The position numbers and the translations under genes were made by a program. This document shows positions 1 to 64,000 of a stretch of DNA of 64,000 bases, piece by piece. Positions within the stretch are counted from its first letter, which is position 1; each line of letters begins with the position of its first letter. Below the pieces are notes generated by a model. The model saw nothing but the letters and a program-made list of their open reading frames with translations. It did no database searches and had not been told where the DNA came from. The stretch is taken from the NCBI GenBank assembly GCA_963755915.1, contig CAVWLP010000003.1, positions 192,001 through 256,000 on the forward strand. The letters are read 5' to 3'. Origin of the DNA: an uncultured Phycisphaerales bacterium (GTDB taxonomy: Bacteria; Planctomycetota; Phycisphaerae; Tepidisphaerales; Tepidisphaeraceae).

Positions 1-1
1 G

Positions 2-139
2 ATCGAAACGCACGGATGCGATCTGGTGGCCATGAGCACGCACGGGCATCAGTTCATTGCCGACATGGTTCTGGGGACAACCGCCAGCCGGGTGCAACAT
101 CAGATCAGTGTGCCGGTGCTGCTGCTGCGGGCGAAATAA
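2..139 (+). CDS. Universal stress protein, C-terminal part (5'-truncated by window edge)
   Basis: Manual translation IETHGCDLVAMSTHGHQFIADMVLGTTASRVQHQISVPVLLLRAK* matches the USP C-terminal motif (D-L-V-x-M-x-T-H-G...LG-T/S...PVL). Confidence 0.85.
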   Translation: METHGCDLVAMSTHGHQFIADMVLGTTASRVQHQISVPVLLLRAK

Positions 140-215
140 AACAGGCGAAATAAAATCGCAGTGGCGAATGGCGTTGCGATGGTTAAGCTGTTGGCCCTGA
201 AAAGAGCCGACGGTT

Positions 216-1601
216 ATGCTGCGGTTGCGACTGATATTTGTTTTTTTCGCGCTGGCGGTGGTCGGCGGATGTGCATCGTCACATCGCACCCCCCCGCCGC
301 TGATTCTTACCGCGGCGCAGATCACCGCAAGTTACTATCCGGGAACCCCCCTTTCGGGCCCGCAGGCCGGCGAGCTCAAAAACATCTCCTTTGACGATTC
401 GCTCGATGTGCGTGCGCGATGGTTTGTGCTCGAGCATTTCGACGTGACGCAGCTTCCGCTGCTGGCGTCGCAGGCTCGGCTGATCACATCGCGGCCTAGC
501 GGTTTGGCCGTCGTCCCGGCAGGAACTTTGACGGCCGATGCCCGCCTAGTCTGGACTGACGTTTCGCCCGATCCACTGCTGGGCGCGGGGCGAAGTGCGC
601 CGATCGGGGCCTCCCGCGGGGCTTTGCCATCGGGTGGCACGGTTGCATTTCGCGCGATCGACGGCGCGGGCTGGGCCGATCAGACCCTCAATCGGCCGCA
701 GCCTAGATATCTGGAGGTGGCGCTCACTCATCTGGCACAGGCCGGCGGCGCTGGTGCGGTTCAGATCGGATTCACGGTTCAGGACAATCCGCCCGGAGCG
801 GCTACATCCGGCGTTTTCCAGACGGAGACGGCCATTGTCGAGCATCCTCTATCGCCGGCGGCGCTGAACCTTTTTATTGCCGTGCCGTTTAAGTTTACCG
901 CAACGAATACGCACGCCGTCGCGGCGATCCTCACGATTTCGCCCCATCCGGCCGATGCGGACTTCGCGAAACTGGTGGATGCCGCGAAGTCCGAACTTGC
1001 GTCGCCCCGGCCGATGGAAAATTCCGGGCCGGCGTGGGCGATGGGATTGCAGCGGGCGATGGAAGCGCTGGGTGATCCCGCGCATCGGCGAGCGGCGCTG
1101 ATTTTTCTGGCCGGCCAGAGCGATGCCGACATTTGCCTCGATGTGGTTTGCGTATGCGACGACTCGATGCTGGAGCAGATTGCCGATTCGGTTCGCAAGG
1201 ACGGGCCGGCGGCGCTTCAGGAGCCGACGCTGGACCAGTTTGGGTGGATCATGGACCGGTCGTCGATCGCGGCGATGCAGCCGCTACTGGCGAAGGCGAC
1301 GCTGCCGCCGGAGCTATTTGAGGTGCTGACGCTGCACATGGGGGAGCCGGGGCGTCATGCGGCGGCGGTGGATGAGATCATGCATGCGGCGTCGAGCAAA
1401 AAGGATTTGCAGGATCGGCTGCTGGCGGAGAATTTTATTTATCTTGAGGACAGCTCGCCGGCCGCGCGGGTGCGATCGTTTGACTGGCTGAAGGCGCGGC
1501 ATTTGGAGCCGGCGGGTTTCGATCCGCTGGCGTCGCCGAAGGACAGACGGTTGGCGCTGGACAAGGCCCTGGATGCCGAGCAGGCGGGAGGGGCGCAATG
1601 A
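216..1601 (+). CDS. Hypothetical lipoprotein
   Basis: 461-aa ORF with hydrophobic signal and lipobox-like AVVGGC. Its stop overlaps the start of the next gene (ATGA). Confidence 0.75.
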   Translation: MLRLRLIFVFFALAVVGGCASSHRTPPPLILTAAQITASYYPGTPLSGPQAGELKNISFDDSLDVRARWFVLEHFDVTQLPLLASQARLITSRPSGLAVVPAGTLTADARLVWTDVSPDPLLGAGRSAPIGASRGALPSGGTVAFRAIDGAGWADQTLNRPQPRYLEVALTHLAQAGGAGAVQIGFTVQDNPPGAATSGVFQTETAIVEHPLSPAALNLFIAVPFKFTATNTHAVAAILTISPHPADADFAKLVDAAKSELASPRPMENSGPAWAMGLQRAMEALGDPAHRRAALIFLAGQSDADICLDVVCVCDDSMLEQIADSVRKDGPAALQEPTLDQFGWIMDRSSIAAMQPLLAKATLPPELFEVLTLHMGEPGRHAAAVDEIMHAASSKKDLQDRLLAENFIYLEDSSPAARVRSFDWLKARHLEPAGFDPLASPKDRRLALDKALDAEQAGGAQ

Positions 1602-4600
1602 GCGAAACGCCGACGCCTGCCGAAAAATCGAAGGCAACGCGCAAGCCGGGGCGCTGGCGGCGGAGATTGATCTGGGCACTTTGTATTTTTATCGCGCTGG
1701 TGCTGGCGTTGCGGGTTTCGGTGTCGATTCTTCTTCCGGCGGTGCTGAACAAGATCGCCAAGTCGTATGACCTGACGTGCGATTACGACCGGCTCGATCT
1801 GAACATGCTGGGGGGCAACGCGTCGATCTGGGGATTGCGGTTTACGCCGCGCGAGGGAGGGGATCCGATTTTCAGCGCGGATTATTGTCAGGGAGACATC
1901 TCGATTCTCAAGCTTTTTAGGGGACGGCTGGTGGTTTATCGGGTGGCCGCGGATGGGGTTGATACGACGATCGAGCGCACGGCCGATGGGCGGATTCCGC
2001 TGTTGGCACGATTTACATCATCCTCCTCGCCTCCGCCCCAGGCGATGGCAACTTCCTCGCAGCCGCAGCCGATCGAGCTTCAGCCGCCGCTGCGGATCGA
2101 CGCCCTGCGGCTCGAGCATATTCGCGCTAGGTTTCACGATGAATTTGTGAAGCCTGAAGTGGACACGCGCATGGCGCTGGACCTGCGGGTGAACGACCTG
2201 GGAACGGCCGGCGAGCCGACGCGATTTGAGCTGGATTTCTCGTCGACGCCGATTCTCGACACTTTGCAGATTTACGGCCGGGGTAATGGGGATGGAAAGA
2301 GCCTGAGCGCCGATCTGCACGTGGTGATGCGCGGGCTGCATCCCAAGCCCGTTGCGGGGTATCTGGCGCAGGTTGGATTGCGGCCTACCGCGGATGATAT
2401 TTCCGCTTCGATTGACGGAACGATTTCGGCACAGGTTAATCCGAATGCCGCCGACGGGCTGAAGGGGAATCTGACGCTGACGGGTGGGCTGATCACGTGC
2501 GACGGACGGACGGCGGCGGCGCTGGATCGGCTGTCGCTGGATGCGGATTCGATCACGCCCGGATCGGCAAAGCTCGCGGGGTTGGGAATCAGCGGCGTTC
2601 GCGTGTTTGCGGGGCAGAATCCGGCGGGGAATCTGGCGGCGCTGGGGATGGAGGTGGTCGCGACGACTCAACCGGCCACTCCCCCGCCATCACCCGCCAT
2701 GTCCCCCTCTCCATCGAATTTCCGGTGGAGCCTGGCGCAGTTCACGCTTGAGGATCTGCACGCGGGATTCGGCGATGATTCGGTTTCGCCGCCGGTTTCG
2801 ACGGGGCTGGACGTTCACCAACTGAAGCTTGGCAATCTGGTTTGCGATCCGGCCAATCCCAATGCCCAGGCGGATTTTTCGGCCGATCTTTCCGCGGCGG
2901 GGATCGTGCGCTCGATTCAGGTCAAGGGACAGGTGGAGCCGTTTGCGGCGAAGAGGCCGTTTCTGGTGACACTGGATGCGGCTGGGATCGCGCCTGATGC
3001 GATTGCCCCGTACCTGCGAGCCGTCGGGCTTGAATCGGAGTGGAAAAACGGAAGTCTCAGTGTAGCGGCTGATGGAACGGTTCAAAGCGGCCAGAACGGA
3101 AATCTGACGGCATCGGCGCATCTGGCCAAGTTCACACTTTCCGATCAGGACAAGCTGCTGGACATCGGCGATACGAGGATCACCGGGGCCACGCTTGAGC
3201 CGGCTACAAATACGATTCACATCGGCGCGATCGAAATCAACGGACCCACGGTTGCCGCCCGGCGCGATTCAGATGCGAACATCCATCTCCTGGGCTTTAA
3301 GACGACAACCCAGCCTTCGCAAACCGTGGCGAGCCAGGCGCCGTCCCCGGTGCAATCCCCGGCCGCGCCGGCGCTTCTGCCCAATATCGAGCTCGATCAT
3401 TTCGCGTGGAGAAATATTCACGTAAATGTCTCCGATTTCGCGGTCCGGCCTCCCACCAGCATCAATATCTCCGACGCCGGCCTCACCGCGGACAACATCG
3501 GCATCTATCTCAACGGATATCCCCACCCTGACAGGCACGGGACGATCAAGGGTTGGCTGAGCGTTCCCGGCGTCGCGTCAAACGCCGAGCTGGCGGGAAC
3601 CATCGACGGGGTGGCACGCAGACGAGCATTGCAGTGAATTTGTCGGCTGCGGGGATCGCCGGCGACAGCATCGCCCCCTACCTGCGTGCTGCGGGGGTAC
3701 AGCCGACCTGGAAGGACGCATCGTTGAGCCTGCACACGCGGGTTGATGTCGCCTATACGGACGGCGCCGTGAAGACGTCCGTCAGCGCGGCGGATGTTAA
3801 ATTTTCCGACGGCGTTCAAACGCTGGCGTCGGTCGCATCGTTTGGCATCAGCGGCGCGGAGGCACAACCGAGCGGGGTGAGTGCCGACAGCATTGATATT
3901 GAGTCGCCGCGAATTCGGGCCGAGCGGCTGGCGGATGGAACGCTTGATGTTGCCGGCGTGCGCGTTGTTCCTGTGCCCCCGCCGCCCCCTCCCGCGCCGC
4001 TTGCGGCTGCGACCCAGCCCGCCGCGCCGAGCGCTTCACCGCTGACACTCGATCTGGGCGAACTGCGGCTTAGGAACGCCGCCCTGGATTGGAGCGATTC
4101 CGCCGTGCGCCCGGCGGTCAATATCGCACCGACGCTTAACGCCGACATCCAGAATTTTCATTTGGGTGGCTCGACGCCGGCTTCTCTGCAAATCTCGGCC
4201 GCGATTCCCGGGACGCTGGATAACCTCTCGGCCAATGGCACGCTCGGCCTCTCTCTCGATCATCAATCGCTGGATCTGCACGTTCTGGGAAATGGCATTC
4301 GCGCCGGCCCCGCGGCCGCCTATTTGCCGCCGGGGATCGAATCGACCCTGAAAAACGGCTCCGTTCGCGCAGCGATCGATTTCTCCGGCGCGGCAAACCC
4401 CGCCGGCGGGCAGACGCTGGAGGCCAGTGTCTCCGGTATGGATTTCCGTGAGCAGGGCTCCGCTTCGTCCCTGGTTGATTTCGATTCATTTCACGTCAAA
4501 GTCGCGCGCCTCGATCCTTCCGCCAAGGTGGTCGCGGTCGACGATGTGACGCTGAAGAATCTTGACGCCGGTGCCAGAAAAACTGCGGATGGGATTGAAT

Positions 4601-6786
4601 TCCTGGGGCTGAATATTACGCCGGTGAATTCTTCAACCGCCGCGGCCGATCCACCCCCGCCGCCAGCAAATGCTCCGCCGATGGCGACGCGGCCCAGCGG
4701 CAACATTCTTGCCCAGATCGCACAGCAGCGGAACAAATACCCGCTTATTTCTTTGGCCAGCCTCGATCTTGGCATCCGACATTTAGATTATCTCGACGAG
4801 ACGACGCCGAGCGCCGCTCCGCTGGTCGTTTCCGATTTGCACGTGCGAAACAAGCACAAGATTATTCTCCTTGGCCGGGATACCGAGACCAATCCACCGA
4901 CGGATCTTGAAATCACCGGGCACGTCGCGCCTGTTGCGGACGATCTGAAAGTCGATCTGCACGCCACGCCGTTTGCGAAACAGAAGACGCTCGGCGTCGA
5001 ATTGTCTGTTTCTGGAATACATGGCAAGGGGCTGGTTGCGTTTCAGCCGCAACTGGCTTCCAGGATCGATGCGGATGGTTTGAAATCCGGGCAGTTGACG
5101 GCAGATTTCAATGCCGCCCTGACGCTCAAAACTGTCGAACCGACTGATTTTAATCTTGGCTATGGCGGGAAGCTGGATTTCGACGCGCACGACATCGCCT
5201 TTCGTGCCGAGCCAAGTGGTCCCGTCCTGGCGGGCGTTGGTGAAATTCGCTCGGAAGGGATCGTCATCAAGCCCGATTCCGCCGGCGTGGAGGCTCGCGA
5301 ACTGGAGATCGACAATATCGTCGGGCAGGCGATGCGAGACAACCAGGGCATTCACGCCCTGGGATTGACGATCAAAACCCCGCCGCCGGCGACGACGCAG
5401 CCGGCGGGAAAGTCGGTCGCCGCTGCTTCTGACCCGCCGGCAGTGGCACCGACAAGTGAGGCGGCCAAATCCGAAATAAAGATCGATCGACTCCTGGTCA
5501 GCGGGATGAATTTCCGCTTCCAGGATCGGACTGCGACTCCGACTTTTGACTTCCCGATCAACGGGCTTGACCTGGAAGCGCAGGGGCTTTCGAACCTTGC
5601 GGTCTCCCAGCCGATTCCGATTCGCTATAGTCTGCTGGTTTCCGCGGACAGGGTGCCGCTGCCTTCACAGCAGGCGGGGTTTGACAAACTGGAAAACCGG
5701 CAGCTTTTTTCGCAGGTCACCAGTGACGGAGATGTGACGCTTTATCCGAACCTGAAGGGGTGGGCAAAAGCCTCGCTCAACGGGTTTGAGCTGACTAGCC
5801 TTTATGGGATTGCCGAGCAGGAGAAAGTGAAGCTTGGCGGCGGCACCTTCGATGCCGACATCGACGCACGTTTTCCGGGCGACGGGTCGGTTGACAGCAG
5901 TACGAAGCTGGTGCTTACCGATCTTTCGCTTTCGGAGCCGCCGGATGGGATTATTCGAAGAACCCTCAAGCTTCCGGCCCCACTGGACGTGGTGATCATC
6001 GCCCTTCAGGACCAGGACGGCTCGATTACGATTCCGCTGAACGTCGTCTTCGCCCAGGGCAACCTCGACACCGGCGCGGTGGCCGCGTCGGGCGTCGGCG
6101 CTCTTGGCGAAGTCATCGCGACGGCGCTGGCGTCGGCGCCGTTGAAGGTCGTCAACCTGATCGGACTTGGCGGCCCGCACGCCAACGCCCAGCCGCCGGT
6201 CGTGGTGAGTTTTCCACCGGGCTACAGCGATTTGCTTCCCGATGAGGTGGCAGTTCTCAATGGGCTGGTCAAGCGCCTGAAGGACGACAAGTCGCTGGAT
6301 GTTACGCTTCGCCACGATCTGGGCAGCGAAGACATCGCGCTGGTGAGCCAGCGGTCCAATCCCACATCGGACGACGCCCTTGCCCTGGCCAACGACCTGA
6401 ACCTCCAGCGCGACCAGCTCATGGCGGCAAGGCTGAGCGCTTCCAGCGATGTGCGGGCGTTTACCGCCTCCGATGACGCTGCAAATGCCGGGCGGGCGCG
6501 GCAGCGGCTGCGCACGATCAATTCCCAGCTTGCGCAGACGGAAGATTCCCTGGACCACGTCTACGACCTGCTTCGCCCCGGCGCCGACCGGCAGGCGATG
6601 CGACGAACGCGTTTTGCCGGCCTGACGATCGCCAGGGCGCGACTGGAGGCCGTGCGCCGTTATCTTCTCACCGCCGGGGGAAAGCATCTCGCGCCCGAGC
6701 GGATTCACGTGGCGAATCCGCAGTTCAATCCGTCTGCGCCGGATCAGCCGGGGAGGGTGACGATCGTGGTGGTGAAGAGTAAGTAA
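1598..6786 (+). CDS. Large DUF748/AsmA-like repeat protein with N-terminal TM anchor and OmpA-like C-terminal region; one frameshift near 3610
   Basis: ORFs 1598-3637 and 3553-6786 share repeated beta-rich units (IAPYLRA.G....WK..SLS) and join at a G-run (IDG/GGTQ). The C-terminus has LQDQDGSITIPLNV and FPPG..L...L..L...L. Confidence 0.75.
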
Positions 6787-7059
6787 AGGTAAGGCGGGCG
6801 AATCCAAATCACAGGTTGTGATTTTGAGATCACAAATTGTGACCTCAAATTTCGGCGGCGGCAACCCGTGCATCCCACCTCGCGGGTGTCGCGAACCTCA
6901 TCGGGCCAGCCAAGTGCTCACGCGGCGGCACCGCCCATGACATACGAGTCACCGGATCTCCTCGTCACCAAAACCGTAATCGAAAATAATCCTCTTACCA
7001 ATTCTTATCGAACCCCGAAAACTTGCGTAGAAAACCCAAGCGAGGAGGATCAGTGCAAT

Positions 7060-7141
7060 TGGGCGCGGAAGGATTCGAACCTTCGAAGGCAGAGCCATCA
7101 GATTTACAGTCTGACCCGTTTGACCACTTCGGTACACGCCC
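7060..7141 (-). tRNA. tRNA-Tyr (GTA)
   Basis: The reverse complement GGGCGTGTACCGAAGTGGTCAAACGGGTCAGACTGTAAATCTGATGGCTCTGCCTTCGAAGGTTCGAATCCTTCCGCGCCCA folds as a cloverleaf with a long variable arm. CCA is not encoded. Confidence 0.97.
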
Positions 7142-7269
7142 GAAAGAATTCCGCCCTTTCAGCGGGGGCAGGATTATCTCTGACGGCCATCGCGGTTGCA
7201 ATACGCGCAGGGACCCCCTCTTTTGGGCCGGCAGCCCGAATGAAACGGTCAGGGCCGGTCTTCGCGAAA

Positions 7270-7566
7270 TCAGCTACTCTTGGTGATCGTCGCGGCAGCG
7301 GCGGCCATGGCCTCCGATACCGCGGCGAATTGCGGCTCCGGCTCGCCAGTCTGGTGGAACAGCTCCCCTTCTTCCACCTGAAGCTGGTCCGGACGCAGCA
7401 GTGCCCGGGTTTGGTAATCGTGACCGATCTGATGGAACTCAACTTCGTACGCAACAGACGGCGCGAACCAAGTGCTCCGGACGACGCCAATTTCGCCCCG
7501 GCTCAGCGAAAGTTCTGGAATGTCCAGGGTGAGCCGAACAAAATCATCAACGTGCGGCGATCTCAT
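7270..7566 (-). CDS. DUF4926-like small protein
   Basis: D.VRL..DIPE..L.RGEIG.V.......AYEVEF pattern; GGAG RBS upstream. Confidence 0.7.
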   Translation of the reverse strand: MRSPHVDDFVRLTLDIPELSLSRGEIGVVRSTWFAPSVAYEVEFHQIGHDYQTRALLRPDQLQVEEGELFHQTGEPEPQFAAVSEAMAAAAATITKSS

Positions 7567-7707
7567 GGCATCCTCCGTGAATGCTGCTTCACTAAAACAA
7601 CCAATCCATGAACTCTATGCTTCGCTCGCCTCCGAGGTAACGATCAAAATAAACCATTTTTTTGTAGTCGCAATAGAAATGCGCGGAATTCCCTCTATTT
7701 TAACGCC

Positions 7708-8817
7708 GTGAGCCGCTTGAAGCAGACTTCTCTTGCCCGACTCTCCGGATTGGCGCCCAGGCTTCTCCGCTGGTACGACCGGCAGCGCCGCGATCTTCCC
7801 TGGCGGCCACCGCCGGGAAAGCGGTTGCTTCCCGAGCCCTACGCCGTGCTCGTCAGCGAATTTATGCTCCAGCAGACGCAAGTGGCGACGGTTGTTCCCT
7901 ACTTTCGGCGATTCCTGGAGAAATTCCCTACCATCCAGTCGCTGGCGGCGGCGGGGGAACAGGATGTCCTTCGCCTCTGGCAGGGGCTCGGCTACTACTC
8001 CCGCGCCCGCAACCTTTTGGGGGCGGCACGCAAGGTCGTTTCCGATTTCGGCGGCCAGGTTCCCCGCTTGCCCGAGCAGTTGCGCTCCCTTCCCGGGGTT
8101 GGCCCCTACACGGCCGGCGCGATCGCCTCCATCGCGTTCGATTGCCGCGCCCCCATCCTCGACGGCAACGTCTCGCGCGTTCTGTGCCGGATCGAAAAAA
8201 TAACCGGGGACCCACGGCGTCCCGATACCGCAAAACGCCTGTGGCAAATTGCCAAGGAGATACTCCCCCGCCGCCGATGCGGCGAGTTCAACTCCGCGCT
8301 GATGGAGCTTGGGGCGGTCATCTGTACGCCTCGCCACCCGGCGTGCAACGAGTGCCCGGTCCTCGGCTTATGCAAAGCTGCGGCGGCGGGAGTGCAGGAA
8401 AAGATCCCCCCACCGCGCCGGGCTCCGCCGGTTCCTCTGGAAAAACGGTGGACGATCTGCGTTTGCCGTGGGGACGAATACCTGATTGAGCGCCGCCCCA
8501 GTCGCGGCCGGTGGGCGGGACTGTGGCAGTTTCCGACCCTCGAGGCCAACGGATCGCTACCTTCCGCGGGCGCGATCGCAAAGCAAATTGGACTGCCCCT
8601 CGATCGACTGACCCGGATTGGCGAAATCCGGCACGCCCTTACCCATCGCCGATATGAGTTTACGGCATTCAGCGCAATCGCGGACGGCCAAACCGTCAGT
8701 TCCTCACCAGAACTATCACAAGATCGACGATGGGTTCGCCTCGAGAACCTTGACGAATATCCCCTCTCCCGCCCGCAAATCCGGATCGCCCAAATGCTTC
8801 GGGATTCACGAGCCTGA
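7708..8817 (+). CDS. mutY: A/G-specific adenine glycosylase
   Basis: RDLPWR, VSEFMLQQTQV, WQGLGYYSRARNL, HhH LPGVGPYTA, DGNV, Fe-S motif C-x6-C-x2-C-x5-C, NUDIX-like C-terminus. Confidence 0.96.
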   Translation: MSRLKQTSLARLSGLAPRLLRWYDRQRRDLPWRPPPGKRLLPEPYAVLVSEFMLQQTQVATVVPYFRRFLEKFPTIQSLAAAGEQDVLRLWQGLGYYSRARNLLGAARKVVSDFGGQVPRLPEQLRSLPGVGPYTAGAIASIAFDCRAPILDGNVSRVLCRIEKITGDPRRPDTAKRLWQIAKEILPRRRCGEFNSALMELGAVICTPRHPACNECPVLGLCKAAAAGVQEKIPPPRRAPPVPLEKRWTICVCRGDEYLIERRPSRGRWAGLWQFPTLEANGSLPSAGAIAKQIGLPLDRLTRIGEIRHALTHRRYEFTAFSAIADGQTVSSSPELSQDRRWVRLENLDEYPLSRPQIRIAQMLRDSRA

Positions 8818-10892
8818 TTGCTTCCGGCCGGGGCACCACGCTTTCCACATTTCGCGAAGTGCAGCTTCGACACCGGCGGCGTACCCCTTGCCATCCATCA
8901 AACATGAGCTGCCCATCCGGTGTCGCATTCCTTCCCTCATCCCGGACAGTCGTCCGGCGTCTGCAGCAAGATGAGCGGCAATCTGCACATACTCTTCGGG
9001 ACTCTGGGCGATCAATTCCGTGAGACCCAAACTGGTGAGAATGCTGCACCCGCCGCGCAAATCGGCGTTGGCCCAGAAAGCGTCACCACCGGCACCCCCA
9101 TCCAGAGGGCATCGCAGGTTGTTATCCCCCCGCAAAACGGAAAGGGATCGAGCGCGATGTCGATCCGGTGATACGTTCGCATATAAACGCCCATGGGTTG
9201 GCGGCTTACGAATTCCAGCCGGCTGGGATCGACGCCCTTCTTCCCGAATCTCTCCGCCAGCACCTGGCGGTGCTTGCCGGCGTCCACATTCAGGAGCAAT
9301 CGCGATCCCTGAACACGAGTGAGAATCGCCGCCCACAGTTCCTGGACATCGGTCGACGCCTTGGAGAATTTGTTCAGACAACCGAAGGTGATGTGCCCGG
9401 CAGCCAGAACCGGCAAAGGGGCGACATCGATTTCCTGGCCGATGAGGGGCTCGTAACACCAAAAGCAATGCCGCAGGCGAATGGGCTTCTCGACGAAATC
9501 ATTTTCACCGGCGCCGGGGGGATCGAGGCAGGCGTCGGTGATTCGGTAGTCGATCGCGCTCAGTCCGGAGCCGCCGGGATAAGCGAGAAACGTCGCCTGC
9601 ACGGGCGCGGGTTTGCGGGCCATGACCGGCAGCCGGTTATCCGCGGTGTGAAGCGAGAGATCGACGAGGATATCGATGCGATCTTCGCGGATCCGGCCGG
9701 CTACTTCATCGTCCGGCCTGCCCCACACGTTTCGCCAGTGATTTGAGTGCGCACGCAGCAACCCGGTAACGTCATCCGCCCGCTCGATGTTGGCGTAGCA
9801 AAAGACCTCGACGGCAGCCGGATCGTGGTTCTTCAGCAGGGGAATCAGGCAGTTTGCCATCGGGTGCAGCCGAAAATCCGCGGAGAGATACCCGACCCGC
9901 AGCCTGCGATGCGGATCGGGATCGTTGGAATGCGAAACCCATTTCGCCCGCAGCGGCCGCTCGAACCGATCGGCGAAACGGCGCGTCTCGGCCAAAATCG
10001 TCTGCGCATCGCAAATCGGCGAAAAATGCATCGCGAAAATGAGGTTGCTGTGAAGCGCCGGCGAATCGGGTCGCAATTCCAGCGCCTTACGACTTTCGGC
10101 AATCGACCCCTCCACATCCCCAATTTCCCGCAGCGCCGCGGCAAGGTTGCTGTGCGCCTCGGCGAGATTCGGTTCGATTTCCAGCGCGCGCTGGTAGCAT
10201 TCCGCCGCCTGTTCGAGATCGCCCATCTGGCCGCGAACGAGCCCCAGGCTGAGATACGCCCTGGCAAAGCGCGGATTCAGCTCAATGGCCTTGCGAAGAT
10301 GCTTCATCGCTTCCTCGCCTCGCCCGACTTTCGACAGTGCTGTGCCGAGGTTGCTATGGGCCTCGGCCAACTGAGGATCCAGCCCGATGGCGCGGCGCAG
10401 CGACGCAATCGCGTCCTCAAATCGGCAGCCGATTCCCTGAAGCAACCCCAGACGGTTGAAAGCCTGCGGATCGCCGGGCATAAGCTCGGCAAGGCGCTGA
10501 TAGCACTGGATCGCCTCGTCGATTTTTCCCGCTTCGCGAGACGCGTTTCCCAGATTCTTCCAAGCGATGGGAGAATCGGGCCGAAGCTCAACCGCGCGGC
10601 GAAACGAAGCCAGCGCCGCATCGAGCTGCCCCGCCTGGCGGAGGACGATGCCGAGGTTGTTATGGGCTTCGGAATAGTCGGGCTTCAGCTCGACGACGCG
10701 CCGCCCCAGCTCGATGGCCTCGTTTGTTCGCCCCCGCTGCCCCTGCACAATCGTCAATAAATAGAGCGCCCCGAGGTGATCCGGAGCATGCGAAAGAATC
10801 TGCCGGCAGATCGATTCCGCCTGCTCCAGCCGGCCGTTGCGATGATGATCGCCGGCCAGGACCATCGCCTGATCGAGAGTCAAATCGGCCAT
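8806..10892 (-). CDS. TPR-containing O-GlcNAc/O-fucose transferase-like protein (SPINDLY/GT41); frameshift near 9055
   Basis: Multiple TPRs, then RLRVGYLSADF, DILVDLSLHT, PAPVQ, DIALDPFPFCGGITTCDALWMGVPVVTL. The C-terminus continues in the frame of ORF 8806-9468. Confidence 0.9.
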
Positions 10893-10916
10893 CTCGTCCC
10901 CGCCGTTCAGGGAATC

Positions 10917-11921
10917 TCAAACCGCCCCGGCTAGTTGGGCAATCACGACTCCGGTGTTCACGTTCGCATCGAGATATTTCTCCGCCTGCGCGATCGCGTC
11001 GATGGCGGCGCAGGCCCGCTCGGTGGTTTGCGGATTGGTCAGCCGCTGGCGAATCCGCCGGGCGGCGATGCCCAGATAGAGGCCAAGCGCCACGCGCATG
11101 GTGGTGTCCTTGCTGGCAAACTCGTCGCGGTCCAGCACCTTCTGCGTATAGATCTCGGCGCTGCTCCGCAAAGTCTCGGCCAGGTCGCTTCCTTTTCCGG
11201 CCATGGCCGCGTCTACCGCTCCGGCAACCGCCGAGACGGAATCCATCAGCCCCTCTTCGATCCAGCGCAGCGCCACGCCCAGCGAGCCCTCGGCCAGTTC
11301 TGCCGCCTGGGCTGCGGTTGCGGGATTCGATCCGCGCAGCTTCAACTGATTGACGACGAGATCCATCGGCAAGCTCGCGAACTGAAAAATCCGGCACCTG
11401 CTCCGAATCGTCGGCAGCAATTCCCCGGCGTGCGTCGTCAGCAGAATAATCAGCGCCCGACCCGCCGGCTCTTCCAGGGTTTTCAAAAGCGCGTTCTGCG
11501 CCGCGGGCGTCATCAATTCCGCCTGCTCGATCACGAAGACTTTCCCCTTCCCCATGACCGTCTTTCGCCCGGCCGGCTCGGCGACGCTGTGGCGGATGAC
11601 CTGGATGGAAACCTGCGTCGCCTTGCTCGTGCCGCTCTTGTCGTAAACGCGAGCCAGTTCCTTGGTCACCACGTGATAATCCGGATGAGCATTGGCTGCG
11701 ATCGCCCGGCAGCTTTCGCATTTTCCGCAGGCGTCGTCCCTGGTCGGCGTCTGGCAAAGAAAAAACGCCGCCAGCGCCGCCGCCGTCGTTCCCTTGCCGA
11801 TGCCTTGGGGACCGGCAAAGACCAGCCCATGCGCCAGCCGATCCACCGACATCGCCCCGCGAAGATCGGCGATCACCGCATCCTGTCCGAATATATCTTT
11901 CAGCCGGGTCATAAGGCTCAT
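10917..11921 (-). CDS. holB: DNA polymerase III subunit delta'
   Basis: GPQGIGK, zinc motif CGKCESC, HPD, AQNALLKTLEEP, LPTIRSRC; coupled to tmk. Confidence 0.93.
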   Translation of the reverse strand: MSLMTRLKDIFGQDAVIADLRGAMSVDRLAHGLVFAGPQGIGKGTTAAALAAFFLCQTPTRDDACGKCESCRAIAANAHPDYHVVTKELARVYDKSGTSKATQVSIQVIRHSVAEPAGRKTVMGKGKVFVIEQAELMTPAAQNALLKTLEEPAGRALIILLTTHAGELLPTIRSRCRIFQFASLPMDLVVNQLKLRGSNPATAAQAAELAEGSLGVALRWIEEGLMDSVSAVAGAVDAAMAGKGSDLAETLRSSAEIYTQKVLDRDEFASKDTTMRVALGLYLGIAARRIRQRLTNPQTTERACAAIDAIAQAEKYLDANVNTGVVIAQLAGAV

Positions 11922-12577
11922 TTCAGCGCTGCCAGTAGCTGCATCACGTCCACATGAACTTCCGCCGGCGTTCGGCTTGCATCGACGACGCGATATTTGC
12001 TGCGATGAAGCCGCGATTGCCGCAGGTAATTCTCCCGCACCTTCTCATGGTAATCGCGCGAGCGGAGTTCGATGCGGTCCATCTCCATTCCTGCCTCGGG
12101 GTCGTCCGGGAAGAGCGAAAACTTCGGCCGCACGCGGGCGGCGCTTACTTCCACCGGCAAATCGAGGATGATCGTCAGGTCCGGCCAGCGTTTGTCGATC
12201 GCAATCTGTCCCACCGAGAGAATCTCCGCCTCCGTCAGGCCATCCCCACCGAGCTGATAGGCCAAGGTGCTGGAGATGAACCGGTCGCTGATGACGGCCT
12301 TCCCCGCGTCCAATGCCGGCTGAACGATCTCCTTCATCATCTGGGCCCGGGCCGCCATGTACAAAAGCATCTCGCAGCGCATGGCCATGTCGGTGTTTTC
12401 GGGGTCGAGCAGAACTTTCCGGATGGATTCGCCAATCCGCGTGGTTCCCGGGTCGCGAACGATCAGCGAATCAACGCCCGCCTTCTCAAGCTCCGCCTGC
12501 AGCATCTGTGTCTGCGTGCTTTTGCCGCAACCTTCGTTCCCATCGAACACGATGAATTTTTTGCGGAGATGGTTCAT
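11918..12577 (-). CDS. tmk: Thymidylate kinase
   Basis: FIVFDGNEGCGKSTQ P-loop, SDRF..STLAYQ, PDLTIILD. Confidence 0.96.
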   Translation of the reverse strand: MNHLRKKFIVFDGNEGCGKSTQTQMLQAELEKAGVDSLIVRDPGTTRIGESIRKVLLDPENTDMAMRCEMLLYMAARAQMMKEIVQPALDAGKAVISDRFISSTLAYQLGGDGLTEAEILSVGQIAIDKRWPDLTIILDLPVEVSAARVRPKFSLFPDDPEAGMEMDRIELRSRDYHEKVRENYLRQSRLHRSKYRVVDASRTPAEVHVDVMQLLAALK

Positions 12578-12641
12578 TCAAGAGGGGCAATGCCCAACGC
12601 ACGCCAAAGGTACACAGGACGCGGCAAAACGCCAGCCATCG

Positions 12642-12974
12642 CTAGGCCCTGTTTCGTGTCCCCTGCTTCTTCTTGTGCAATTTGGCGTTCACCCCCGGCC
12701 ACTTCCCCCCATCACGCTCAAAACTCTCCGCCGCGCGCGCCAGCCCCTCCGGCGTTGAAACATGCCATTTTTTCAGCCGCAGCTTCCCCTTTTCCTTTTC
12801 CGCCCAGATCATCCGCTGCGTCTGCGTAATCCGAAAGAAACCCGGCTGGCCAAGACTTTCGAGCTGATTCATCGCCTCCGTGAGCGTCTTGCCATACCCG
12901 GTGACGTGGCAAACCGTCGTCCAGCCGCGCTTGTTGCCTCGCCATTGCTCAACGGTAAAAAAACCAAACGGCAT
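12642..12974 (-). CDS. Hypothetical basic protein
   Basis: ORF of about 110 aa (MPFGFFTVEQW...) with host-like codon usage, co-oriented between neighbouring genes. Confidence 0.6.
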   Translation of the reverse strand: MPFGFFTVEQWRGNKRGWTTVCHVTGYGKTLTEAMNQLESLGQPGFFRITQTQRMIWAEKEKGKLRLKKWHVSTPEGLARAAESFERDGGKWPGVNAKLHKKKQGTRNRA

Positions 12975-12990
12975 GAAACCCCGACCTCGC

Positions 12991-13941
12991 CTAATTATTA
13001 TCATCGCTCGCCAGATCGCTAAGCTTCCGCAGAAGCATCTCCATCGCCGAGGGCTGCTGCGGCCGGATCGTCAAATCCCACGCCACGTTCCAGTGCGTCA
13101 CCACCGGTTGGAAACCCATCGCCTCCAGCCGCTTGGTCATGTCGGGCATATGGGCCGCGCCATAGAAAATTGCGAGCTTCTTCTTCCCGCCGGCCAGCGA
13201 GTCAGACAGCACCTGAATCGCAACCTTGTTCCGTTCCGTCACCAGCACACTCCCGCCGGGCCCGTCCAATCCAAAGCTCGAGAAATCCATCTGCGTCAGT
13301 TGCTTCGCCAGAACGAGCTTAATCTGCCGCTCCATGTCCGGGTGGGTGAGGATCGAGATCATGTCGGCCGTCGAATCGTCCACAGCCGCGGTCGGATTGA
13401 TTGGCGGAGGGTCGGTGAGCGATTTCATCAACATCTTCAGAAAGATCATCTCAAACGTCTCGCCGCGCTCTTCCTGGAGCTTTTCAAACGTGTCCTTGTC
13501 CATGTCGGCGTGGACGAAGTTTGGGGCCGTGTAGTCGATGTCATCCAGCTGGAAGTCCAGATCCAGCGAATCCTTCATGAAGCATTGGATCTCGGTGATC
13601 GGGTTATCGCTGTTTTCCGCGTCGCCCGGCGAAGGGGGCGGCGTATCCTGCGATTTGATCAATTCATACAAAACCGCGTCATACCCCTGAAAGTCGCGGT
13701 TCAACCCGTCGTAATACGACTTCTCCCCGATATGAATCGCCCCGACGAGATGCACCGTAGCCCCGGCCGCGTTCTGAAACTCGACATCAGCCGTCTGGAG
13801 CGAGCCACCCCCCTGCCCATCGTCCACAAACCGCATGAACGCCTGTGGAACCACCGGCTGCGTCGCAGGAACGTCGCAAAACGCAACCGAGGCCAGGACA
13901 AGAATCACCAGGGGAACGAATCGAACGGTTCGGCGTAACAT
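12991..13941 (-). CDS. Secreted conserved hypothetical protein (TraB/GumN-like motifs)
   Basis: Signal peptide; VHLVGAIHIG, YDAVLYE, ERN, YGAAHM motifs resemble TraB/GumN metal sites. Confidence 0.65.
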   Translation of the reverse strand: MLRRTVRFVPLVILVLASVAFCDVPATQPVVPQAFMRFVDDGQGGGSLQTADVEFQNAAGATVHLVGAIHIGEKSYYDGLNRDFQGYDAVLYELIKSQDTPPPSPGDAENSDNPITEIQCFMKDSLDLDFQLDDIDYTAPNFVHADMDKDTFEKLQEERGETFEMIFLKMLMKSLTDPPPINPTAAVDDSTADMISILTHPDMERQIKLVLAKQLTQMDFSSFGLDGPGGSVLVTERNKVAIQVLSDSLAGGKKKLAIFYGAAHMPDMTKRLEAMGFQPVVTHWNVAWDLTIRPQQPSAMEMLLRKLSDLASDDNN

Positions 13942-14123
13942 AATTCGATGCTCCTTGGTCAGGTACCAAAGTATACCCACGCCCCCCACCCAAAGCCCAT
14001 TACAAGTTGGGCGTAATAAATCAACTCACCGATCCGGTCATTTCATTCGGCATTTGGCAATCGGCAATCGGCATTTGCACCCTTCCTTGACCCCCTTTCG
14101 GGATGCTTTTACAGTCACTTGAT

Positions 14124-15296
14124 ATGCAGAATGATGAAATTCACCAGTTGAAGCAGCGCTTCACCCAACTTTTTGGCGAAGGGGGCAAAATACGCGTCGT
14201 ACGCGCCCCCGGCAGGGTGAATCTCATTGGCGAGCATACCGATTATAACGACGGTTTCGTCTTTCCCATGGCCATCGAGCCGGAGATCAGGGTTGTCTTC
14301 CGAGGCCGATCGGATGAGACCATCAAAATCGCCTCCAGCGTTTATTCCAACGAATTTGTCGAATTCTCCCTCCAGAAAAAGATCGAACGCGCCAAGCCCC
14401 CCTGGGGCAACTATGCCCGCGGCGTCGCCGCCGAGCTCATCGGGGCGGGAATCCCCCTCGCGGGGATGGACGCCCTGATTTCCAATTCCCTCCCCGTCGG
14501 CGGCGGGCTTTCCAGCAGCGCCGCCATCGAAGTCGGCGTTGCCAGGGCCCTGCTTCTTCTCGCCGGCCTGGAGATGGACAACAATCGCCTGGCCCTGATC
14601 TGCCAGAAGGCCGAGCACGAATATCCCCAGGTTCCCTGCGGGATCATGGACCAGATGATCGTCGCGTCGGCCCGCGTCGGTCATGCCATGATGCTCGATT
14701 GCCGGGATATCACGAAGCAGTTTGTCCCCATCGACGCCAAGGATTTGCGCGTCCTGATCGCCAACAGCATGGTGAAGCACGTGCTGGGCGACGGCGAATA
14801 TGCCCGCCGGCGAAAGCAGTGCGAGGAAGGCGTCGCCATCCTCAAGCGCAACCAACCCAACATCAAAGCCTTGCGGGATGTCACCCCCGCCCAGGTTGAA
14901 GCCGCCAAGGGGAGCATGAGCGAGGTCGTCTATCGCCGCTGCCGGCACGTGGTCACCGAAAATTTGCGCACAATCGAAATGGCTCAGAAGCTGCTCCTCC
15001 AGCACTACGACAGCGCCGGGGAACTGATGGTCAAGAGCCACAGATCCTTGCGCGATGATTACGAGGTAAGCTGCCCCGAGCTCGATTTCCTGGTCGATGA
15101 GGCGATGACCGTCAAAGGCGTTTACGGCGCGAGAATGACCGGCGGAGGCTTCGGCGGGTGTATTGTCGCCCTCTGCCAGCCCCGCTCCGTCCAAGCCGTC
15201 ACCGAGCATCTCCACAAGACTTACACCGCCAAATTCGACCGCCAGCCCAATGTTTTCGTCACCACGGCCACCGCCGGCGCATCCGTCATCGAATAG
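14124..15296 (+). CDS. galK: Galactokinase
   Basis: APGRVNLIGEHTDYNDGFV, PVGGGLSSSAA, CGIMDQ, GARMTGGGFGGC. Confidence 0.97.
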   Translation: MQNDEIHQLKQRFTQLFGEGGKIRVVRAPGRVNLIGEHTDYNDGFVFPMAIEPEIRVVFRGRSDETIKIASSVYSNEFVEFSLQKKIERAKPPWGNYARGVAAELIGAGIPLAGMDALISNSLPVGGGLSSSAAIEVGVARALLLLAGLEMDNNRLALICQKAEHEYPQVPCGIMDQMIVASARVGHAMMLDCRDITKQFVPIDAKDLRVLIANSMVKHVLGDGEYARRRKQCEEGVAILKRNQPNIKALRDVTPAQVEAAKGSMSEVVYRRCRHVVTENLRTIEMAQKLLLQHYDSAGELMVKSHRSLRDDYEVSCPELDFLVDEAMTVKGVYGARMTGGGFGGCIVALCQPRSVQAVTEHLHKTYTAKFDRQPNVFVTTATAGASVIE

Positions 15297-15309
15297 CGGC
15301 CATCAACCC

Positions 15310-16330
15310 ATGTCCGCTTTTCGCGACATCCTCCTGAAACTCTGCCGTCGCGAAGACCTCAACCGCGACGAGGCCGTTGAGGCTTTCCAGCACATCATGT
15401 CGGGTCAAGCCGCCGAGGCGGAAATCGGCGGGTTGCTGGTCGGGCTGGCCTCCAAGGGCACGACCGTCGATGAACTCGTCGGCGCGGCCACGGTGCTTCG
15501 CGCCAATCTCATCCCCATCGATACCACCGGCATCGACATCGTCCTGGACACCTGCGGCACCGGCGGTGACATCCGCCACACCTTCAACATCTCCACCGCC
15601 GCCGCCCTTATCGCCGCCGGCGCGGGTGTTAAGGTCGTGAAGCATGGCAATCGCTCCGCCTCCGGCCGCTGCGGCGCCGCCGACGTGCTGGAAAAAATGG
15701 GGCTCAACCTCGAAACTTCCCCCGAAGACCTCCGCCGATGCCTCGATCGCGCCAATATCTGTTTCGCCTTCGCCCGCGCCCATCATCCCGTGCTGAAGCA
15801 TGTCGGCCAGGCACGCAAAAGCCTCGGCATCCCGACAATTTTCAACCTCCTCGGCATCTCAACAATCCCGGCCGAGCCACACACCAGCTCCTCGGCGTCT
15901 TCGCGCCGGAGCTGACCGATCGCCTCACCGCCGTCCTGCGCGAACTCGGCAGCGTCCGCGCCTGGGTCGTTCATTCCGAAGACGGCCTCGATGAAATCTC
16001 CACCATCGCTCCGACGCGGATCAGCGCACTGATGCCGGGAAAGCATATCCATTCCTGGACACTCGACCCGAAGGACTTTGACATCCCCTACGCCCGTCTT
16101 CCCGATCTCCAGGTCTCCACCATGGACGAAGCTGAGAACGCCCTAAAATCCGTCCTCCAAAACCAGCCCGGCCCCAAGCGCGACATCGCCCTTCTCAATG
16201 CCGCCGCCGCACTTGTGGTGGCCGAACGCGCCGCCGACATCAAAGAAGGCCTCGAAATCGCCCAAAAATCGCTGGAAACAGGCAGCGCCAAAACGCCCTG
16301 CAAGTCCTTATCTATCAATCCAAAGCCTAA
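15310..16330 (+). CDS. trpD: Anthranilate phosphoribosyltransferase; frameshifts near 15860 and 16295
   Basis: DTCGTGGD, FNIST, KHGNRS, TIFNLLG, then NP/QLLGVF and DGLDEIS in the next frame. Confidence 0.92.
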
Positions 16331-16378
16331 ATCCCCCTTTTTGTGCCAACCCGTCAGAATTGGCGTACAATACTCCAT

Positions 16379-17916
16379 ATGAACCGCGCGATTTTACTGG
16401 CCCTGGTCGGTGCAATCGCTCTCTTGGGATCATCCCTGACCGCCAGAGCCGACTCGCCCACCACCGCCCCCTCCCCCTCCCAAAAAACCGTCGTCATCAC
16501 CCTTTCCGGCGAAGTCAACGACTACGGCCGCGATGAACTCATGCGAAAGTTCGACCAGGCCCGAAAACTCGGCGCCACCGTCGTCATCCTCAACATCGAC
16601 ACCTACGGCGGCCTGCTTACCAGCGGCCTGGATATCTCGCGATTCATCAAGCGCCAGGACGACCTCCACGTCGTCGCCTACGTGCAGGACAAAGCCATTT
16701 CCGCCGGTGCGATGATCGCCATGGCTTGCGACGAAATCGTCATGAGCGATTCCGCCTCGCTGGGCGATTGCGCCCGATCATTTTCGGACCGGAAGGCCTG
16801 GAGAACATGGCTCCCGCCGAGCGCGCCAAAGCCGTTGGCCCTGTACTCACTGATTTCAACGAAAGCGCCGTCCGCAATCATCACGACCCCCTTCTTGCCG
16901 CGGCCATGGTCGATGTCGCCCACGCCGTCTACTGGATCCAAAACGACAAGGGCGAGCGAAAGTTTGTCGATCAGAAGGATTACGATACGCTGATCGCGAC
17001 GAAAAAATGGACCGACGTTCCCGGCGCTCAGGTTCCCATCGTCGCCGCCGACGCGCTGCTCACCGTCGATAGCGATCAGGCCGTTCATTACGGCCTGGCA
17101 ACCGCGAAATTCACTTCCATCGACGCCCTCGCCCAGGCCCGCAATTACAACGTCGTCGCCGACCTCACCCCCGGCTTCGGCGAAGAAGCCGTCGAATTCC
17201 TCGGCGGAGCCGTGATGCGCGGAATCCTCATCATCGTTTTCCTCCAGTGCCTGTATATTGTCATTCACGCTCCGGGTCACGGCGTAGCCGAGGTCCTGGG
17301 CCTCATCGCCCTGGTCCTCATGCTCGGCGTGCCGCTGCTCACTGGCTACGCCCAGTGGTGGGAAATCCTCGTCATCTTCCTCGGCCTGGTCCTGGTCTCC
17401 CTCGAAATCATCCTCCCCGGCCACATTTTTCCCGGCGTCACCGGGGCGATCCTCGTCCTCTTTGGCCTGGTCATGACCTTCGTCCCCGCCGGGTTCAATG
17501 GGCCCACCTTCCTCCCCTCGCGCGATGTCCTGCCCCTGGTTGAAAAAGGCCTGGTTGTGGTCGCCAGCTCGATGGCGATCTCCGTCCTCCTCTGGTTCTG
17601 GCTCGGCAATTATCTGCCCAAAGTGCCGATCCTCAATCGCCTCATCCTCACCGCCACTTCCGGAAACGCCCCGATGACCGCCGCGTCCGGCAACGGCGCC
17701 AGAGCGGCCGGAATCGACCGCTGGCCTCCCCCCGGCGCCGTCGGCAAAGCCCTCTGCGAACTCCGCCCCGGCGGCCGCGCCGAATTCTTCGACCCCGCCA
17801 CCGCGGACAAACGCATCGCCTTCGTCGTCAGCGAATCCGGCTACGTCGAAGCCGGCAGCGAAATCGTCGTCCGCGAAGTCTCCGGCCCCAGCGTCGTCGT
17901 CCGTAAACGCGAATAG
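16379..17916 (+). CDS. nfeD: NfeD/YqeZ-like membrane serine protease (ClpP-like, TM and OB domains); frameshift near 16775
   Basis: Signal peptide, IDTYGG, AISAGAMIAMAC, TM block with LEIILPG, C-terminal LRPGG OB fold; upstream of floA. Confidence 0.85.
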
Positions 17917-17981
17917 CCGGTGGATTGCTTCCAACCGCCCCCACCCTTACTCTCAACGCCGGTTAGATTCCGTCCAATCGC

Positions 17982-19203
17982 ATGGCCCTCGAACTTTCCC
18001 TGTTCGCCCTCTACCTCTTGGCCGGTCCGATTTTCTGGATTCTTTTTGCCATCGGCTCTGCTTCCAGCCGCCGGCGGATGATGCTCGTCTCCAAAACGGT
18101 CGCCCCGCTCCCGGACCCCCCACCCGCGGCAACGATCATCGTTCCCGCAAAGGACGAGGAAGGTCGCATCGCCCAATGCCTCGCTTCCGCTCTCGCGCAG
18201 GACTATCCCGATTTCCGCCTTCTCGCCGTCGACGATCGCAGCAAAGACGGCACCGGCAAAATCATGGACGAACTCGCCGCCGGCGACCCGCGCATGAGCG
18301 TCCTGCACATCGCCGATCTCCCCCCGGGCTGGACCGGAAAAAATCACGCCCTGCACAGTGCCGTGCAACAGGTCAAAACACCCTGGCTTCTTTTCATTGA
18401 TTCCGACGTCATCCTCCAGCCAGTTGCCCTCTCGCGGACTTTGCGATCCGCCGTCGGAAGACGCTACGACATGCTCAGCCTCATCCTCAAAAGCGAAACC
18501 CTCGGTTTCTGGGAAGACGTGCTGGTCCCCCTCGCCTCCACTGCCTTCGGCTCGGTTTACATGATGGGCCTGAGCAACTCCGAATCCAACAACTATTTCT
18601 TCGGCAACGGCCAGTTCATGCTCTTCCGCCGCGATATCTACGACCGCATCGGCGGCCACGAAGCCGTCAAGTCGCAATACAACGAAGACATGGCCCTGGC
18701 CCGCATCATGAAACTCTCCGGCCTGCGCCGCGCATCTTCTGGGGCACCCACCTCGGCTCCGTGCGTATGTACGACTCCCTCGCCACCATCATGCGCGGCT
18801 GGAGCCGGATCTTCTTCGGCTCCAGCAGCGGATCGCCCTGGCGAATCCTGGCACTCATCGCCTTCATCATCTTCAGCTGCTTCTCCTCGGGCGCTCCGGC
18901 GCCTGGGGCCTCTACCGCATCTTCCATCCTACGCCATTTCCCAGCGCAATCGGCTGGCTATCCGCCGCCGCCGTCCACTTCGCCCTTATGTTCACCCTCA
19001 TCGCCATCACCTACCGCTGGATGGGCAACCGCGCCCTTTATGCGGCGACCTTCTTCATCTCCATCTGGTTTCTCCTGGCCGTCCTCGTCCGCGCCATGTG
19101 GATGTGCCTCACTCGCCGCGTCGATTGGCGCAGAACGAGCTATTCGCATGCGATCGACGCCTCTGTCCCCCTCTCCCGGTACCCCGGGAGAGGGCCGGGG
19201 TGA
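17982..19203 (+). CDS. Family 2 glycosyltransferase (hopanoid/carotenoid-modifying type), membrane-bound; several frameshifts after 18730
   Basis: IVPAKDEE, VDDRSKDGT, GWTGKNHAL, FIDSD, NGQFMLFRR..Y..IGGH, ED..LA, RMY......GW.R. Confidence 0.8.
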
Positions 19204-19206
19204 GGG
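19167..19206. repeat. REP-like palindrome family A (CCCTC.CCC..CCCTCYCCC..GTAC..GG(G/A)GAGGG)
   Basis: Related copies at 24874-24915, 30252-30352 (interrupted), 43397-43435 and 48230-48269. Confidence 0.8.
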
Positions 19207-19369
19207 CCAGATAAAATCTGACGACCGAAAGGCTCGAAGTCTTCGCCGCGCATTTCATTTGGCAATCGGACTTCGGTGAGCTTAGTCGAACCGCATTCGG
19301 CATTCCCCCAAACTCGCAACCAACCTCCGAAACCCCTAAAATATCGTTCCCTCAACAAGGAACCCTCAC

Positions 19370-20419
19370 ATGCTCACATTTCTAGCTGACGACAACTCTT
19401 CTTCCGGGCCTCAGATGCTCTGGATCATCGTGGCCATCGTCGTCATCATCGTCTGCCTGGTCTTCCTGGCGCTGATTGCGAATTTTCTGGGCCTCTATAT
19501 TCGCGCCCGCGTCAGCGGCGCTCGCGTCGGCTGGCTGGAGCTGATGGGGATGCGGCTGCGGAAAGTGAACGCCCTGGTCATCGTCAACAGCCGAATCCAG
19601 GCCGCCCGCGCCGGGCTGCCCATCAGCCAGCCGGAAATGGAAAGCCATATGCTCGCCGGCGGCGACGTGCAGCGCGTCATCCGCGCCATGATCGCCGCCA
19701 ACAAGGCGGCCATCGATCTTCCCTGGCAGACCGCCACGGCGATCGACCTTGCCGGCCGCGATATCCTTGAAGCCGTGCAGACGAGCGTGAATCCCAAGGT
19801 CATCGACGTTCCCAATCCGCAGTTCGGCCAGCCGACGATCGACGGCGTCTCCAAGGATGGAATTCAGCTTAAGGTGAAAGCCCGCGTCACCGTCCGCACC
19901 AACATCCGTTCTCTCGTCGGCGGAGCGACCGAGGAAACGGTTGTCGCCCGCGTGGGGGAGGGAATCGTCAACGCCATCGGCTCTGCCGCGGATTACAAGC
20001 ATGTGCTGGAGAATCCGGACAACATCTCCAAGGCCGTGCTCGGCAAAGGCCTCGACGCCAACACGGCGTTTGAAATCCTCTCGATCGACATTGCCGAGAT
20101 CACCGTCGGCGAAAACATCGGCGCGAAGCTGGCGGCCGATCGGGCCGAGTCGGACAAACGCCGCTTCCAGGCCGAGGCCGAGCAGCGGCGCGCGATGGCC
20201 GTCGCGCAGGAGCAGGAGAACGTCGCCAACCAGGCGGCCAACCGCGCCATCGTCGTCCTGGCGGAAGCGGAAATCCCCAAGGCGATGGCCGACGCCCTGC
20301 GCAGCGGGCATATCGGCGTGATGGACTATTACAAGCTGAAGAACATTCAATCGGATACGTCGATGCGCGAAGCGATCGCTAAGCCCGGCGATCAGCAGGC
20401 GAAGCCACAGGGCTCTTGA
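19370..20419 (+). CDS. floA: Flotillin-like protein FloA (YqfA/SigW regulon family)
   Basis: [65 protein letters not shown]. Confidence 0.95.
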
Positions 20420-20420
20420 T

Positions 20421-20889
20421 ATGGACCTGATCGAACTGATTGTCCGCGCACTGATCGCCCTGTTCTCTGGGGGGGACCAACAGAGTCAGACGCCTACTCC
20501 GCCCGCCGCCCAGAACTCCTCCGCAAGCTCGCCGGCCCGGCGGAGGTCCGATGAATCGCCAAACTCAATATCCCCAGCGTCCGCCGGCCACGGGTCGTGG
20601 ACCCCAGCGCGGCGCTCCATCGCGCGGCGTGCCACAGCACGGCGCACCAACGCGTGGCGGACCACCGCGCGGCATGCCTCCGATTCCGCTACCTGCCGCC
20701 CCACCGCTGCCGGCAAGATCCGTGGCACAAAAACCGCAGGCCGCCGCGACTGTCGCCGCAGCTCCCCCACCTGCGATCACCGCAGCCGCCATCCGGCAGC
20801 TTCTTCTCTCGCGCCGGTCGGCGCTGCGGACGGTTTATGTGCTTTCTGAAGTTGTTGGTCCGCCGCTGGCTTTGCGGGAATCGGATTGA
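20421..20889 (+). CDS. YqfB-like Pro/Arg-rich protein; probable frameshift in the G-run near 20470
   Basis: N-terminal hydrophobic segment and C-terminal LSEVVGPPLALR motif, typical of genes following floA. Confidence 0.6.
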
Positions 20890-20926
20890 AGATTTTTTAA
20901 CCGCGAAGGTCGCGAAGAGCGCGAAG
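20890..20926. repeat. Family C arm AGATTTTTAACCGCSAAG..CGCGAAGAGCGCGAAG
   Basis: Inverted copy at about 22783-22821; a further inverted pair at 27104-27133 and 27298-27390. Confidence 0.8.
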
Positions 20927-21156
20927 GGGATTTTTTTTGGGTGCCGCGGACATCGGTACAAAAGGTAACAGTCCGCAACAAGCTGGGTAATTTGGGTAGG
21001 CCAGATAAGACAAAATCGCGATTTTTGCCATATTATGCCATCGTATGAAGGCTTATGTGGTCGCAATTCCGGCCGCCCCATCGCTGAACCCTAATCCCGC
21101 CAGTTCTGAGCAATGGAGCTTGTGAGCTTACGTCCAGGTTCCACCGCTCATAATAT

Positions 21157-21762
21157 TCAAGTGGCTTTGGCAGGACCGCACACGAGGGCAACAATGTGCT
21201 CTAGATGCTTGGGGAAGTTAGCAACCCAATCGTCGATTTCTCTTTGCAGCTTGGCCACCGTCTTTGTATCACCAAACGCCGTGGCTATCGCGATGCAACT
21301 AAGCAACGCAAAGATTCGCACCGTTGCGGTGAGCGCGGCAACATCCGCCACTGTCACCTTACTTACCACAAGATGTTCGATCATACGACGGGCCAAATGA
21401 AATTCACGCGCTTCGGGTGCCACCTTAAAAAACTCTTGCACAATGTCGCAGATTTTCGGGAGCTCCGTTCCACCAACCTGCGCCCAAAATAGATCGCAAA
21501 AGTTCTGTGATTCGGAGACTGGAAGATAATTGTGGTCGCCGGCGAATCCGGAAACGCTACCGAGTTGAAACGCCTTCAGCAGCAATTCGACGTCGCTCGG
21601 TAGTTCGGGAGCCAGTTCCATTTGCGCATCGCGAAGGATCACGCAAAAGTCGACGAACCATCCCCTTCGAGCATTTTCAAAGCCCACGGCGATGCACTGG
21701 GAAATGTCACCCCACTCCTCGCGCTTGGGGTAACGCTTGAATAAGTTGTGCAGAAATCCCAC
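21157..21762 (-). CDS. Hypothetical protein (201 aa), accessory
   Basis: Open ORF with AAGGA RBS; lower GC than flanking core genes. Confidence 0.6.
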   Translation of the reverse strand: MGFLHNLFKRYPKREEWGDISQCIAVGFENARRGWFVDFCVILRDAQMELAPELPSDVELLLKAFQLGSVSGFAGDHNYLPVSESQNFCDLFWAQVGGTELPKICDIVQEFFKVAPEAREFHLARRMIEHLVVSKVTVADVAALTATVRIFALLSCIAIATAFGDTKTVAKLQREIDDWVANFPKHLEHIVALVCGPAKAT

Positions 21763-21771
21763 GACGTGTCC

Positions 21772-22032
21772 TTATTTTGGCGGCAGACCAAGGTTCTTTC
21801 GTGCAAGTGCCTCCAAACGCGCGTCAAAGGGTTTCCTAAATGCGTCGTCAGCGGCAATCGCCGAATTCAGATTTTCGTTTGCCAAGTCCACCGCAGCCCT
21901 CGACTCCGCGCTTTCTTCTGCCGTGTTGCGAAGGTACGCCCGCGTCACGGTATCTTTGGCCGCTTCGACCTTGGCGTTCGATTCGTCGAGCGCTTTTAGT
22001 TCGGCCGGTGTAAGAATATCTGAAAGTTCCAT
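21772..22032 (-). CDS. Hypothetical helical protein (86 aa)
   Basis: ORF tightly packed and co-oriented with neighbours. Confidence 0.55.
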   Translation of the reverse strand: MELSDILTPAELKALDESNAKVEAAKDTVTRAYLRNTAEESAESRAAVDLANENLNSAIAADDAFRKPFDARLEALARKNLGLPPK

Positions 22033-22050
22033 ATTTCTTCGTCCATGAGC

Positions 22051-22383
22051 TCAGGCCGCGTCGTCGATCTTCAGCTCGCTCGTGCTAAATCGCACGATCA
22101 AGAATTTGGCCGGGCGGGAAAATTCCCACCGCTTCTCTACCGCGAAAACGGCAATCTGCTCGAAGTCGCCGGACACGAGTTGCCGAAATCGATCTGTATC
22201 GAGAGGGCGCATCTCCTCTATCGAGAAAGGTTCGCTAACACGTAACTTGTAAACTGCGCCCGTCGCTTCGGAACGGAGGAAAATCTCGTAAGTATCGCCC
22301 CTGCGCCCCGTGGCGACCGTCTGGAAATTTTGAACCTTGGGCGAGAGGATTCTCGTTGGTGGTAATGGTCGTCTGTCGCTCAT
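22051..22383 (-). CDS. Hypothetical protein (110 aa)
   Basis: GGAGG RBS upstream of ATG; first gene of a three-gene unit. Confidence 0.6.
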   Translation of the reverse strand: MSDRRPLPPTRILSPKVQNFQTVATGRRGDTYEIFLRSEATGAVYKLRVSEPFSIEEMRPLDTDRFRQLVSGDFEQIAVFAVEKRWEFSRPAKFLIVRFSTSELKIDDAA

Positions 22384-22498
22384 GGTCCATCCTCCGTTGC
22401 TAATTGCCGGGAGTATGTGGGGAATCCCCTTCGGTCTATCGCCGCTGTGGGATATTCCCTTTAATCCCCAATCGTAATTTTATTTGTTATCACCAATG

Positions 22499-22613
22499 GA
22501 TATAGGACGCGAAGAAATAAGGGACCACAGATTACGCGGATGGACGCGGATAAAGCCAAATAAATCGTTTCTGAATTCTTATCCGCGAAATCCGTGAAAT
22601 CCGCGGTTCAATC
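22499..22613. repeat. Family B long imperfect palindrome (ACCACRGATTACGCGGAT...ATCCGCGAAATCCGTGAAATCCGCGGTT)
   Basis: Near-identical direct copy at 24682-24820 and a related copy at 27149-27286. Confidence 0.85.
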
Positions 22614-22846
22614 GTATTTCATGGCGACCTCAATTGAAGGCAGAATGTCGGTAGCGCACAAATCGGACCCCCTCCCTAACCCGCGCTGCGCGAGAGAGTA
22701 GAGCAGTTGAGAGTAGAACAGTAGAAAAATACAAATCTCAGGCGATAGTGGGGGTGGGGAAATGAGGGGCGCGCGGCAGGTCTCTTCTTCGCGCTCTTCG
22801 CGTCTTGGCGGTTAAAAATCTGCTTTCCGATCCGGCGAATTGGGGT

Positions 22847-23516
22847 TCACTTCTCGGTTCTGCCTCTGGCTAGGGCGCACTGTCCATGCCTTGTCAACTT
22901 CCACAACGGCACTGCGAGTGCCGCCCCCAGAATTGGCGCGGTGAGATAAACCCACAGTCCGGCGAGATGCCCCGACACGACGGCGGGCGCGAGAACGGGC
23001 GGGATTCATGGACGCGCCACAAATCGGACCGGCGAACATTGCTTCCAGGCCGATGATCCCGCCCACGGCGATTCCTGCCATCACGCCGGTTTCCTTCGGG
23101 CCGGTGGACACATTCAGGATGACGAGCATAAGCAGGCCGGTCAGGACGGCCTCCAGCGCGAACGATTGCCACGGCGAGCCTGCGGGAATGGTCGCGCCCA
23201 ACGCGGCGCGGTTGCCGAACATGGCGAGCAATGCGCCGCTCGCGACAAACGCCCCAAATAGCTGGGAGACGATGTACGGCACGACGTGCCGGGTGGGAAG
23301 ACGACGCGACAGCCAAAAGCCAATGGTCACCGCCGGGTTTAAGTGGGCGCCCGATACATCGCCAAACGTGTAGATCATCGCCATCACAATCAGGCCGAAG
23401 GTCATGGCGACCCCGACATGCGTAACGGCATGGGTCAGATCGTCAATCACAATCGCGCCGGTGCCCGCGAACACCAAGGCAAACGTCCCTATGGCCTCCG
23501 CAACGTAGCGTCTCAT
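22847..23516 (-). CDS. MIP-family aquaporin/aquaglyceroporin (arsenite-channel candidate); 2-nt frameshift near 22995
   Basis: SGAHLNPAVT and GASMNPARS NPA boxes. The corrected C-terminus reads APAVVSGHLAGLWVYLTAPILGA...RTEK*. Confidence 0.9.
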
Positions 23517-23938
23517 TCGGGAATCCACTTTCGCATGGCTTCATCAATTTCATCGCGAACGCGGCGAAATACTTCGAGCCGTTCGGATTCGCTTCCGGCG
23601 GCGGCGGCAGGGTCATCAAACGGCATGAAGGTTCGGGAGAACGCGCCGGGCCAGAGGCGCGGGCAGGACTGATTGGCATTATCGCAAACGATCAGCACGT
23701 GGCGCACCGGCGACTTGCCCAGAAAATCGCGGACATCTTTGGGCCGCCGGCCGCTGATGTCGATTCCGATTTCGTTCATCACCCGCACGGCCAGCGGATG
23801 TACCTCTGACTTTGGCTGTGTGCCGGCACTGGCGGCAGAGAAGTCATCCGCTTTGTACTTCTTCAAGAATGCCTCGGCCATCTGGCTACGCGCGGAATTG
23901 CCCGTACACAGCACCAGGATCATGGGTTTGTCATCCAT
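23513..23938 (-). CDS. arsC: Arsenate reductase, thioredoxin-coupled LMW-PTP fold
   Basis: CTGNSARSQMAE P-loop, resolving pair CDNANQSCP, FDDP, FRRVRDEI. Confidence 0.9.
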   Translation of the reverse strand: MDDKPMILVLCTGNSARSQMAEAFLKKYKADDFSAASAGTQPKSEVHPLAVRVMNEIGIDISGRRPKDVRDFLGKSPVRHVLIVCDNANQSCPRLWPGAFSRTFMPFDDPAAAAGSESERLEVFRRVRDEIDEAMRKWIPE

Positions 23939-23996
23939 ACGGATTTCCGGATAAAGCCACGCGGCGGTTGTGAACCTGCCGCGTGGGAAATGCTGT

Positions 23997-24074
23997 CTAC
24001 TTTTTGGTTCCGCACGGACAGCCGGGCGGACACTCCGGACAGCAAGAGCAGCAGGTGCAGGACAAAGCAGTCAT
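23997..24074 (-). CDS. 25-aa Cys-rich metallothionein-like peptide (absent from ORF track)
   Basis: MTALSCTCCSCCPECPPGCPCGTKK* (8 Cys); GAGGT RBS just upstream; first ORF after the MerR-type promoter. Confidence 0.7.
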   Translation of the reverse strand: MTALSCTCCSCCPECPPGCPCGTKK

Positions 24075-24141
24075 GGCACACCTCATGGTTAGAGACGGCC
24101 CGGAAGCCATCGCGCGATGGCACAGTTCCGAACCTTGTCAC

Positions 24142-24173
24142 AGTGTAGAGGTTGCACCTTAGTGCAAGGTCAA
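24142..24173 (-). promoter_or_regulatory. MerR-family promoter/operator
   Basis: TTGACC, 20-bp spacer, TACACT, with the dyad TTGCAC-TAAG-GTGCAA in the spacer. Long spacers with an internal dyad are the established MerR/ZntR/CueR architecture. Confidence 0.85.
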
Positions 24174-24616
24174 GGGCTTGCGCGTAGAACAGCGCGGCGA
24201 CGTGCAAATCGCGGATTTGCCGGTCTTGATTCGCTCGATTTCGTTGCACCAGTCGGGGCCGCCCTTGCAGCAGGATTTCAAGGCAATGGACAAGGCCCGG
24301 TCTATGCGCTTCAATTCGCCGAGGCGCTGCTTCACATCCGCAAGGCGGCGCTGAATAGCGCGGCGACTTCATCGCATGGCGGTTCATCCGAGTAGGTCAA
24401 TGCGAGCATTTCGCGAACGTCCTTCAAGCTGAATCCGGTCGCCTGCGCGGCGCGGATAAACTTCAGTCGTTCGGCAGCGCGAGAGGTGTACGTGCGGTAG
24501 TTAGCCTGGGTGCGGGCATCCGGCTTTAACAATCCCCGGCGTTCATAGAACCTGACCGTGGAAGTGGGAACGCCGGCAGCCCTGGCAAGCTCGCCAATTG
24601 TCATTGCGTCTTTCAT
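24159..24616 (-). CDS. MerR-family metal-responsive regulator; frameshift near 24357
   Basis: MTIGELARAAGV..STVRFYERRGLL, YRTY, LKFIRAAQATGFSLKDV, PPC. The corrected C-terminus IQRRLADVKQRL...KSCCKGGPDWC...ICTSPRC...LH* is Cys-rich. Confidence 0.9.
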
Positions 24617-24884
24617 CGTACCCTGGACATCTTTTGGGCGGGCGCGTCGAAAAGCAAGTTGAAACGGCACGCTTCAAAACAGATATAGGACGAAAAGAAA
24701 TAAAAGACCACGGATTACGCGGATGGACTTCGACGAGCGCTCAGTCGAGCGGCACGGATGAAGACAAAGAAATCGTTTTTGAATTCTTATCCGCGAAATC
24801 CGTGAAATCCGCGGTTGAATTAAATTTCCTGGGGATCTAGATGTAGGGCGGAATGCAGATGGCCCGTGAACCACCCCCCCCTCC

Positions 24885-25865
24885 CTAGCCCTCCCCCGGA
24901 GTACCGGGGGCGGGGAAATATGAGAGGGAGAGTGCGGCGAGTTTTTTCTTCGCGCTCGAATCCGCGTAACGCTGCCAGGCATCTGCATGGCCGGCGGGCT
25001 TTACCCGGCGCCCGTGCAGAATCTCGGCGATAATCTCGACCGTCTCGACGATGGTCGTCCCCGAGCGATTGAAATAGAGATTTCCATCCGCCACGGCGAC
25101 TTGACCGCTTCTGACGGCTTTGAGCTGGTCCCATCCTGGCCGACCCTGGAGCATCGGCAACTCACGAAGCGTTTTCTCGATGGCGTAGCCGCAGGGGGCG
25201 ATGATTAAGTGGTCGGGGTCGGCGTCGCGCACGGATTCCCAGGAAATCGGGCGGGAATATTGTCCCTTTTCTCCAAGCAACAGCCAGCCGTTGGCGGCTT
25301 CGACGAGTTCGGGTCCCCAATTGCCCATTGAAAAGATCGGGTCAGTCCACTCGAGCATGACGACCGTCGGTGTGGGCCGGTCTTGTACCGCTTCCGTGAC
25401 GGCTTGGATGCGGGCTCGCATTTGGGCGACGAGCGTTTCGCCCGCCGCGCCAAGATTCATCGCCTGGGCGACGCTTCTGACGCCTGCAAAGATCCCATCG
25501 ACGGAGCCGGCGGTGAGGGCCAACACCTGCGGGGCGAGGAGGCCGCAACCGGCGCGCTGGACATCCTGCGGCGTGACCGCGCATACCTCGCAGTGCGCCT
25601 GTGCAATCAGCAGATCGGGGCGCAGTTCGCGGATGAGGTCCGAATCCACGTGGTAAAGCGGCTCGCCGGCCTTGAGCCGGCGCCGTACCTCGGCGTCTAT
25701 CTTCACGCTGGGCATGTTGACATCGAACGCCGCCCTGGTGCAGGCCGGCAGCTTTCGGACCCAGGGCGGGTTATCGCATTCATGAGATCGACCCACCAGC
25801 GAATCGCCGGCACCGAGGGCACAGACGATTTCCGTCGCGCTGGCTAGAAGTGAAATCACTCTCAT
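24885..25865 (-). CDS. Cobalamin/Fe-siderophore-type periplasmic-binding-fold protein (BtuF-like, no signal peptide)
   Basis: RVISLLASATEIVCALG, VGRSHECD.P, PDLLI.Q..CEVCAV, LEW.DP, DGN.YFNRSG. Confidence 0.8.
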   Translation of the reverse strand: MRVISLLASATEIVCALGAGDSLVGRSHECDNPPWVRKLPACTRAAFDVNMPSVKIDAEVRRRLKAGEPLYHVDSDLIRELRPDLLIAQAHCEVCAVTPQDVQRAGCGLLAPQVLALTAGSVDGIFAGVRSVAQAMNLGAAGETLVAQMRARIQAVTEAVQDRPTPTVVMLEWTDPIFSMGNWGPELVEAANGWLLLGEKGQYSRPISWESVRDADPDHLIIAPCGYAIEKTLRELPMLQGRPGWDQLKAVRSGQVAVADGNLYFNRSGTTIVETVEIIAEILHGRRVKPAGHADAWQRYADSSAKKKLAALSLSYFPAPGTPGEG

Positions 25866-25879
25866 GGCTGGTTCACCTC

Positions 25880-26602
25880 TTACACCGGTGGAATCATTTC
25901 CGCCACCGGCGCCGGCGACGCTTGCGCTCCCTCGGGCAGAAGGTCGGCATAATATCGGCCGTCCCGGATCACGGTCTCACCCACCCGCACGGCCACGGGG
26001 CGGTGGAAAATGGGGCCGTCGTAAACGAAGGAGTGAAATTCACCGTACTCGCCGCAGGGGTCGATTCCGGGCGGCAGATCGCGCAGAAATTCGGCGTCGA
26101 AGGGCCTGCCGACAAATCCCGGTCCCACCTTCCCCTCAACGCAGGAAATGAAGGCCTTGAATCCCATCGCGATCACCTCGCGGGCTAACTGGGTCGTGTC
26201 CCGCTTCCAAACGGGAAAAACTCCCCGCATACCGGCCTTGGCCAGATTGGCCTCACGCCAGGCCCGAAGGTCTTCCAGAAACAGATCTCCAAAGGCGACG
26301 GTTTGGACGCCCCGCGCCTGAAATTTGGCCAGCGCATCGCCCATGATCTGCTCAAAAATTTCGTTGGTGCAGGGATGGGAGCCGCCGGATGGGAAGTAGA
26401 TTTTTTCCAGGGCGATGCCGAGCGCTTCGGCCTGCTGGTCGAGAAGAATTTCGCGCACGCCGTGATGGCTGATCCTGCGATATTCTTCGGATACAGAAAC
26501 GAGCAGCGCCACGATTTCGTACTGGCCGCTCTTGAGCAGCTCATAAACGGCCATGGCGCTGTCTTTACCGCCGCTCCAGGACATGATCACAGGCGTCTTC
26601 AT
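25880..26602 (-). CDS. Adenine nucleotide alpha-hydrolase, Dph6/MJ0570-like ATP-binding protein
   Basis: SWSGGKDS PP-loop, FGDLFLEDLR.WRE, DPCGEYGEFHSFV.DGP.F. Confidence 0.88.
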   Translation of the reverse strand: MKTPVIMSWSGGKDSAMAVYELLKSGQYEIVALLVSVSEEYRRISHHGVREILLDQQAEALGIALEKIYFPSGGSHPCTNEIFEQIMGDALAKFQARGVQTVAFGDLFLEDLRAWREANLAKAGMRGVFPVWKRDTTQLAREVIAMGFKAFISCVEGKVGPGFVGRPFDAEFLRDLPPGIDPCGEYGEFHSFVYDGPIFHRPVAVRVGETVIRDGRYYADLLPEGAQASPAPVAEMIPPV

Positions 26603-26647
26603 CTACTCTTCTCCCGATGGCACGAACCACGGCTCGCTTAACTCTAC

Positions 26648-27040
26648 TTACACGGCCGAGAATTTGTCCAGGCATGACGGACAGAGACAACCTTGGTAAT
26701 CCTGCTCCAGCCGCTTAAGCGTATCGGGGCTGAGGCGAACGGTCTCGCACCAGCAACCGCCATCCGTGCAACAGTCAAAGCCGTTGCCACACTTCGGACA
26801 GACTTTCGCTTGCACGCGTGCGGGACATTCGGCACTGGCAGGCTTACTGTTTGGATACGGACAGTTTCGGCAGCCACTGCCGCAGCACGAGCCGCGAGCG
26901 AGAAGGAAATCGCGCGAGATCGCACCATCCTCGTCAAGAAATGGAAGCAATTGGCCTGCACAAGTTTCACAAACCTCGCGGGACAATGTCTGACGGACCG
27001 CCAGGCACTTTGGGCAGAATCGAAGGATCCTTAGCGGCAT
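26648..27040 (-). CDS. Cys-rich protein (zinc ribbon, DUF5522-like and CWC-like domains)
   Basis: CPKC..CETC, FLLARGSCCGSGCRNCPY, CPKCG..F.C....CWC, CLCPSCL. Confidence 0.75.
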   Translation of the reverse strand: MPLRILRFCPKCLAVRQTLSREVCETCAGQLLPFLDEDGAISRDFLLARGSCCGSGCRNCPYPNSKPASAECPARVQAKVCPKCGNGFDCCTDGGCWCETVRLSPDTLKRLEQDYQGCLCPSCLDKFSAV

Positions 27041-27103
27041 TATTTTGCATGTTACCTGCTATCGATATCCGGTCCAGCTTAGAGCGGTTGCGATTGAAAC
27101 GCG

Positions 27104-27390
27104 TTTAACCGCCAAAACGCCAAGGTCGCCAGGAAAGAAAAGATTTGGAACCGCGGATTGCGCGGATGGACTTCGGCGAGCGCTCAGTCGAGCCGCGCGG
27201 ATAAAGGCAAAGAGACCGTCCTCGAATTCTTATCCGTGCCGGCTCGACTGAGCGCTCGCCGAAGTCCATCCGTGAAATCAGTGGTTATTTTTGTATATTC
27301 TTCGCGCGGTTCGACTGCCTTCGGTTCTGAGGCTCAGGCTCGAAGAGAGCTCACCGAAGTCTCTTGGCGTCCTGGTGGTTAAAAATCTTT
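27104..27390. repeat. Four-level nested repeat composite (C arms, B palindrome, E1 elements, E2 element)
   Basis: E1 at 27169-27194, 27241-27266 and 27308-27361; E2 at 27318-27347 inside E1. Confidence 0.85.
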
Positions 27391-29306
27391 TCAGTTCCGA
27401 CCCAGATGAATCGCCAGCACGGTCACATCCGAGGGCGTGATGCCGCTGATGCGCAGGGCCTGCCCCAAACTGCGGGGATTGAATTTCGTGAACTTCTGCT
27501 TTGCTTCGTTGCGCAGGCCGACGACCCGCGAATAATCCGTGGCCAGCGGGATCAGCTTTGTCTCCAGCTTGGCGAACCGCTCGATTTCGCGGTCCTGGCG
27601 GGCGATGTAGCCTTCGTATTTGATGCGAATTTCCAGACGCTGGGCGACGTCGGGGGAGACGAAGCGGCCAGTTGCGGATAGCGGCGGGTCATCTCTTCAT
27701 GCGCGAAATCCGGGCTGCGGAAAACGGTTTCGGCGCGAAGCTCGCGAATTAACTCGGCGCCGGCGGAAATCGCGTCCCGGCGGGCGGAGAACTGGCGCCA
27801 GCGATGGTCGTCGACCAGGCCGATCTCGCGGCCGATGGGGGTGAGGCGTTCATCGGCGTTGTCGTTGCGAAGATGCAGGCGATGCTCGGCGCGGCTGGTG
27901 AACATGCGATACGGCTCGGTCGGTGGCTTGGTCACCAGGTCGTCGACGAGGACGCCGATGTACGCCTGATCGCGGCGCAGGACGAAATCGGCCTCGCCGC
28001 CGGCGGCATAGCGGGCGGCGTTGATGCCGGCGATGAGGCCCTGGGCGGCGGCCTCTTCGTAGCCGCTGGTGCCGTTGATCTGGCCGGCGAGAAACAGGCC
28101 GGCGATGCGCTTGGTTTGGAGCGTGCTTTGGATCTGCGTCGGCCAGACCATGTCGTATTCGACGGCATAGCCATAGCGGAGAAATTTCGCGTGCTCCAGG
28201 CCGGGGATCAGGCGGACGATGTGTTCCTGCACGTCGGCCGGGAGCGAAGTGCTGATGCCGTTGCAGTAGATTTCGTCGGTGTCGAGGCCTTCGGGCTCGA
28301 GGAAAATCTGATGGCGATCCTTGTCGGCGAAGCGGACGACCTTGTCTTCGATGCTGGGGCAATAGCGCGGGCCGGTGCTTTGAATCTGGCCGGTGTACAT
28401 CGGGGCGCGGTGGAGATTCTGGCGGATGATTTCGTGGATTTCCTGGCACGTGCCGGTGATCCAGCAATTCACCTGCGGCAGCGGAGGGGACCATTCACCC
28501 GCATATTCATTCAAATAGGAAAACGGCGCGGGCCGCTCGTCGCCGGGCTGGTTTTCGAAGGCCGGAAAATCGATCGACTGCCGCTGCAAGCGCGGCGGGG
28601 TGCCGGTCTTGAGGCGGCCCATTTCCAGGCCGAGGTTTTGGAGGCAGGCGGTCAGGCCAGAGGCGGCAGCTTCGCCGACGCGGCCGCCTTCGGTTTGTTT
28701 TTCGCCGGTGTGCATGAGGCCGCGGAGGAAGGTGCCGGTGGTGACGATTGCGGCGCGGCAATGGAGGTGGGTGCCGTCTTTGAGGATGATGGCGCTGACG
28801 GCGGGAGTTGTGCTCGTGCCGAATCCACTGTGTGAGTTTTGGGCTTTGAATTCCGCCGGTGAGGACACCGGCGGCACTCTGGTTGCCGGCGAAGTTGTGG
28901 AGGGAAAAGTAGAGCAGAAGGGCGAGGTGCAAATCTCGGCGACTTCGCCTTGAACGATCGTCAGGTTTGGGCAGGTGTGCAAAAGCTCCTGCACGCGTTT
29001 GGCATATTTGTATTTGTCGGCCTGGGCGCGCGGCCCCCACACTGCCGGGCCCTTGGAGCGATTGAGCATGCGGAACTGAATTCCGGTGTCGTCGGTGGCG
29101 AGGCCCATCAGGCCGCCGAGGGCGTCGATCTCGCGGACCATCTGGCCCTTGGCGAGTCCCCCGATGGCCGGATTGCACGACATCTGGCCGATTTTGGTTT
29201 GGTCCATGGTGATCAGGGCGACGCTGGCGCCGAGGCGGGAGGCAGCCCAGGCGGCTTCGGCGCCGGCGTGACCTCCGCCGATGATGATGATGTCGTAACC
29301 GGCCAT
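27391..29306 (-). CDS. mnmG: tRNA uridine 5-carboxymethylaminomethyl modification enzyme; frameshift near 27660
   Basis: IIGGGHAGAEAA, MSCNPAIGG.AKG, LNRSKGPAV, RLKTGTPPR, GPRYCPSIEDK, AGQINGTSGYEEAAAQG, EPYRMFTSRAE; C-terminus ISGITPSD. Confidence 0.96.
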
Positions 29307-31079
29307 TCCTGGACTACCAAGTCCCCAAATTCGTCGTGCCACAAAATCTTTTCGCCATTATAAGAGCGCTGCTCGCGCATGGCCACGATGGTGAGATCGG
29401 GGGGCTGGGGCGGCATTTTTCCCGCGAGGATCAGGGGAATCCTGTCGGCGGCGGGAAGATACTGGCCGATCGGCTCGGAGATCGGCATGGGGACCTCGGC
29501 GGCCTCCCGCCAGCAGAGATAGGTCGGCCACGTTCCGATGTTATCGACCAGGGTATGGGCCGGGGTATTCTGGCGAATCCAGTCACACATTTGTACATAT
29601 TGCGCGGACGGCTCGAAGAGGTTTTCCATCTGCGCCCATCTGCGAAAATCGACGACCGGCGCAACGAAAATTAAGAGCATGCAAATCCACTGGGGCGCTT
29701 TTAGCCTGGCCCCGAGGCAATTGAGCGCGGCTGCCGCGAACATCGCGAGGAAATAATTCAAATCGGCAAGAAATCGAGAGGGGGTAAAAAATCCTGCCGT
29801 CAGGTGAAATGTGGCGGGAATGACATATTCGCCCAGCACAAACATTACCGCCAGCAGGGTCGAGGCGATGATGACGATCGGGTCGAGCCGGATTTTTCGA
29901 GCGAGGGCCAAGGCGATTCCGGCAAGGGCAAAACCGCTGAGCACATATCCCAGCTCGCGCGGAAGAGTGATCAGCGAAAGGATCGGCTCCCCGGCCGTGG
30001 TCATGCCGGTGGAGTGAAACGTGTTTAAATGAGCGGCGTAGGGGATGAGATAAAATGCGTCCAGGAGGATGCCGCAGATGGCGGCGGTGGCCAGGTTGGG
30101 CCAGCGTTTATCCCGGAGGATCTGCCACAAGGCGATGAAGAGCAAAATCGCCGACGCGGTAATCATGACGTGGTGGTGGACGAGAATAGTGGATGCGAAG
30201 AGCAGGGCCATTGCGACGGTTTGGCGATATTTTGTGGCGCTAGCGAACGAACCCCCTCCCCTGCCCTCCCCTCTTCGAGCCTGAGCCTCTCTTCGAGCCC
30301 GAGCCTCAGAGCCGAGGGCAGAGCCGAAGGCCGGATTACCGGGGGCGGGGGAAAGAGTCAGCATCGCGATGAACAGGAGCATCGCCAGTTCATTGGGCAG
30401 CGCCGCCCAGCGGAAATAATCGATGCTTCCATCCCAGGCCCAAAGGCCATAAATGCCCGCGGCATAAATTGCGATGGTTGCGCTGCCACAAACCCGACGT
30501 GCCAGGAGATACATTTGTGCCGTGGTGAGGACGCCCAGCAGCGGTATGAGATCTTTGAAGACGGTGTGCAGGGGCAAGCCGGAAATCCCCGACAAAAGCA
30601 CCAGCAGCACGTGGCTGCCGGTGGGATAATTCAGCGGCACGCCGGCGAAGGGCCAGCGATCGATGGCGTGGTGAGTGAGCTGAATCTGGCGGGCCAGAAT
30701 CAAATGAAACACCGGATCGAGCCACCCCGCGGGCAAAACCCGTGGGAGCGCGACGGCATAACGGCTAACGCCGACGACGACGAGAATCAAAACCAGCCAG
30801 ATTTGCGAAGGATTTCTGCTTGTGCCAGGGGTCGCGCGTGCCCTCACGCAACCCACGATACAGAGGAGCGTAAAAATTCCCCAAACCGGATAAAACAATC
30901 TCAGATCAAAGTGGCTGACAACGGCCCCAAGGTAGACAGCGCCCGCCAGGCCGAGCGAACTTCCAGTCGCAAACCAGTCCAGCCACCCCTCACCAAGCGC
31001 TGAGAGCGCGAGCCAGACAAATGCCCGGGATTAGAAAAAGTGCGGCGGCCGCGAGAAAGCGGATCAGCTCCATCGCCAT
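29213..31079 (-). CDS. Polytopic membrane protein (GT-C-like, tentative); frameshifts near the 5' end
   Basis: Many TM helices; WLDPVFH and NYPTGSH loop motifs resemble GT-C/DUF6541-like proteins. Contains an in-frame repeat-derived insert. Confidence 0.6.
30252..30352. repeat. Family A REP containing E2, which contains a second E2; lies in-frame inside a CDS
   Basis: Outer E2 is 30271-30288 plus 30319-30330; inner E2 is 30289-30318. Each is 30 nt. Confidence 0.85.
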
Positions 31080-31127
31080 GCGAAAAGAGTGGAAGCGAAG
31101 GAGGGAGGAAATGCAATCGGAGGAATC

Positions 31128-31928
31128 TCACTGACCCGTCGGATCAGGCTCGGTTGCCGGTCCTCCGCCGCCGAAATCCCAGGGATCGAGGAAGGCCTCA
31201 AAGTCGTTGTTGTTGTTCAAGATCAGCTTCATTTCGACGTGCATATCGAGGAACAAGTAGTTGGAACCCAAATGTAATCCGTGGCGCGTTGCATCGATTT
31301 TGCCGTTTTCGTAGTCGCCGTATTCCATGTAGTAGTCGCCGACCGCGGAAACTTTTTCACCCATCAGGATGGCATTAGACGGCGACATGTGGTTCGGCAG
31401 CGGGGTTCCGTATTTTTCGTTGTAGTACGACATGTAGGCATTGAGAATATAGGTGTGCAACCCGTTCGGTGGCGGGTCCGTATTATCTGTTGGACAAGTA
31501 ATCACGCCCGTTTTGTATGACCCCAGCACTACCGACGGCCAGGTGTTGTAGGTGTAGATAGGCCAATACGGCTGATAGGCCGGATTAAGAACCAGATTGG
31601 TTTGTCCGTTGTAAAGCGTCCCACCAATCAGTCCATCGTCGCCGGGTGTCTTATAATAAACCGAATTTGTGCTCCAGCCCATACCCGTCGGAAACAGCCA
31701 GCCGCTCCACTGATCGGCGTACGCGAGCATCGCGACGCCGCATTGCCGCATGTTGCTGGCGCATTGGACGGCTTCGGATTGCTGGCGGGCTTTTGTCAGA
31801 GCCGGCATCAGAAACGAAATGACGACGGCAATGATGCCGATGACCACCAGCAATTCGACCAGCGTAAACCCGGCGCAGAATGATTTGCGACTTCCCATGC
31901 CCGATGATCCTGTGAATGGACGCAACAT
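31128..31928 (-). CDS. Prepilin-type N-terminal cleavage/methylation protein (DUF1559/H-X9-DG type)
   Basis: GFTLVELLVVIGIIAVVISFLMPAL.KAR...C.SN.RQ; C-terminal RH....NYLFLDMH. Confidence 0.88.
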   Translation of the reverse strand: MLRPFTGSSGMGSRKSFCAGFTLVELLVVIGIIAVVISFLMPALTKARQQSEAVQCASNMRQCGVAMLAYADQWSGWLFPTGMGWSTNSVYYKTPGDDGLIGGTLYNGQTNLVLNPAYQPYWPIYTYNTWPSVVLGSYKTGVITCPTDNTDPPPNGLHTYILNAYMSYYNEKYGTPLPNHMSPSNAILMGEKVSAVGDYYMEYGDYENGKIDATRHGLHLGSNYLFLDMHVEMKLILNNNNDFEAFLDPWDFGGGGPATEPDPTGQ

Positions 31929-32136
31929 TCTACCTTCTTTGACGCATGCCGCCAGCAAACATTGCAGGGGCGGGAAACTATATTTGGGGTCACTATATTG
32001 TGGCCGCAGACTCTCAAAACAGGACAAGAAAATCCAAAAATCGCGACAAAATTGCACGGAGTAGTCGGCCTCCAGCCTGAGTTTTGCGGAGTACCGCCCG
32101 GCGGCCTCCAGCCGCCGCTTCCGTTAGAATCCCGGC

Positions 32137-33672
32137 GTGGACCACGACCGCACCTCCCCAGCCTGGGTTCCCGCGGCCCTTAGCGCAGCTTTGGCACTGG
32201 GCCTTTATGCGGTCACCCTTGGCGGGACATATATTTACGACGACGCCGTCGTCATCGGGCTGGACCCGCGCGTCAAAGACCCGCATTTGTGGGGCCAATT
32301 CTGGACGCACGACTGGTGGAACAACGGCGCGGTTGACAATCTCTATCGGCCGCTGGTGTCGCAGTCGTTTGGGCTTCAGTGGTGGGTCATGGGGGACCGG
32401 GCGTGGGCATTCCATCTGGTTAATGTTCTGCTTCACGCGGGGGCGTCGGCCCTTGTGGCGGAGTTGGGGCGGCGGTTGGCGGGATGGCGCGTGGGGCTTA
32501 TCGCGGGGCTTCTTTTTGCGGCACATCCCGTGCATAGCGAGGCCGTCGCTTCGATTGTGGGGCGGGCCGAGCTGGCATGCGCCGTGGGAATGTTTGCGGC
32601 GCTGGTGCTGTTCCTAAAGCCGATCGTCACCACGCGGCGGGCGATCGCGATCGGCGCTGTTTCGCTTGTCGCGATGCTGAGCAAAGAGCAGGGACTGCTT
32701 ATGCCGGGATTACTTGCGGCCTTACTTCCGGTGCGGCAGAAATTGTTTCCGGGGCCGCAGACCAAAAAGCAGCGGGAGCCGATTCTCCTGGCGTTTTGCC
32801 TGGTCATCTGGGCGTTCATCGCGCTGTTTTATCTGCGCGAATATGTGCTGCACATGAAGTTCGAGTGGGACCGCAGCTTCCTCGATATCGCGATGCAGCC
32901 GCTGGTGCTTTCGCACGGCATCGACCGCTGGCTGGTTCCGCTGGCGGTTTTGGGGAGATATTTCCTGCTGCTGGTGGCGCCAGTGAAACTGTCCATCGAT
33001 TATAACCTGGCGGTCATCGGGCCGACGATCAGCGCAAGCGATCCGTATCTGATCGTGGGGGCGATTGTGCTGGCGGGTTGGACCGTCGCGACGGTCGTTT
33101 GCATGGTCCGCCGGAATTGGGTGGCGCTTTTTTGCCTGATTGCGATGGCTCTCACTTATTCTGTGGCATCCAATATCGTCATCCTCGCCGCGATCTTCGG
33201 CGAAAGGCTCATGTACCTTCCATCCGCGTTCTTGCTGATTCTCGTGGGAATGGCACTCGCGAGGCTGCCTCGTTTATCGGGGAATCTTGTGCTGGCTGTG
33301 CTGCTTTGCCTCGCGTCTCTTCGCACTTTAACCTACGTCCAGCGGTGGAACGATCGGGATGATTTTTATCGATATTCGCTGCTCCAGCAGCCCCGATCGC
33401 TCAAGCTGCACCTGCTGCTGTCTTTCGCGGACTATGAGGAAAACAAACTGGCGGAGTCCCGGCAGATCATGGAGGATGCCGAGGCGATTTACCCGGACTA
33501 CTGGCAGCTTTGGAAAATGACGGCGCTCATCGACGAAAAGGAAAGCAAGTGGCCCCAGGCGGTGAAGGATTGGAAGCGGGCGTTTGACCTGTATCCTGCC
33601 GGCTCAATGCAGGCGCGGTGGGCGCACGCGATGGACATGGCGGCGAAGCAGCGCCCGGCAACCAAACCTTAG
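32137..33672 (+). CDS. TMTC-like (DUF1736) membrane O-mannosyltransferase with C-terminal TPR
   Basis: YDD, LYRPL, FHLVNVLLH, LFAAHPVHSEAVASIVGRAEL, SKEQG, LSIDY, ERLMYLPS. Confidence 0.85.
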   Translation: MDHDRTSPAWVPAALSAALALGLYAVTLGGTYIYDDAVVIGLDPRVKDPHLWGQFWTHDWWNNGAVDNLYRPLVSQSFGLQWWVMGDRAWAFHLVNVLLHAGASALVAELGRRLAGWRVGLIAGLLFAAHPVHSEAVASIVGRAELACAVGMFAALVLFLKPIVTTRRAIAIGAVSLVAMLSKEQGLLMPGLLAALLPVRQKLFPGPQTKKQREPILLAFCLVIWAFIALFYLREYVLHMKFEWDRSFLDIAMQPLVLSHGIDRWLVPLAVLGRYFLLLVAPVKLSIDYNLAVIGPTISASDPYLIVGAIVLAGWTVATVVCMVRRNWVALFCLIAMALTYSVASNIVILAAIFGERLMYLPSAFLLILVGMALARLPRLSGNLVLAVLLCLASLRTLTYVQRWNDRDDFYRYSLLQQPRSLKLHLLLSFADYEENKLAESRQIMEDAEAIYPDYWQLWKMTALIDEKESKWPQAVKDWKRAFDLYPAGSMQARWAHAMDMAAKQRPATKP

Positions 33673-34583
33673 AGCGAAATCCATCCTGCCCGGCGGTGCA
33701 CGACGAGGTTTCCGGGGAAAATCTGGCGGCTGGGTGTGGCCGCGTCGCTGGCCATTTCGCGAAGGCGATCAAGCGCGTCGCCGCCCAATTCTCCTGCCGC
33801 GGCTCCCTGCGCGATCAGCCATCGCCGGGCTGATTCTCGTCCCAGAACCGCGGGCAATTCCGCGAGCCTGATCGCGGCAAACCGCGGCTCCAGCTTTGGA
33901 GCGGTTGCACGGACCCAGCGGTTAAGTTCCGCGCAGGCGTTTCCCAGGGTGATGATCGGCACATGGAGATCCTGACGCGATTGCAGGAATTGCCGGACGC
34001 GATTGCGGGCGTACCGATCGGACTGATTGCTCGCATCCTCGCGCCAGGTCTGGCCGCGCTGTTTGAGATACTCGCGCAATTCAGTTCGCCGAATCCCGAG
34101 CAGGGGTCGCACCACGGTTATTCCTGCGACGGTTCCCTTCGCCTTCATCCCCGCCAATCCCGCCGGGCCGGAGCCGCGAAGGAGCCGAAACAAAATCGTT
34201 TCCGACTGGTCATCGGCATGATGACCGAGGATGACGCCCATGAGCTTATGACCGAGGACAACGCGGCGGAATAGTTCAAATCGAATCGCGCGGTAACGGG
34301 CGGATGGATTTTTGGGCAGATCGGGCATCTCCGGCTCGAATTGATCGCGGCTGCGGATGGTCGCGGGAATCGAATGATGCTGCGCCAGCTCTGCCACGAA
34401 TGCCGAGTCTGCGGTGCTCTCCGGCCCGCGCGTCTGGTGATCGAGGTGAACGACGTGCAACTCAACCCCTGGCAACTCCTTGAGAAGCAGCAGCAATGCA
34501 ACGCTGTCCGCGCCCCCGCTGACGGCGACGGCCCAGGGGCCGGGCCGCAAAGATTCCGCGATCAAATCAGCGTTAAGCGCCAC
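33669..34583 (-). CDS. tilS: tRNA(Ile)-lysidine synthase
   Basis: AVSGGADSVALL, HLDHQTR, GHHADDQSET, RPLL, WREDASN, RNRVR. Confidence 0.93.
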   Translation of the reverse strand: MALNADLIAESLRPGPWAVAVSGGADSVALLLLLKELPGVELHVVHLDHQTRGPESTADSAFVAELAQHHSIPATIRSRDQFEPEMPDLPKNPSARYRAIRFELFRRVVLGHKLMGVILGHHADDQSETILFRLLRGSGPAGLAGMKAKGTVAGITVVRPLLGIRRTELREYLKQRGQTWREDASNQSDRYARNRVRQFLQSRQDLHVPIITLGNACAELNRWVRATAPKLEPRFAAIRLAELPAVLGRESARRWLIAQGAAAGELGGDALDRLREMASDAATPSRQIFPGNLVVHRRAGWISL

Positions 34584-34600
34584 CGCACCATCTTACAAAC

Positions 34601-34631
34601 AAAAGCCCCCGGGGGTTTCCCGGGGGCTGTT
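34601..34631 (-). terminator. Intrinsic terminator after PEP-CTERM gene 1
   Basis: AGCCCCCGGG-loop-CCCGGGGGCT stem followed by T-run on the minus strand. Confidence 0.7.
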
Positions 34632-34684
34632 CAAGCACTACTTAAAGCACGTGGCGCTTGTGCCCTGCGCCTATGCTTGAGTAA

Positions 34685-35635
34685 CTACTTGGTCTTCTGG
34701 GTGCGGCGTCGATTCAGCAGGGCAAGACCTGCGAGGCCCAACAGCCCGATGCTGGCAGGCTCGGGGACTGCCGTTCCTGAGAGCGTTATATTATCGAAAC
34801 GCCAGTTTCCGGAGTTGTTGTTGTAGTCGCCGCCGGAAGCGGCCCAGTAATCCTGTCCGCCGCTGGTATCCCCAGTCACATACGCCGTGTAATCAGCGTC
34901 ACCCAAGGTTGGGCGCACCGACACCAGTTCGATCGCAAAATTGGGGTCGTTGGTGGCGCCGGCGGGAAGACCGGTCAAGTCGATGGTGATATTCGGCGAG
35001 GAATTGGAATAGAAAATGCTCCCAGCCGAAATCACGTAATCGCTGCCAAGATTCGTCCACGCGATGCTCGGATCCGCGACGCCCGGAGGATTCAGGCCAC
35101 CGGGAGGATTGGCCCCCTCATCACCGGTGTAATTGAAACCGGCACCGGCGGTATCGTCTAGGGTATAGGCCACCTGAAGATTTGCGGGGGCCTGGTTGGT
35201 GGAATACCAATCGAACGAGAAGGAGGTCGGTGCATAGCCGGTGGTTGGGATGGCAAAAGCGGCGCCCTGGGTGTAATTGGGGGCCGAATTGTTCCAGCCA
35301 TTGCCGGGCATACCGCTGGTATTGCTGGTCCCACGAACACGCCAGGTATCTTCGGTGATACTGCTCGCTGTGGTGCTGACAATGTCGTCGCTGGCGTTGG
35401 TCGGAGTGGTTTCTCCACCGGTGTAGGTGTAATTGTTGTTCATGCCAAGCGTAACAGCGCTTGAGGAACTTGCGTTGGTTCCTCCGGTCGCAGCGGGTGA
35501 ATTAACCCCGGGCGATCCCTGGGCCGCGGTCGCGGTAAACGACCATTGGGCGACAATGTCAGCCGAGGCAACTCGGACAGTCATGCCGGCGATTATCGCC
35601 GCCGAAAGAAGCGCGATGCTCTTTTTCGTCTTCAT
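34685..35635 (-). CDS. PEP-CTERM sorting-domain protein (Ser/Thr/Asn/Gly-rich)
   Basis: Signal peptide MKTKKSIALL...ASA; C-terminal VPEPASIGLLGLAGLALLNRRR. Confidence 0.92.
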   Translation of the reverse strand: MKTKKSIALLSAAIIAGMTVRVASADIVAQWSFTATAAQGSPGVNSPAATGGTNASSSSAVTLGMNNNYTYTGGETTPTNASDDIVSTTASSITEDTWRVRGTSNTSGMPGNGWNNSAPNYTQGAAFAIPTTGYAPTSFSFDWYSTNQAPANLQVAYTLDDTAGAGFNYTGDEGANPPGGLNPPGVADPSIAWTNLGSDYVISAGSIFYSNSSPNITIDLTGLPAGATNDPNFAIELVSVRPTLGDADYTAYVTGDTSGGQDYWAASGGDYNNNSGNWRFDNITLSGTAVPEPASIGLLGLAGLALLNRRRTQKTK

Positions 35636-36029
35636 CACAAAAAACTCCCCTCCCCTTTTTTGGGGATTCGTGGACAATCGGATGGGAATACGTATTTCGA
35701 ACCTATCGAAATGAATCGCGCCCAGCCGGTTCAATGCAACGCCGCAAAACGGTATCGCGAAACCGCAATTGATGAAGGCGAAGTTTACGCAGCAACATGA
35801 GCGCCTCATCAATCGGAGGTTTGCGTAACGAAAATGTTTGATGATACGGAAATGAAAAATGAGGCGATTCAAAATCGCGGTTCGCGCAACCAATCAGGCC
35901 TCGTTTCCAGATTTTTACGGCGAAACGTGACTTAAACAAGTCAGTAAAAAACCTGCGGTGGATGGCGATGCCTGGGACTGGGCGAGGGGGAATTGCGGAC
36001 AACCGGAAAAAGAGGCGAGCCTGCAACAA

Positions 36030-36062
36030 ACAAAACGGCCTTCGGCGATGCCGAAGGCCGTT
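36030..36062 (-). terminator. Intrinsic terminator after PEP-CTERM gene 2
   Basis: AACGGCCTTCGGC-GAT-GCCGAAGGCCGTT stem followed by T-rich tail on the minus strand. Confidence 0.7.
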
Positions 36063-36091
36063 CGGTTATTCAATTGTGCCCGGAGAAACGC

Positions 36092-37274
36092 CTAGGCCTT
36101 AACTTGTCGCCGGCGGCTTCGCCGTGCCATCAAGCCAAGCCCGCACGCAAGGAGGCCAATGCTGGCCGGCTCGGGAACGGCGACGGGGGTCGTCTCAACG
36201 CCGAAGAGATCGACGCCGGTCGGCGCATTGTAAAGCACTGTGGGCGTTCCGGAACTGGGGGTGAACGCGCTATCGTAGGCCGCAGTATCGACCACTTCTT
36301 CCAGGGATCCGGGATCGTTGGAGTTGCTCGTCGTGGTGAAATAAAGATCCACACCGCTTGATGTTTCCACGCCGACCAGATCAGCGGCCTTGCCGGTGGT
36401 TCCCGTGGCCGCGGTGATTGCGAACGAACCTTCGGCCGTCAGCGAGGGCGTACCGTTGGAATATGCGACGGCATACTTATAAATCGCGGTTGAATCGGCG
36501 ATGTAGAGCGTGTCATAGGTGCTTCCGTTCAAGCCCGACTGAAGCAGATCGAAGTCGGTGATGTTTCCGGTGTTGATGCCCGAGGGAAGGGTGACGGCAG
36601 TGGTGGTTCCGCCGCTATAGGTAAAAAGCGAATTGGTGTCGCCGGAACCCTGAGCCGAGACGAAGTCAATTCCGCCGAACCCGGCCAGATATCGGGAGTT
36701 GGTGGTGTTTAACTGGCCTGTTGGCCCGTAAATCCCGACCTTGTCTGTAAACAGGTAGTTGGCATTGGTGCCATCGGGCGTATATGCGGAACGAATCTGG
36801 CCGCCGGACGATTCCGTATACGTGGCGGCAGTGGTGAAGGTCCCATCGGCCGTCAGATACGCCGCTTGGCGAATTGGTTGCGCCAATTCGTTCGAAGAAT
36901 TATAACCCTGATAGCCACCGAACGTGACTTCGGTGCCCCCGTCCGACAAGGCCAACTGGCCGTTGCTTCCGTTGCTGTTGCTGTAGAGCGTTGTTCCGGA
37001 AGAAGAACTGCTGTCGCCGGTGAGATTGGTCACGTTCCACGTCTGCGAGATGGTGTTGCTGGTGGTATTGAAATCATCAATCGTAAGGGTTGACCCGCCA
37101 GCGGCATCGGCAACCGTGCTTGTCCCCGATTGATATACGAGCAAATCACTTGCGCCGATAACGGACGCGTTTGACCTTGTGGCCGTAATTCCCGAAACAG
37201 CCAGGGCCGCGATTGGTGCGGTCAAGAGCAGATTCGACGCCTTTGCTTTTCGGCGCTCTTAAGATTGACATCAT
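36092..37274 (-). CDS. PEP-CTERM sorting-domain protein; frameshift in the signal-peptide region
   Basis: C-terminal VPEPASIGLLACGLGLMARRSRRR; GGAGG RBS before the ATG near 37274. Confidence 0.88.
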
Positions 37275-37488
37275 TTTTTCGCCTCCGTGTGCGATGGTTA
37301 TTTTGAGTGTGAAGCGGCCGGCGAGATGCCGATAGAAACGCCTCTCCCCAATTCGGATGCTTAAAATAGGAAGCGGCTGTCGTTTTTAGAGAAGTGTCTC
37401 GCTAAATTCGCGTTAAGATTCGGCTAATACGCAGGCGCCTATAGGTTTGGCACCATTCGGCCTCAGCCGGCGTGTAATATGCCCCGTT

Positions 37489-39600
37489 ATGGCAGATTCC
37501 CCTCTGGCATCTGATCGTTCCTCGACGGCCGTCACGCCAGAGCTGCGCCACTCAGCCCTGCTTGCCGAGGGTGTAAAACATCAAAAAGAAGGACGCCTGA
37601 GGGAGGCCTCCACCTGTTTTCGACTTGTGCTGCGTGAGAATCCCCTTCATCCAGAAGCTCTGCATTCTTTGGGACTTGTGGCCAAAAACCAGGGGAACCC
37701 GGGGCGGGCCAAAAAACTCATCCGCGCCGCGATCGAAACCGGGCAGGGAAACACCGCGGTTTACTGCAACAACCTGGCCAATCTCCTGCGGCAGGACAGC
37801 TCCGATGAGGCACGCCAGCTCTATCTCAAGGCACTACAAATCCATCCGGCATACTGCGACGCCTGGTTAAACCTGGCAAGCTGCGAAGACCTGCGAGGAA
37901 ATGCAGTTAATGCCGTTGAGGCGCTTCAGGCGGGAATCGAAAAATGCCCCGGCGAACTGCCCCTGCTTCAGGCCCTGGCGGCGCCTCCTTCGACTGGAAC
38001 GGTTCTCGGAAGCGCTGCCCGTTCTCAAGCAGCTCATCGAAAGAAAACCGGACGATCCTGAGTTGTGGGTCAAGCTGGGACTCGTCTGGGTGGAGCTGCG
38101 CGACCCCGGCAGAGCAACCAAGGCGCTGCTGCATTCGCTGAAGCTGGACGCGGAAAACTCGGCGGCAAAGCTGCTGCTTTCCAAGGTGCTCGTCGGTTGC
38201 GCGGCCGCCCATGAAGCCGAGTCGCTCCTTATCGAAGCCGCCAAAACTGATGACCGCGCCTTTTCCGTTCTCGGTAATGTTTACAAGGATCTGGGGTATA
38301 TGGACCTGGCTCTGGATTGCTACGCCAGATCCCTGATCCATCACCCCAGTCATCCCGAGCAGAGCAATTTCCTCTATACGCTGCTGTACGACCCGGCTCA
38401 TGATCATCAGGAAGTCGCTGAAGAACATCGAAACTGGGGGCGCACTTATGCCGACCCGCTGCGCCCCGCCAAAATTTCGTTCGATCGCGATCGCGATCCC
38501 AACCGACCGCTGCGGATCGGATACGTCTCGGGCCACTATTGGGACCACGCCGTCAGCTTATTCAGCCTGCCGATGATTCAGGCACACGATCCGGACGCTT
38601 TCCAGCTATATTTGTATTACTCCGAGCGCAACGCGATTGGGCGACGGATGCCTTCCGCGCTCATGCCGCTCGATGGCACGAAATCGAGGAAAAGTCCGAC
38701 GCTGAGGTGGCGCGACTCGTCCAGGATGATCGGATCGATATTCTAGTCGATCTAGCCGGTCACATCGGTGGCAACCGCCTGCTGGTTTTCGCACGCAAGC
38801 CTGCGCCGATTCAGGTAACTTACCTGGGATATCAGGCGACCACGGGCATGGAGGTTATGGACTATCGCTTAACGGATTCGGTGGCCGACCCACCGGGCCA
38901 GACGGACTCGCTCTATATCGAAAAGCTGATCCGGCTGAATCCGAGTTTTTTTGCTTATCGCCCAAGCGACTATGCGCCGCCCGTGGCCCCGCTCCCCGCC
39001 GAAGCATGCGGCCGCATCACGTTTGGATGCCTGAATAACCCGTCAAAGACCGGCCCCTGGTTGGCCAGGGTCTGGGCCGCGATTCTACGATCCGTTCCTG
39101 ATTCCCAACTAATGCTTCTTGGTCCGAGCCGGCAGGACGCCGATCCACGCGTCAGCAATCTTTTCCGCGATGAGGGAATCGACCCGAAGCGAATCCTGAT
39201 CGTGGGCAAGCGATCCAGGTTCGACTATCTGCACGTCTACGACCGCATCGACATCGCCCTCGACCCATTCCCCTTCAGCGGCCACACCACGACCTGCGAT
39301 GCGCTCTGGCAGGGAGTGCCTGTGGTCACGCTGGCGGGGCAGACGTATGCGGGACGCATGAGCGCCAGCACGTTGACGCAGGCAAAGTTTCCGCAGTGGA
39401 TTGCCCAAACACCCCAGGAATATGTGCGGATCGCTGTTGGCCTCGCCGGAGATATTCCGTCACTGGCCAATCTCCGGCGCAATATGCGCGACCATCTTAC
39501 ATCGGCGCCGATTCTCGATGCGAAGGGATTTACGAGAAGCCTGGAAGCGGCGTATCGAAAGATGTGGCAATCCTACGTCGGCCGTGAAATCAGCGTTTGA
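37489..39600 (+). CDS. TPR-containing SPINDLY/GT41-like glycosyltransferase; frameshifts near 37980 and 38625
   Basis: TPRs, RPLRIGYVSG, DILVDLAGH, KPAPIQVTYLGY, DIALDPFPFSGHTTTCDALWQGVP across three frames. Confidence 0.88.
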
Positions 39601-41653
39601 CCTTCAATTTTCGCAGTTGCGCGGCGACCTGCTCGCCGAGCCCCGCCCAGTCCCCCGCCGATTCCTGGCGGAAAATCCGCATTGAGGGATACCAAGGAGA
39701 ATCGTCGCGATCGACCATCCACCGCCAATCGGCCACGTGGGGAAGCATCAGCCAGACCGGCTTGCCCATCGCCCCGGCGAGGTGGGCAACCGCCGTATCG
39801 CAGGCGATGACCAGATCCAAGTTCGCCAGCAGCGCCGCCGTGTCGGCGAAATCGTTCAGCTCGGCCGTCCAATCGGCGATCTGCATTCCCGCCGGCGGCG
39901 TCGCCGCCTGGCGCGCGGCCGGACCTTTCTGAAGGCTGCACAGCCACGTATCCGCGACCGCGCTCAGCGGCGCCAGCGCCTCCAGCGAAAACGAACGGCG
40001 CTGATCGTCCGAGTGCGTCGGATTCCCCCACCAGCAGAGGCCCACCTTCTTTCTCTCATCACGCGGAATCCGCGACTTCCAGCGCTCGACCAATTCCGCG
40101 TCCGGAAAAACATACGGGATGCTTAGCGGGATCGTTTCCACCGTCGTCCCAAGCCGGTAGGGAAGGCTCATCATCGGACACTGCAAATCGAATTGCGGCA
40201 GCTCCTGCGGCTGCGAAAGGATTTCGTCCAGGCATGGCACCGTCTTGAGCAACCGCCGCAGCTCCGGATGGGTGATCAGAATCGTTTTGGCGCCGCGCGG
40301 AAATCACCGGAATGAACCGCGCAAACTGGATCGAATCGCCAAAGCCCTGCTCGCTGTCGATGAGAAATCTCTTGCCCGCGACTTCTTCCCCCTCCCAGAT
40401 TCCCCGCTGGGCGTAGCGCGTCGGCTGGATGAGGTTGCGCGCTTTCCAGCGCGTCTCATATCCCGCCCATCCCTCCGTGAAATTTCCCGTCAGAAGCTGC
40501 ATCATCGCCAGGTTAAATCGCGCCAGATCGAACTGCGGATCGAGCGACAGCGCCTTCTGGAAAAGTTGCATCGCCTGCTTGTTCTGCCCAAGCTGGCGGT
40601 AAATGGCGCCCAGATTGTTGTAGACCGGCGGAATGCGGAATCCGCGCGACTCAGCCGCCTGATATTCCGCGATGGCCTCCTGAAGCCGGCCGCTTTCGAA
40701 ATACGCCGTGGCGAGGTTGTAGCGCACCTCGAGCGAATCCTCGATCTGAAGCGACTTGGCAAACGCTTCGATCGCCCCCTCGCGCAATTTAAGTCCCAGC
40801 ATCACGTTGCCCAGCTCGTTAAAAGCCATCGCAAACCGGCTATCCAGCGCCAGCGCCTGCCGAAGCTCCTGAGCCGATTCTTCAAAACGATTTTGCAGAT
40901 GCAGCGCCCGACCGAGGTTGAAATGCAGCGGCGCGGAATCGGGTCGGGCGACGAGGGCGCGGCGGGTCATGTCGATCGCCTCGTCGGTTTGCCCGCGCTG
41001 GCACAAAAGTCCGCCCAGCGTCGTCATCACCTCCGGATAATCCGGGCGAAGCGCCAGTGCCGTGCGGAACGACGCCACCGCCTCGTCGATGCGATTGAGA
41101 CGCAGCAGCGCGTTGCCCAGGTTGTGGTGCGTGGGCGCGTAGTCGGATCGAATCGCCAGCGCCCGCTGAAGAATCTCGACCGCCTCTTCCTGCCGACCGG
41201 CCTGGGAGAGCGCGCTGCCGAGGTGATCCAGGATCCGGAAATCGCTGGGGCGCGACGCAGCGCCTTCTGCAACGAATCGATCGCTTCCTGAAACCGCTTG
41301 AGCCGCAGTAGCGTCATCCCTTTGTTTTCGTGGGCATCGGCCAGGTCGGGCTGAAGGAGCAGCGCCCGTTCAAAGGCCTCAAGGGCCTGCTGCGAACGTC
41401 CGGCCGTCGCGTGGGCGGCGCCCAGGTTGGAATGAAAGTGCGCCGCCGTTGGATTCAGCGTAATCGCCCGGCGGATGTAATCGACCGCGACATCCGTCTG
41501 CCCCACCTGGCTGGCCAGAAGCCCCGTCAGATGCAGGGCATGGGCATTGTTGGGATCGGCGGCGAGGATTTTTCGGTAGATCGTATCGGCTTCGCGCAGG
41601 CGGCCCGCCTGATGGTGCTGTACCGCGAGGTCCAGCGCCTGCTGAAGGGACAT
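39590..41653 (-). CDS. TPR plus GT9-like glycosyltransferase domain protein; multiple frameshifts
   Basis: TPRs, GW..YE.RW, EQGFGDSIQFARF, PMMSLP, DFADTAALLANLDLVIACDTAVAHLAGAMG, WRW, SPWYPS. Confidence 0.87.
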
Positions 41654-42148
41654 GGTTGTACTGCCGGGTTTTTCCATCGAGCCACTACGCGGGCGAATAC
41701 AATACTGCTGGCCTTGCATCCTTGCACGCCGGGAACATGGGGAACTCAGCCCGGCCCCGTCCGACCGGGAATTTGCTCGGCCAACAGGGATTCAGGGCTG
41801 CAAAATAATTCCGGCTCCATATTTCTTGCAGAAATCCAACCGTTTCGGATCGGCCCAGTCCGACGCAAATCTCCATCTAAAATCAATCATTATAGAAAGT
41901 TAAGACACGTATACCAACATGAATGTAACGACTTGTAATCGCTATAGGGAAAATCCCTATGCCAAAATGAGGGATCGTAATCATGACGAAAACTGCCAGC
42001 CACGGTCTGCTATGTGCGTCGTAATCGGCCTTGGCGAATCCAGCCGCCGTTTTCTTAGCGCGTCCGGGCTCCCAAGGGGGGGCCGGACTCGCGGATAACG
42101 GCGGCTCTTTTTTTTTCCCTCCTCTTATTTCCTCCACCGCCCAACCAA

Positions 42149-43553
42149 TCAATAAGCCCGTTCGAGCTTTGCCTGCGGATATCCGTCCGCCAGGATCTGC
42201 TCGAAATTCTCTCCTGCCGCGGCCTGGGCATCGGCGGTCCACTGGCACATCCCCACGCCGTGGCCAAAGCCATGGCCATCGTAAAACGTCACCTGCGAAG
42301 AACCGGGACTGGCGCTGATCTTGCAAAAACTGCTCGGCAGCGTCGGGCCTTTGCCGGAATCGGTGTTCACCACGGCACGAAGCTGCTCGGCAGGCCAACT
42401 ATATTGTGTGCCGCGCATCGACGACCAGCACGCGGTTGGGGCGACCAAAGCGGTTATAGCTTTGGATCTGGATGGTAAGGACGTCGGCCATGCTTTGCTC
42501 TGCGATCGTGCGGCCAATCTGCTCCCCCGTGCGCTGTGCCCAGATGTGAATCCGCCGGGTGAGCTCCTGCTTGGAAATTGTGATCGGGCCCCAGTTAAAA
42601 TATTTACACCCGCTGGAGAGCGTGCCGTGCGACTGCTCCGCCAGCGGGGGAATATAGGGCTCGCCCGGAAAAGCATCCGACGCGGCCTGGGTGACTCCCC
42701 CGCAGCAACTGCTGAAATAGGAGCGGAAAATCGTGCCGTCGCCGGGTCCGTAGGTCAGCACGATCCCCTGCGTCGAGGCGACAGCCTGACGGCCGCTCGC
42801 CGTCTCTGCGTTCATGCCGCCGTACATCTGGCTGCGCTGATCTCCATAGACATCCCACGGCCTGCCCATGCCGCTTGTATGCGTCTCGTAAAGCGCGTAG
42901 GTCCGCGACGCGACGGCCTGGGCCTTGAGCGCCTCGACCGGCCAATCGGGATACATCTCCTTCGTCACGACGCCCGCAAGATAGTCTTCGACGGCAACAT
43001 TGTTGATGACATTGATTCGCCCCCCCGCCAACGGCACCAGGCGAACCGAGCCGCGATAAGTAATTCCGTCGACCGCAATCGGCCCCCCCGCCGTCGGCTG
43101 AAGGTCCAGCGTGCCGGAGCGAAGCATGAGACGCCCAATGCGCCATCCCTGCGGCGTCAGCGAGATGGGAACCGCCATCCCTCCGGGCAAACTCAGCGCC
43201 ACCGGCTGCGAATCAAGCAAAACCTGCGGACTATCGGCCTGGAAATTAATCAGCGACGCCCCCTGCACGATCAGCACGCGCAACTGCGGTGAATTCACCG
43301 CAATCGGCGCAACTGAGTTGTCTTCGCTACATCCAAAGGGAAGCAGGAGAAGGAGTGCCAGTGCTAAAAACACACCAAGCGGAAAGCCCCTCTTGTCCCC
43401 TCCCCTGGTACTCCGGGGGAGGGTGGGGGTGGGGGCTGGAACGCCAATCAGCGAGGATTTTAGTGCAACAATTCGATTCGAATTTCGAGTTTCGAATTTC
43501 GAGTTTCGCCGCAATGGCGCAACGATCTTCCGAAAAACTCTTCCCGGCATCAT
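42149..43553 (-). CDS. SpoIID/LytB-domain lipoprotein (lytic transglycosylase); frameshift near 42410
   Basis: YRG, EDYLAGVV..EM, EALKAQAVASRTYA, Q.YGG, FSSCCGG, GFGHGVGMCQW; lipobox LPFGC; AAGGAGG RBS. Confidence 0.9.
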
Positions 43554-43592
43554 GGCCTCCTTGCCAAGATTGCGGTCTCTATTTAAGGCGCT

Positions 43593-44498
43593 CTACTCTT
43601 CGAGCTTCCGCAGCGACATGCCAAACGTCGTAAGCTGCTGCTTGATCTCGTTGAGGCTCGTCTGGCCGAAATTCTTGCACCCCAGCAGCTCGTCTTCCGT
43701 GCGGGCCGCGAGGTCGCCCAGGGTGTTGATGTTCAGCCGCTGCAGCGCCTTGCGGCTGCGGACTGACAACTCCATATCGGTCACGTTCTTACCCAGAACT
43801 TCCGGCGGAACATTGCCCGCGATCGGAGCCGTGCGCCGCACCGCCGTCTTCGATTCATCGGCCGCCTGGCCCAGGCGCAAAGCCTTCTGCGCCAGCAGCG
43901 CCTTGATTTCGTTCAGGCTTGTCTCGCCGAAATTCTTGTAGCTCAGCAATTCCTGCTCGGTCGTCTTCAGCAGATCGCCCAGCGTGCGGATGTTCATCTT
44001 CTTCAGGCAATTCCGGCTCCGGACCGAAAGCTCGAAATCCGTGACCGGCACGCTGAGCACCGCGCTGCGGCGATCGCCCCGGCCGTCGAGATCGTCGTCG
44101 TAATGAATGCTCCGCGCCGATTCCACATCCTTCATATAAAGCCGGGCGCGAATGTTGTTGGGGCTGGTGCGAAGAACCGCATCGAGGCAACGATGGGCTT
44201 CATCGTAGTGATTGTTGTCTTCGTATAGGATCGCCAGGTTCATCAACGCATTGAGATGTACCGGCGGGCTGGTGCAGATGCGCTCATAAAGCTCAATCGC
44301 CTTGGCATCCTCCGCCCGGCGATCGTAGAGCACCGCCAGGTGAAACGCCGCCAGCTCGTGGTCCGGGTTTTCGTTGAGGGAGCGTTCGAAAAACTCGATC
44401 GCCTTTTCATGCAGTGCCTGCTGCTCTGCATCGATCCCACGCCGGTAATATTCTTCTGCCGCCCGCTCGTTAATAGAAGAGACTGTGGCTTCGCTCAT
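43593..44498 (-). CDS. TPR protein with two RNA polymerase alpha-CTD-like domains
   Basis: N-terminal TPRs, then two copies of ELSVRSR..L....I.TLGDL...TE.ELL..KNFG.TSLNEIK. Confidence 0.9.
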   Translation of the reverse strand: MSEATVSSINERAAEEYYRRGIDAEQQALHEKAIEFFERSLNENPDHELAAFHLAVLYDRRAEDAKAIELYERICTSPPVHLNALMNLAILYEDNNHYDEAHRCLDAVLRTSPNNIRARLYMKDVESARSIHYDDDLDGRGDRRSAVLSVPVTDFELSVRSRNCLKKMNIRTLGDLLKTTEQELLSYKNFGETSLNEIKALLAQKALRLGQAADESKTAVRRTAPIAGNVPPEVLGKNVTDMELSVRSRKALQRLNINTLGDLAARTEDELLGCKNFGQTSLNEIKQQLTTFGMSLRKLEE

Positions 44499-44714
44499 AT
44501 CGTCGTCATTCCAGTGGGAAAAAGAAAGTGTGCTCGTCCCGGCCGGCCGAAACGCAGCCGGGGCGGGAGGGCCTGCATCATAAGTGGCGTGCAGCGGTCG
44601 CGTCAACCGCTGGGGCATCTACCCCCTCCCCACGTCAGTCCAATCGCTTTCGCGCCCTACCCTCAAATTTTTTTCAGAAAATCCGCCGATTTCCTAAAAA
44701 TAGGTACAAAACGT

Positions 44715-46204
44715 TAATCCCGTTCGGCACGCAGGCTTCATCGGAGCATTCCAAAGCTGTGGAGGACGCGAAACAATTGAAGCTTAGATACTTTTACTTT
44801 CCCCTGCTGCACGCCGGCGTCCGCAAGAGCGCAGCATCAACCGCGAGGTCTCCGCGGCGACGGATTCCCCTTCAGTTTACTCCCAGTTTTTTCAAGGCCT
44901 CCGCTCTTGCCCTCAGCTTAATCCCGGTGTTATCCGGCTTGTTCAGGAATCGAAGCACGTCCTGTTCCTCGGCCAGCCCCAGCAGATACCAGCCGATCAT
45001 GTTCCGCATCGCCTTGTTCGGCTTCCTGCCGCTGATCAGCTGAATCAGCACGCAGACGATCAGCGCGCAGTGGATTTGGATGTCGATCCCCTCCTGGCGT
45101 TGGCTCAGCAGGTGACGCATGCCCAGCAGTTGCTTGAAGATCCGGAAGAACAACTCAACGGTGTAGCGGTACAGATAAATCAGGGCGATCAATTCCGCCG
45201 GCAGGTCCAGCAGGTTCGTGTACAGGATGATCAGGTCCGTCGGCTTGTTGCCGCTGCGCGTGCGGCGCGGATGGGGTTTCACCTGCACTTCCACCCGTCG
45301 CACCACCCTATCCGCCGCCGTCTCCAGGCCGTCGAGTTTCACCAGCGCGTCTCGCACCACGCCGCCGTCCAATGCTTCCTGTGAAAGCAATCGTTCTTCA
45401 AACAGCTCAAACACCGAGTTTTCCGCGGCCCGCATCACAAAGGAGCTTTGCGCCGCGGCGATGTCCGCAAAGAGGCTCCGGTCGGCGTAGCCGCCGTCTC
45501 CTACATAGCACCGTCCTGCTTCCAGGCTGCGCCGCAGGACGTTGTTTTCACGGTTGGCCCCCGCGTTGCGAGCGCCAGTGCGGTCGAGGCGATGGACTTT
45601 GAACGTCTCCAGATCGAATTGAACGTGCAAACGCCAGCCATAGACCGCTTTCCCGTCCCGGGAGGTGTTGTAGCGCGCATCGATGCCGCAAGCGGATTTG
45701 GCCAGCCGACTCAGCGCCGTCAGCACCGTCCCGTCGACCAGCGTGATCGCCTGCCCAAAGTCCGCAAGACGCGGATCGGGCGCCTGGGGCAGTTCCCCCG
45801 CCAATTCCTCAATCAGCGGCGTCAAACGCCCCGGCTCGAACACCCGAACCGATTCAGAGAAACTGCCCACGGAAAAACGCTTAATTCCCAGCGCCTTGGC
45901 CACCTTGGGCAGTTCAGCAACCTCCTGAAGATCCCGCAGGGATTGGATCAGCGGATTCCAGGTGTAAAGCAAAACCAGCTTGCAATAATCGTCGAAGTGA
46001 AGCTGGCGGTTCCCGGCTCGATCCCGCTCACAGCCCACATCCCGCAGCGTGGGCAGCAGCGCGAAGACGCGCCGCAGATGTCCGAGGCACAGGATCTCTT
46101 TTTCCTTCAGTCTTGCCTGCACGTCCGGCAGCATGCCATAAAAAGATCAAAGGCGCAATCTCAATATCTTGCTGCTTGCGCGAACCCCGTGCCGAACGGG
46201 ATTA
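44715..46204 (-). mobile_element. IS4-family insertion sequence (1490 bp)
   Basis: Perfect 17-bp IRs TAATCCCGTTCGGCACG (44715-44731; reverse complement at 46188-46204) and 9-bp direct repeat ACAAAACGT at 44706-44714 and 46205-46213. Confidence 0.95.
44872..46134 (-). CDS. IS4-family DDE transposase
   Basis: LVDGT, YVGDGGY and the Y-x2-R-x3-E-x2-F-R-x2-K (YREK) signature YLYRYTVELFFRIFK. Confidence 0.93.
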   Translation of the reverse strand: MLPDVQARLKEKEILCLGHLRRVFALLPTLRDVGCERDRAGNRQLHFDDYCKLVLLYTWNPLIQSLRDLQEVAELPKVAKALGIKRFSVGSFSESVRVFEPGRLTPLIEELAGELPQAPDPRLADFGQAITLVDGTVLTALSRLAKSACGIDARYNTSRDGKAVYGWRLHVQFDLETFKVHRLDRTGARNAGANRENNVLRRSLEAGRCYVGDGGYADRSLFADIAAAQSSFVMRAAENSVFELFEERLLSQEALDGGVVRDALVKLDGLETAADRVVRRVEVQVKPHPRRTRSGNKPTDLIILYTNLLDLPAELIALIYLYRYTVELFFRIFKQLLGMRHLLSQRQEGIDIQIHCALIVCVLIQLISGRKPNKAMRNMIGWYLLGLAEEQDVLRFLNKPDNTGIKLRARAEALKKLGVN

Positions 46205-46499
46205 ACAAAACGTACACCTTTTGGACCTGTATATAATAGATGCATCTTATTTTCGACCCATATACCGCTGCAATCTTCCCCGGATCACCAATCCCAGCTC
46301 AGGGAGAAAATAACTCGCGCTCAAATCCCGGGCATTTCCGGACATTTTCGGACATCCCCGTTTAGCGGCCCCGCTCGACTTCGGTGAGCTCGGTCGAACC
46401 GCGGGGCGCGTTCCCATGGCCCAAAAACCCAATACATTACTTTAGAAATACACCCGTAAGACTGCTATCGTACCGAGCTTGTCACCCGCACCCGCAAAA

Positions 46500-47392
46500 A
46501 TGGCCTCGATCGAAACAGTCGCGATAGTTGCCAACCCCATCGCCGGCCAAGGCAAGGGCCGGGCCACCGCCGATCGCGTCTGCGCCACCCTCCGGCGAGA
46601 AGGAATGAATGCCATCGAGATTTTCGACCTGACCGCCGATCCGATCGGCCCGCTCAGCTCGGCTGACGCGGTCGTCGCCATAGGTGGCGACGGCACGCTG
46701 CGCACCGTCGCCCGCCGCTGCCTGGCTGCCGGCGGTACGATGCCCCCCCTGCTCCCCGTCCCCATGGGAACCGCCAACCTGATGGGCCGGCACCTGGGAA
46801 TCGACTGGCAGGCCGCCGACCTCGAGGATCGGATCTTTCAGTCCCTCCGCCGCGCACAAACCGCCATGTTCGACGCCGCCCAGTGCAACGGCGAGCTTTT
46901 TCTGCTCATGGCCGGCGTCGGAATCGACGGCCAGATCGTCCACGAGCTCGACCGCATGCGCCGCGGGCCGATCAATTACGCCAGCTACGCCCTGCCCGCC
47001 GCGCTGGCGATCGCGAGTTATCGTTACCCGCCGATCCAGGTCATCGCCGACGAGGAGGAGATTTTTCCCGCGGCGCCCGCGGTGGCGCTCGTCGCCAACA
47101 TCAGCGAATATGGCACCGGCTTTCCCCTGGCGCCCACGCGCGGCCCGACGATGGCATGCTCGACGTCTGCGTGATTCCGGTCGATTCGCCCATCGACGCG
47201 GTCCAGAAATTCCTCCACGCCGCCGCCGGCGAGCACCTGCTTATCGAAGGCGTCGTCTATTCGCGCGCCAAACAAATCGAGATCAGCTCCGCCGAGCCCG
47301 TACCGATTCAAATCGACGGCGATCCCGCCGGCTACACGCCGGTGCGGATCGAGTTGCTTCCCATGCGCGTGCCGTTTATCGTGCCGGTGTGA
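46500..47392 (+). CDS. Diacylglycerol/lipid kinase family protein; frameshift near 47130
   Basis: NPIAG, GGDGT, PMGTAN, GVGIDG, DDGMLDV, QIDGD. Confidence 0.88.
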
Positions 47393-48204
47393 GTCAATCT
47401 GCCGATATTCTCCACCGCGACCGCAGCCCACTCTTCGTCATTGCCGGGCCCTGCGTCATCGAATCCGAGGAATTGTGTCTTCTCGTCGCATCGAAAGTAA
47501 AAAAGATTTGCGAGAAGCTCGGCCTTCCATACATCTTTAAAGCCAGCTTCGACAAGGCCAACCGCTCCAGCAAAGACACGTTCCGCGGCCCGGGCCTTTC
47601 AGGTGGTCTGAAGATCCTCGAAAAAGTTAAACGGGAGATCGATGTTCCGGTCCTGACGGACGTTCACGAAACCGCCCAGGCCACTGAAGCCGGCAAAGTC
47701 ATCGACTTATTGCAGGTCCCCGCGTTTCTCGCCCGCCAGACCGATCTGCTATTGGCGTGCGGCGCCACCGGCCGCTGGATCAACGTGAAAAAGGGTCAGT
47801 TCATGTCCCCCGCCGAGATGGCCAACGCCATCGACAAGATCAAATCCACAGGAAACAACCAGATCATCCTGACCGAGCGCGGCACATTTTTCGGCTATAA
47901 CCGCCTCGTAAACGATTTCACAGGGTTAGCGGTGATGAAAGACCTCGGCCATCCCGTCGTCTTCGACATCACCCACAGCACCCAGCAGCCCGCCGGCCAG
48001 GGAAACCAAAGCGGCGGCAACCCCAAATATTCCCCGCTGCTTGCCCGCGCCGCCGTCGCCGCCGGCGTCGACGGCCTCTTCCTCGAATGTCACCCCGACC
48101 CCAAAAACGCCAAAAGTGACGCCGCCACAATGCTCAACCTCAACGAGGTAGAGCCGATCCTCAAGCAATGCGTCGAAATCGCGCGGTTGCGCGCGCGTTG
48201 GTAA
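47389..48204 (+). CDS. kdsA: 3-deoxy-8-phosphooctulonate (KDO8P) synthase
   Basis: IAGPCVIES, FKASFDKANRSS, QVPAFLARQTDLL, KKGQF, ERG, FDITHS.Q, ECHPDP. Confidence 0.96.
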   Translation: MSQSADILHRDRSPLFVIAGPCVIESEELCLLVASKVKKICEKLGLPYIFKASFDKANRSSKDTFRGPGLSGGLKILEKVKREIDVPVLTDVHETAQATEAGKVIDLLQVPAFLARQTDLLLACGATGRWINVKKGQFMSPAEMANAIDKIKSTGNNQIILTERGTFFGYNRLVNDFTGLAVMKDLGHPVVFDITHSTQQPAGQGNQSGGNPKYSPLLARAAVAAGVDGLFLECHPDPKNAKSDAATMLNLNEVEPILKQCVEIARLRARW

Positions 48205-48348
48205 GCACCCAATTTTCTCAAAGCATTTTCCCCCTCGCCCTGTACCCAGGGAGAGGGCCGGGGTGAGGGCCTTGGAAAAGTCGGAGATGCTATCCGCGCT
48301 CTCCACGTAGACCGCGGCGAGATGTTTTTGAAAGATCGGCCTCGGCTC

Positions 48349-48585
48349 TTATGACCGCAACGCCGCCCTTGCGGCGGTAAAAACGCGCCCCGCCGCAATC
48401 CCGCGGTTTTGCCCCCGGCAATGCGCCTTGATTCGGCGTTCGATTTCCTGGGCCCACGCCCGCTCGATCTCAGCCGGATCATCAGATTCCAGAGTCGAAA
48501 GCAGCGCCGCCGCTAGCTGGCCGCGAACCTTGAGAGGAAGCTTCATGGCCGCATTTTCTTTAGATTTCCGCGTCATAATCGGCAT
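48349..48585 (-). CDS. Putative addiction-module antitoxin (TIGR02574-like)
   Basis: L....R..LA..LL.TL......IERAW.QEIERR pattern. Confidence 0.65.
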   Translation of the reverse strand: MPIMTRKSKENAAMKLPLKVRGQLAAALLSTLESDDPAEIERAWAQEIERRIKAHCRGQNRGIAAGRVFTAARAALRS

Positions 48586-48598
48586 TCCAAATCACGAG

Positions 48599-50395
48599 TC
48601 ATTTCACCTGAATATGCACATGCCGCCAGATCCAGGTAATCGCAAACACCAGGATCGGAATGGCCATCGAGATCAGCACCAGCCGATACCGCTGCCAGTT
48701 CGCGGACGCCGGGCTCGGTGTCACCAGCCGATCCGCCCGCCCCGTCACCTGCACGGCATCGGGATGATCCAGATCTTGCTTCATGTCCAGCGCGGTCGCA
48801 TATCGCTCCTGCGGAAGCCGCGCCATCGCGTGCAGAATAATCTCCTCCACCTGCGGCGAAATCTTGTCGTTTCGTCGCCGCGGCGCAATCGGATCCCCCG
48901 ACAGGCGGCTGTTCATGATGATGAACGGATTGGCCCCCTCAAACGGCACGCTGCCGGTCACCATCTCATAAAGAATCGCCCCCAAACTGTAGATATCCGT
49001 GCGGGCATCACCGCGCTTTCCCTTCACCTGCTCAGGCGCCATATAGTCCGGCGTCCCCATTGCCGGCGTAAACCCGCCAAACGTGAGCCTTCGCGCGCTC
49101 TCAAATTTCGCGATCCCGAAATCCATAATCCGGATGCTCCCGTCGCTGCAGATCATGATGTTGTCGGGCTTGAGATCGCGATGCACCACCTCATGCTCGT
49201 GCATGTAGTGCAGCGCCTCGCAAATCCGGCTCGCGATCTTGAGCGAATCCGGAACCGGCATCGGCCGGATCGTGTGCATCAGGTGCCCCAGCGTCTGCCC
49301 CTCCAGATATTCCATCACAATATAGGGCCGGCTCTTCTGCATCGACTCATCGTCGAACATCTTCAGGATGTATGGATGCTGCAGCGCCTTGCCGATCGCC
49401 TGCTCGCGCTGGAATCGCTGGAAAAATCCCGGATCAGATTCAAACTGCATGAACGGAACTTTCAGCGCCACGATCCGATCCGCGGTCTGATCGATGGCCT
49501 TGAATATCGACGCCATCCCCGAGCGGCTGATGATGTCGATGATCCGGAACCGGCCGTCCAGCACCTGTCCCACTTCAAGTTCGCTTCCCATGATTGCCGG
49601 GCTCTCTTTCTGGAATGTTGGCAAACCGCGGTAATAGCTCAGCCTCTCAATTGCCTGAACCTGGATGACCTGCACCGAGAGATTGTCATCCGCGCCGCGC
49701 CGCTCGGCTGACCGCACCAGTTGCTGGCACGCATCCTCCGGCGAATTCTTCGAAACGATGTTCAGAATCTCCCCCTCCGTGATCTGCGACCAGAGCCCGT
49801 CGCACATCTGCACGATGATGTCTCCCCCATGAACGCTGATGGTATGGAAATCCACCCGAAGCGTCGGCTCCTGACCAACCGTCCGGGTTAGGACCGACCG
49901 CATCTGGCTGCTCGCCGCCTCTTCAACCGTAATCAGTCCCAGCTTCAGTTGGACTCCCGCATATGAATGATCGTTGGTCACCCTCCGAATGCGCCCCTGC
50001 TGGACGACATAAACCCGGCAATCCCCGACGTGCCCGATGTTCACCTCGTTATGCCGAAAGATGCTCACCGTCAGGGTCGTCGCCATCCGCCCGCTGCCGT
50101 TGTTCCGCATGTTTTCGTCATAGATCGCGATGTTCGCAGCGGTGAACATCTGGTAGAGCGTCTGGGCCGGCGGGGCGAGGGGTTTGGAGTCGAGGAATAT
50201 CTTTAAAGCCGTATCACAGGCCAACTTGCTGGCGACCTCCCCTTTGTGTTGCCCCCCCACTCCATCGGCCAGGATCACAATCGCCCCATGCTTGCGCCAG
50301 TCAGCCTCTGATTTAGGCTGCCAAGTGCCAATGCTGTCCTCATTGTTGGGACGAACGGGACCCGCGGTACTCAGAGCCGCATAGGAAATCTGCAT
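48599..50395 (-). CDS. Fused PP2C phosphatase and Hanks-type Ser/Thr kinase with C-terminal TM helix
   Basis: R..NED, ADGVGG, GDCR, CDGL, DN; then VALK, HRDLKPDN, DFG, GTPDYMAPE, DIYSLG. Confidence 0.93.
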   Translation of the reverse strand: MQISYAALSTAGPVRPNNEDSIGTWQPKSEADWRKHGAIVILADGVGGQHKGEVASKLACDTALKIFLDSKPLAPPAQTLYQMFTAANIAIYDENMRNNGSGRMATTLTVSIFRHNEVNIGHVGDCRVYVVQQGRIRRVTNDHSYAGVQLKLGLITVEEAASSQMRSVLTRTVGQEPTLRVDFHTISVHGGDIIVQMCDGLWSQITEGEILNIVSKNSPEDACQQLVRSAERRGADDNLSVQVIQVQAIERLSYYRGLPTFQKESPAIMGSELEVGQVLDGRFRIIDIISRSGMASIFKAIDQTADRIVALKVPFMQFESDPGFFQRFQREQAIGKALQHPYILKMFDDESMQKSRPYIVMEYLEGQTLGHLMHTIRPMPVPDSLKIASRICEALHYMHEHEVVHRDLKPDNIMICSDGSIRIMDFGIAKFESARRLTFGGFTPAMGTPDYMAPEQVKGKRGDARTDIYSLGAILYEMVTGSVPFEGANPFIIMNSRLSGDPIAPRRRNDKISPQVEEIILHAMARLPQERYATALDMKQDLDHPDAVQVTGRADRLVTPSPASANWQRYRLVLISMAIPILVFAITWIWRHVHIQVK

Positions 50396-50656
50396 AAAAA
50401 CACGTGAAAACGCGGTTGAGGCGGCGATTTTAGGTTTCCCGGTCCACAATACAAGCGCGATCTGATTTCAGCAGGCTTTTCAACATTTGCTTCGCCACCG
50501 CCCAACATTGCGGCTTTCCCTTTCAACGCCGTAAATATATGCGCACTTTTTAGGCGGGACCCCACCAACCGCCAAATCCCCATAAAAACGGCCGAAAGTT
50601 GATAATCGCCCGACCCCACAGCAGCGGGACGTTTGCAAATTGCAAGTCTTATAGCC

Positions 50657-50672
50657 TTGGCACATATTTTGT
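50657..50672 (+). promoter_or_regulatory. Possible sigma-54 promoter upstream of the APC permease
   Basis: TTGGCAC-ATATT-TTGT matches TGGCAC-N5-TTGC except T for C at -12. Confidence 0.5.
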
Positions 50673-50727
50673 AATTGCGATCATCAACCTCGCGCTCTGC
50701 GTCTTTCATGCCTGAAAAGGAGAGATT

Positions 50728-52821
50728 GTGGCAACAGACAACCCAGCACCTTCGTCGGCATCGGGGTCCGGACAAGGCACGATGAAACCAACGCTCGGTT
50801 TGACCGGGCTGACAGCCAATGCCGCGGCGTTGATCGCGCCGGGCGCATTTTTGTGGCTGACGTTTGCGGAACAGTCGGCCTATGGATCTCCATCCGCCGC
50901 TGCTTCCATGTGGTTTGGCATGTTCGCATGCCTGATGCTCTGTTTGGCCACCGCGATCTCCTATGGTCAGCTTGCCAAGCTCTACCCCGGCGCCGGTTCT
51001 TCATACTTCTTCGCCGAACAAGCGTTTCTGTCCAAAAAGCAAGTCTATCGATGGGCACGAATTAACAAATTCATCGTCGGCTGGGCCAGTCACCTCTACT
51101 ATTGGGTATACCCCGGCGTGATGGTTGGCGTCACGGCCATATTCATAGCCTACATGGCCGGCGTTTTCTGGCCCAATACGTTCAACAGTACAATTGGCAG
51201 TCCCCCTTTGATGCTCATGGTCTGCGTTGTCTTCGCTCTTGGAGTTTCCTATATCGCCTATAGAGGCATCGTCGGTTCTACCGTTGTGGCGGTGAGCATC
51301 AATGTTATCCAGATCGTGGCCCTGGTCATTTTCTCATGCCTGGCCATTGATCACCGCTTGAAAGTTCATGAAGGAGATTTGGATTACAACCTGGTCAATG
51401 GCGTCGCTTCGCCTTACGTCCAGGACAGCTATACAGCCGCCGGCGCGTCTTCCTCGACCAGTAAAGTCGACGCCAATGGCAACCCGGTCTTCTGCTACTA
51501 CGTTGCCAATGCCGACGGCAGCGTCGTCCAGCCCAACGTCAACGGCCAAAACATCAAGGTCGATCCCAAAGGCCAGAGCTACACCGTCGACAACACTGAC
51601 AATCCCGTTCAGGTCACCACCGACAACAACGGTGTGCCAGAAGATTCTCACTGGCAGCTTGACGCCAAGAGCGGAAACCTTGTCGTAACCGGTGGCGCCA
51701 CCACTCAGCCCGCCGCGTATAAAGTCGGCACCGTCGCCGTGCCCCAGTGGAACACCACCACCTATCAGGGCGGTATGTTGCAGGATCCCAAGTCCGGAAC
51801 GTGGACATTTCTTTATCACGAATCCGCCAAATCCGTCGTCGCCCCGCATAAATTCAGCTTTTTGATCATCCAGATGGGCATGGCGATTCTGTGCTTCTGT
51901 GGTTTCGAGTCCTGCTCCGCCCTCGGCGCCGAGGCCAAGAACCCCAAGAAGCATATTCCCATTGCCATTGTCCTTGCGCTGCTCATCCAGGGCGGTTTCT
52001 GTTATCTCTTCGAATACTTTGCCGCCAATTACTTCCAAAGCTCCTCTTACACCAGCTCGACGGCATCCGGCTCTTCGGCGCCCATTGGCGACATGATGCA
52101 GATCGTCGGCGCCTGGGCATTCGGCTCTCCCACCGCCGGATATTATTTTGTCGTTGTCGAAGCCGTAACCGTCTTCCTCGCACTCGTCGGCACTACGCTC
52201 TCGTGCATCAACACGGGCGCTCGCGTGACCTATGCCATGGGTCGCGATGAGGAAGTCCCCTCTCACTTCGGCCTGATTCACGGTAAGAATGACACCCCCC
52301 ACCGGTGCATCTGGACCTTGGCGTTCATTTCCCTTATTGTCGGTTTCCTGGTCGTACTCTTCTACCTCTGCGGCCCCTCTGCAACTTTCCCCGACAGCAC
52401 CTTGACCGATGCCCAGAAGGCCAGCTTCTGGTACAAGCTGGCATTCACAACCTCCGAAGAGGCCGCTAAATTCCCCAACGCGTTCATCTTCTTGTCGCTC
52501 GTGAGCAACTTCGGCATGTTCATGCTCTATATGTTGACTTGCATTTGCACGATGGTGGCTTGGCACGAGCGCGAAGGTCGCAATATCCTCATGCACGTTC
52601 TGATCCCGCTGTTTGGAGCTATAGCCAACTTTTTAGGCATGTTGTTCTATTTGCTTGGTCCGCTCCCGGCTTTTGGGATCAGCGGAATGCGTTGGCAAGA
52701 ACCGTATATTGCGCTCGGCATCGCTGCGGTATGGGGGATCTATGGAACGATCTACTTCTCAATGCGCAGCAAGAAAATGGGCAAAGAGGTGTTCATCACC
52801 AAGCCCACAATTACGGCGTAA
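50728..52821 (+). CDS. APC-superfamily amino acid/amine permease with a large extracytoplasmic insertion
   Basis: LIAPGAF, YPGAGSSY.F, GFES...LGAEAKNPK, ARVTYAMGRD, about 12 TM segments. Confidence 0.9.
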   Translation: MATDNPAPSSASGSGQGTMKPTLGLTGLTANAAALIAPGAFLWLTFAEQSAYGSPSAAASMWFGMFACLMLCLATAISYGQLAKLYPGAGSSYFFAEQAFLSKKQVYRWARINKFIVGWASHLYYWVYPGVMVGVTAIFIAYMAGVFWPNTFNSTIGSPPLMLMVCVVFALGVSYIAYRGIVGSTVVAVSINVIQIVALVIFSCLAIDHRLKVHEGDLDYNLVNGVASPYVQDSYTAAGASSSTSKVDANGNPVFCYYVANADGSVVQPNVNGQNIKVDPKGQSYTVDNTDNPVQVTTDNNGVPEDSHWQLDAKSGNLVVTGGATTQPAAYKVGTVAVPQWNTTTYQGGMLQDPKSGTWTFLYHESAKSVVAPHKFSFLIIQMGMAILCFCGFESCSALGAEAKNPKKHIPIAIVLALLIQGGFCYLFEYFAANYFQSSSYTSSTASGSSAPIGDMMQIVGAWAFGSPTAGYYFVVVEAVTVFLALVGTTLSCINTGARVTYAMGRDEEVPSHFGLIHGKNDTPHRCIWTLAFISLIVGFLVVLFYLCGPSATFPDSTLTDAQKASFWYKLAFTTSEEAAKFPNAFIFLSLVSNFGMFMLYMLTCICTMVAWHEREGRNILMHVLIPLFGAIANFLGMLFYLLGPLPAFGISGMRWQEPYIALGIAAVWGIYGTIYFSMRSKKMGKEVFITKPTITA

Positions 52822-52845
52822 AATCACCCCTGGACAACCCAGAAG

Positions 52846-52879
52846 CGACGGCCACCCTCTCGGGTGGCCGTCGTGTTTT
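52846..52879 (+). terminator. Intrinsic terminator-like hairpin
   Basis: CGACGGCCACCC-TCTC-GGGTGGCCGTCG followed by TGTTTT. Confidence 0.65.
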
Positions 52880-52933
52880 CTGGGATGCCTATTCTTGTCC
52901 CCATGCCGCGCCGTCTGTAACTTGACGCCACTT

Positions 52934-54385
52934 ATGACCGACATCAATTCGCAACTGGCCGATCACGCCCGCGCCATCAACTTCATCTGGACGCTGGTTG
53001 CCGGTTTTTTAGTCATGTTCATGCAGGCCGGCTTCGCCCTGATCGAAACCGGCATGTGCCGCGCCAAAAACGCCGCGCACACCATGAGCATGAACCTCCT
53101 CGTCTACTGCCTCTCCATGATGGGATTCTTCGTCTGCGGCTTCGCCCTGATGATGGGCGGCGTTAACGGTTCTCCCGCCGGTTCCGGTGCACCACTGATC
53201 GGCGGCCCCAAATCCCTCGGCCTCTACGGCGGAAGCACCCTCAGCCACATGATCTACCTCCCCATCGCCGGCAAAAGCTGGGGACTCATCGGCGCCAGCG
53301 GCTTTTTCCTCAGCGGCCACTCCATCACTCCCGCCTCCCTCGTCCTCTTCTTCTACATGATGGTTTTCATGGACACCACCGCCACCATCCCCACCGGCGC
53401 ACTGGCCGAACGCTGGAGCTTCAAGAGCTTCACCATCTTCAGCGTCTGCGTCGGCGCCTTCATCTACAGCTTCTACGGCTGCTGGATGTGGGGCGGTGGC
53501 TGGCTTGCCGAACTGGGGGTCAACGCCGGCCTCGGTCACGGCGCCGTCGATTACGCGGGTTCTTCCGTCGTCCATCTCCAGGGCGGATCACTCGCTTTCA
53601 TCATGACCTACATGATCGGCGCTCGCATCGGAAAATATGATGAGATGGGAAACCCCCGCCCGATCTTCGGCCATCACATGCCAATGGTCATGTTCGGAAC
53701 CCTTCTTCTGGCCTTCGGATGGTTTGGATTCAACTCCGGCTCCGGCCTCTCGGGCATCAGCGACCGCATCGGTCTCATTGCCGTCAACACCATGCTCTCC
53801 TCCGGCTCCGCCACCGTCGCCGCCTGTTTCGCCATGTGGCGAATCTACGGCAAGCCCGACCCTTCCATGATGTGCAACGGAATGCTCGGCGGGCTCGTCG
53901 CCATCACTGCGTCGTGCGCCTTCGTCTCCCCCTTCGCCGCATTCTTCATAGGAATCATCGCCGGTCTTATCGTCGTCTGGAGCGTCCTGTTCCTCGAACG
54001 CAAAGGCATCGACGACCCCGTCGGCGCCATCAGCGTTCATGGCATCGCAGGAATCTGGGGAATCCTTTCCGTCGGAATCTTCGCCAACGGCACCTACGGC
54101 GACGGCGTTAACAACGTCTCCGGAAACGTCGTCGGAATCCTTTACGGCGATCATTCCCCCAAACAGCTCCTCGCCCAAACCATCGCCGCCGTCACCTGCG
54201 TCGCCTGGAACATCATCGTCGGCGGCCTGGTCTTCCGCGCCATCGGCAAATGGATCGGCTCCAACCGCGTGCGCCCGGAAGTTGAAGTCGCCGGTCTCGA
54301 TATCCCCGAAATGGGCGCCCCCGGCTACACGGAATTCATCACCCACATCTCCCAGGAACAAATCGGCGCCTCGGAAATTCCCTGA
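52934..54385 (+). CDS. amtB: Ammonium transporter
   Basis: FMQAGFAL.E.G..R.KN, DYAGSSVVH, GWFGFN, NG.LGGLVAITA, DDPVGAISVHG (both pore His present). Confidence 0.95.
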   Translation: MTDINSQLADHARAINFIWTLVAGFLVMFMQAGFALIETGMCRAKNAAHTMSMNLLVYCLSMMGFFVCGFALMMGGVNGSPAGSGAPLIGGPKSLGLYGGSTLSHMIYLPIAGKSWGLIGASGFFLSGHSITPASLVLFFYMMVFMDTTATIPTGALAERWSFKSFTIFSVCVGAFIYSFYGCWMWGGGWLAELGVNAGLGHGAVDYAGSSVVHLQGGSLAFIMTYMIGARIGKYDEMGNPRPIFGHHMPMVMFGTLLLAFGWFGFNSGSGLSGISDRIGLIAVNTMLSSGSATVAACFAMWRIYGKPDPSMMCNGMLGGLVAITASCAFVSPFAAFFIGIIAGLIVVWSVLFLERKGIDDPVGAISVHGIAGIWGILSVGIFANGTYGDGVNNVSGNVVGILYGDHSPKQLLAQTIAAVTCVAWNIIVGGLVFRAIGKWIGSNRVRPEVEVAGLDIPEMGAPGYTEFITHISQEQIGASEIP

Positions 54386-54431
54386 GGTTGACCGATCCGC
54401 CCCACCGTCTAAAATCCCGTAGACGAAAATC

Positions 54432-54504
54432 GGCAGCGTAGCTCAGTTGGTAGAGCGCGGGATTCATAAGCCCAAGGTCCCCGGTTCGAGTCCGGGCGCT
54501 GCTA
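54432..54504 (+). tRNA. tRNA with CAT anticodon (probably elongator Met; Ile2 not excluded)
   Basis: GGCAGCGTAGCTCAGTTGGTAGAGCGCGGGATTCATAAGCCCAAGGTCCCCGGTTCGAGTCCGGGCGCTGCTA; acceptor, D and T arms pair. The anticodon stem has two mismatches. Confidence 0.88.
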
Positions 54505-54897
54505 TTGAGAATTTCGCGGAAATTCGGCAGTTTCGCCTCACCGCGTGTTATGCCTGATGTGCCTTCGACACAGGTTTCGACACAGGAGGTGGCCGATGTC
54601 CGCCACGCCAACCTTTCCCAGATTGCCATATTCAGGATTCCCCCTGCGGCCTCATCGAAATGGTCAAGCGGTGTGCTCATCATAGCAGCATCTGCCACGT
54701 GTGGCAGAAGTTGGCAAAACGCTGACGCGACTAAGGTGGCGGTCGCAATCCGAAAGCCACCGTTAAATCTCTTTCACGAAAGGAGGCTCCAATGAGAGCT
54801 TCAAGCAGTATCGTTTCCGGTTCTTTCTGCGGTGCGGATATCGAACCCGGAACTTTTCATTTTTTTGCGACTTCGGGCCCTTGCCTAGCATCTGGTC

Positions 54898-55389
54898 TCA
54901 ATGCAGACCGGACGGTGCGGCTCGATGGACGAGATGACGGTTCCGACGGGCGTGCCGTTCCACGAGGTTGCGATAAATGCAGTTTTCCATGACCGGCGAA
55001 ATCTGGTTTGGAGAATCAATGACGATGAATTCAAACGGACGGGTTAAAGAGAAAAGCAGTCGGGAAAGAATTGTCTGATAGCCTTCCACCTCGGTGATTT
55101 GCCGCCCCAAATCCTCCAGACCCTGGCTGGATGGGATGAATGACAAGTTTTCAAACTTGGTCGTCTGAATCACCGAATCGAGCGTCGCCCTGCCTTCCAT
55201 CGCAGCCACAAGCGTTCCCTCGGAAGATAGGCCATCGCCGGCGCCGAGCCACTGCGTTACCTGGGCCTGGGGATCCATGTCGATGAGAAGCGTGGGCAGG
55301 CCGCGAATCGCTAGCCCCGACGCGAGGCTCATGGCGATCGTACTCTTGCCGCAGCCCCCCTTTGCGTTGATGACGGTGATGATATTCAT
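54898..55389 (-). pseudogene. ParA/Soj-family ATPase, C-terminally truncated
   Basis: KGGCGKST, IDMDPQ, IVIDSP; sequence stops resembling ParA after about residue 140. Confidence 0.75.
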
Positions 55390-56417
55390 GATGACAGTGA
55401 ATCGTCTAGGCGGCGCTCGATGTCCCGTACAGCGGCTTGAAGGTTTGTACGAAGTGGATTGTCGTCTTCTCGGCTTTGGGGGACGGCATTTCGAATCTCA
55501 GGCCGTGCCCAATCCTCCTCAATCGCCCGGCGAAGCATTCCCAGACGATTCTTCCTCACCTTCCGCCGATCAATCCAGTCAATTTGACGCGCGATGCAAT
55601 GAAATGGAAACTGGCTGGCCATCAGCTCTGCTGCCGCGTCGTCGAAACCAGCGTCTTTGAGCTTTTCAAAGGAAGCAGCAGCTTCGGGTGATAGCTCCTG
55701 TTGTTTAAGAGTGTTATTTAATTCTGTTATTTCAAGATCGGTACGATTTTCTAACTGTTCCCCCGGTACGTTTTTCAAACCGTTCCCGGTACGATTTTCT
55801 AACCGTTTTTCGGGTTCATTTTCTTCCGGTACGGTTTTCCAACTGTGCGTGAAATCCGCCTTGCCGTAGAGCCATTTAATCGCATAGACCGCCGCCGTGC
55901 TTGTGATGCCAGCATTGCGATCAAACTTGCCCGGCTCCACGATCCGGATGTAATTGGAATCCAGGGCACGGTGGATGGCGGCGCTAATGGTGTTTCGATT
56001 GCCGATGCGGGAATAGTTCTGAATATGCTGGTAGGAAAGCGCTACCTTTTGCAGGCGATGCCCCCATTTGTTCTGAAAGCCGATCGAAAAACGAATGATC
56101 GATCCCACCACCTTGACCACAGCCAGGTTTTCGTTCGGAACGACGACATCGAAGAATTGGTTGGGGATATACGTCCGATTGCCCTCGCCGGCGAAGAAGC
56201 CACGGAATTTCCTGGGGTCTTTGATGTATTGCGGGCGCTGGTCCCACTTCAATTCGTACATCCCTGATACCGTTTCCTGACCACGCCGCTGTTGTCGTGG
56301 CTCCCGAACACATTCAACAAAATGGCCTTTTATGGCCTCCTCCAGCGCCGGACGGATCATGTTCCGGCTGATGCCAGCGTCCTCAAAATCGTCGTAGGTG
56401 GCCAAGTGGCGCACCAC
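55386..56417 (-). CDS. Putative replication-initiator (winged-helix) protein, probably N-terminally truncated
   Basis: Duplicated wHTH-like units (YIPNQFFD.V, LSY..I), internal iteron-like repeats and an AT-rich tract, coupled to parA. Confidence 0.6.
   Translation of the reverse strand: MVRHLATYDDFEDAGISRNMIRPALEEAIKGHFVECVREPRQQRRGQETVSGMYELKWDQRPQYIKDPRKFRGFFAGEGNRTYIPNQFFDVVVPNENLAVVKVVGSIIRFSIGFQNKWGHRLQKVALSYQHIQNYSRIGNRNTISAAIHRALDSNYIRIVEPGKFDRNAGITSTAAVYAIKWLYGKADFTHSWKTVPEENEPEKRLENRTGNGLKNVPGEQLENRTDLEITELNNTLKQQELSPEAAASFEKLKDAGFDDAAAELMASQFPFHCIARQIDWIDRRKVRKNRLGMLRRAIEEDWARPEIRNAVPQSREDDNPLRTNLQAAVRDIERRLDDSLSS
55739..55845. repeat. Four iteron-like direct repeats CGGTACGNTTTTYYAA
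   Basis: Copies start at 55739, 55764, 55787 and 55827; AT-rich segment at about 55700-55738. Confidence 0.75.
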
Positions 56418-56419
56418 CT

Positions 56420-56620
56420 GAGGATTCCCCGCGTCGTCGTAGACATAAGCAGCATCGGTTGTCCCGTTGACGGCATATCCGTGGTGCTGTCGGCGAGAGT
56501 ATTGACCATCAGCGACAACAGAATCCGTTGTTCCAAGGCTTCAATTACGGCTTTTGCAATCGCTGATCGCCGATGCTGAATCCTTCGCCTTCGAAAGAGC
56601 CTGCCAGTGATCGACTTCAA
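56420..56620 (-). pseudogene. N-terminal remnant of a Planctomycete LEPRxLL-type extracellular protein
   Basis: RRR...IEALEQRILLSLMVNTLADS followed by loss of the frame. Confidence 0.55.
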
Positions 56621-57087
56621 TCGCCCCAGACCGAGAGAGCGCCAGCCATAAACTGCCTCCTTCCCCGATTTTTCCCTTTTTACAACGCCGCAAAGGGTAT
56701 ACCTAGCCCCAGATCCGCCCGTACAAAACTGATATGAACAACAGACTGCGGCGGTAGAATAACGTGTGATTCTTACGTTTGCAACGCTATTATCTGTGGT
56801 AAAAAATTTGTCGCAACAGTAAGATACTACGTTTGAGCACAGAAAATATCCGCAATGTCACCACGAGATTGAATGTTGCGCTAACCGACCGAAACGGAGC
56901 ACCATAATATGTTTGAACGTGGTCTTATTTGAGGGGGAGGGAAGACGACCATTGTCGCATTGACCTTCCCCACGTTCGGTGGGCGCTGCTATTCAAAATT
57001 TGGCGCGAATTCGGCTTTCTGCGCCTCGCTGCGTGTATATTCTCGCCGACGCGATCTGGCGGCCCGTGGAAAATGTGATCGGCGCCC

Positions 57088-59105
57088 CTACTTCTTGCTG
57101 GCGTATTCACCGCCCAGCGCCTCAAACAGTGTTTCCAGATGTTTCTCGTAATGCTTCCAGCGCCCGACTGATTTCTGATAGATCGGTTTGCGCACCTGCC
57201 GGATGCTGGCGGTAAGCACCGCCGTCTCGGCGCGGTAAAACTCAAGGCAAGCCGGTTCCCATGGCAAACCCAGGAACTCAATGAGCCGCCGGCTTTGACC
57301 CTCCAGGTCGTTCACAAGGGTTTCGTAATGCATCTCCATCATCGCGACGGGCCCCACGCTCAGCCAATACGCTGCCAGGCGGTCCGTCTCGACATGCCGG
57401 CGGCCGCTATCGCGCAGGTCCAGTGAAAAAGATAGCCCTTGCGCGAACCGCTGGAAAAAGCAAGAGAGACAGGTGTCGCGCGCATCGCGCCGGCAGAAGA
57501 TCACTCGCGCACGCGGAAACAGCGTCGCGATCTGCCCGACCCGGATCACGTTGCCGGGCATCTTGTCGACAATCCGCGCCGCCTTGGGGCCGAGCGCCTG
57601 AAGGCGCTTCAGATAAATCTGCGCGACCTTCTTCACTTTCGACGCATCCCAGTGCGCCGTTGACAGTTTCTCGCTGTCCCCCCGAATTCGGTTTCGATCT
57701 GCCGTAACAGGTTTAATTCCCCCGCTCCGTGAACTTGCGAATGACTCGCGGCAATCTGATGCACCAACGTCGTTCCTGAACGCGGCATCCCTACGATAAA
57801 TACCGGGACGTCGGACGGATCGCCCCATTCCCGGCGGTGCGAAATAACTCGGCGTGAATGTGCTGATGATCCGATCGACCGATTCACGAAATCGCGCATG
57901 ATCGTACGATTCCCCCGCCAACTCCCGCTGCCGTTTCACCAGGACATTCGCCTCGGCCATGTGCGCGAATGCCTCATCATATCTGCCGGCTTCGTCCAGA
58001 ATTCTCGCCAACCCCGACTCGACGTAAATTCGCTCTTCCGCGGTAAGGTTCGGGCGGGTGCCCATTTCCGTGAGACGGGCGAGTTCCGCCTCGTCGCTCT
58101 CGTTTTCCGGCACCCCCCGGCGGAGCGAGAAAGCAACGCGACCCGACCCTGGATTTCCTGCTGCTTCTTGTTGCACTGATCTGCCTCTTCGAGTCTTCCC
58201 ATCGACTCCAGCGCACGCCAGGGATCCCCAGGCGGTTGGGCTATTGGGATCTGCCTGGACCGCGCCGAAAGCTGAGTTCCGCCTGCCGGGGATCCTGCTG
58301 ATGATATTGGATTAGTCCCAGCGCCTCGTGCGTGAGGGGCGAATCGGGCGCCAGCGCCGCGGCATCGCGCCAGCTCTGTATGGCCGCATCAAATAGCTGA
58401 AGTTGAGCCAGGGCGGCCGCCAGGCGAACGTGCGCCAAAAGCATTTTCTGATCGGCCTGGAGCGCCATTCGATACCACTTGGCGGCGTCCTGGAAGCTCG
58501 AAATCGTTTGATGACATTCACCGAGATTGAAGCAAACGACGGCAAACTCGCCGGCTACACTATTGGGGAGGTGATCAGTTCTAACCTGCGTAACACTGAT
58601 CCCGCCGGCAACGATCGCGCGACGGTAAGCGGCGATCGCGTCGTCGATTCTGCCTTGTGCTCGCAGGGCATTTCCCAGGTTATTGAAGCTCGCGACTGAA
58701 CGTGGGTTAACCTCAACGGCCCGATTGTTGATCTTGATCGCTTCCTCGTATTCCCCGGCATCGCAGAGACATTTTCCCAGGTTCAGCAGAGACTCGAAAA
58801 GCCTGGGGTTTAGCGAGATGGATTTGCGCCAGGCCTGGATGGCATCGGCTTCCTTGCCCACGGCCTGGAGAGCGCGGCCGAGGGTGTTGTATAAATCCGC
58901 GATGTCAGGTCTCAGGGCAATGGCTTTTTGGATATAGGGCAGCGCAAGGGGAGGCGCTGGCCTGCTGAAGGTAGGCGATGGCGAGAAGGTTGAGGGCGTC
59001 GGCGTTGGTTGGGTCAGATTCGAGGAGCTTGAGGTAAATGGGGATGGCGTCGGCAGGCTTGCCGGATTGGTGGAGGGCGAAGGCTTGCTGAAGCAAATGT
59101 CGCAT
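57088..59105 (-). CDS. TPR plus sulfotransferase-domain protein; multiple frameshifts
   Basis: TPRs; PVFIVGMPRSGTTL (PAPS loop), DKMPGN, RDARDTCLSC, YE.LV, TAS..QVR.PIY..SVGRW. Confidence 0.87.
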
Positions 59106-59225
59106 AGAGTGGATTTTAGGGCATTCAAAAAGTTCGAATAGGACTGAGCCCTTTTAGGATTTTTGAGCATTATTCATTCGGCAATGGCGACCGAAATTGA
59201 TATAATACCAGACCTTGGAGATTAA

Positions 59226-60251
59226 ATGGTAATTAGAGAATTAGTAAAATTTAGATATATCTCCGTGTTGGTAGGGATGGTTCTCCTTGTCAGTTGCAGC
59301 AAGCAGAACAGCTCTCAAACCAGTTCTGCGGGCGGTGAGGAGAAGATCAAGATCGGGTTTATCGTCAAGCAGCCCGAGGAGCCGTGGTTTCAGCTTGAAT
59401 GGAGATTTGCGCAGGACGCAGCGGATAAGGATGGATTTGAGCTCGTTAAGATCGCGGCTCCCGATGGCGAAAAAGCGCTGGGCGCCATCGACAATCTCGC
59501 AGCCAGCGGCGCACAGGGGTTCGTGATCTGCACGCCCGACGTCAAGCTCGGCCCGGCGATTGTCGCGAAAGCTCAGAGCGACGACCTGAAAGTAATCGCG
59601 GTAGACGACCAGTTTATTGGCGGAGACGGAAAACCAATGACCGATGTGCCGTACCTGGGCATCGCGGCGCCAAAGATTGGCGAATCGGTGGGTCAGGCAC
59701 TGATGGACGAATTCAAAAAGCATAACTGGTCCCAAGATGACACCGCTGTCTGCGTCATCACGTTTGACGAGTTAGACACGGCCCGTGAACGCACCGAAGG
59801 GGCAATTGAAGCGATCGAAGCCGCGGGGTTTCCTGACAGCCGGATATTCAAAGCCCCGCAAAAAACCAGCGATGTGCCTGGCGATTTTGACGCGGCTAAC
59901 ATCCTGCTGACGCAGCATCCCGAGACCAAGCGATGGCTGATCTGCGGGATGAATGACAGCGCGGTGCTGGGCGCGGTGCGAGCCACCGAGGGCCGCGGGT
60001 TCAACGCCGACAACGTCATAGGCATCGGCATCGACGGCACAGACTGTATCGCTGAATTCGAAAAGCCCGCAAGGACCGGCTTCTACGCGTCGGCATTGCT
60101 TCAGGCCAAACTGCACGGCTATCAGACCGCCGACATGATGTTTAACTGGATCAAGAACGGCACCGAGCCGCCCAAGGACACGCGAACGATCGGCGTTCTG
60201 ATCGATCGCGACAATTTCCAGCAGGTGCTCAAAGACCAGGGAATTCGGTGA
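59226..60251 (+). CDS. araF: L-arabinose ABC transporter substrate-binding lipoprotein
   Basis: GFIVKQPEEPWFQ.EW.FA, ICTPDVKLGPAI, AVDD, GMNDSAVLGAVRATEGRGF. Confidence 0.92.
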   Translation: MVIRELVKFRYISVLVGMVLLVSCSKQNSSQTSSAGGEEKIKIGFIVKQPEEPWFQLEWRFAQDAADKDGFELVKIAAPDGEKALGAIDNLAASGAQGFVICTPDVKLGPAIVAKAQSDDLKVIAVDDQFIGGDGKPMTDVPYLGIAAPKIGESVGQALMDEFKKHNWSQDDTAVCVITFDELDTARERTEGAIEAIEAAGFPDSRIFKAPQKTSDVPGDFDAANILLTQHPETKRWLICGMNDSAVLGAVRATEGRGFNADNVIGIGIDGTDCIAEFEKPARTGFYASALLQAKLHGYQTADMMFNWIKNGTEPPKDTRTIGVLIDRDNFQQVLKDQGIR

Positions 60252-61834
60252 CGTCACAAGCAGCAACAGCATCTGTTTTTGATGACCGGGGCTCTTTCGG
60301 CGGCGCTGCGCTGGAATTCTGCGCCGTCACCAAAACGTATCCGGGCGTGCGCGCGCTTCAGGACGTGAGCTTTGCCGTCCGCCCCGGCAGCGTACACGCG
60401 CTGCTCGGCGAAAACGGCGCCGGCAAGAGCACGCTGCTGAAAACGCTCAGCGGCGCTCAGCTGCCGAGCGGTGGCCACCTTCGCATCGATGGCCGGGACG
60501 TGCTTTTCCACAATACTGCCGATGCCATCGCCGCCGGGGTTGCCGTGATCTACCAGGAGTTGCACCTCGTACCGCAACTGAGTGTCGCGGAGAATCTGTT
60601 CCTGGGTCATCTGCCTGCGCACGGCGGGATCGCCGATCGACGGACTTTACGCGACCAAACGATCCAGCAGCTCCGCCGATTTGGCGAGGAGATCGACCCG
60701 CGCACGCTGGTGGCACGTCTCTCCATTGGCCAGCGGCAGATGATCGAAATCGCCAAGGCTCTTTCGCGCAGCGCACGGATGATCGCATTTGATGAGCCCA
60801 CGAGTTCGTTGTCGGCGCGGGAGATTGAAAAGCTGTTCGAGGTAATCAAGCAGCTCAAGGAGCAGAACTGCGCGATTCTATACGTGACGCATCGCATGGA
60901 AGAGGTTTTCCGCATTTGCGACGCCGGCACGGTGCTGCGCGATGGCCGCCATGTCGTGACCTGGGATCCGATGCGCAACGTAAGCCAGCATGACGTCGTG
61001 AAGGCAATGGTCGGACGGGAGCTGAAGGACATTTATAATTACCGGTCCAGGCCGCAGCGCACGGATGTTCCGCCGGCGATTGAGGTAAACGATCTGCATG
61101 GACCGGGCGTGAGCTCGCCGGTCAGCTTCAGTGTCCGGCGCGGCGAAATCCTGGGTGTTTTTGGCCTGGTGGGCGCGGGGCGAAGCGAGTTGATGAAGCT
61201 GATCTTCGGAGCTGAACGCCGGCGGCAAGGGTCGATTCTCGTCGATGGCCGCGAGCTGCAAATCGACGGGCCGGCAGATGCGATCCGCGCCGGGATCGTT
61301 CTTTGTCCGGAGGATCGCAAAAAAGAGGGCATCGTTCCTATCGGGTCGATCATGGAAAACATCAATTTCAGCGCCCGGCGGAACCATGTGGCCCTGGGCC
61401 TGGTTATCCGTAACCGCTGGGAACGGGAAAACGCTTCGCAGAAGATCAAGCAGCTCAGCATCAAAACGCCCAGCCTGACGCAGCTGATCCGAAACCTCTC
61501 TGGCGGTAACCAGCAGAAGGTGATTTTGGCCCGCTGGCTCAGCGAGCAAGTGAAAGTCATTCTCCTCGACGAGCCCACGCGCGGCATCGATGTTGGGGCC
61601 AAGAGCGAGATTTACTCCATTATCTATCGGCTGGCGGAACAAGGAGTGGGCGTGGTCGTGGTCTCCAGCGATCTGCCCGAAGTGCTGGGCGTGGCCGATC
61701 GGATCATGGTGATGAGAAAAGGACAAGTCGTGGAGGTGCTGGATCGCGCTTCGGCAACACCGGAAAAAATATTGGCCTTGGCCCTGCCGATGAGTAATGA
61801 AACAACAAGCCATGAACCTGAGGGAAACGCATGA
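60248..61834 (+). CDS. araG: L-arabinose ABC transporter ATP-binding protein
   Basis: GENGAGKST, FDEPTSSLS, CPEDRK, LSGGNQQK, DEPTRGIDVGAK. Confidence 0.92.
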   Translation: MTSQAATASVFDDRGSFGGAALEFCAVTKTYPGVRALQDVSFAVRPGSVHALLGENGAGKSTLLKTLSGAQLPSGGHLRIDGRDVLFHNTADAIAAGVAVIYQELHLVPQLSVAENLFLGHLPAHGGIADRRTLRDQTIQQLRRFGEEIDPRTLVARLSIGQRQMIEIAKALSRSARMIAFDEPTSSLSAREIEKLFEVIKQLKEQNCAILYVTHRMEEVFRICDAGTVLRDGRHVVTWDPMRNVSQHDVVKAMVGRELKDIYNYRSRPQRTDVPPAIEVNDLHGPGVSSPVSFSVRRGEILGVFGLVGAGRSELMKLIFGAERRRQGSILVDGRELQIDGPADAIRAGIVLCPEDRKKEGIVPIGSIMENINFSARRNHVALGLVIRNRWERENASQKIKQLSIKTPSLTQLIRNLSGGNQQKVILARWLSEQVKVILLDEPTRGIDVGAKSEIYSIIYRLAEQGVGVVVVSSDLPEVLGVADRIMVMRKGQVVEVLDRASATPEKILALALPMSNETTSHEPEGNA

Positions 61835-62892
61835 GCCAGGATCTTCTCACAACCAATCGCCCCGAGCCAGCGACCGCTGGCGCTTCGCCCGCCCCTGCTC
61901 CGCCATGGATTCGCAGTCAGCTCGGCAACTGGCTCGAGCAGGCCGGCATGCTGGCCATTCTGGCGGTGCTTGTCATCGTTTGCTCGCTCACCGTGAACGA
62001 CTTTTTCACGCTGCGAAACCTCGATTCGCTGCTGCTGGCGGTTTCCACCGTCGGAATGATCTCCTGCACGATGCTTTTCTGCCTGGCGTCGGGAAACTTC
62101 GATCTGTCAGTGGGCACAATCGTTCCATGCGCCGGCGTTGTGGCGGCGGTGATGATCAACAAATCCGACAGCATTCTCATTGGCATCGTCGCCGGACTCG
62201 GATTTGGCGCGCTCGTCGGCTTGGTCAACGGCGTCGTCGTCGCCAAATGCAAGATCAACGCACTGATCACCACCCTGGCGACGTATCAGATCGTAAAAGG
62301 ACTGGCGTTCATCTTCTCGGGCGGAAAATCGGTCGGCATCACGCGGCAAGCTTTCTTCACCCTGGGCAACGCCGCATGGCCGGTGGTGCGCGACGTTCAT
62401 CATCGTCTGATTTTTCAACTCACCACCCCAGTTTGGATCTGCATCGGCTGTTTTCTGTTTTTCGGCTTTCTTCTTCAGCGTACAACCTTTGGCCGAAATA
62501 CCCTTGCCATTGGCGGCAACGAAGAAGCAGCGCGGCTGGCCGGCATTGGCGTCGCGCGCATTAAGATTCTCATCTTCGTCATGCAGGGGATCGTCGCCGC
62601 AATGGCGGGAATTGTGCTGGCCAGCCGGATGACCAGCGGCCAGCCTAAAAGTTCCGACGGACTTGAGCTTCAGGTCATCAGCGCCTGTGTGCTGGGCGGT
62701 GTATCGCTGACCGGCGGTATTGGACGCATGAGCTTTGTCATTGCCGGCGTTTTCATCATGGGCGTGGTGCAGAACGCGATGAACCTTGAAAATGTCGATC
62801 CGTTTTATCAATACGTCGTCAGCGGAACGATCCTTCTACTGGCAGTGTTATTTGATCGCCTTAAGCAGATGCGCAGCGGCACGGCGATTTGA
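61831..62892 (+). CDS. araH: L-arabinose ABC transporter permease
   Basis: CTMLFCLASG.FDLSV, FGRNTLAIGGNEEAARLAG, SRMTSGQP, VISACVLGGVSL. Confidence 0.92.
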   Translation: MSQDLLTTNRPEPATAGASPAPAPPWIRSQLGNWLEQAGMLAILAVLVIVCSLTVNDFFTLRNLDSLLLAVSTVGMISCTMLFCLASGNFDLSVGTIVPCAGVVAAVMINKSDSILIGIVAGLGFGALVGLVNGVVVAKCKINALITTLATYQIVKGLAFIFSGGKSVGITRQAFFTLGNAAWPVVRDVHHRLIFQLTTPVWICIGCFLFFGFLLQRTTFGRNTLAIGGNEEAARLAGIGVARIKILIFVMQGIVAAMAGIVLASRMTSGQPKSSDGLELQVISACVLGGVSLTGGIGRMSFVIAGVFIMGVVQNAMNLENVDPFYQYVVSGTILLLAVLFDRLKQMRSGTAI

Positions 62893-62915
62893 GGGCCCAT
62901 CAAACGGGAGTTCAG

Positions 62916-64000
62916 TTGCGATTGTCGTTTTTCCTCATCACAGTTTTGATGCTGGGTCTCATTGCGCGGGCCGATATCTCGATTGATCGCCGGGGCCCAA
63001 TGGTGATAGCGGGCAATGGGCGGATGATTCTTCAAATTCATTTGGACACTGGCACGGTTGACTATCTCCCCGTCGATGCGCCCGGGCGGATCGTCGGCGC
63101 ATCCGCCGGCATCGTCTTGCAGCCAGCGGGTTCGCGCTTGCTCACGACACAATATCCGTCGCATTCGCTTGTCGAGCCGGAGCTTTCGCCGCTCGACGAT
63201 CGAATCGGCACAGGGCAGCGGTTGGTCGTGCGCCATTCTGGTCTGAACGGCGCACCAATGCTCGAGCAGGTCTTTCGTTTTTATAACGACCGACCTGCCG
63301 TGCTCATCGAATTGCGGGCGATTGCATCGCAATCGATTCAATCGAACTGGGTCTCGCCTCTGATTGTCGATCGAAAGACTGACGACGCGGAATTGACCGC
63401 CGGGCCCGCGGGCGATCCGCGTTTGCTGGTAGTGCCGTTTGATAATGACGATTGGTCTCGCTTCGACGCGCGGCGTCTGGACGGGGCCGCGACTTTCACC
63501 GGTACCGGATTTGAGTTCACCACGATCTTCGATCTCCCCTCCGATCGCGGTTGGGTAATCGGCTCTGTCACTCACGATTTCTGGAAGACAGGGATCGATT
63601 TTCGGGCAGGATCATCAACCGGACGCGTGGATGGATTGACCGTATACGGCGGCGCCGCGACATCGGATCGGGCGGACGACAAACGGCTGCCTTATAACCC
63701 TGGAGGAACGCATGACGTCTGCCCACACGGCGCTATGGTCGGCACGACGATTGAATCGCCGACAATTTTCGTCGGATTTTTCAGCGATTTTCGCGATGGA
63801 CTGGACGAATTTGGCAAGGTGAGCGCGGCAATCGCGCCGCCACTTCTATGGAAAGGCGGGCCGCCGTTTGGGTGGTTGACATTTGGGGCTGTGCCGGACG
63901 TCCGGCTCAGTGACGTGATCGGCGCGTCAGATTTTGCGCCGATCATTTGCAGCCCAAGGGGTTTTGCGATACCCGCGGCCGCGTCTGCATTAATATTGAC
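62916..64000 (+). CDS. Secreted glycoside hydrolase (alpha-galactosidase-like, GH27/GH36 clan, tentative); frameshifted, runs off window
   Basis: Signal-like start, then VPFDNDDW, VIGSVTHDFWKTG, PHG, FVGFFSDFRDG, GPPFGW; follows the ara transporter. Confidence 0.55.
   Translation, partial: MRLSFFLITVLMLGLIARADISIDRRGPMVIAGNGRMILQIHLDTGTVDYLPVDAPGRIVGASAGIVLQPAGSRLLTTQYPSHSLVEPELSPLDDRIGTGQRLVVRHSGLNGAPMLEQVFRFYNDRPAVLIELRAIASQSIQSNWVSPLIVDRKTDDAELTAGPAGDPRLLVVPFDNDDWSRFDARRLDGAATFTGTGFEFTTIFDLPSDRGWVIGSVTHDFWKTGIDFRAGSSTGRVDGLTVYGGAATSDRADDKRLPYNPGGTHDVCPHGAMVGTTIESPTIFVGFFSDFRDGLDEFGKVSAAIAPPLLWKGGPPFGWLTFGAVPDVRLSDVIGASDFAPIICSPRGFAIPAAASALIL

Follow-up and report, generated by a model that had tools for sequence, protein, structure and literature searches.

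Whether a string of 24 nucleotides can be a mobile element in its own right is the question raised by a window of 64,000 nucleotides (the whole stretch of DNA that was analysed) from an uncultured Phycisphaerales bacterium, whose genome is termed G000 here. The sequence concerned, E1, reads GACTTCGRYGAGCTCAGTCGARYC and is accompanied by variants of 25 and 26 nt. The initial annotation had placed copies of it inside several other repeats, and its 24-nt, 26-nt and split minus-strand copies were all located where they had been claimed; neither the 24-nt nor the 26-nt pattern gave a match in 100 shuffles. E1 possesses a fixed core of 23 nt (ACTTCGRYGAGCTCAGTCGARYC) with a G on either side, one G being derived from the target, and its insertion brings a net gain of exactly 24 nt, or of 25-26 nt for the variants. 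The term palindromic, which had also been applied to E1, is only weakly true, as E1 alone folds at -2 kcal/mol, no more stably than shuffles (z = -0.05).

Two 24-nt copies lie on the plus strand of the window, each with one mismatch to the annotated consensus. The copy at 19269..19292 (GCTTAG instead of GCTCAG) is located inside a run of GGCAATC/GGCATTC heptamers, for which the E1-free run at 14041..14076 (plus strand) is a good match, and further E1-free runs of this type occur elsewhere in G000. The copy at 46377..46400 (GCTCGG instead of GCTCAG) occupies the loop of the hairpin GCCCCGC..GCGGGGC in a GTTTAGC-headed REP-like repeat (46368-46407), the empty paralogues of which read gccccgcttgcggggc. 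The 26-nt variant, characterized by the GAGCGCTCAG loop, was found at 24726..24751 (plus strand, two mismatches) inside a CGCGGAT-repeat element, whose E1-free counterpart around 22499-22600 is only approximate, as had been conceded from the start. A palindromic CGCGGAT-repeat element carries this variant in its left arm at 27169..27194 (plus strand) and, at the mirror position of its right arm, at 27241..27266 (minus strand). At 27308..27361 (minus strand), an E1 of the 25-nt class is split after GAGCTC by E2, a 30-nt sibling micro-element nested at 27317..27346 (minus strand), and the orthologous site in the closest species, G001, holds E1 without E2. G000 holds seven complete E1+E2 composites and an eighth that is cut short, together with about 49 E2-like regex matches (both strands counted). 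In addition, the window contains an empty site between 20918 and 20919 (20908..20930, plus strand), whose G001 orthologue (L041) is filled by E1 with an exact 24-nt gap.

Scanning of the whole genome with tolerance of at most one substitution revealed 81 E1 copies in G000, which were grouped into 19 flank clusters, and 49 of the 81 reside in three host families, each at one fixed site and in the same orientation. The claim that excising E1 restores an intact host repeat was borne out in silico: when exactly 24 nt were removed from 105 regex candidates and the flanks were joined, 80 of the 105 gave gap-free, junction-spanning matches to E1-free paralogues, several of them 100% identical across 30-49 nt (for example, 49/49 at C3:901113 and C2:350014). 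The ends of E1 are exact, half or truncated copies were absent among those of G000, and no longer element containing E1, such as a MITE or an IS end, was found.

Comparison of the two species disclosed filled and empty sites in both directions. Thirty-eight G001 loci were fetched, 15 of which aligned with G000 across the site; an exact 24-nt gap was present in G000 at six (L023, L027, L028, L041, L046 and L049), all within host repeats, a 31-nt gap comprising E1 and one heptamer at one, both genomes were filled at three, and the remaining five were diverged or lacked the host repeat. In the reverse direction, C3:1278486 is filled in G000 and displays an exact 24-nt gap in G001. E1 has been gained and lost to the exact base at orthologous sites. 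Copies common to G000 and G001 differ by 0-1 nt and their flanks by about 10%. Reads yielded no sign of filled alleles alongside empty ones within a single population, since contigs break at the repeats.

Of 12 further genomes of the genus, 10 contained the exact E1 pattern, as did 4 of 12 further genera of the family, and none of 16 genomes from other families of the class had it; the reversed pattern, used as a control, gave no match in any of the 41 genomes. Inside one genus, the copy number ranges from 0 to 42. A scan across species returned at least 121 E1 stretches, and the record titles among the matches listed bear about 15 phylum-level labels, a count in which labels of MAGs can err, given that L085 and L135 have identical flanks and different phylum labels. 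Allowing at most one mismatch, 62 copies were counted in a Chloroflexota genome (G042), 75 in a delta-proteobacterial MAG (G043), 77 in a Planctomycetaceae chromosome (G045), three in G041 and two in G044, and viral contigs contributed 22 E1 stretches. The same E1 sequence has multiplied in genomes of many phyla.

The sites entered by E1 share little with one another. Among 139 unique sites from other genomes, position +1 is G at 135, +2 is C or T at 115, -1 is G at 71 and -2 is C at 76, and the sole constant feature of the target is the G directly 3' of the insert, within a weak consensus CGGY that is interrupted between its two G residues. E1 enters many unrelated sequences, including other repeats, the loops and stems of hairpins, in-frame positions of genes and E1 itself; such nesting, in E1 or its reverse complement and at several positions, accounts for 7 of the 23 copies sampled in G043 and for 3 of the 23 sampled in G042. 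In the latter genome, 16 of 23 sampled copies fall within ORFs of at least 250 aa, and Pfam domains were assigned to six of seven tested ORFs with E1 (photolyase, AddB-like, Wzy_C twice, PTPS_related and YfhO), which are thus genuine genes. The photolyase gene contains an exact insert of 24 nt, or 8 aa (GSTELAEV), which is missing in all five aligned orthologues (68-82% identical), so that the event was a gain, and six copies in G043 are situated in linkers of a tandem-ACP ORF. The absence of any target duplication beyond a shared G, as annotated, was confirmed in the excision, G001 and photolyase comparisons. The proposal that E1 targets structured repeats held in part: flank stems of at least 6 bp were enriched (21% of the 139 sites versus 3.5% of mismatched-flank controls), but most sites are stemless and most sampled G042 copies lie in ORFs. 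The concentration of E1 in the repeats of G000 may reflect a harmless location and hitch-hiking on host repeats rather than targeting.

As regards strand and fold, the bases at positions 8-23 and at 9-22 match as Watson-Crick or wobble partners in 78 of 82 copies from other phyla, 35 of 35 in G000 and 37 of 38 in G001, and pair 8-23 is G.T 25 times versus A*C three times, the A*C being a wobble on the opposite strand. A G follows E1 in 152 of the 155 copies, and the minimum-energy fold of E1 plus this G is a stem matching the proposed pairing. These compensatory changes, which amount to about two independent double changes in a few haplotypes spread by copying, support a predicted 4-bp stem on one strand, closed by the 3' G. 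For 65 of the 81 G000 copies and 29 of the 38 from G001, the written strand of E1 coincides with the locally C-rich strand; E1-free host repeats of one family are biased in the same way (36 of 39 copies), and G042 and G043 show no such bias (20 loci from each, p = 1).

Altogether, E1 is probably a non-autonomous mobile micro-element, which may move by a single-strand mechanism. The part of this statement that describes base-exact gain and loss, entry into many unrelated hosts without duplication or truncation, and occurrence in many phyla is held with high confidence; the single-strand mechanism is a tentative proposal, against which stands the fold of E1 alone, no better than that of shuffles. 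E1 is discrete and gene-less, and no gene family was enriched within 1.5 kb of it in G000, and hence it must move in trans, in line with the original reading of an ultra-short non-autonomous element mobilised in trans. The written strand would be the active form, in which C6-G7-R8-Y9 would pair with R22-Y23-C24-G25 to give the 4-bp stem, the final pair using a G supplied by target or junction. A putative trans-acting enzyme would then cut and join single-stranded DNA 5' of a G, after C-S, at both ends of E1 and in the target alike, the candidates being RAYT-like Y1 (HUH) transposases, small GIY-YIG single-strand nucleases or an agent not yet described, and the survival of copies would be filtered by harmlessness. 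The length of 24 nt, corresponding to eight codons with five of six frames open, would explain why E1 is found in loops and repeats and in the linkers of proteins.

The search for nuclease or transposase genes flanked by E1, which the initial annotation had suggested, linked none, and the leads to the RAYT-like and small GIY-YIG proteins are weak and mixed. Movement of E1 as a folded single strand by a RAYT-like Y1 tyrosine transposase, in the manner of REP/REPIN, would agree with the two Y1_Tnp proteins of G000, whose best NCBIfam match, below the cut-off, is the REP-associated tyrosine transposase, and with footprint-free insertion, lack of target duplication and a strand-specific fold, which fit HUH chemistry as in IS200/IS605. 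However, IS200/IS605 enzymes require two hairpins at the ends and a target of 4-5 nt, compared with a single weak stem and a target of 1 nt for E1, which also has neither of the tags, GTAG and CGTC, that mark REPs. One G000 Y1 gene lies between inverted GTTTAGCC-headed repeats, which also serve as hosts of E1, but both genes are flanked by their own repeats and not by E1, and Y1_Tnp genes, although present in all five tested genomes of other phyla, have no flanking E1 there either. Relatives of the 195-aa protein occur in 13 of 14 E1-positive versus 3 of 10 E1-free genomes of the family, a correlation inflated by kinship; the protein also exists outside the family, in the E1-free G026, G032 and G037, and G011, with 15 E1 copies, has no match to it. 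This enzyme is regarded as an unlikely agent. It is less likely still that E1 serves as the motif recognised by a small, single-domain GIY-YIG nuclease akin to Ssn, whose cuts its spread would follow. In the portion of PMC11893778 available, Ssn enzymes are described as proteins of about 94 aa that cut single-stranded DNA only, on one motif strand only, and occur across phyla with hairpin repeats of 20-50 nt in hundreds of copies. G000 has a 101-aa GIY-YIG gene directly behind a tRNA gene, whose orthologues of at least 67% identity (or a partial 75% match) were confined to the E1-positive G001, G011, G015, G017 and G006, with none at that level in 10 E1-free genomes of the family, and repeats containing CTGAGC..GTCGAAG words border the homologue in G043. 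Against this, the gene has no flanking E1, the likeness of E1 and E2 to the spacer before it mostly equals that of shuffles (p 0.01-0.68, mostly >0.05), and an NCBIfam search of the 101-aa protein gave no match. Moreover, G009 and G012 (eight E1 copies each) have no match, the sole GIY-YIG match in G042 resides in a 685-aa ORF, and a nuclease alone leaves joining unexplained.

An E1 that is not self-mobile could have entered a few repeat families once and spread via these hosts and through gene conversion or recombination in which filled copies of a repeat pair with empty ones. The 49 copies at fixed sites in three families mean that this could explain many local G000 events, the host repeats themselves are numerous and strand-oriented, and all six exact gaps fall inside them. 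As a general account it is nevertheless improbable, in view of the 139 distinct flank contexts in other genomes, the entry into unique coding sequence such as the photolyase gene, self-nesting, and the occupation of one host site by differing compensatory variants; furthermore, flanking homology of 10-20 nt per side is short for RecA-type conversion. Retention for a cell function, as a protein-binding site or RNA hairpin, would account for a 24-mer nearly invariant among unrelated phyla, for the maintained base pairs and for the 0-1 nt of change set against about 10% in flanks. This is judged quite improbable, since E1 is evenly oriented to flanking genes (++ 23, -- 19, +- 18, -+ 14), lies in frame in genes on either strand, matches no Rfam family, varies from 0 to 42 copies in one genus, and comes and goes at orthologous sites without visible consequence. 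Finally, a switch of template or a copying error at a hairpin in the course of replication or repair, with no dedicated enzyme, would suit the hairpin enrichment at the sites, but a local slip cannot place an identical 24-mer at unrelated sites that number in the hundreds and are spread over different phyla, and the exact boundaries and absence of partial copies make this origin highly implausible.

A mobile micro-element of this kind has several partial parallels. MITEs, which have terminal inverted repeats, target duplications and lengths of 50-500 nt, and palindrome-associated elements derived from IS200/IS605, whose relatives insert without target duplication, resemble E1 in being non-autonomous and moved in trans; unlike MITEs, E1 has neither terminal inverted repeats nor target duplication and measures 24 nt. 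Rickettsia palindromic elements (RPE) are 100-150 nt long and restricted to one genus; they and in-ORF REPs share with E1 the in-frame insertion into functional genes with addition of a short peptide, whereas E1 adds eight residues and crosses phyla. The small dispersed repeats SDR4-6 are likewise dispersed, gene-less units, of 21-27 nt, and, to our knowledge, have no known mobilising enzyme, as is the case for E1. Heterocystous cyanobacteria are reportedly their source (Elhai et al. 2008, Genome Res 18:1484). E1 differs from them in sequence, in its single-G target, in its multiplication in many phyla rather than one cyanobacterial group, and in lying commonly in frame in genes of one lineage. 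Base-exact insertion inside other repeats is a further likeness, SDR5 being placed directly after the third nucleotide of the HIP1 octamer in the accessible part of PMC4390886; excerpts of PMC3116915 and PMC2884548 mention SDRs, and those of PMC3733652 mention RPE. REP/REPIN sequences, as portrayed in sections of Bertels and Rainey 2011 (PMC3116915) and, for GTAG-/CGTC-tagged REPs, of PMC3733652, are short (20-40 nt), structured, mostly intergenic repeats thought to move in trans via single-stranded DNA; passages of the latter (Di Nocera et al. 2013) add that some REP families are inserted in small palindromes or ORFs and that G-T pairs are frequent in stems. Unlike them, E1 is untagged, has a stem of only 4 bp, flanks no RAYT gene, forms no inverted doublets of its own and is a guest inside REP-like repeats. 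The Ssn NTS/SRM repeats are likewise short and directional, number from tens to hundreds of copies and recur across phyla; they are acted on as single strands, of which only one is recognised (Chenal et al. 2025, PMC11893778, available portion). The NTS sequence given there is unrelated to E1, SRMs flank the ssn gene while E1 flanks no gene, and the description in that portion does not include SRM insertion into other sequences.

What is new is the occurrence of the same 24-mer in records labelled as about 15 phyla among the matches listed, and E1 ranks with the smallest mobile DNA units seen.

The E1 copies proposed in the initial annotation are present in the window, where the 24-nt form occupies 19269-19292 and 46377-46400, each a single mismatch away from the consensus originally given, and the 26-nt form occupies 24726-24751, 27169-27194 and 27241-27266; shuffled windows yielded 0 matches for either the 24-nt or the 26-nt pattern. 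A further copy on the minus strand (27308-27361) is interrupted after GAGCTC by E2, a 30-nt sibling micro-element, and the E1-free copies of host repeats that had been used for comparison exist at 14041-14076 and near 22499. Across the assembly of the studied genome (G000; 6.63 Mb in the three contigs C1-C3, 59% G+C), of which the window is C3:192001-256000, 81 copies of 24-26 nt were counted by a pattern with at most one substitution and a 3' G, 74 of which are intergenic according to a home-made gene call, and no Rfam family was found at any E1 site. Tabulation of the 12+12-nt flanks throughout the genome, a check that had been suggested at the outset, resulted in 19 clusters, the largest of which hold 22, 19 and 8 copies, and ten of which are singletons.

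The claim that excision of E1 restores an intact host repeat was borne out in silico, by joining 25 nt of left and 25 nt of right flank and searching the product against G000 with BLAST: 80 of 105 candidates from a looser regular expression had at least one gap-free match across the junction, and in at least 14 host repeat families the joined flanks equal E1-free copies, over up to 49/49 nt. Among the hosts in G000 are E2, heptamer or octamer runs of five kinds, two REP-like hairpins headed by GT(G/T)TAGC and several further hairpins, and a triple nesting was encountered, in which an E1 lies in an E2 that lies in another E1. Half or truncated copies of E1 were not found in G000, the apparent half-sites being point variants, chance coding words or copies split by E2, which makes target-primed reverse transcription unlikely.

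Comparison of filled and empty sites across genomes disclosed exact 24-nt differences in both directions between G000 and G001, its only close relative (about 90% identical). From G001, 38 of the E1 sites were taken with 1.2 kb on each side and aligned to G000, and 15 of them aligned across the site. At six of these 15, G000 displays an exact 24-nt gap within an otherwise conserved host repeat; of the remainder, five have diverged or lack the whole host repeat, three carry E1 in both genomes, and one has a gap of 31 nt, which corresponds to E1 and one heptamer. One of these six gaps lies in the window, between 20918 and 20919, and in the converse case C3:1278486 is filled in G000 and G001 shows the exact 24-nt gap. 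Other species of the genus are too distant to serve as an outgroup, their flanking genes being about 70% identical, not adjacent and without synteny. The exact pattern is found in 15 of 41 related genomes. Within the genus, 10 of the 12 other species have it, as do 4 of the 12 other genera in the family, and none of the 16 genomes from other families of the class does; a reversed-pattern control gave zero matches in every one of the 41. The window stretch is present in four soil runs of one study, and no RNA dataset was listed with it. Short-read contigs from these four runs, covering 18500-28000 of the window, end at intergenic repeat blocks (19.2 kb, 24.88-24.92 kb and 27.36 kb), and none bridges an E1 site, as the contigs stop at the repeats.

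Independent multiplication of the same 24 letters is seen in Planctomycetota, Chloroflexota, delta-proteobacteria and other groups. When one genome of each prokaryotic species was scanned, at least 121 E1 stretches were retrieved, and the labels among the matches listed, read from record titles, are Planctomycetota (several orders), Verrucomicrobiota, Victivallales, Chloroflexota, Nitrospirota, Nitrospinota, Desulfobacterota and "delta" groups, Acidobacteriota, Latescibacterota, Bdellovibrionota, Gemmatimonadota, a gammaproteobacterium, Tectomicrobia, Sumerlaeota and Abyssobacteria; no cyanobacterial record was among the matches listed. Several of the listed matches sit on contigs of 0.2-7.7 Mb. 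With at most one mismatch allowed, and with labels from locus titles, 62 copies were counted in a Candidatus Amarolinea genome (G042), 75 in a delta-proteobacterial MAG (G043), 77 in a Planctomycetaceae chromosome (G045), three in a Latescibacterota genome (G041) and two in a Nitrospiraceae genome (G044), and every E1-rich genome possesses its own dominant compensatory variant. Viral contigs contributed 22 stretches, at most three per contig, and the plasmids of PLSDB gave no exact E1, only partial matches with E >= 0.06. Two MAGs labelled Bryobacteraceae and Tepidisphaeraceae (loci L085 and L135) carry identical sequence around an E1, and one of the two contigs is probably mis-binned; because these flanks are identical under different phylum labels, some phylum labels may reflect mis-binning.

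The target was characterised on 139 unique sites from other genomes and viral contigs. The base at +1 is G at 135 of the 139 and that at +2 is C or T at 115, while -1 is G at 71 and -2 is C at 76, which amounts to a weak consensus CG|GY. The leading G of E1 allows three equivalent descriptions of the event, as 24 nt inserted 5' of a G, as 24 nt inserted 3' of a G, or as a 23-nt core with a 1-nt duplication; gap alignments of G001 against G000, the excision matches and photolyase DNA all agree with the early observation that there is no target duplication beyond one shared G. Flanks that pair across the insert over at least 6 bp were found at 21% of sites versus 3.5% for mismatched flank pairs, and in typical hairpin cases E1 stands at the 5' edge of the loop. 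Moreover, E1 enters itself, as seven of 23 sampled G043 copies lie inside E1, mostly between A16 and G17, and three of 23 sampled G042 copies lie inside its own reverse complement. The original interpretation was right in essence, in that a discrete unit is moved in trans, and its statement that structured repeats are targeted was too narrow.

Insertion into genes is prominent in one lineage: 16 of 23 sampled G042 copies lie in ORFs of at least 250 aa with coding-like GC3, versus three of 23 in G043. Six of seven tested G042 ORFs have Pfam domains (photolyase, AddB-like helicase-nuclease, two Wzy_C, PTPS_related and a YfhO membrane protein), and six E1 copies of G043 occupy linkers of an ORF with tandem PP-binding domains. 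In the G042 photolyase, E1 is located in the interdomain linker, and its reverse complement encodes in frame residues 204-211, GSTELAEV; exactly those eight residues are absent from five photolyase orthologues of 68-82% identity. The corresponding DNA alignment exhibits a clean gap of 24 nt and a single C in common (G on the E1 strand), and the event is a gain of sequence rather than a loss. By direct reading of the sequence, five of the six frames of E1 are devoid of stop codons. Inspection by eye also placed a GTTTAGCC-type repeat with E1 within the 5' part of a gene (locus L049 of G001; C2:2586822-2589250 in G000), the product of which, likewise by eye, starts like a prepilin-type leader (..GFTLVELLVV), so that E1 in G001 would add eight residues before the cleavage motif.

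Co-variation links the four variable positions of E1: Watson-Crick or wobble pairing at 8-23 and 9-22 holds for 78 of 82 copies from other phyla, for 35/35 from G000 and for 37/38 from G001, and pair 8-23 is G.T 25 times versus three times for the mirror A*C. Together with C6-G25 and G7-C24, these form a 4-bp stem, the last pair of which uses the G beyond the 24-mer. The same stem is given by ViennaRNA at -2 kcal/mol, no better than shuffles, and as variants spread by copying, the pairing evidence comes down to about two independent double changes. These observations point to a protein that reads one E1 strand in single-stranded form, rather than to a strand stable in its own right. With respect to neighbouring genes, the E1 copies of G000 are evenly oriented (23, 19, 18 and 14 for the four configurations), which argues against an RNA role. 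Of the 81 copies of G000, 65 have the written strand of E1 on the strand that is locally richer in C (Fisher 3.7e-8), as have 29 of 38 in G001 (p = 0.003). E1-free host repeats have the same or a stronger bias (36/39 for one family in G000), and in 20 loci each of G042 and G043 the bias is absent; it was consequently dropped as general evidence on E1 and is treated as a property of the repeat community of the genus. As a separate matter, the GC skew of G000 in 100-kb windows reaches +/-0.25 and flips its sign every 0.1-0.5 Mb independently of gene orientation, and the intergenic repeat families track the local skew closely, which is suggestive of numerous inversions, or assembly joins, where repeats are oriented with the replication strand.

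Known systems of short repeats were weighed against these properties. REPs and the small dispersed repeats (SDRs) of 21-27 nt, which are said to have been described by Elhai in 2008 from Nostocales, come nearest to E1. Set side by side by description, E1 and the SDRs are alike in a size of 24-26 nt, in many dispersed copies, in presence or absence to the base and in nesting in other repeats. A later paper with the same first author states that SDR5 inserts exactly between the third and fourth base of HIP1 (PMC4390886), and REPs are described as inserting within small palindromes and within ORFs, with frequent G-T pairs (PMC3733652). In contrast to REP/REPIN-RAYT systems, E1 has a stem of only 4 bp, and the absence of a GTAG or CGTC tag and of any flanking RAYT gene rules it out as a REP. 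A MITE is ruled out as well, as the ends of E1 are not inverted repeats and no duplication beyond the one shared G accompanies it, and unlike Ssn/SRM elements, its copies do not flank a small single-domain GIY-YIG gene. For single-strand transposition that works like the IS200/IS605 type, the observations are mixed: the lack of duplication, the G at +1 and the one folding strand speak for it, and the 1-nt target, the one weak stem and the lack of a general replication-strand bias speak against it. What sets E1 apart is that one fixed sequence has been multiplied in many phyla, that G is its sole target need, that it nests in itself and that it lies mainly in genes in one lineage. Literature searches with 20-nt E1 strings found no paper with the sequence, and those on the smallest mobile units and on Planctomycetes repeats found no description of E1.

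Regarding the mobilising enzyme, the genes beside E1 were surveyed as the initial annotation had advised, and no gene family is enriched within 1.5 kb in G000; the genes between close E1 pairs are ordinary. Nine copies of a transposase family, which we take from our own reading of the N-terminus to be IS110-like, were noticed in G000, two of which adjoin E1-bearing repeats (C3:806176-807237 and C2:4754284-4755345) against 0.45 expected, too few to weigh. RAYT-like Y1 and small GIY-YIG proteins are the candidate mobilisers; neither passes, and either may yet prove to be the enzyme. The two RAYT-like Y1 genes of G000 (C3:576251-576838 and C3:1125058-1125801), which encode proteins of 195 and 247 aa, have housekeeping genes as neighbours. 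Inverted palindromic repeats of its own bracket each gene, and one of these repeats is an E1 host; the layout around both is REPtron-like. Relatives of the 195-aa RAYT-like protein occur in 13 of 14 E1-positive versus three of ten E1-free genomes of the family, and also in E1-free genomes elsewhere, and are absent from G011, which has 15 E1 copies. At the Y1 loci of five other genomes, 11 of 12 are without E1 and one has E1 at a distance of about 1.4 kb from the gene; a further Y1-like locus, from G045, has E1 about 400 bp upstream, and at neither of these two does E1 bracket the gene.

The small GIY-YIG gene of G000 (C1:84953-85258) encodes 101 aa in a single domain, with PF01541 as the only Pfam match and no NCBIfam match, and lies directly behind a tRNA gene. 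A left end of about 31 nt is common to such loci in six genomes, beginning immediately behind the 3' terminus of three different tRNAs, and judged from this sequence the locus looks like a small mobile element that targets tRNA ends. Close orthologues of the gene were found in E1-positive genomes only. It is present in the E1-rich genomes G000, G001, G011 and G006, whereas G042, with 62 copies, has no small GIY-YIG gene; no E1 with up to four substitutions was detected at the gene loci, and similarity of the spacers to E1 or E2 is mostly not significant. In the spacer ahead of the gene in one genome (locus L252 of G017), another 24-nt module with a GAGC..GTCGAAGG core appears to be inserted where five related genomes show one base, and it may be a further member of the guild of E1 and E2.

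E2 itself occupies 27317-27346 of the window on the minus strand, begins with G(A/T)CTTCG, is followed by G after its end, and has the words CTTCG, CTGAG/CTCAG and CGAAG in common with E1. About 49 E2-like regular-expression matches were counted in G000, where E2 is nested within E1 eight times, always at one fixed position, and the orthologue of 27308-27361 in G001 has E1 and is without E2. In addition, a related word, CTTCGAC(A/C)AGCTCAG(G/C)(G/A)CGA, appears at three places of the Nitrospiraceae genome G044, which hints at a wider superfamily of such motifs.

E1 is a real, discrete micro-element that is mobilised in trans. As to the mechanism, we infer, tentatively and as a rather doubtful possibility, that it might be the substrate of a widespread, unrecognised single-stranded-DNA cut-and-join activity, be it that of a novel enzyme family or of a host enzyme in a moonlighting role, which would paste a 23-nt hairpin-forming oligonucleotide between any base and G. 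If so, no transposable unit smaller than E1 would be known to have spread between bacterial phyla, and E1 would offer a natural means of putting short oligonucleotides, or peptides of eight residues, into DNA. Mobile repeats of very small size are so far on record chiefly from one cyanobacterial group and, in the form of REPs, from one lineage after another, and the finding bears on the question of how units too short for two transposon ends move. To this question E1 brings clean insertion polarity at a coding site and a substrate small enough for oligonucleotide biochemistry, and its multiplication in several phyla renders phylogenetic profiling for the enzyme possible. For the organisms themselves, an intergenic "repeat family" can be a mosaic built of nested units, which matters for annotation, for repeat-based typing and, because short-read contigs broke at these sites, for assembly, and genes of uncultured bacteria can hold 8-residue inserts of selfish origin.

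Follow-up and report, generated by a model that had tools for sequence, protein, structure and literature searches.

The minus strand of the window, by which we mean the whole 64,000-nucleotide stretch of DNA analyzed, carries an operon in which a merR gene lies upstream of, and co-directional with, a small cysteine-rich open reading frame (ORF), an arsenate reductase gene (arsC) and a MIP channel gene. The original prediction had placed all of these parts here, together with a promoter that contains a dyad and the merR stop codon, and each of them was found. Family scans of the window ORFs recognized MerR HTH, LMWPc/ArsC and MIP. The features are as follows.

24159-24616, minus strand: merR, MerR-family regulator, 152 aa after a 1-base correction (family scans, homolog alignment)
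24142-24173, minus strand: MerR-type promoter with operator dyad (pattern match, conservation in relatives)
24097-24134, minus strand: 5'-leader hairpin (alignment of relatives; no Rfam match)
23997-24074, minus strand: Cys/Pro-rich peptide gene, 25 aa with 8 Cys (ORF and ribosome site; no Pfam or NCBIfam match)
23957-23986, minus strand: GC-rich hairpin 3' of the peptide stop with a short U tract (stabilizer or leaky terminator)
23513-23938, minus strand: arsC, arsenate reductase of the LMW-PTP fold with a three-Cys thioredoxin-type pattern (family scans)
22847-23516, minus strand: MIP channel of bacterial NIP/AqpN type with two NPA motifs (family scans, orthologs)

In the window assembly, a 1-base deletion near 24356 splits the frame of merR and a 2-base deletion near 22990 splits that of the MIP gene. 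The missing bases are present in short-read contigs that are otherwise letter-identical (run X1 at both sites, run X3 at the MIP site) and, at both sites, in a 95%-identical relative (L014). Both frameshifts are therefore assembly errors, and merR and the MIP gene are intact in nature; the intact frames in the short-read contigs ruled out a pseudogene reading. More apparently frameshifted genes lie at 17982-20849 and 27552-29342, which we take to be glycosyltransferase-like and mnmG/gidA-like, and they fit indel errors across the assembly.

The sequencing runs containing this locus are soil metagenomes. In the host genome (6.6 Mb, 81% complete), tblastn detected no second copy of the window MerR or channel, and there was one weak second LMWPc match, no Acr3 and no ArsB over cut-off. 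Seven ArsR-family HTH matches are present, all far from the operon, and the module itself holds no arsR, as had been predicted. Upstream, on the minus strand at 24885-27040, are genes for a periplasmic binding protein, a diphthamide-synthase-like ATP pyrophosphatase and a Cys-rich CWC/DUF5522 protein, a stretch that is conserved in L014. Palindromic intergenic repeats flank the operon at 24861-24920, 24691-24830 and 22501-22610 (81, 10 and 7 BLAST matches in the genome, respectively) and probably cause an apparent 22725-24877 joint in the short-read contig comparison.

The reductase and the channel are ordinary parts. ArsC has the P-loop C-T-G-N-S-A-R (CX5R) and a C-x6-C pair, the three-Cys pattern by which it would be of the thioredoxin-coupled type originally proposed, and its best NCBIfam match, TIGR02691, scores 108.7 bits, below the 174.3 cut-off. 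The MIP start at 23516 overlaps the end of arsC through an ATGA, in line with the translational coupling foreseen for the pair. The channel is not GlpF-like; its NPA motifs, selectivity filter and closest structures point to a NIP/AqpN-like protein. Among 17 orthologs the ar/R filter read by motif is FAAR in 14, WAAR in 2 and incomplete in 1, and the best PDB matches are to rice NIP2;1. FAAR is described as a bacterial NIP filter (PMC3355642), and AqpN genes are reported in ars operons (bioRxiv 10.1101/2021.04.14.439814). The locus resembles ArsR-arsC-AqpN operons in its arsC and FAAR-filter channel and differs from them in its MerR regulator and in having a Cys/Pro micro-peptide as first gene.

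A distinct clade of mercury-type MerR regulators

The window MerR scores over cut-off for PF13411/PF00376/PF09278 in Pfam and has the traits of its family: an N-terminal winged HTH, a long alpha5 coiled-coil helix, and cysteines both at the start of alpha5 and in the metal-binding loop. The predicted structure of an intact relative (P0005) has this helix at residues 80-118, resembles CadR, MerR and PbrR structures, and is of low confidence in the C-terminal tail. Searching with the N-terminal part of the protein retrieved 1088 homologs, and cysteines were scored in the 107 full-length sequences among the best 120 of them. The regulator had been described as having a Cys-rich tail; in its place we found four invariant cysteines, C81, C116, C117 and C124, each present in 106-107 of the 107, while the distal tail cysteines are variable. 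Three of the four form a loop that reads C116-C117-x6-C124 in the window MerR.

We gathered 202 loci of relatives, dropped 4 and collapsed the remainder at 95% identity to 172 rows. A regulator tree was built by a quick method from 113 columns with the loop columns excluded and a midpoint root; it omits the window itself (L004 and L013), a frameshifted sequence (L116) and a truncated one (L012). One clade of 58 of the 172 rows (SH-aLRT 98) contains all 56 rows with the CC motif plus two variants, L007 and L108, and sits among mer-linked relatives. The loop is CC-x6-C or CC-x7-C in 55 clade rows and C-x7/8-C in 102 of the 116 other rows, and 48 clade rows have an Asp two places before the last loop cysteine.

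Current annotation labels the CC-clade proteins mercury regulators. P0005 reaches none of the NCBIfam cut-offs for MerR, ZntR, CadR/PbrR and CueR: the ZntR-type model scores highest (107 bits, cut-off 143), followed by the mercury MerR model TIGR02051 (99.5, cut-off 150.85), CadR/PbrR (90.5, cut-off 151.45) and CueR (87.1, cut-off 147.4). The best PDB sequence matches of the clade are Hg-MerRs of the Gram-positive type (Bacillus MerR, 4UA1) and Tn501 MerR (5CRL), with which it shares the alpha5 N-terminal cysteine and the loop cysteines; it differs in having an extra adjacent cysteine, a shorter loop (CC-x6/7-C against C-x7/8-C) and a score below the TIGR02051 cut-off. The ESM Atlas returned generic MerR clusters only.

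The distribution of the clade is narrow. Only 6 of 63 family genomes match the MerR profile at 1e-35, and the five best are CC-type. Strong matches are confined to the family of the window, and the ars-type promoter pattern occurred in 0 of 400 other genomes sampled from the phylum. One locus (L022) is labelled Methylococcaceae and may represent a transfer or a mis-binned contig. Among four longer matches, a weak search, none was a CC-type MerR fused to ars genes, and three were MerR-MerB proteins. Such MerR-MerB fusions occur among the mer-linked sisters (L080:893-2026; P0271-P0273), and 18 loci carry, behind mer-linked sister MerRs, a small Cys-rich and apparently secreted protein that matches no family (L044:6585-6887 and similar ORFs).

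A conserved promoter at the merR stop codon

The promoter consists of a -35 box, TTGACC (24173-24168), and a -10 box, TACACT (24147-24142), separated by a 20-bp spacer, between which lies the operator dyad TTGCAC-TAAG-GTGCAA (24167-24152). The merR TAA stop (24161-24159) forms the dyad centre, and the last codons of the gene, P-L-T-L-H-stop, overlie the -35 box as well as the first half of the operator. The window contains this pattern a single time and none of 100 shuffles contains it, although it was derived from this very site, which makes conservation the stronger criterion. Of the 55 clade loci that reach 30 nt or more past the stop, 54 have a TTGAC-N21-TAnnnT promoter at the merR stop, so the MerR-type promoter proposed for this site is a conserved feature. 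A dyad operator inside a promoter spaced by 19-20 bp is typical of metal-sensing MerR activators. Its clade consensus is TTGACC-TTGCAC-N4-GTTCAA-CCTC-TACACT, and in 45 clade loci the -35 box begins either 4 or 15 bases ahead of where the stop codon ends. The overlap of the promoter with the end of merR accounts for the conserved C-terminal L-T-L-H.

An operator of this type also occurs in 59 of 107 loci first classed as other, a few of which were later placed within the clade. It is similar to the firmicute MerR signal, a 9-4-9 dyad in a 20-bp spacer, and the 4-bp-centred dyad in a 20-bp spacer is a further likeness to Hg-MerR in the account given in PMC1526738. Because this operator type is common to the clade, its mer-linked sisters and the firmicute signal, we conclude that the regulator took over its DNA-binding side from the MerRs of mer operons and that the change lies in its sensing loop.

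Arsenic genes follow the clade MerR, and ArsR leads other arsC operons of the family

After de-duplication at 95%, arsenic-labelled genes lie downstream in 40 of the 56 CC rows (33 of the 37 with at least 600 nt downstream) and mer-type genes in none. The 16 CC rows with no marker are mostly short contigs. By comparison, 66 of the other 116 rows lead mer-type genes (merT/merP/merA/merB-type), 49 have no marker and a single row (L089) has ars genes, with arsC lying behind its own ArsR-arsD. The cargo markers were derived from the same loci in which they were counted, mer labels came from tblastn and Pfam (MerT, MerB, MerC, HMA, disulphide reductases) rather than MerA cut-offs, and one row (L200) was counted as unlabelled. 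The 40-versus-0 split is moreover one evolutionary event on the tree, and as such it is a matter of consistency and not 40 independent tests.

A weightier point is the shuffling of unrelated arsenic genes behind the same regulator. The clade cargo comprises arsC (30), MIP (23), arsM (7), acr3 (3), gapdh-arsJ (1) and DUF6428 (1), the last of which we take to be arsenic-linked. For ArsM, Acr3, ArsJ and ArsJ-GAPDH, representative proteins score over the NCBIfam cut-offs, and the DUF6428 assignment also passes. Together with the presence of the peptide as first gene in many loci (see below), the arsenic labels bear out the conserved synteny anticipated for the operon. In one locus (L123:4952-5338), a CC-type MerR promoter is followed by an apparently leaderless ORF, 129 aa or longer, that begins with a signal-like stretch and contains a CC motif; it has no match in Pfam or NCBIfam and is possibly an unrecognized arsenic-related protein.

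In the family of the window, the same arsC cargo is found under two unrelated regulators. Among the best 30 family matches to the window arsC, 19 are led by ArsR, 5 by the clade MerR (window included) and 6 by no visible regulator; the clade MerR has been swapped with ArsR. The five MerR-type genomes lack Acr3 and any ArsB over cut-off, and searches with the family's own ArsR gave HTH-level matches only. In a single-contig genome (G379) arsC and the operator are each matched just once, both within a merR-arsC-channel-arsM operon, and another genome (G007) has both MerR-led and ArsR-led arsC operons. An ArsR-family gene lies downstream in 1 of the 58 clade loci (L124), where the peptide is followed by this gene and a PHO4-family transporter. 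The family ArsRs in ArsR-led loci (L222:2422-2787 and others) are of an unusually Cys-rich type, with a CVC motif and C-x-CC and C-terminal CC clusters.

The Cys/Pro-rich peptide is an optional first cistron

The 25-aa peptide with 8 cysteines, which was correctly anticipated, has its ribosome site, GAGGTG, at 24084-24079. Of the 49 clade loci that extend 200 nt or more past the promoter, 34 have as first gene a Cys-rich ORF preceded by a ribosome site. The clade peptides span 21-38 aa; 36 of them contain 25% Cys, 22% Pro and 0.1% His, and 25 of the 36 end in Lys. Synonymous exceeds non-synonymous change in all of the 40 close peptide pairs listed, with the choice of pairs at 70% identity or more biasing this result. 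The peptide is a real coding gene and an optional first cistron. Neither the window peptide nor seven relatives matched Pfam (PF02069 included), very short queries being weak tests, and no NCBIfam family covers it. The bacterial metallothioneins SmtA/BmtA and MymT are likewise small, Cys-rich and linked to metal regulons; the peptide differs from them in being about half their size, Pro-rich, almost His-free, without a Pfam match and in an arsenic operon. The N-termini in L007 (64 aa), L139 and L142 are hydrophobic and signal-like, which suggests exported forms.

Hairpins bracket this cistron. Relatives preserve the inner 6-bp stem of the 5'-leader hairpin through compensatory base changes; on the alignment, to which the structure was applied from the window sequence, pairing is 84-90% in the inner stem and 54% in the outer stem. 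Rfam gave no match over 22000-25500, and the hairpin is likely an mRNA-stabilizing element. A strong hairpin also lies 3' of the peptide in most peptide-bearing loci, and the terminator scan made no call for the one at 23957-23986. Such bracketing would favor an excess of peptide mRNA.

A short first ORF that is 25% Cys and 22% Pro and has a hairpin behind it is also what would be expected of an attenuator leader that ties arsC to cysteine supply. We consider this role, which concerns the peptide only, improbable: in three loci (L127, L128, L132) the hairpin is absent and the peptide stop runs into the start of arsC, and in four others (L139, L142, L007, L108) the peptide persists with no ars marker downstream. 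The signal-like N-termini and the excess of synonymous change, the latter subject to the bias of the identity threshold, speak against it as well.

The four loci without an ars marker after the peptide are, on the other hand, the best evidence for a different reading, in which the regulator would respond broadly to soft metals (Hg, Cd, Zn or Cu as well as As) and have a metallothionein-like peptide as its main target, with the ars genes lying behind a leaky terminator. The strong hairpin after the peptide in most loci would fit this, as would the top NCBIfam score of P0005 for the ZntR type, since ZntR also has a CC pair. E. coli ZntR (PDB 1Q08) further shares the alpha5 cysteine and the 20-bp spacer. 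The clade loop nevertheless lacks the His of the ZntR motif CCx3Hx4C and differs from it in spacing, the operator is unlike the 22-bp ZntR palindrome, no zntA-type cargo was seen in the clade and a mer-type or HMA marker follows none of the 56 CC rows. Moreover, among the 15 loci that lack the peptide, 12 have arsM, arsC or the channel gene as the first ORF after the promoter, and 13 begin directly with one of these or with DUF6428; in L023 and L129 the arsC ATG lies 6 nt past the -10 box. Such placement argues for direct control of the ars genes by the MerR promoter. A scan of 16-18-nt spacers, a weak test, found no separate sigma-70 promoter ahead of arsC. We therefore regard a broad soft-metal sensor as unlikely, if somewhat less so than the attenuator.

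Arsenite or antimonite as the predicted inducer

The reading that we favor is a MerR activator of mercury type that responds to As(III)/Sb(III) and has displaced ArsR; judged by gene context and loop motif, this is probable. The original prediction had left the inducer as arsenite or a metal, and we narrow it to arsenite or antimonite since clade members precede ars genes of several unrelated kinds and in no case mer genes. In two reviews, the arsenic and antimony sensors described are ArsR/SmtB repressors and the inducer lists for MerR proteins include neither As nor Sb (PMC11672702, PMC12665635). The antimony sensor AntR is likewise of ArsR/SmtB type (PMC12641948, PMC12665635).

Metal sites described in one of these reviews provide a comparison for the loop: a planar three-Cys site in Hg-MerR, CCx3Hx4C in ZntR and CCx5C in AfArsR (PMC11672702), the ArsR/SmtB protein of Acidithiobacillus ferrooxidans. 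AfArsR is reported to bind As(III) through CC-x5-C; the decapeptide alone forms a trigonal-pyramidal AsS3 site and is ordered by As(III), not Hg(II), and the affinity of a model peptide is much higher for Hg(II) than for As(III) (PMC11212059). The clade CC-x6/7-C with its conserved Asp looks like an analogous site at the end of the MerR alpha5 helix. The two have in common a short single-chain CC...C tri-thiolate at a helix end and ars genes downstream (PMC11212059, PMC11672702), and they differ in fold, in spacing (x5 against x6/7) and in logic (a repressor leaving DNA against a predicted activator). A PDB search with the C-terminal 58 aa of MerR found no ArsR, and a loop grafted from AfArsR is accordingly disfavored; as no homology was detected between the two, convergence would be the likelier origin. 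Against the arsenic reading, C81 and two loop cysteines could still form an HgS3 site.

The inducer might also be methylarsenite or Sb(III) in place of inorganic arsenite, or the signal might be indirect, through thiol stress caused by arsenic. The presence of arsM in 7 clade loci, often as first gene, would agree with this, and the CC-x6-C loop could form disulphides. Selectivity for Sb(III) or MAs(III) is known among ArsR-family sensors, for example AntR (PMC12665635). The commonest cargo, in contrast, is arsC with the channel, and one locus carries gapdh-arsJ; a general family scan recognized no arsH, arsP or arsI among 32 downstream ORFs. Both arsC with a channel and gapdh-arsJ handle inorganic arsenate and arsenite. 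Overall, we give organoarsenical, exclusive antimony or thiol-stress sensing little credence.

For the favored activator of As(III)/Sb(III) response, we propose the following mechanism. A regulator descended from mercury-operon MerRs and re-tuned to trivalent metalloids would switch on the operon. Its dimer would stay on the dyad within a weak promoter with a 20-bp spacer, and As(III), probably also Sb(III), would be held by the three thiolates of C116, C117 and C124, with or without C81 of the partner subunit. By analogy with what is known of MerR, the metalloid-loaded dimer would then untwist the DNA and allow transcription to start. ArsC would turn arsenate into arsenite, thereby feeding the inducer pool, and arsenite would exit by way of the NIP-like channel. 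The peptide, which its hairpin-bracketed first cistron would supply in excess, may buffer As(III), the least certain step and one on which we are evenly balanced.

Implications

The system is real and conserved, and its regulator would be a MerR activator with a predicted new inducer class. In the openly available literature searched, mostly through listings and abstracts, we found no description of an arsenic-sensing MerR or of the Cys/Pro peptide. In its fullest form, which we advance tentatively and with somewhat more doubt than belief, the proposal is that of a first metalloid-sensing MerR activator: one that kept its operator, gained an AfArsR-like trigonal-pyramidal CC-x6-C site by convergence, displaced ArsR across a soil bacterial family and induces arsenite-binding metallothioneins of 21-38 aa, rich in Cys and Pro, some of them exported.

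Surveys of ars operons would misread these loci, since their regulators are annotated as mercury regulators and the peptide has no Pfam or NCBIfam family. Low-background biosensors could be built on an arsenic sensor of the activator type. Finally, the mer-linked and ars-linked sister MerRs share their operator and differ mainly in one loop, and as a pair they would make the discrimination between planar Hg(II) and pyramidal As(III) by three cysteines testable by loop swaps.

Follow-up and report, generated by a model that had tools for sequence, protein, structure and literature searches.

A Candidate Arsenite-Binding Micropeptide Encoded by a Conserved Cysteine-Rich Short Gene at the Head of a MerR-Type Arsenic Operon in Phycisphaerales

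RESULTS

A 25-codon open reading frame lies between a MerR-type promoter and arsC

The window analyzed here is a stretch of 64,000 nucleotides (nt) of one contig of an uncultured Phycisphaerales bacterium (genome termed G000 herein). The features around the small open reading frame (sORF) described in this study all lie on the minus strand and are given in the direction of that strand.

24159 to 24616, minus strand: merR-like regulator gene, with the likely start MKDAMTIGEL, lying in two frames with a base missing near 24356
24142 to 24173, minus strand: MerR-type promoter/operator, with the −35 element TTGACC at 24173 to 24168, a 20-nt spacer, and the −10 element TACACT at 24147 to 24142
24097 to 24134, minus strand: stem-loop in the 5′ leader, with the perfect inner palindrome GCCATCGC/GCGATGGC
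24079 to 24084, minus strand: Shine-Dalgarno sequence GAGGTG, 4 nt 5′ of the sORF ATG
23997 to 24074, minus strand (read from 24074 to 23997): sORF of 25 codons plus TAG, encoding the Cys/Pro-rich micropeptide MTALSCTCCSCCPECPPGCPCGTKK
23957 to 23986, minus strand: GC-rich hairpin 10 nt 3′ of the sORF stop, with 9 bp (CCACGCGGC/GCCGCGTGG), followed by CUUUAU
23513 to 23938, minus strand: arsC, encoding an arsenate reductase of the low-molecular-weight phosphatase (thioredoxin-coupled) type
22812 to 23528, minus strand: MIP/aquaporin-family channel gene, overlapping the end of arsC, with a break of the frame near 22990

The sORF is the first cistron downstream of the promoter and is followed by the hairpin, arsC, and the channel gene. 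Its predicted product has 8 cysteines among 25 residues (32%), which form CxCC, CC, and CxC clusters, together with 4 prolines, and it contains neither aromatic residues nor histidine. An earlier note on this DNA, made from the sequence alone, had drawn attention to a cysteine-rich frame of this length and composition at 23997 to 24074 and gave no strand for it; the frame is present on the minus strand, its translation has all of the properties claimed, and the GAGGT ribosome-binding site named in the note corresponds to GAGGTG, read from 24084 to 24079. The same layout is found in G001, a genome of the same genus, at 91% DNA identity.

An alternative in-frame ATG at 24110 would make a product of 37 amino acids. 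The extension from 24110 to 24074 has no Shine-Dalgarno sequence, and all three differences between G000 and G001 that were read from the alignment within it are nonsynonymous; 24110 was therefore rejected, and the start was placed at 24074. On the scale of the whole genome, a high cysteine content is by itself not significant, as 7 of the 34,284 ATG-initiated ORFs of 20 to 45 amino acids in this genome encode at least 8 cysteines, and it is the conservation of the frame, the start, the Shine-Dalgarno sequence, and the cysteine pattern that lifts the sORF above chance. Residues C9 to P20 of the peptide (24011 to 24049) show the C-x2-C-x2-C-x3-C-P spacing of the classical 4Fe-4S ferredoxin motif; this spacing is not shared by other genera and is probably due to chance.

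The regulator and its promoter have the layout of a MerR activator system

The product of the merR-like gene matches the Pfam families MerR_1 (PF13411; E value of 8.4e-22), PF00376 (6.1e-16), and MerR-DNA-bind (PF09278; 9.5e-12). Its best NCBIfam matches are ZntR, CadR/PbrR, and MerR, with 71 to 80 bits, below the curated cutoffs of 143 to 168, and none of the named equivalogs (ZntR, CadR, MerR, and CueR) takes it in, all scores being under the cutoff. The G001 orthologue is intact (152 amino acids), and this protein was used as the anchor of a family search in 141 genomes of the order, which led to 18 loci besides that of G000, all of them in one family and with identities of 46 to 100%. Cysteines in a PC(D/E)E motif and in a CC-x6/7-C loop are kept in 17 of the 18 MerR orthologues, the 18th being frameshifted; distant MerR homologues in the phylum have single-Cys C-x7-9-C loops instead. 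Three or four regulator thiols would suit As(III), and the cysteine pattern would be compatible also with Zn, Cd, or Hg as the effector.

The 20-nt promoter spacer holds the dyad TTGCAC-TAAG-GTGCAA (24167 to 24152), and the TAA stop codon of the merR-like gene falls within this dyad. A long spacer with a dyad is the established layout of MerR-activated promoters. Both parts of a MerR activator system, i.e., N-terminal helix-turn-helix and dimerization domains in the regulator and a dyad promoter with a 19- to 20-bp spacer, are found at the locus, and the −35 element, dyad spacer, and −10 element upstream of the sORF agree with the earlier claim that it is the first cistron behind a MerR promoter. 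A scan for sigma-70 promoters that considered spacers of 16 to 18 nt only reported nothing. The promoter is identical in G001 and nearly identical in a congener (G007), and a TTGACCTT(G/A)CAC...TACACT-like sequence lies downstream of every orthologous merR examined. In the whole genome, the operator occurs once, with no control matches.

Orthologous promoters drive arsenic genes

The arsC product matches Pfam LMWPc (7.7e-18) and NCBIfam arsC_pI258_fam (2.3e-31; 108.7 bits, below the cutoff of 174.3), and the sequences CTGNSARS and VCDNANQSCP are present in it. The channel gene matches Pfam MIP (1.3e-40), and its copy in G001 is intact (227 amino acids). G000 is a long-read assembly of 3 contigs with 81% completeness, and both its merR-like gene and its channel gene are frameshifted. 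In short-read contigs from public soil runs (X1, X5, and X6), one base is inserted behind 24356 in merR; in the channel gene, GA is added after 22990 in the X1 contig, and GC after 22992 in the X5 and X6 contigs. Because the short-read contigs restore the bases and the G001 genes are intact, the two frameshifts are assembly errors and not signs of pseudogenes, and the operon itself is intact.

Every one of the 18 orthologous MerR promoters drives arsenic genes, namely, arsC, arsM, a MIP channel gene, or an ArsJ-type GAPDH gene, as assigned by HMM for a subset of the downstream genes and by reading of the N termini for the remainder. The connection with arsenic suggested in the earlier note is strengthened by these loci. 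The HMM-tested genes comprise three arsC genes (1.7e-33 to 1.4e-44, all below the curated cutoff), two MIP channel genes, four genes for arsenite methyltransferases (268 to 292 bits; cutoff, 263), and the gene for an ArsJ-associated GAPDH in G534 (550 bits; cutoff, 450). No metal ATPase, mer, or other metal gene was found within ∼1.5 kb downstream of the 18 promoters. In 5 of the 8 loci with an intact sORF, the sORF adjoins the gene of a thiol-dependent reductase; elsewhere it directly precedes the GAPDH or MIP gene.

A role of the sORF as a RiPP precursor was rejected, since no maturase gene (radical SAM, cyclodehydratase, LanM, etc.) lies near it; its neighbors are merR, arsC, and the MIP gene, and the related loci are alike. 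Two genes upstream of merR, a 130-amino-acid ORF (26648 to 27040, minus strand) contains many CxxC pairs (MPLRILRFCPKCLAV...). Outside the window, an identical 58-amino-acid ORF (VGRIRRLYSF...) is present at least 6 times on contigs C2 and C3 (e.g., C3:366911-367087), each time with identical upstream bases, and is presumably part of a repeated mobile element.

Predicted RNA structures flank the sORF

The leader and the sORF together are predicted to fold with −85.8 kcal/mol (z score, −3.45). Changes in the leader stem-loop of G001 and G007 keep the RNA pairing (by G-U or compensatory pairs) yet break the DNA palindrome, which suggests that the element acts as RNA and is not a second operator. 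The leaders of G438, G479, and G007 also contain a palindrome resembling CGTCGCGCGACG.

The hairpin behind the sORF has a predicted energy of −24.9 kcal/mol in G000 (z score, −4.28). All 8 loci with an intact sORF have a hairpin 3′ of it that starts 1 to 10 nt past the stop codon, and its sequence is not conserved. The hairpin is strong in 6 of the 8 loci (z score of ≤−3.4) and weaker in G479 and G490. U tracts after the hairpins are weak or missing in most of these loci, and neither the minimum free energy fold nor the centroid fold of the leader, both for G000 only, contains an antiterminator pairing.

The sORF recurs in seven genera

Among the 18 loci found with the MerR anchor, 7 have an intact Cys/Pro-rich sORF with a Shine-Dalgarno sequence and an ATG, 2 have damaged copies, and 9 have no sORF; with G000 included, the intact sORF is present in 8 genomes from 7 genera of one Phycisphaerales family. 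The copies other than that of G000 are as follows.

G001: 25 amino acids, intact
G438: 27 amino acids, intact
G444: 29 amino acids, intact
G479: 30 amino acids, intact
G490: 29 amino acids, intact
G548: 36 amino acids, intact
G534: 38 amino acids, intact
G007 (L126/L152): damaged, with a 5-nt gap, a TAG replacing a Cys codon, and a tandem duplication of CPPGCPC
G535 (L156): damaged, diverging after 23 codons

The 8 intact members are 25 to 38 amino acids long, contain 24 to 32% cysteine, and are proline rich; aromatic residues are absent from all 8, and a single histidine occurs in one of them. Each has GAGGTG, GGAGG, or AGGAG 4 to 5 nt before the ATG. Only M1, three cysteines, and one proline are invariant, and sequence and length vary widely between genera, a pattern that would also fit a constraint on composition only. 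Units of the (E/D/T)CPP type differ in repeat number between the members, with 3 to 4 repeats of (E/T/N)CPP in G548 and G534, and it seems that family members lengthen by duplicating such units, in the manner of metallothioneins. The sORF is dispensable, in that 9 of the 18 orthologous promoters lead straight into arsM (5 loci) or arsC (4 loci).

As to the two damaged copies, the G007 assembly, in 7 contigs with 61% completeness, is error-prone and has breaks in merR and the MIP gene as well, and the damage to its sORF may be decay or assembly error; the TAG would need two substitutions. In G535, the first 23 codons of the sORF match the sORF of the congener G534, after which unrelated sequence follows within a 136-amino-acid frame; this reflects either a rearrangement or a chimera of contigs.

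The cysteine core is kept through synonymous changes

G001 and G000 show 11 differences within the sORF. In the cysteine core (codons 8 to 26), 4 synonymous changes and 1 nonsynonymous change (a conservative K/R exchange) are found, in comparison to 1 synonymous and 4 nonsynonymous changes in codons 1 to 7. A scan of metagenomes gave one locus, the contig L123, which ends the frame with ...CCSCCPECPPGCPCGTKK-stop and differs from G000 at 7 positions over 19 codons, all 7 being synonymous third-position changes, so that the exact core residues CCSCCPECPPGCPCGT are retained. Cysteine conservation with synonymous changes, which the earlier note had named as a check, is thus found in both comparisons. 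Variant contigs of the runs X2 (partial cover), X5, and X6, which are ∼88 to 90% identical, have no indel inside the sORF.

Upstream of the first CC, L123 encodes the N terminus of a major facilitator superfamily (MFS) transporter, with no start codon for the sORF; over positions 1 to 1223, this N terminus is fused to the last 18 sORF codons at a shared TGCTGCTCCTGCTGCC-like stretch. L123 is likely a chimeric contig of the de Bruijn type, and it was used for the 57 shared bases only.

The antisense frame that shares the wobble positions accounts for the changes just as well, with 6 synonymous changes and 1 nonsynonymous change in comparison to L123. It was set aside as a coding frame only for its missing conserved start, its missing Shine-Dalgarno sequence, and the absence of an ORF of at least 24 amino acids among those listed for G001. 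Taken together, the comparisons argue that purifying selection acts in the frame of the sORF and that the sORF is a real protein-coding gene.

Database searches return no known family

When the peptide was searched against 40 relatives, it scored only in G000 (4.9e-19) and G001 (5.8e-13); matches in the genomes of 24 other relatives had E values of at least 0.02 and were discarded as noise, and the query missed all of the diverged family members that were later found via MerR. The denominators of this search and of one further search include one unpublished genome (G014), on which no positive claim rests. A 46-amino-acid stop-to-stop frame gave no candidate in an index of 5.8 billion proteins, and phmmer with the 37-amino-acid form gave no match among 1.84 billion representatives. 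None of the 8 members matched a Pfam or NCBIfam family at E values of up to 1. In the PDB, nothing scored below an E value of 0.47; the weak matches include two 2[4Fe-4S] ferredoxins (E values of 0.73 and 1.3, not significant). Rfam had no match over 23800 to 24300. As exact sequences, this peptide and its relatives (9 sequences) are all absent from ∼15 billion predicted proteins, and the earlier claim of an unannotated gene stands, now for a conserved one.

Scanning the genome contigs for CCxCCPxCPxxCxC gave 72 loci, of which only L068 has a peptide of the G001 type, the other 71 being CCP-type simple repeats or unrelated frames. A profile built from the 8 members and run against 400 genomes of the class did not find its own members G444 and G534 again, and its match in G596 was a chance match at a contig end. 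Given that the profile fails to recover its own members, the lack of matches in other genomes does not show that the family is missing there. At 29 loci of distant MerR homologues across the phylum (identities of ≤53%), no Cys-rich sORF was found.

DISCUSSION

The reading that we prefer, with a probability of roughly one half, is that the sORF encodes a metallothionein-like micropeptide that binds As(III) and is the first cistron of an operon induced by a MerR-type arsenic sensor. The MerR-family activator, with its additional Cys and its CC-x6-C site, would sense arsenic and switch on the long-spacer promoter. The 25-amino-acid Cys/Pro-rich peptide would then be synthesized and would probably be more abundant than the downstream enzymes, since the hairpin past the sORF stop would either end part of the transcripts or stabilize and protect the sORF message; a stoichiometric binder must outnumber a catalytic reductase and a channel, and either effect of the hairpin would suit this. 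The eight thiols of the peptide would bind As(III), whether imported or generated by ArsC through arsenate reduction, and the peptide would buffer it until its exit through the MIP channel, acting as a minimal metallothionein for a metalloid. The gene anatomy, the conservation of the frame, start, Shine-Dalgarno sequence, and Cys pattern in 7 genera, and the arsenic genes behind each orthologous promoter are observed; in vivo translation, the identity of the inducer, the binding of As(III), and the function proposed for the hairpin are what we infer.

More tentatively, and with the odds against this fuller version, the loci might represent an undescribed arsenic resistance module of soil Phycisphaerales, which would combine a MerR-family arsenic sensor with an arsenite-sequestering micropeptide of 25 to 38 residues that expands by duplication of CPPxCP units, is overproduced relative to ArsC under the limit set by the hairpin, and holds As(III) from its reduction to its exit through the aquaglyceroporin. 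Few detoxification systems have been studied as thoroughly as arsenic resistance operons, whose catalogue includes ArsR, ArsA/B/C/D, Acr3, ArsM, ArsH, ArsJ, and others. To our knowledge, neither a metallothionein-like peptide nor a MerR-type sensor is part of this catalogue, and we know of ars operons otherwise only as users of ArsR repressors. In the part of the literature covered here, no Cys-rich micropeptide in an ars operon and no MerR-family arsenic sensor were found, and further papers may exist. If the proposed function is correct, a natural As(III) chelator of 25 residues would be the smallest bacterial metallothionein-type protein; as a 25-mer, it would be accessible by peptide synthesis and could serve as a reagent for arsenic binding or biosensing, and its regulator would offer biosensor design a new activator that responds to arsenic. 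The case of the sORF also illustrates that gene callers miss functional genes of fewer than 30 codons.

The main rival to the As(III)-binding reading is that the sORF encodes a cis-acting leader peptide, for which the act of translation would matter: ribosome progress through the Cys codons and XPPX motifs would set the formation of the hairpin and thereby tune read-through into arsC by the supply of cysteine or thiols. It would account for the hairpin of unconserved sequence past the stop codon of every intact sORF, for the co-occurrence of sORF and hairpin (the 9 loci without an sORF have short leaders), and for a conservation that is limited to composition (Cys and Pro) and a few positions. 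XPPX motifs are EF-P-dependent pause motifs, and every member has PPG, PPD, PPE, PPT, PPN, or PPP. However, most of the hairpins come without a U tract, no alternative antiterminator pairing appears in the G000 leader fold, the strong Shine-Dalgarno sequence suggests high output, and the retention of the exact core residues through the 7 synonymous changes seen in L123 exceeds what codon identity would need. We regard a leader peptide as unlikely.

The As(III) reading is also to be weighed against the view that the peptide is a micro-metallothionein serving soft metals (Cd, Zn, Cu(I), or Hg), in which case the MerR protein would sense a divalent metal and arsC and the aquaporin gene would ride along. 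The best HMM matches of the regulator (ZntR, CadR/PbrR, and MerR) are consistent with this, and a Cys-only, aromatic-free composition is typical of metallothioneins, but the orthologous promoters drive arsenic genes at all 18 loci and metal genes at none, as judged within ∼1.5 kb, and this makes a soft metal an improbable ligand. We consider it more doubtful still that the peptide is a redox helper or cofactor peptide, whether as a source of thiols for ArsC recycling or as a very small Fe-S peptide. A thiol donor would suit the 5 intact loci at which the sORF adjoins a thiol-dependent reductase, but not those at which it directly precedes the GAPDH or MIP gene; an Fe-S peptide would suit the CxxCxxCxxxCP spacing of C9 to P20 and the ferredoxin matches in the PDB, but these matches are not significant and other genera do not share the spacing. 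That the sORF is no gene at all but an ORF arising by chance within a GC-rich leader, or an echo of coding in the antisense frame, is very improbable: Cys-rich short ORFs do arise by chance in this genome, the antisense frame fits the changes in L123 equally well, and no database has the peptide, but the combination of a Shine-Dalgarno sequence, an ATG, and a frame rich in Cys and Pro is found in 7 genera, each time in the equivalent position downstream of the shared promoter, and the antisense frame has neither a conserved start nor a listed ORF of at least 24 amino acids in G001.

Comparison with known systems

In its architecture, the short one-residue-rich ORF just upstream of a hairpin resembles attenuator leader peptides (trp, his, and pyrBI), which are short ORFs rich in one amino acid ahead of a hairpin and structural genes. 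The sORF differs from these in that no clear U tract or alternative pairing is seen, the peptide is conserved through synonymous changes, and the promoter is under the control of an activator, as predicted from its layout.

The regulator shares its domains, a 20-nt dyad promoter (19 to 20 bp in the family), and C-terminal Cys ligands with MerR, ZntR, CadR, and CueR; it differs from them in scoring below the NCBIfam cutoffs, in its CC-x6/7-C loop, and in the arsenic regulon at 18 of 18 loci. ArsD, which acts as the As(III) metallochaperone in arsRDABC operons, is a protein of ∼120 amino acids with a thioredoxin-like fold and vicinal cysteines (CC...C) that works with the ArsA ATPase. The peptide proposed here would, like ArsD, be an As(III) binder encoded in an ars operon, but it has no homology to ArsD and is of a different size, and no arsA was found among the genes adjoining the sORF in the stretches read.

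By description, the peptide agrees with metallothioneins in its low mass, a cysteine content within 15 to 35% (32% here; 24 to 32% in the family), its CxC and CC motifs, and the lack of aromatic residues, and the term "metallothionein-like" used in the earlier note is apt as far as composition goes. The bacterial metallothioneins SmtA/BmtA (family 14, PF02069) use His ligands beside Cys and are controlled by an SmtB/ArsR repressor. They are likewise small, Cys rich, and aromatic poor, with the gene of a metal-sensor-type regulator adjacent. In contrast to them, the sORF peptide is about half as long and has no His, none of the 8 members has an HMM match, which agrees with the distinction that the earlier note had drawn, and the sORF is accompanied by a MerR-type activator and arsenic genes. 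The fungal Cu-metallothioneins of the Neurospora/Agaricus type are Gly/Ser-rich peptides of 25 to 26 residues that bind Cu(I) through Cys-only ligands. The sORF peptide, compared with them by description only, is Pro rich and bacterial, but it belongs to the same size class and has the same Cys-only ligands, and the fungal proteins illustrate that a metal-thiolate cluster can be built with 25 residues.

Follow-up and report, generated by a model that had tools for sequence, protein, structure and literature searches.

We find that E2, a sequence of 30 nt that occurs at two sites of the stretch of DNA analysed here (64,000 nt from an uncultured Phycisphaerales bacterium, hereafter the window), is gained or lost whole, to the nucleotide. 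On balance, we favour the view that E2 is a discrete, non-coding and quasi-palindromic mobile DNA unit, made up of 29 nt and one base shared with the target, which is non-autonomous and moved in trans. The family of tiny elements to which it belongs comprises E1 (24 nt), E2 and a second form, E2' (30 nt each), and a 28-nt variant. Because E2 inserts exactly into its own copies and occurs letter-identical in many unrelated phyla, it looks like a very small mobile element, among the smallest known. If a 30-nt sequence can move as a unit by itself, this would set a lower bound on the cis requirements of a transposable element. The mechanism of very small mobile repeats has been a question since the cyanobacterial SDRs were described.

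Nested copies and empty orthologous sites

The first E2 copy of the window (CCTTCGGTTCTGAGGCTCAGGCTCGAAGAG, 30 nt, with T at position 8) lies on the plus strand at 27318-27347. It splits a 24-nt E1 at CTG|AG, with the left 10 nt of this host (GGTTCGACTG) at 27308-27317 and the right 14 nt (AGCTCACCGAAGTC) beyond the insertion point, at 27348-27361 of the same strand. The second site, at 30271-30330 on the minus strand, holds a nested pair between REP-like hairpin arms at CCGG|GGG (minus-strand reading). Here the first 12 nt of an outer E2 (CCTTCGGCTCTG, 30319-30330) and its last 18 nt (AGGCTCAGGCTCGAAGAG, 30271-30288), both in minus-strand reading, enclose an inner E2 of 30 nt with two consensus mismatches (30289-30318, minus strand), which was inserted in the outer copy at CTG|AG. 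The surrounding REP-A hairpin repeat has its 5' arm (CCCCCGCCCCCGGTAATCCGG) at 30331-30351 of the minus strand, ending in CCGG|, the insertion point, and its 3' arm (GGGAGGGCAGGGGAGGGGG) at 30252-30270. Both arrangements, E2 within E1 and E2 within an E2 that itself splits a REP, were described in a first-pass annotation of this DNA and can be seen directly in the sequence. Two uninterrupted E2 copies were found, while none was expected from 100 dinucleotide shuffles. An empty E1 target is also present: the uninterrupted hairpin repeat GAATTCCGCCGGTGAGGACA|CCGGCGGCACTC inside mnmG (28848-28879, plus strand) is of a type that hosts E1 elsewhere, and the E1-filled versions read ccgccggtgaggacac|E1|cggcggcac.

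In the sister species G001, both E2 sites of the window are empty, by gaps of exactly 30 and 60 nt. The first orthologous site carries E1 without E2, and the second carries the REP-A hairpin without the full 60 nt. G001 has 29 E2 copies of its own, and a collinear region could be found in the source genome (G000) for 20 of them. None of these 20 regions contains an intact E2; five are exact empty REP-A sites and one holds a decayed copy. The empty orthologous sites and the lack of any shared intact site among the 20 indicate that E2 is a discrete unit rather than a product of slippage, as had been proposed from the window alone, and that its gain or loss has been recent. The nested pair lies in frame, together with REP-A, in a 561-aa open reading frame for a multi-pass membrane protein (29213-30898, minus strand), whose orthologues form a stepwise series: no insert in G009 and G005, REP only in G001, and REP plus two copies of E2 in G000. 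In the alignment, the insert grows in size across the orthologues and the frame is preserved on both sides. This series, and the G001 sites with E1 or REP but no E2, bear out the order of events read earlier, i.e., host repeat, then E1, then E2. As a separate observation, REP-A and E2 are often present or absent together, as a whole, between G001 and G000.

Two forms and a shared target base

E2 and E2' are two fixed forms, and their sole differences are at positions 8, 15, 22 and 30. Among 157 non-redundant copies, including 79 of E2 and 72 of E2', the last base of the left flank was identical to the last base of the element in every case (157/157). The same match was found for 56 of the 58 copies of E1 in the genome, and E1 itself is a mobile unit of the same kind as E2. 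The earlier claim of exactly 30 nt without a target site duplication (TSD) thus stands as regards length, given the exact gains of 30 and 60 nt relative to G001, but the supposed absence of a TSD is really one base shared with the left flank. With such a shared base, three descriptions fit equally well: 30 nt inserted with no TSD, 29 nt inserted with one nucleotide duplicated, or an overlap of a single base.

Insertion occurs after C-K-G for E2 and after Y-T-C for E2', with CTG|AG, CTC|AG and CCGG|GRG as the observed motifs. The flank logo of the 79 E2 copies supports the target CKG|RG that had been predicted (C in 65/79, G or T in 75/79 and G in 79/79 before the junction; G or A in 78/79 and G in 54/79 after it), and the second form, E2', uses CTC|AG. 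Relative to the host repeat, E2 always has one orientation. Host contexts among the 157 copies were REP-A (41), E1 (29), E2 or E2' (5) and other kinds (58). The centre of E2 contains CTGAG and CTCAG; hence, copies insert into copies. The insertion point is mostly enclosed by a hairpin of the host repeat: at least six pairs spanned the junction in 87% of the rebuilt empty sites (n = 158), as compared with 71% (maximum, 78%) when right flanks were swapped. A perfect-stem test with 12-nt flanks gave a weak signal (3.3 versus 2.85 pairs), and the fold test over 30 nt was clearer.

The pairs 0-8 and 22-30 change from G-C in E2 to C-G in E2', a sequence reading that draws on two haplotypes only; position 15 likewise follows the target base and is left unexplained by a pairing model. 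We infer that E2 transposes as a single-stranded hairpin. The element would be non-autonomous and mobilised in trans, its folded single strand being recognised by an enzyme; the target base would pair with position 8 and so join a 5' mini-hairpin of the element, and position 22 would pair with the terminal base of E2. Candidate enzymes would resemble a peel-and-paste HUH/Y1 transposase or a recombinase that works on hairpins of single-stranded DNA. ViennaRNA folds the element as one long hairpin rather than three mini-hairpins, with unremarkable energy (z = -1.4 for E2 and -0.7 for E2'). Hybrids of the two haplotypes were found as only four stretches in the metagenome collection. Handles on the mechanism are offered by the target-tracking variable bases of the two haplotypes, the exact empty and filled sites of the sister species and a form that carries cargo.

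Distribution, cargo and candidate mechanisms

The source genome contains 31 E2 copies at up to five mismatches; its empty REP-A cores number 147 and its empty E1 cores 47. Except for the nest, neighbouring copies are kilobases apart or more, and there are no inverted doublets. E2 is present in 13 of 41 relatives and is patchy within the Planctomycetota (6 of 401 genomes). The family extends beyond the source genome and its phylum: exact E2 copies occur in metagenome-assembled genomes (MAGs) labelled as at least eight phylum-level groups, Patescibacteria among them, and all of the cross-phylum records are MAGs. The 116 loci collected are labelled Planctomycetota, Patescibacteria, Zixibacteria and other groups, with no cyanobacterial locus. 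Megablast of the two 30-mers (E2 and E2') against plasmid and phage collections gave no match, and a search of 26000-31500 against Rfam matched no family, with one chance miRNA match (E = 0.51). None of about 8.4 million texts contained E2, E2', E1 or a related hairpin as a string of letters, and a literature search by wording returned only papers on REP/REPIN/MITE and HIP1.

Five instances of an IS481-family insertion sequence (IS) in the centre of E2 were observed, as units of 1392 nt with E2 ends, which suggests that E2 ends can carry cargo. Over 1390 nt there is no difference between two of these composites (L164 and L172); their targets differ, and the last base of each changes with its target. 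One of the two proposed pairs (0-8 or 22-30) is disrupted in every IS-bearing hybrid. The enclosed IS has TGT...ACA ends of its own and a 5-bp flank, with a direct 5-bp duplication in one of the five copies, and a relative in G007 has a direct 5-bp ATTAC duplication in REP-A. The IS481-family element is therefore a guest rather than the parent of E2. At E<=1e-30, neither G001 (29 recent E2 copies) nor G015 (111 copies) gave a match to its transposase, and other pairs of E2 halves at transposon distance were found neither in G000 nor in the collected loci. On the grounds of its own ends, the 5-bp duplications and the lack of a match in G001 and G015, we rejected this IS as the parent.

No mobilising enzyme was found among the Y1 genes of the relatives, the gene neighbourhoods of the 116 loci or the enclosed IS, and no gene family recurred near E2 across those loci. 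Y1_Tnp genes occur in 36 of the 41 relatives irrespective of E2, and the two matches in G000 lack cores of E2, E1 and REP-A for about 1 kb around them; Y1 transposases were rejected as the partner for these reasons. Two further leads were set aside: an E2' of G001 has an IS200-like element only 5 nt away, but the two simply share a hotspot in a tandem array, and a 2.8-kb repeat of about 30 copies that contains CCTTCGGCTCTG is an IS21-family IS unrelated to E2. GC skew was too noisy for placing replichores, and hence for a reading of replication-strand bias. The presence of copies across many phyla makes phylogenetic profiling for the partner enzyme possible. Our interpretation could tentatively be taken further, to the less likely proposal that E1, E2 and E2' are an undescribed class of ultra-small transposable hairpins (24-30 nt), spread horizontally and letter-perfect through at least eight phyla, which insert by a new reaction in which a single shared target base is read by the unpaired positions 8 and 22. 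Either an enzyme that has escaped recognition or a host function found almost everywhere would then be the partner, and the latter would account for the presence of these elements even in the tiny genomes of Patescibacteria.

Other explanations for the mobility of E2 have to be weighed against movement in trans as a folded single strand. It is unlikely that E2 is a minimal MITE, in which two terminal inverted repeats of a DDE transposon are joined head to head and move as double-stranded DNA with a 1-bp target duplication, the transposase being elsewhere or lost. The halves of E2 do form an imperfect inverted repeat (CCTTCGG.TCTGAG with CTCAGG.TCGAAGA), the two ends have a base in common in 157/157 copies and E2-ended units around a transposase gene exist. 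However, the enclosed IS is a guest by its own ends and the ATTAC duplication of its G007 relative, its transposase is missing at the above threshold from the E2-rich G001 and G015, and G000 and the collected loci yielded no further E2-half pairs at transposon distance. We know of no IS family that makes a 1-bp target duplication. More doubtful still is an origin that involves no dedicated enzyme, through template switching or gene conversion at replication-stalling hairpin repeats, with a one-base microhomology marking the switch out and back. Such a switch would require one base common to both junctions, as observed; the targets are within hairpins; most copies are in the homologous hosts REP-A and E1, where conversion would be easy; and REP-A with E2 often comes and goes as one block. 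Nevertheless, one-base homology cannot yield a strict orientation plus the C-K-G|R-G motif, 58 of the 157 copies are in unrelated host contexts and the 1392-nt unit moved among non-homologous hosts. Moreover, two haplotypes that are letter-perfect across phyla, with so few hybrids, imply selection by a sequence-reading partner.

Mobility via an RNA intermediate (reverse splicing or reverse transcription) is improbable. Elhai and colleagues are said to have suggested an RNA route for the cyanobacterial SDR elements in 2008. Read in the letters, E2 and E2' retain two G.T wobbles (7.23 and 9.21) with the same strand assignment, and the 5' end of E2' would be able to form a C(UUCG)G tetraloop; however, there is no Rfam match, and in E2 and E2' alike the covarying pair 0-8 is compatible with a TTC triloop on a stem of three pairs, whereas UUCG fits E2' only. 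Least probable by far is that the nest is an assembly artefact or arose by slippage as a pair of neighbouring tandem duplications (AA'B'B). A duplication of 18 nt and then one of 12 nt would spell out the 60 nt, and small indel errors are possible in the window assembly, relative to which Logan contigs have one base fewer at 27660 and one fewer at 27664. A run search listed five soil or peat DNA runs and no RNA run; the contigs of four of these runs break at the repeats, ending at 30271 and 30266, and span neither E2 site, and the apparent Logan joints at 30271-30337 have sides of at most 25 nt, derived from other REP-A copies. Against an artefact or slippage, nests of these types are seen again in assemblies obtained independently from other organisms, one of them a self-nest three levels deep; an exact 30-nt unit is evident both from the single copy at 27318 and from the orthologous sites that are empty; and the inner and outer copies differ at two positions, which is unexpected for a fresh duplication.

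Comparison with known small repeats

The closest known elements to E2, likened by description, are the cyanobacterial SDRs. Elhai and colleagues reportedly described SDR1-8 of Nostoc and related cyanobacteria in 2008 as dispersed repeats of 21-27 nt, which are said to occur inside other small repeats and inside their own copies. Like E2, SDRs are tens of nucleotides long, non-coding and dispersed, enter a short host motif always at the same exact point and nest in themselves, as E2 does in the window and, three deep, elsewhere. Against the 21-27 nt of SDRs, E2 has 30 nt; E1 has 24 nt. SDRs are confined to one cyanobacterial subgroup, whereas E2 is found in at least eight phylum-level groups with no cyanobacterial locus among 116. 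We know of no sequence likeness between SDRs and E2, and, to our knowledge, neither a one-base shared end nor two co-varying haplotypes have been described for SDRs. SDR5 inserts between the third and fourth letters of HIP1, according to Elhai 2015 (PMC4390886).

REP/REPIN-RAYT systems (PMC3733652, PMC3116915 and RAREFAN) are like E2 in being G+C-rich, palindromic, non-autonomous repeats of 20-40 nt in high copy number. REPs end on one side in a tag, GTAG or CGTC, that stays unpaired (PMC3733652), and they are inherited mostly vertically (RAREFAN). E2 and E2' have neither GTAG nor CGTC at their ends and form no inverted doublets, and the distribution of E2 is patchy and cross-phylum (13/41 relatives and 6/401 genomes of the phylum) rather than vertical. 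The RAYT (Y1) gene is flanked by REPs, whereas the Y1_Tnp matches of G000 are not flanked by E2. Exact nesting of REPs within one another is not known to us. REPs are also targets for IS insertion, as stated in Delihas 2011 (PMC3184786).

E2 resembles IS200/IS605 elements, including their non-autonomous PATE derivatives, in an oriented insertion 3' of a short specific sequence with no duplication beyond the shared base. IS200/IS605 elements make no target duplication, insert in an oriented manner 3' of a short sequence and have hairpin ends rather than true inverted repeats. Their subterminal hairpins are bound by a Y1 transposase, and they move through a single-stranded circular junction, with a bias for the lagging strand. 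IS608 reads its target through base pairing with bases inside the element, and a similar recognition is proposed for E2 at positions 8 and 22. However, the ends of IS200/IS605 elements require tens of nucleotides each, whereas E2 totals 30 nt, and a one-base shared end is, as far as we know, no signature of these elements.

With MITEs, E2 has in common that both are short and non-coding, with inverted-repeat halves and with empty and filled orthologous sites, features given for MITEs in Delihas 2011 (PMC3184786). MITEs are about 100-400 bp long, with duplications of at least 2 bp and a recognisable parent IS, whereas E2 has 30 nt, at most one shared base and no parent found. The gains of exactly 30 and 60 nt leave no room in E2 for a TSD of 2 bp or more. 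Rickettsia palindromic elements (RPEs) are about 100-150 bp long and limited to one genus. Like RPEs, REP-A with its two copies of E2 lies in frame within a protein gene, here that of a membrane protein. RPEs are palindromic repeats in frame inside protein genes that stay intact (Ogata 2000, as cited in Delihas 2011). The elements of the E2 family insert 8 or 10 codons in frame into proteins, create hotspots for IS insertion and break short-read assemblies.

Copies in the window and their empty sites

Allowing 3 mismatches at most, the window yields two uninterrupted copies of the 30-nt element E2, against a chance expectation of zero. One copy, at 27318-27347 (CCTTCGGTTCTGAGGCTCAGGCTCGAAGAG), splits the 24-nt host element E1 at CTG|AG into halves lying at 27308-27317 and 27348-27361. 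At 30271-30330, on the minus strand, an inner copy with 2 mismatches (30289-30318, minus strand) divides an outer E2 into 12 + 18 nt at the CTG|AG of that outer copy, and the pair sits at CCGG|GGG between the arms (30252-30270 and 30331-30351) of REP-A, a G+C-rich hairpin repeat. The first-pass annotation had described this layout and is borne out at both sites. It had also proposed a discrete unit rather than slippage, a view with which the sister species, G001, agrees: at the first site G001 has E1 without E2, a gap of exactly 30 nt, and at the second it has REP-A in the same gene and lacks 60 nt. The nest lies within a 561-aa ORF (29213-30898, minus strand) whose reading frame is preserved. 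The encoded protein has no insert in two related genomes (G009 and G005), REP-A alone in G001, and REP-A with two E2 copies in the window's genome, G000, with the frame intact on both sides of the insert throughout; this series gives the order of events, REP before E2, that had been read from the nesting.

The window occupies C3:192001-256000 of the G000 genome (6.63 Mb, 59% G+C). This genome contains 31 E2-like 30-mers (up to 5 mismatches), the majority in REP-A at TCCGG|GRGAGGG and some in E1 at TCGACTG|AGCTC, and their orientation relative to the host repeat never varies; 147 REP-A and 47 E1 cores are uninterrupted. G001, with flanks 80 to 96% identical to those of G000, has 29 copies, of which the 20 in collinear regions were compared and the 9 without a collinear region excluded. 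At none of these 20 sites does G000 carry an intact E2; it shows an exact empty REP-A at five and an E2 with 6 mismatches at one, and at the remainder it lacks the entire REP-A or is unalignable. Hence, almost every copy is younger than the split between the two species, which are about 10% apart, and most copies are letter-perfect. These comparisons show that E2 is an insertion unit and not a product of slippage. The sole E2 site common to both genomes (G000:C2:about 1492470-1492620; locus L153 in G001) is letter-perfect in G001 and has 6/30 mismatches in G000, a decay exceeding the flank-based expectation of about 10%.

Two forms, a shared base and hairpin targets

A second form, E2' (CCTTCGGGTCTGAGCCTCAGGGTCGAAGAC), differs from E2 solely at positions 8, 15, 22 and 30, which read C,G,C,G in E2 and G,C,G,C in E2'. 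We pooled 157 copies from G000, G001 and loci among the matches listed, counting identical flank-element-flank strings once: 79 are E2, 72 E2' and 6 single-base variants. Each of the 157 ends in the same base as its left flank (G in E2, C in E2'); the pattern used to collect them allowed only G or C at positions 15, 22 and 30 and placed no constraint on the flank. The earlier claim of no target duplication therefore stands insofar as the gain can be read as exactly 30 nt, but the common base equally permits 29 nt plus one base duplicated or overlapped. The pooled E2 copies occupy C-K-G|R-G, as had been predicted, and the majority of E2' copies (C/T)-T-C|A-G, a site that is CTG|AG on the opposite strand; self-nesting follows because the middle of E2 contains both CTGAG and CTCAG. 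Hybrids are uncommon: a metagenome collection scan gave four C8 + G22 stretches, two of them identical in sequence and one a nest; of the two true hybrids, one is at a G target and the other at a C target, and in both positions 15 and 30 match the flank base.

Of the pooled copies, 41 lie in REP-A, 29 in E1, 5 in E2 or E2', 20 in two hairpin families from other phyla, 4 in a tandem array of GATTC and 58 in other contexts, many of the last being centres of lineage-specific palindromes. Reconstructed empty sites (158 sites, 30 + 30 nt, RNA energy parameters) form at least 6 junction-spanning pairs in 87% of cases, against 71% (maximum 78%) when right flanks are exchanged among copies, a control that is inflated because many flanks come from the same host families. 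A simpler test with 12-nt flanks gave a weak signal, 3.3 versus 2.85 pairs.

E1 (GGCTCGACTGAGCTCGCCGAAGTC) has 58 copies in G000 (up to 3 mismatches) in at least 10 kinds of host repeat; its flank base equals its final base (C) in 56/58, and its 3-bp stem shows compensatory changes (GGC/GCC, GGT/ACC, GAC/GTC). E1-like variants with two additional letters (GAGCGCTCAG) occur in each arm of a 47-nt inverted repeat (27149-27195 and 27240-27286, 91% complementary, 44 nt between). A hairpin repeat that carries E1 elsewhere is empty at 28848-28879 within mnmG (gidA), in a segment of about 130 nt (28800-28930) that keeps the frame but is unalignable to the G001 orthologue; a conserved housekeeping gene thus contains repeats. 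Towards its 3' end (27389-27700) mnmG is read in a frame different from that of the rest of the gene, the ORF stopping at 27552 and the conserved C-terminus reaching about 27389; Logan contigs of sequencing runs X1 and X2 have one base fewer at 27660 and one fewer at 27664, so that the cause is a difference between strains or small errors of assembly.

A 28-nt relative of E2' without positions 8 and 15 (CCTTCGGTCTGAGCTCAGGGTCGAAGAC) lies inside another repeat at G000:C2:747353, 378662, 355562 and 679129 and C3:398045; at G000:C2:814620 it is nested with E1. Other assemblies contain E2 in E2', E2' in E2, E2' holding E1 (54 nt) and E2' nested in itself three deep, which argues against an assembly artefact in the window.

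Occurrence across bacteria and composites with an insertion sequence

E2 or E2' occurs in 13/41 relatives (up to 2 mismatches; 1 to 111 copies, the maximum in G015), in 11/24 genomes of the same family and, in an even phylum sample, in 6/401 genomes (up to 1 mismatch, G000 counted). At least 116 stretches of species-representative genomes carry it. Among the matches listed, record titles name Planctomycetota (the majority), Zixibacteria, Patescibacteria (Microgenomates, Daviesbacteria, Curtissbacteria, Saccharibacteria, Wolfebacteria), Deltaproteobacteria/Thermodesulfobacteriota, Ignavibacteria, Gammaproteobacteria, Methylomirabilota and Vicinamibacteraceae; the cross-phylum records are all MAGs, for which mis-binning is possible. 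However, several copies (L062, contig of 247 kb, locus 41% G+C; L063, 527 kb, 45%; L109, 401 kb, 46%) lie on long contigs rich in A+T, inside hairpins typical of their host genomes. Neither 30-mer had a match in the plasmid or phage collections. The unpublished genome G014 enters the 41-relative E2 tally, the Y1_Tnp tally and the IS481 transposase search, and nothing else depends on it.

Five 1392-nt units in G000, 99.5 to 100% alike and all at E2-type targets, consist of a 1357-nt IS in the exact centre of E2/E2' (C2:740520-741911, C2:1049269-1050659, C2:1884574-1885963, C2:3969067-3970458 and C3:917959-919349); no copy of the IS occurs elsewhere in G000. Its ends are TGT...ACA, and its 425-aa transposase matches LZ_Tnp_IS481 and rve, which places it in the IS481 family. 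The adjacent 5-mers are AGGCT or AGCCT, a direct duplication in one copy and with a differing central base in four, a pattern unaccounted for by simple target duplication. In G007, a relative with 51% identity (L165, L168, L171), whose terminal inverted repeats measure about 69 nt, occupies REP-A centrally, and 2/3 copies show a direct ATTAC duplication; this IS lineage therefore targets palindrome centres. E2 is independent of this transposase, since none was found in G001 or G015 at E<=1e-30. One composite in REP-A and another in the GATTC array match letter for letter over 1390 nt, hybrid pattern (C8, G22) included, and the final base of each matches its own target; the simplest reading is that the entire unit may have moved via its E2 ends.

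Possible routes of transposition and related elements

The comparisons above establish that E2 is gained as an exact unit in a fixed orientation, at a short motif lying within hairpins, that it shares one base with its target and that it exists as two haplotypes. In each haplotype the flank base is complementary to position 8, and position 22 to position 30, as G-C in one form and C-G in the other. These pairs would close two mini-hairpins of 3 bp, looped by TTC and GAA, on either side of a central hairpin, and the target base would be read by pairing, much as in IS608, which reads its target in this way. Such complementarity leads us to favour, over a minimal MITE that duplicates 1 bp, template switching without an enzyme or an RNA route, a folded single strand that would be transposed by a trans-acting enzyme. 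E2 departs from the defining MITE features of duplication, parent IS and size. Against the single-strand route, however, ViennaRNA favours a single long hairpin of ordinary stability, the covariation is backed by two haplotypes only, position 15 likewise tracks the target for no reason that the model gives, and each hybrid breaks one proposed pair.

It also tells against this route that no enzyme is linked to E2. Y1_Tnp genes were considered as partner and rejected, as they occur in 36/41 relatives with or without E2 and the two in G000 have no flanking E2. No recurrent neighbour genes were found among 116 E2 loci from the matches listed. A 264-aa Y1 (HUH) transposase-like gene at G000:C3:1125007-1125801, with GGGGACGCAGCTAG words on both sides, may be RAYT-like with its own repeat family, separate from E1, E2 and REP-A.

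The closest known elements are the SDRs of cyanobacteria, which Elhai reportedly described in 2008 as very small, nested and inserted at a set point of a motif, and which E2 resembles in all three respects. SDR5, for one, inserts between the third and fourth letters of HIP1 (PMC4390886). The tag, doublets, flanked RAYT and vertical inheritance that define REP/REPIN-RAYT systems are absent from E2. The E2, E2' and E1 strings had no match in literature full texts, and there is a real chance that the transposition mechanism is new. G000 also carries about 30 copies of an IS21-family IS (IstA/IstB) of about 2.8 kb at 99.8 to 99.9% identity, including C2:2457-5243, whose istA contains a tandem repeat coding STVLAAGG several times.
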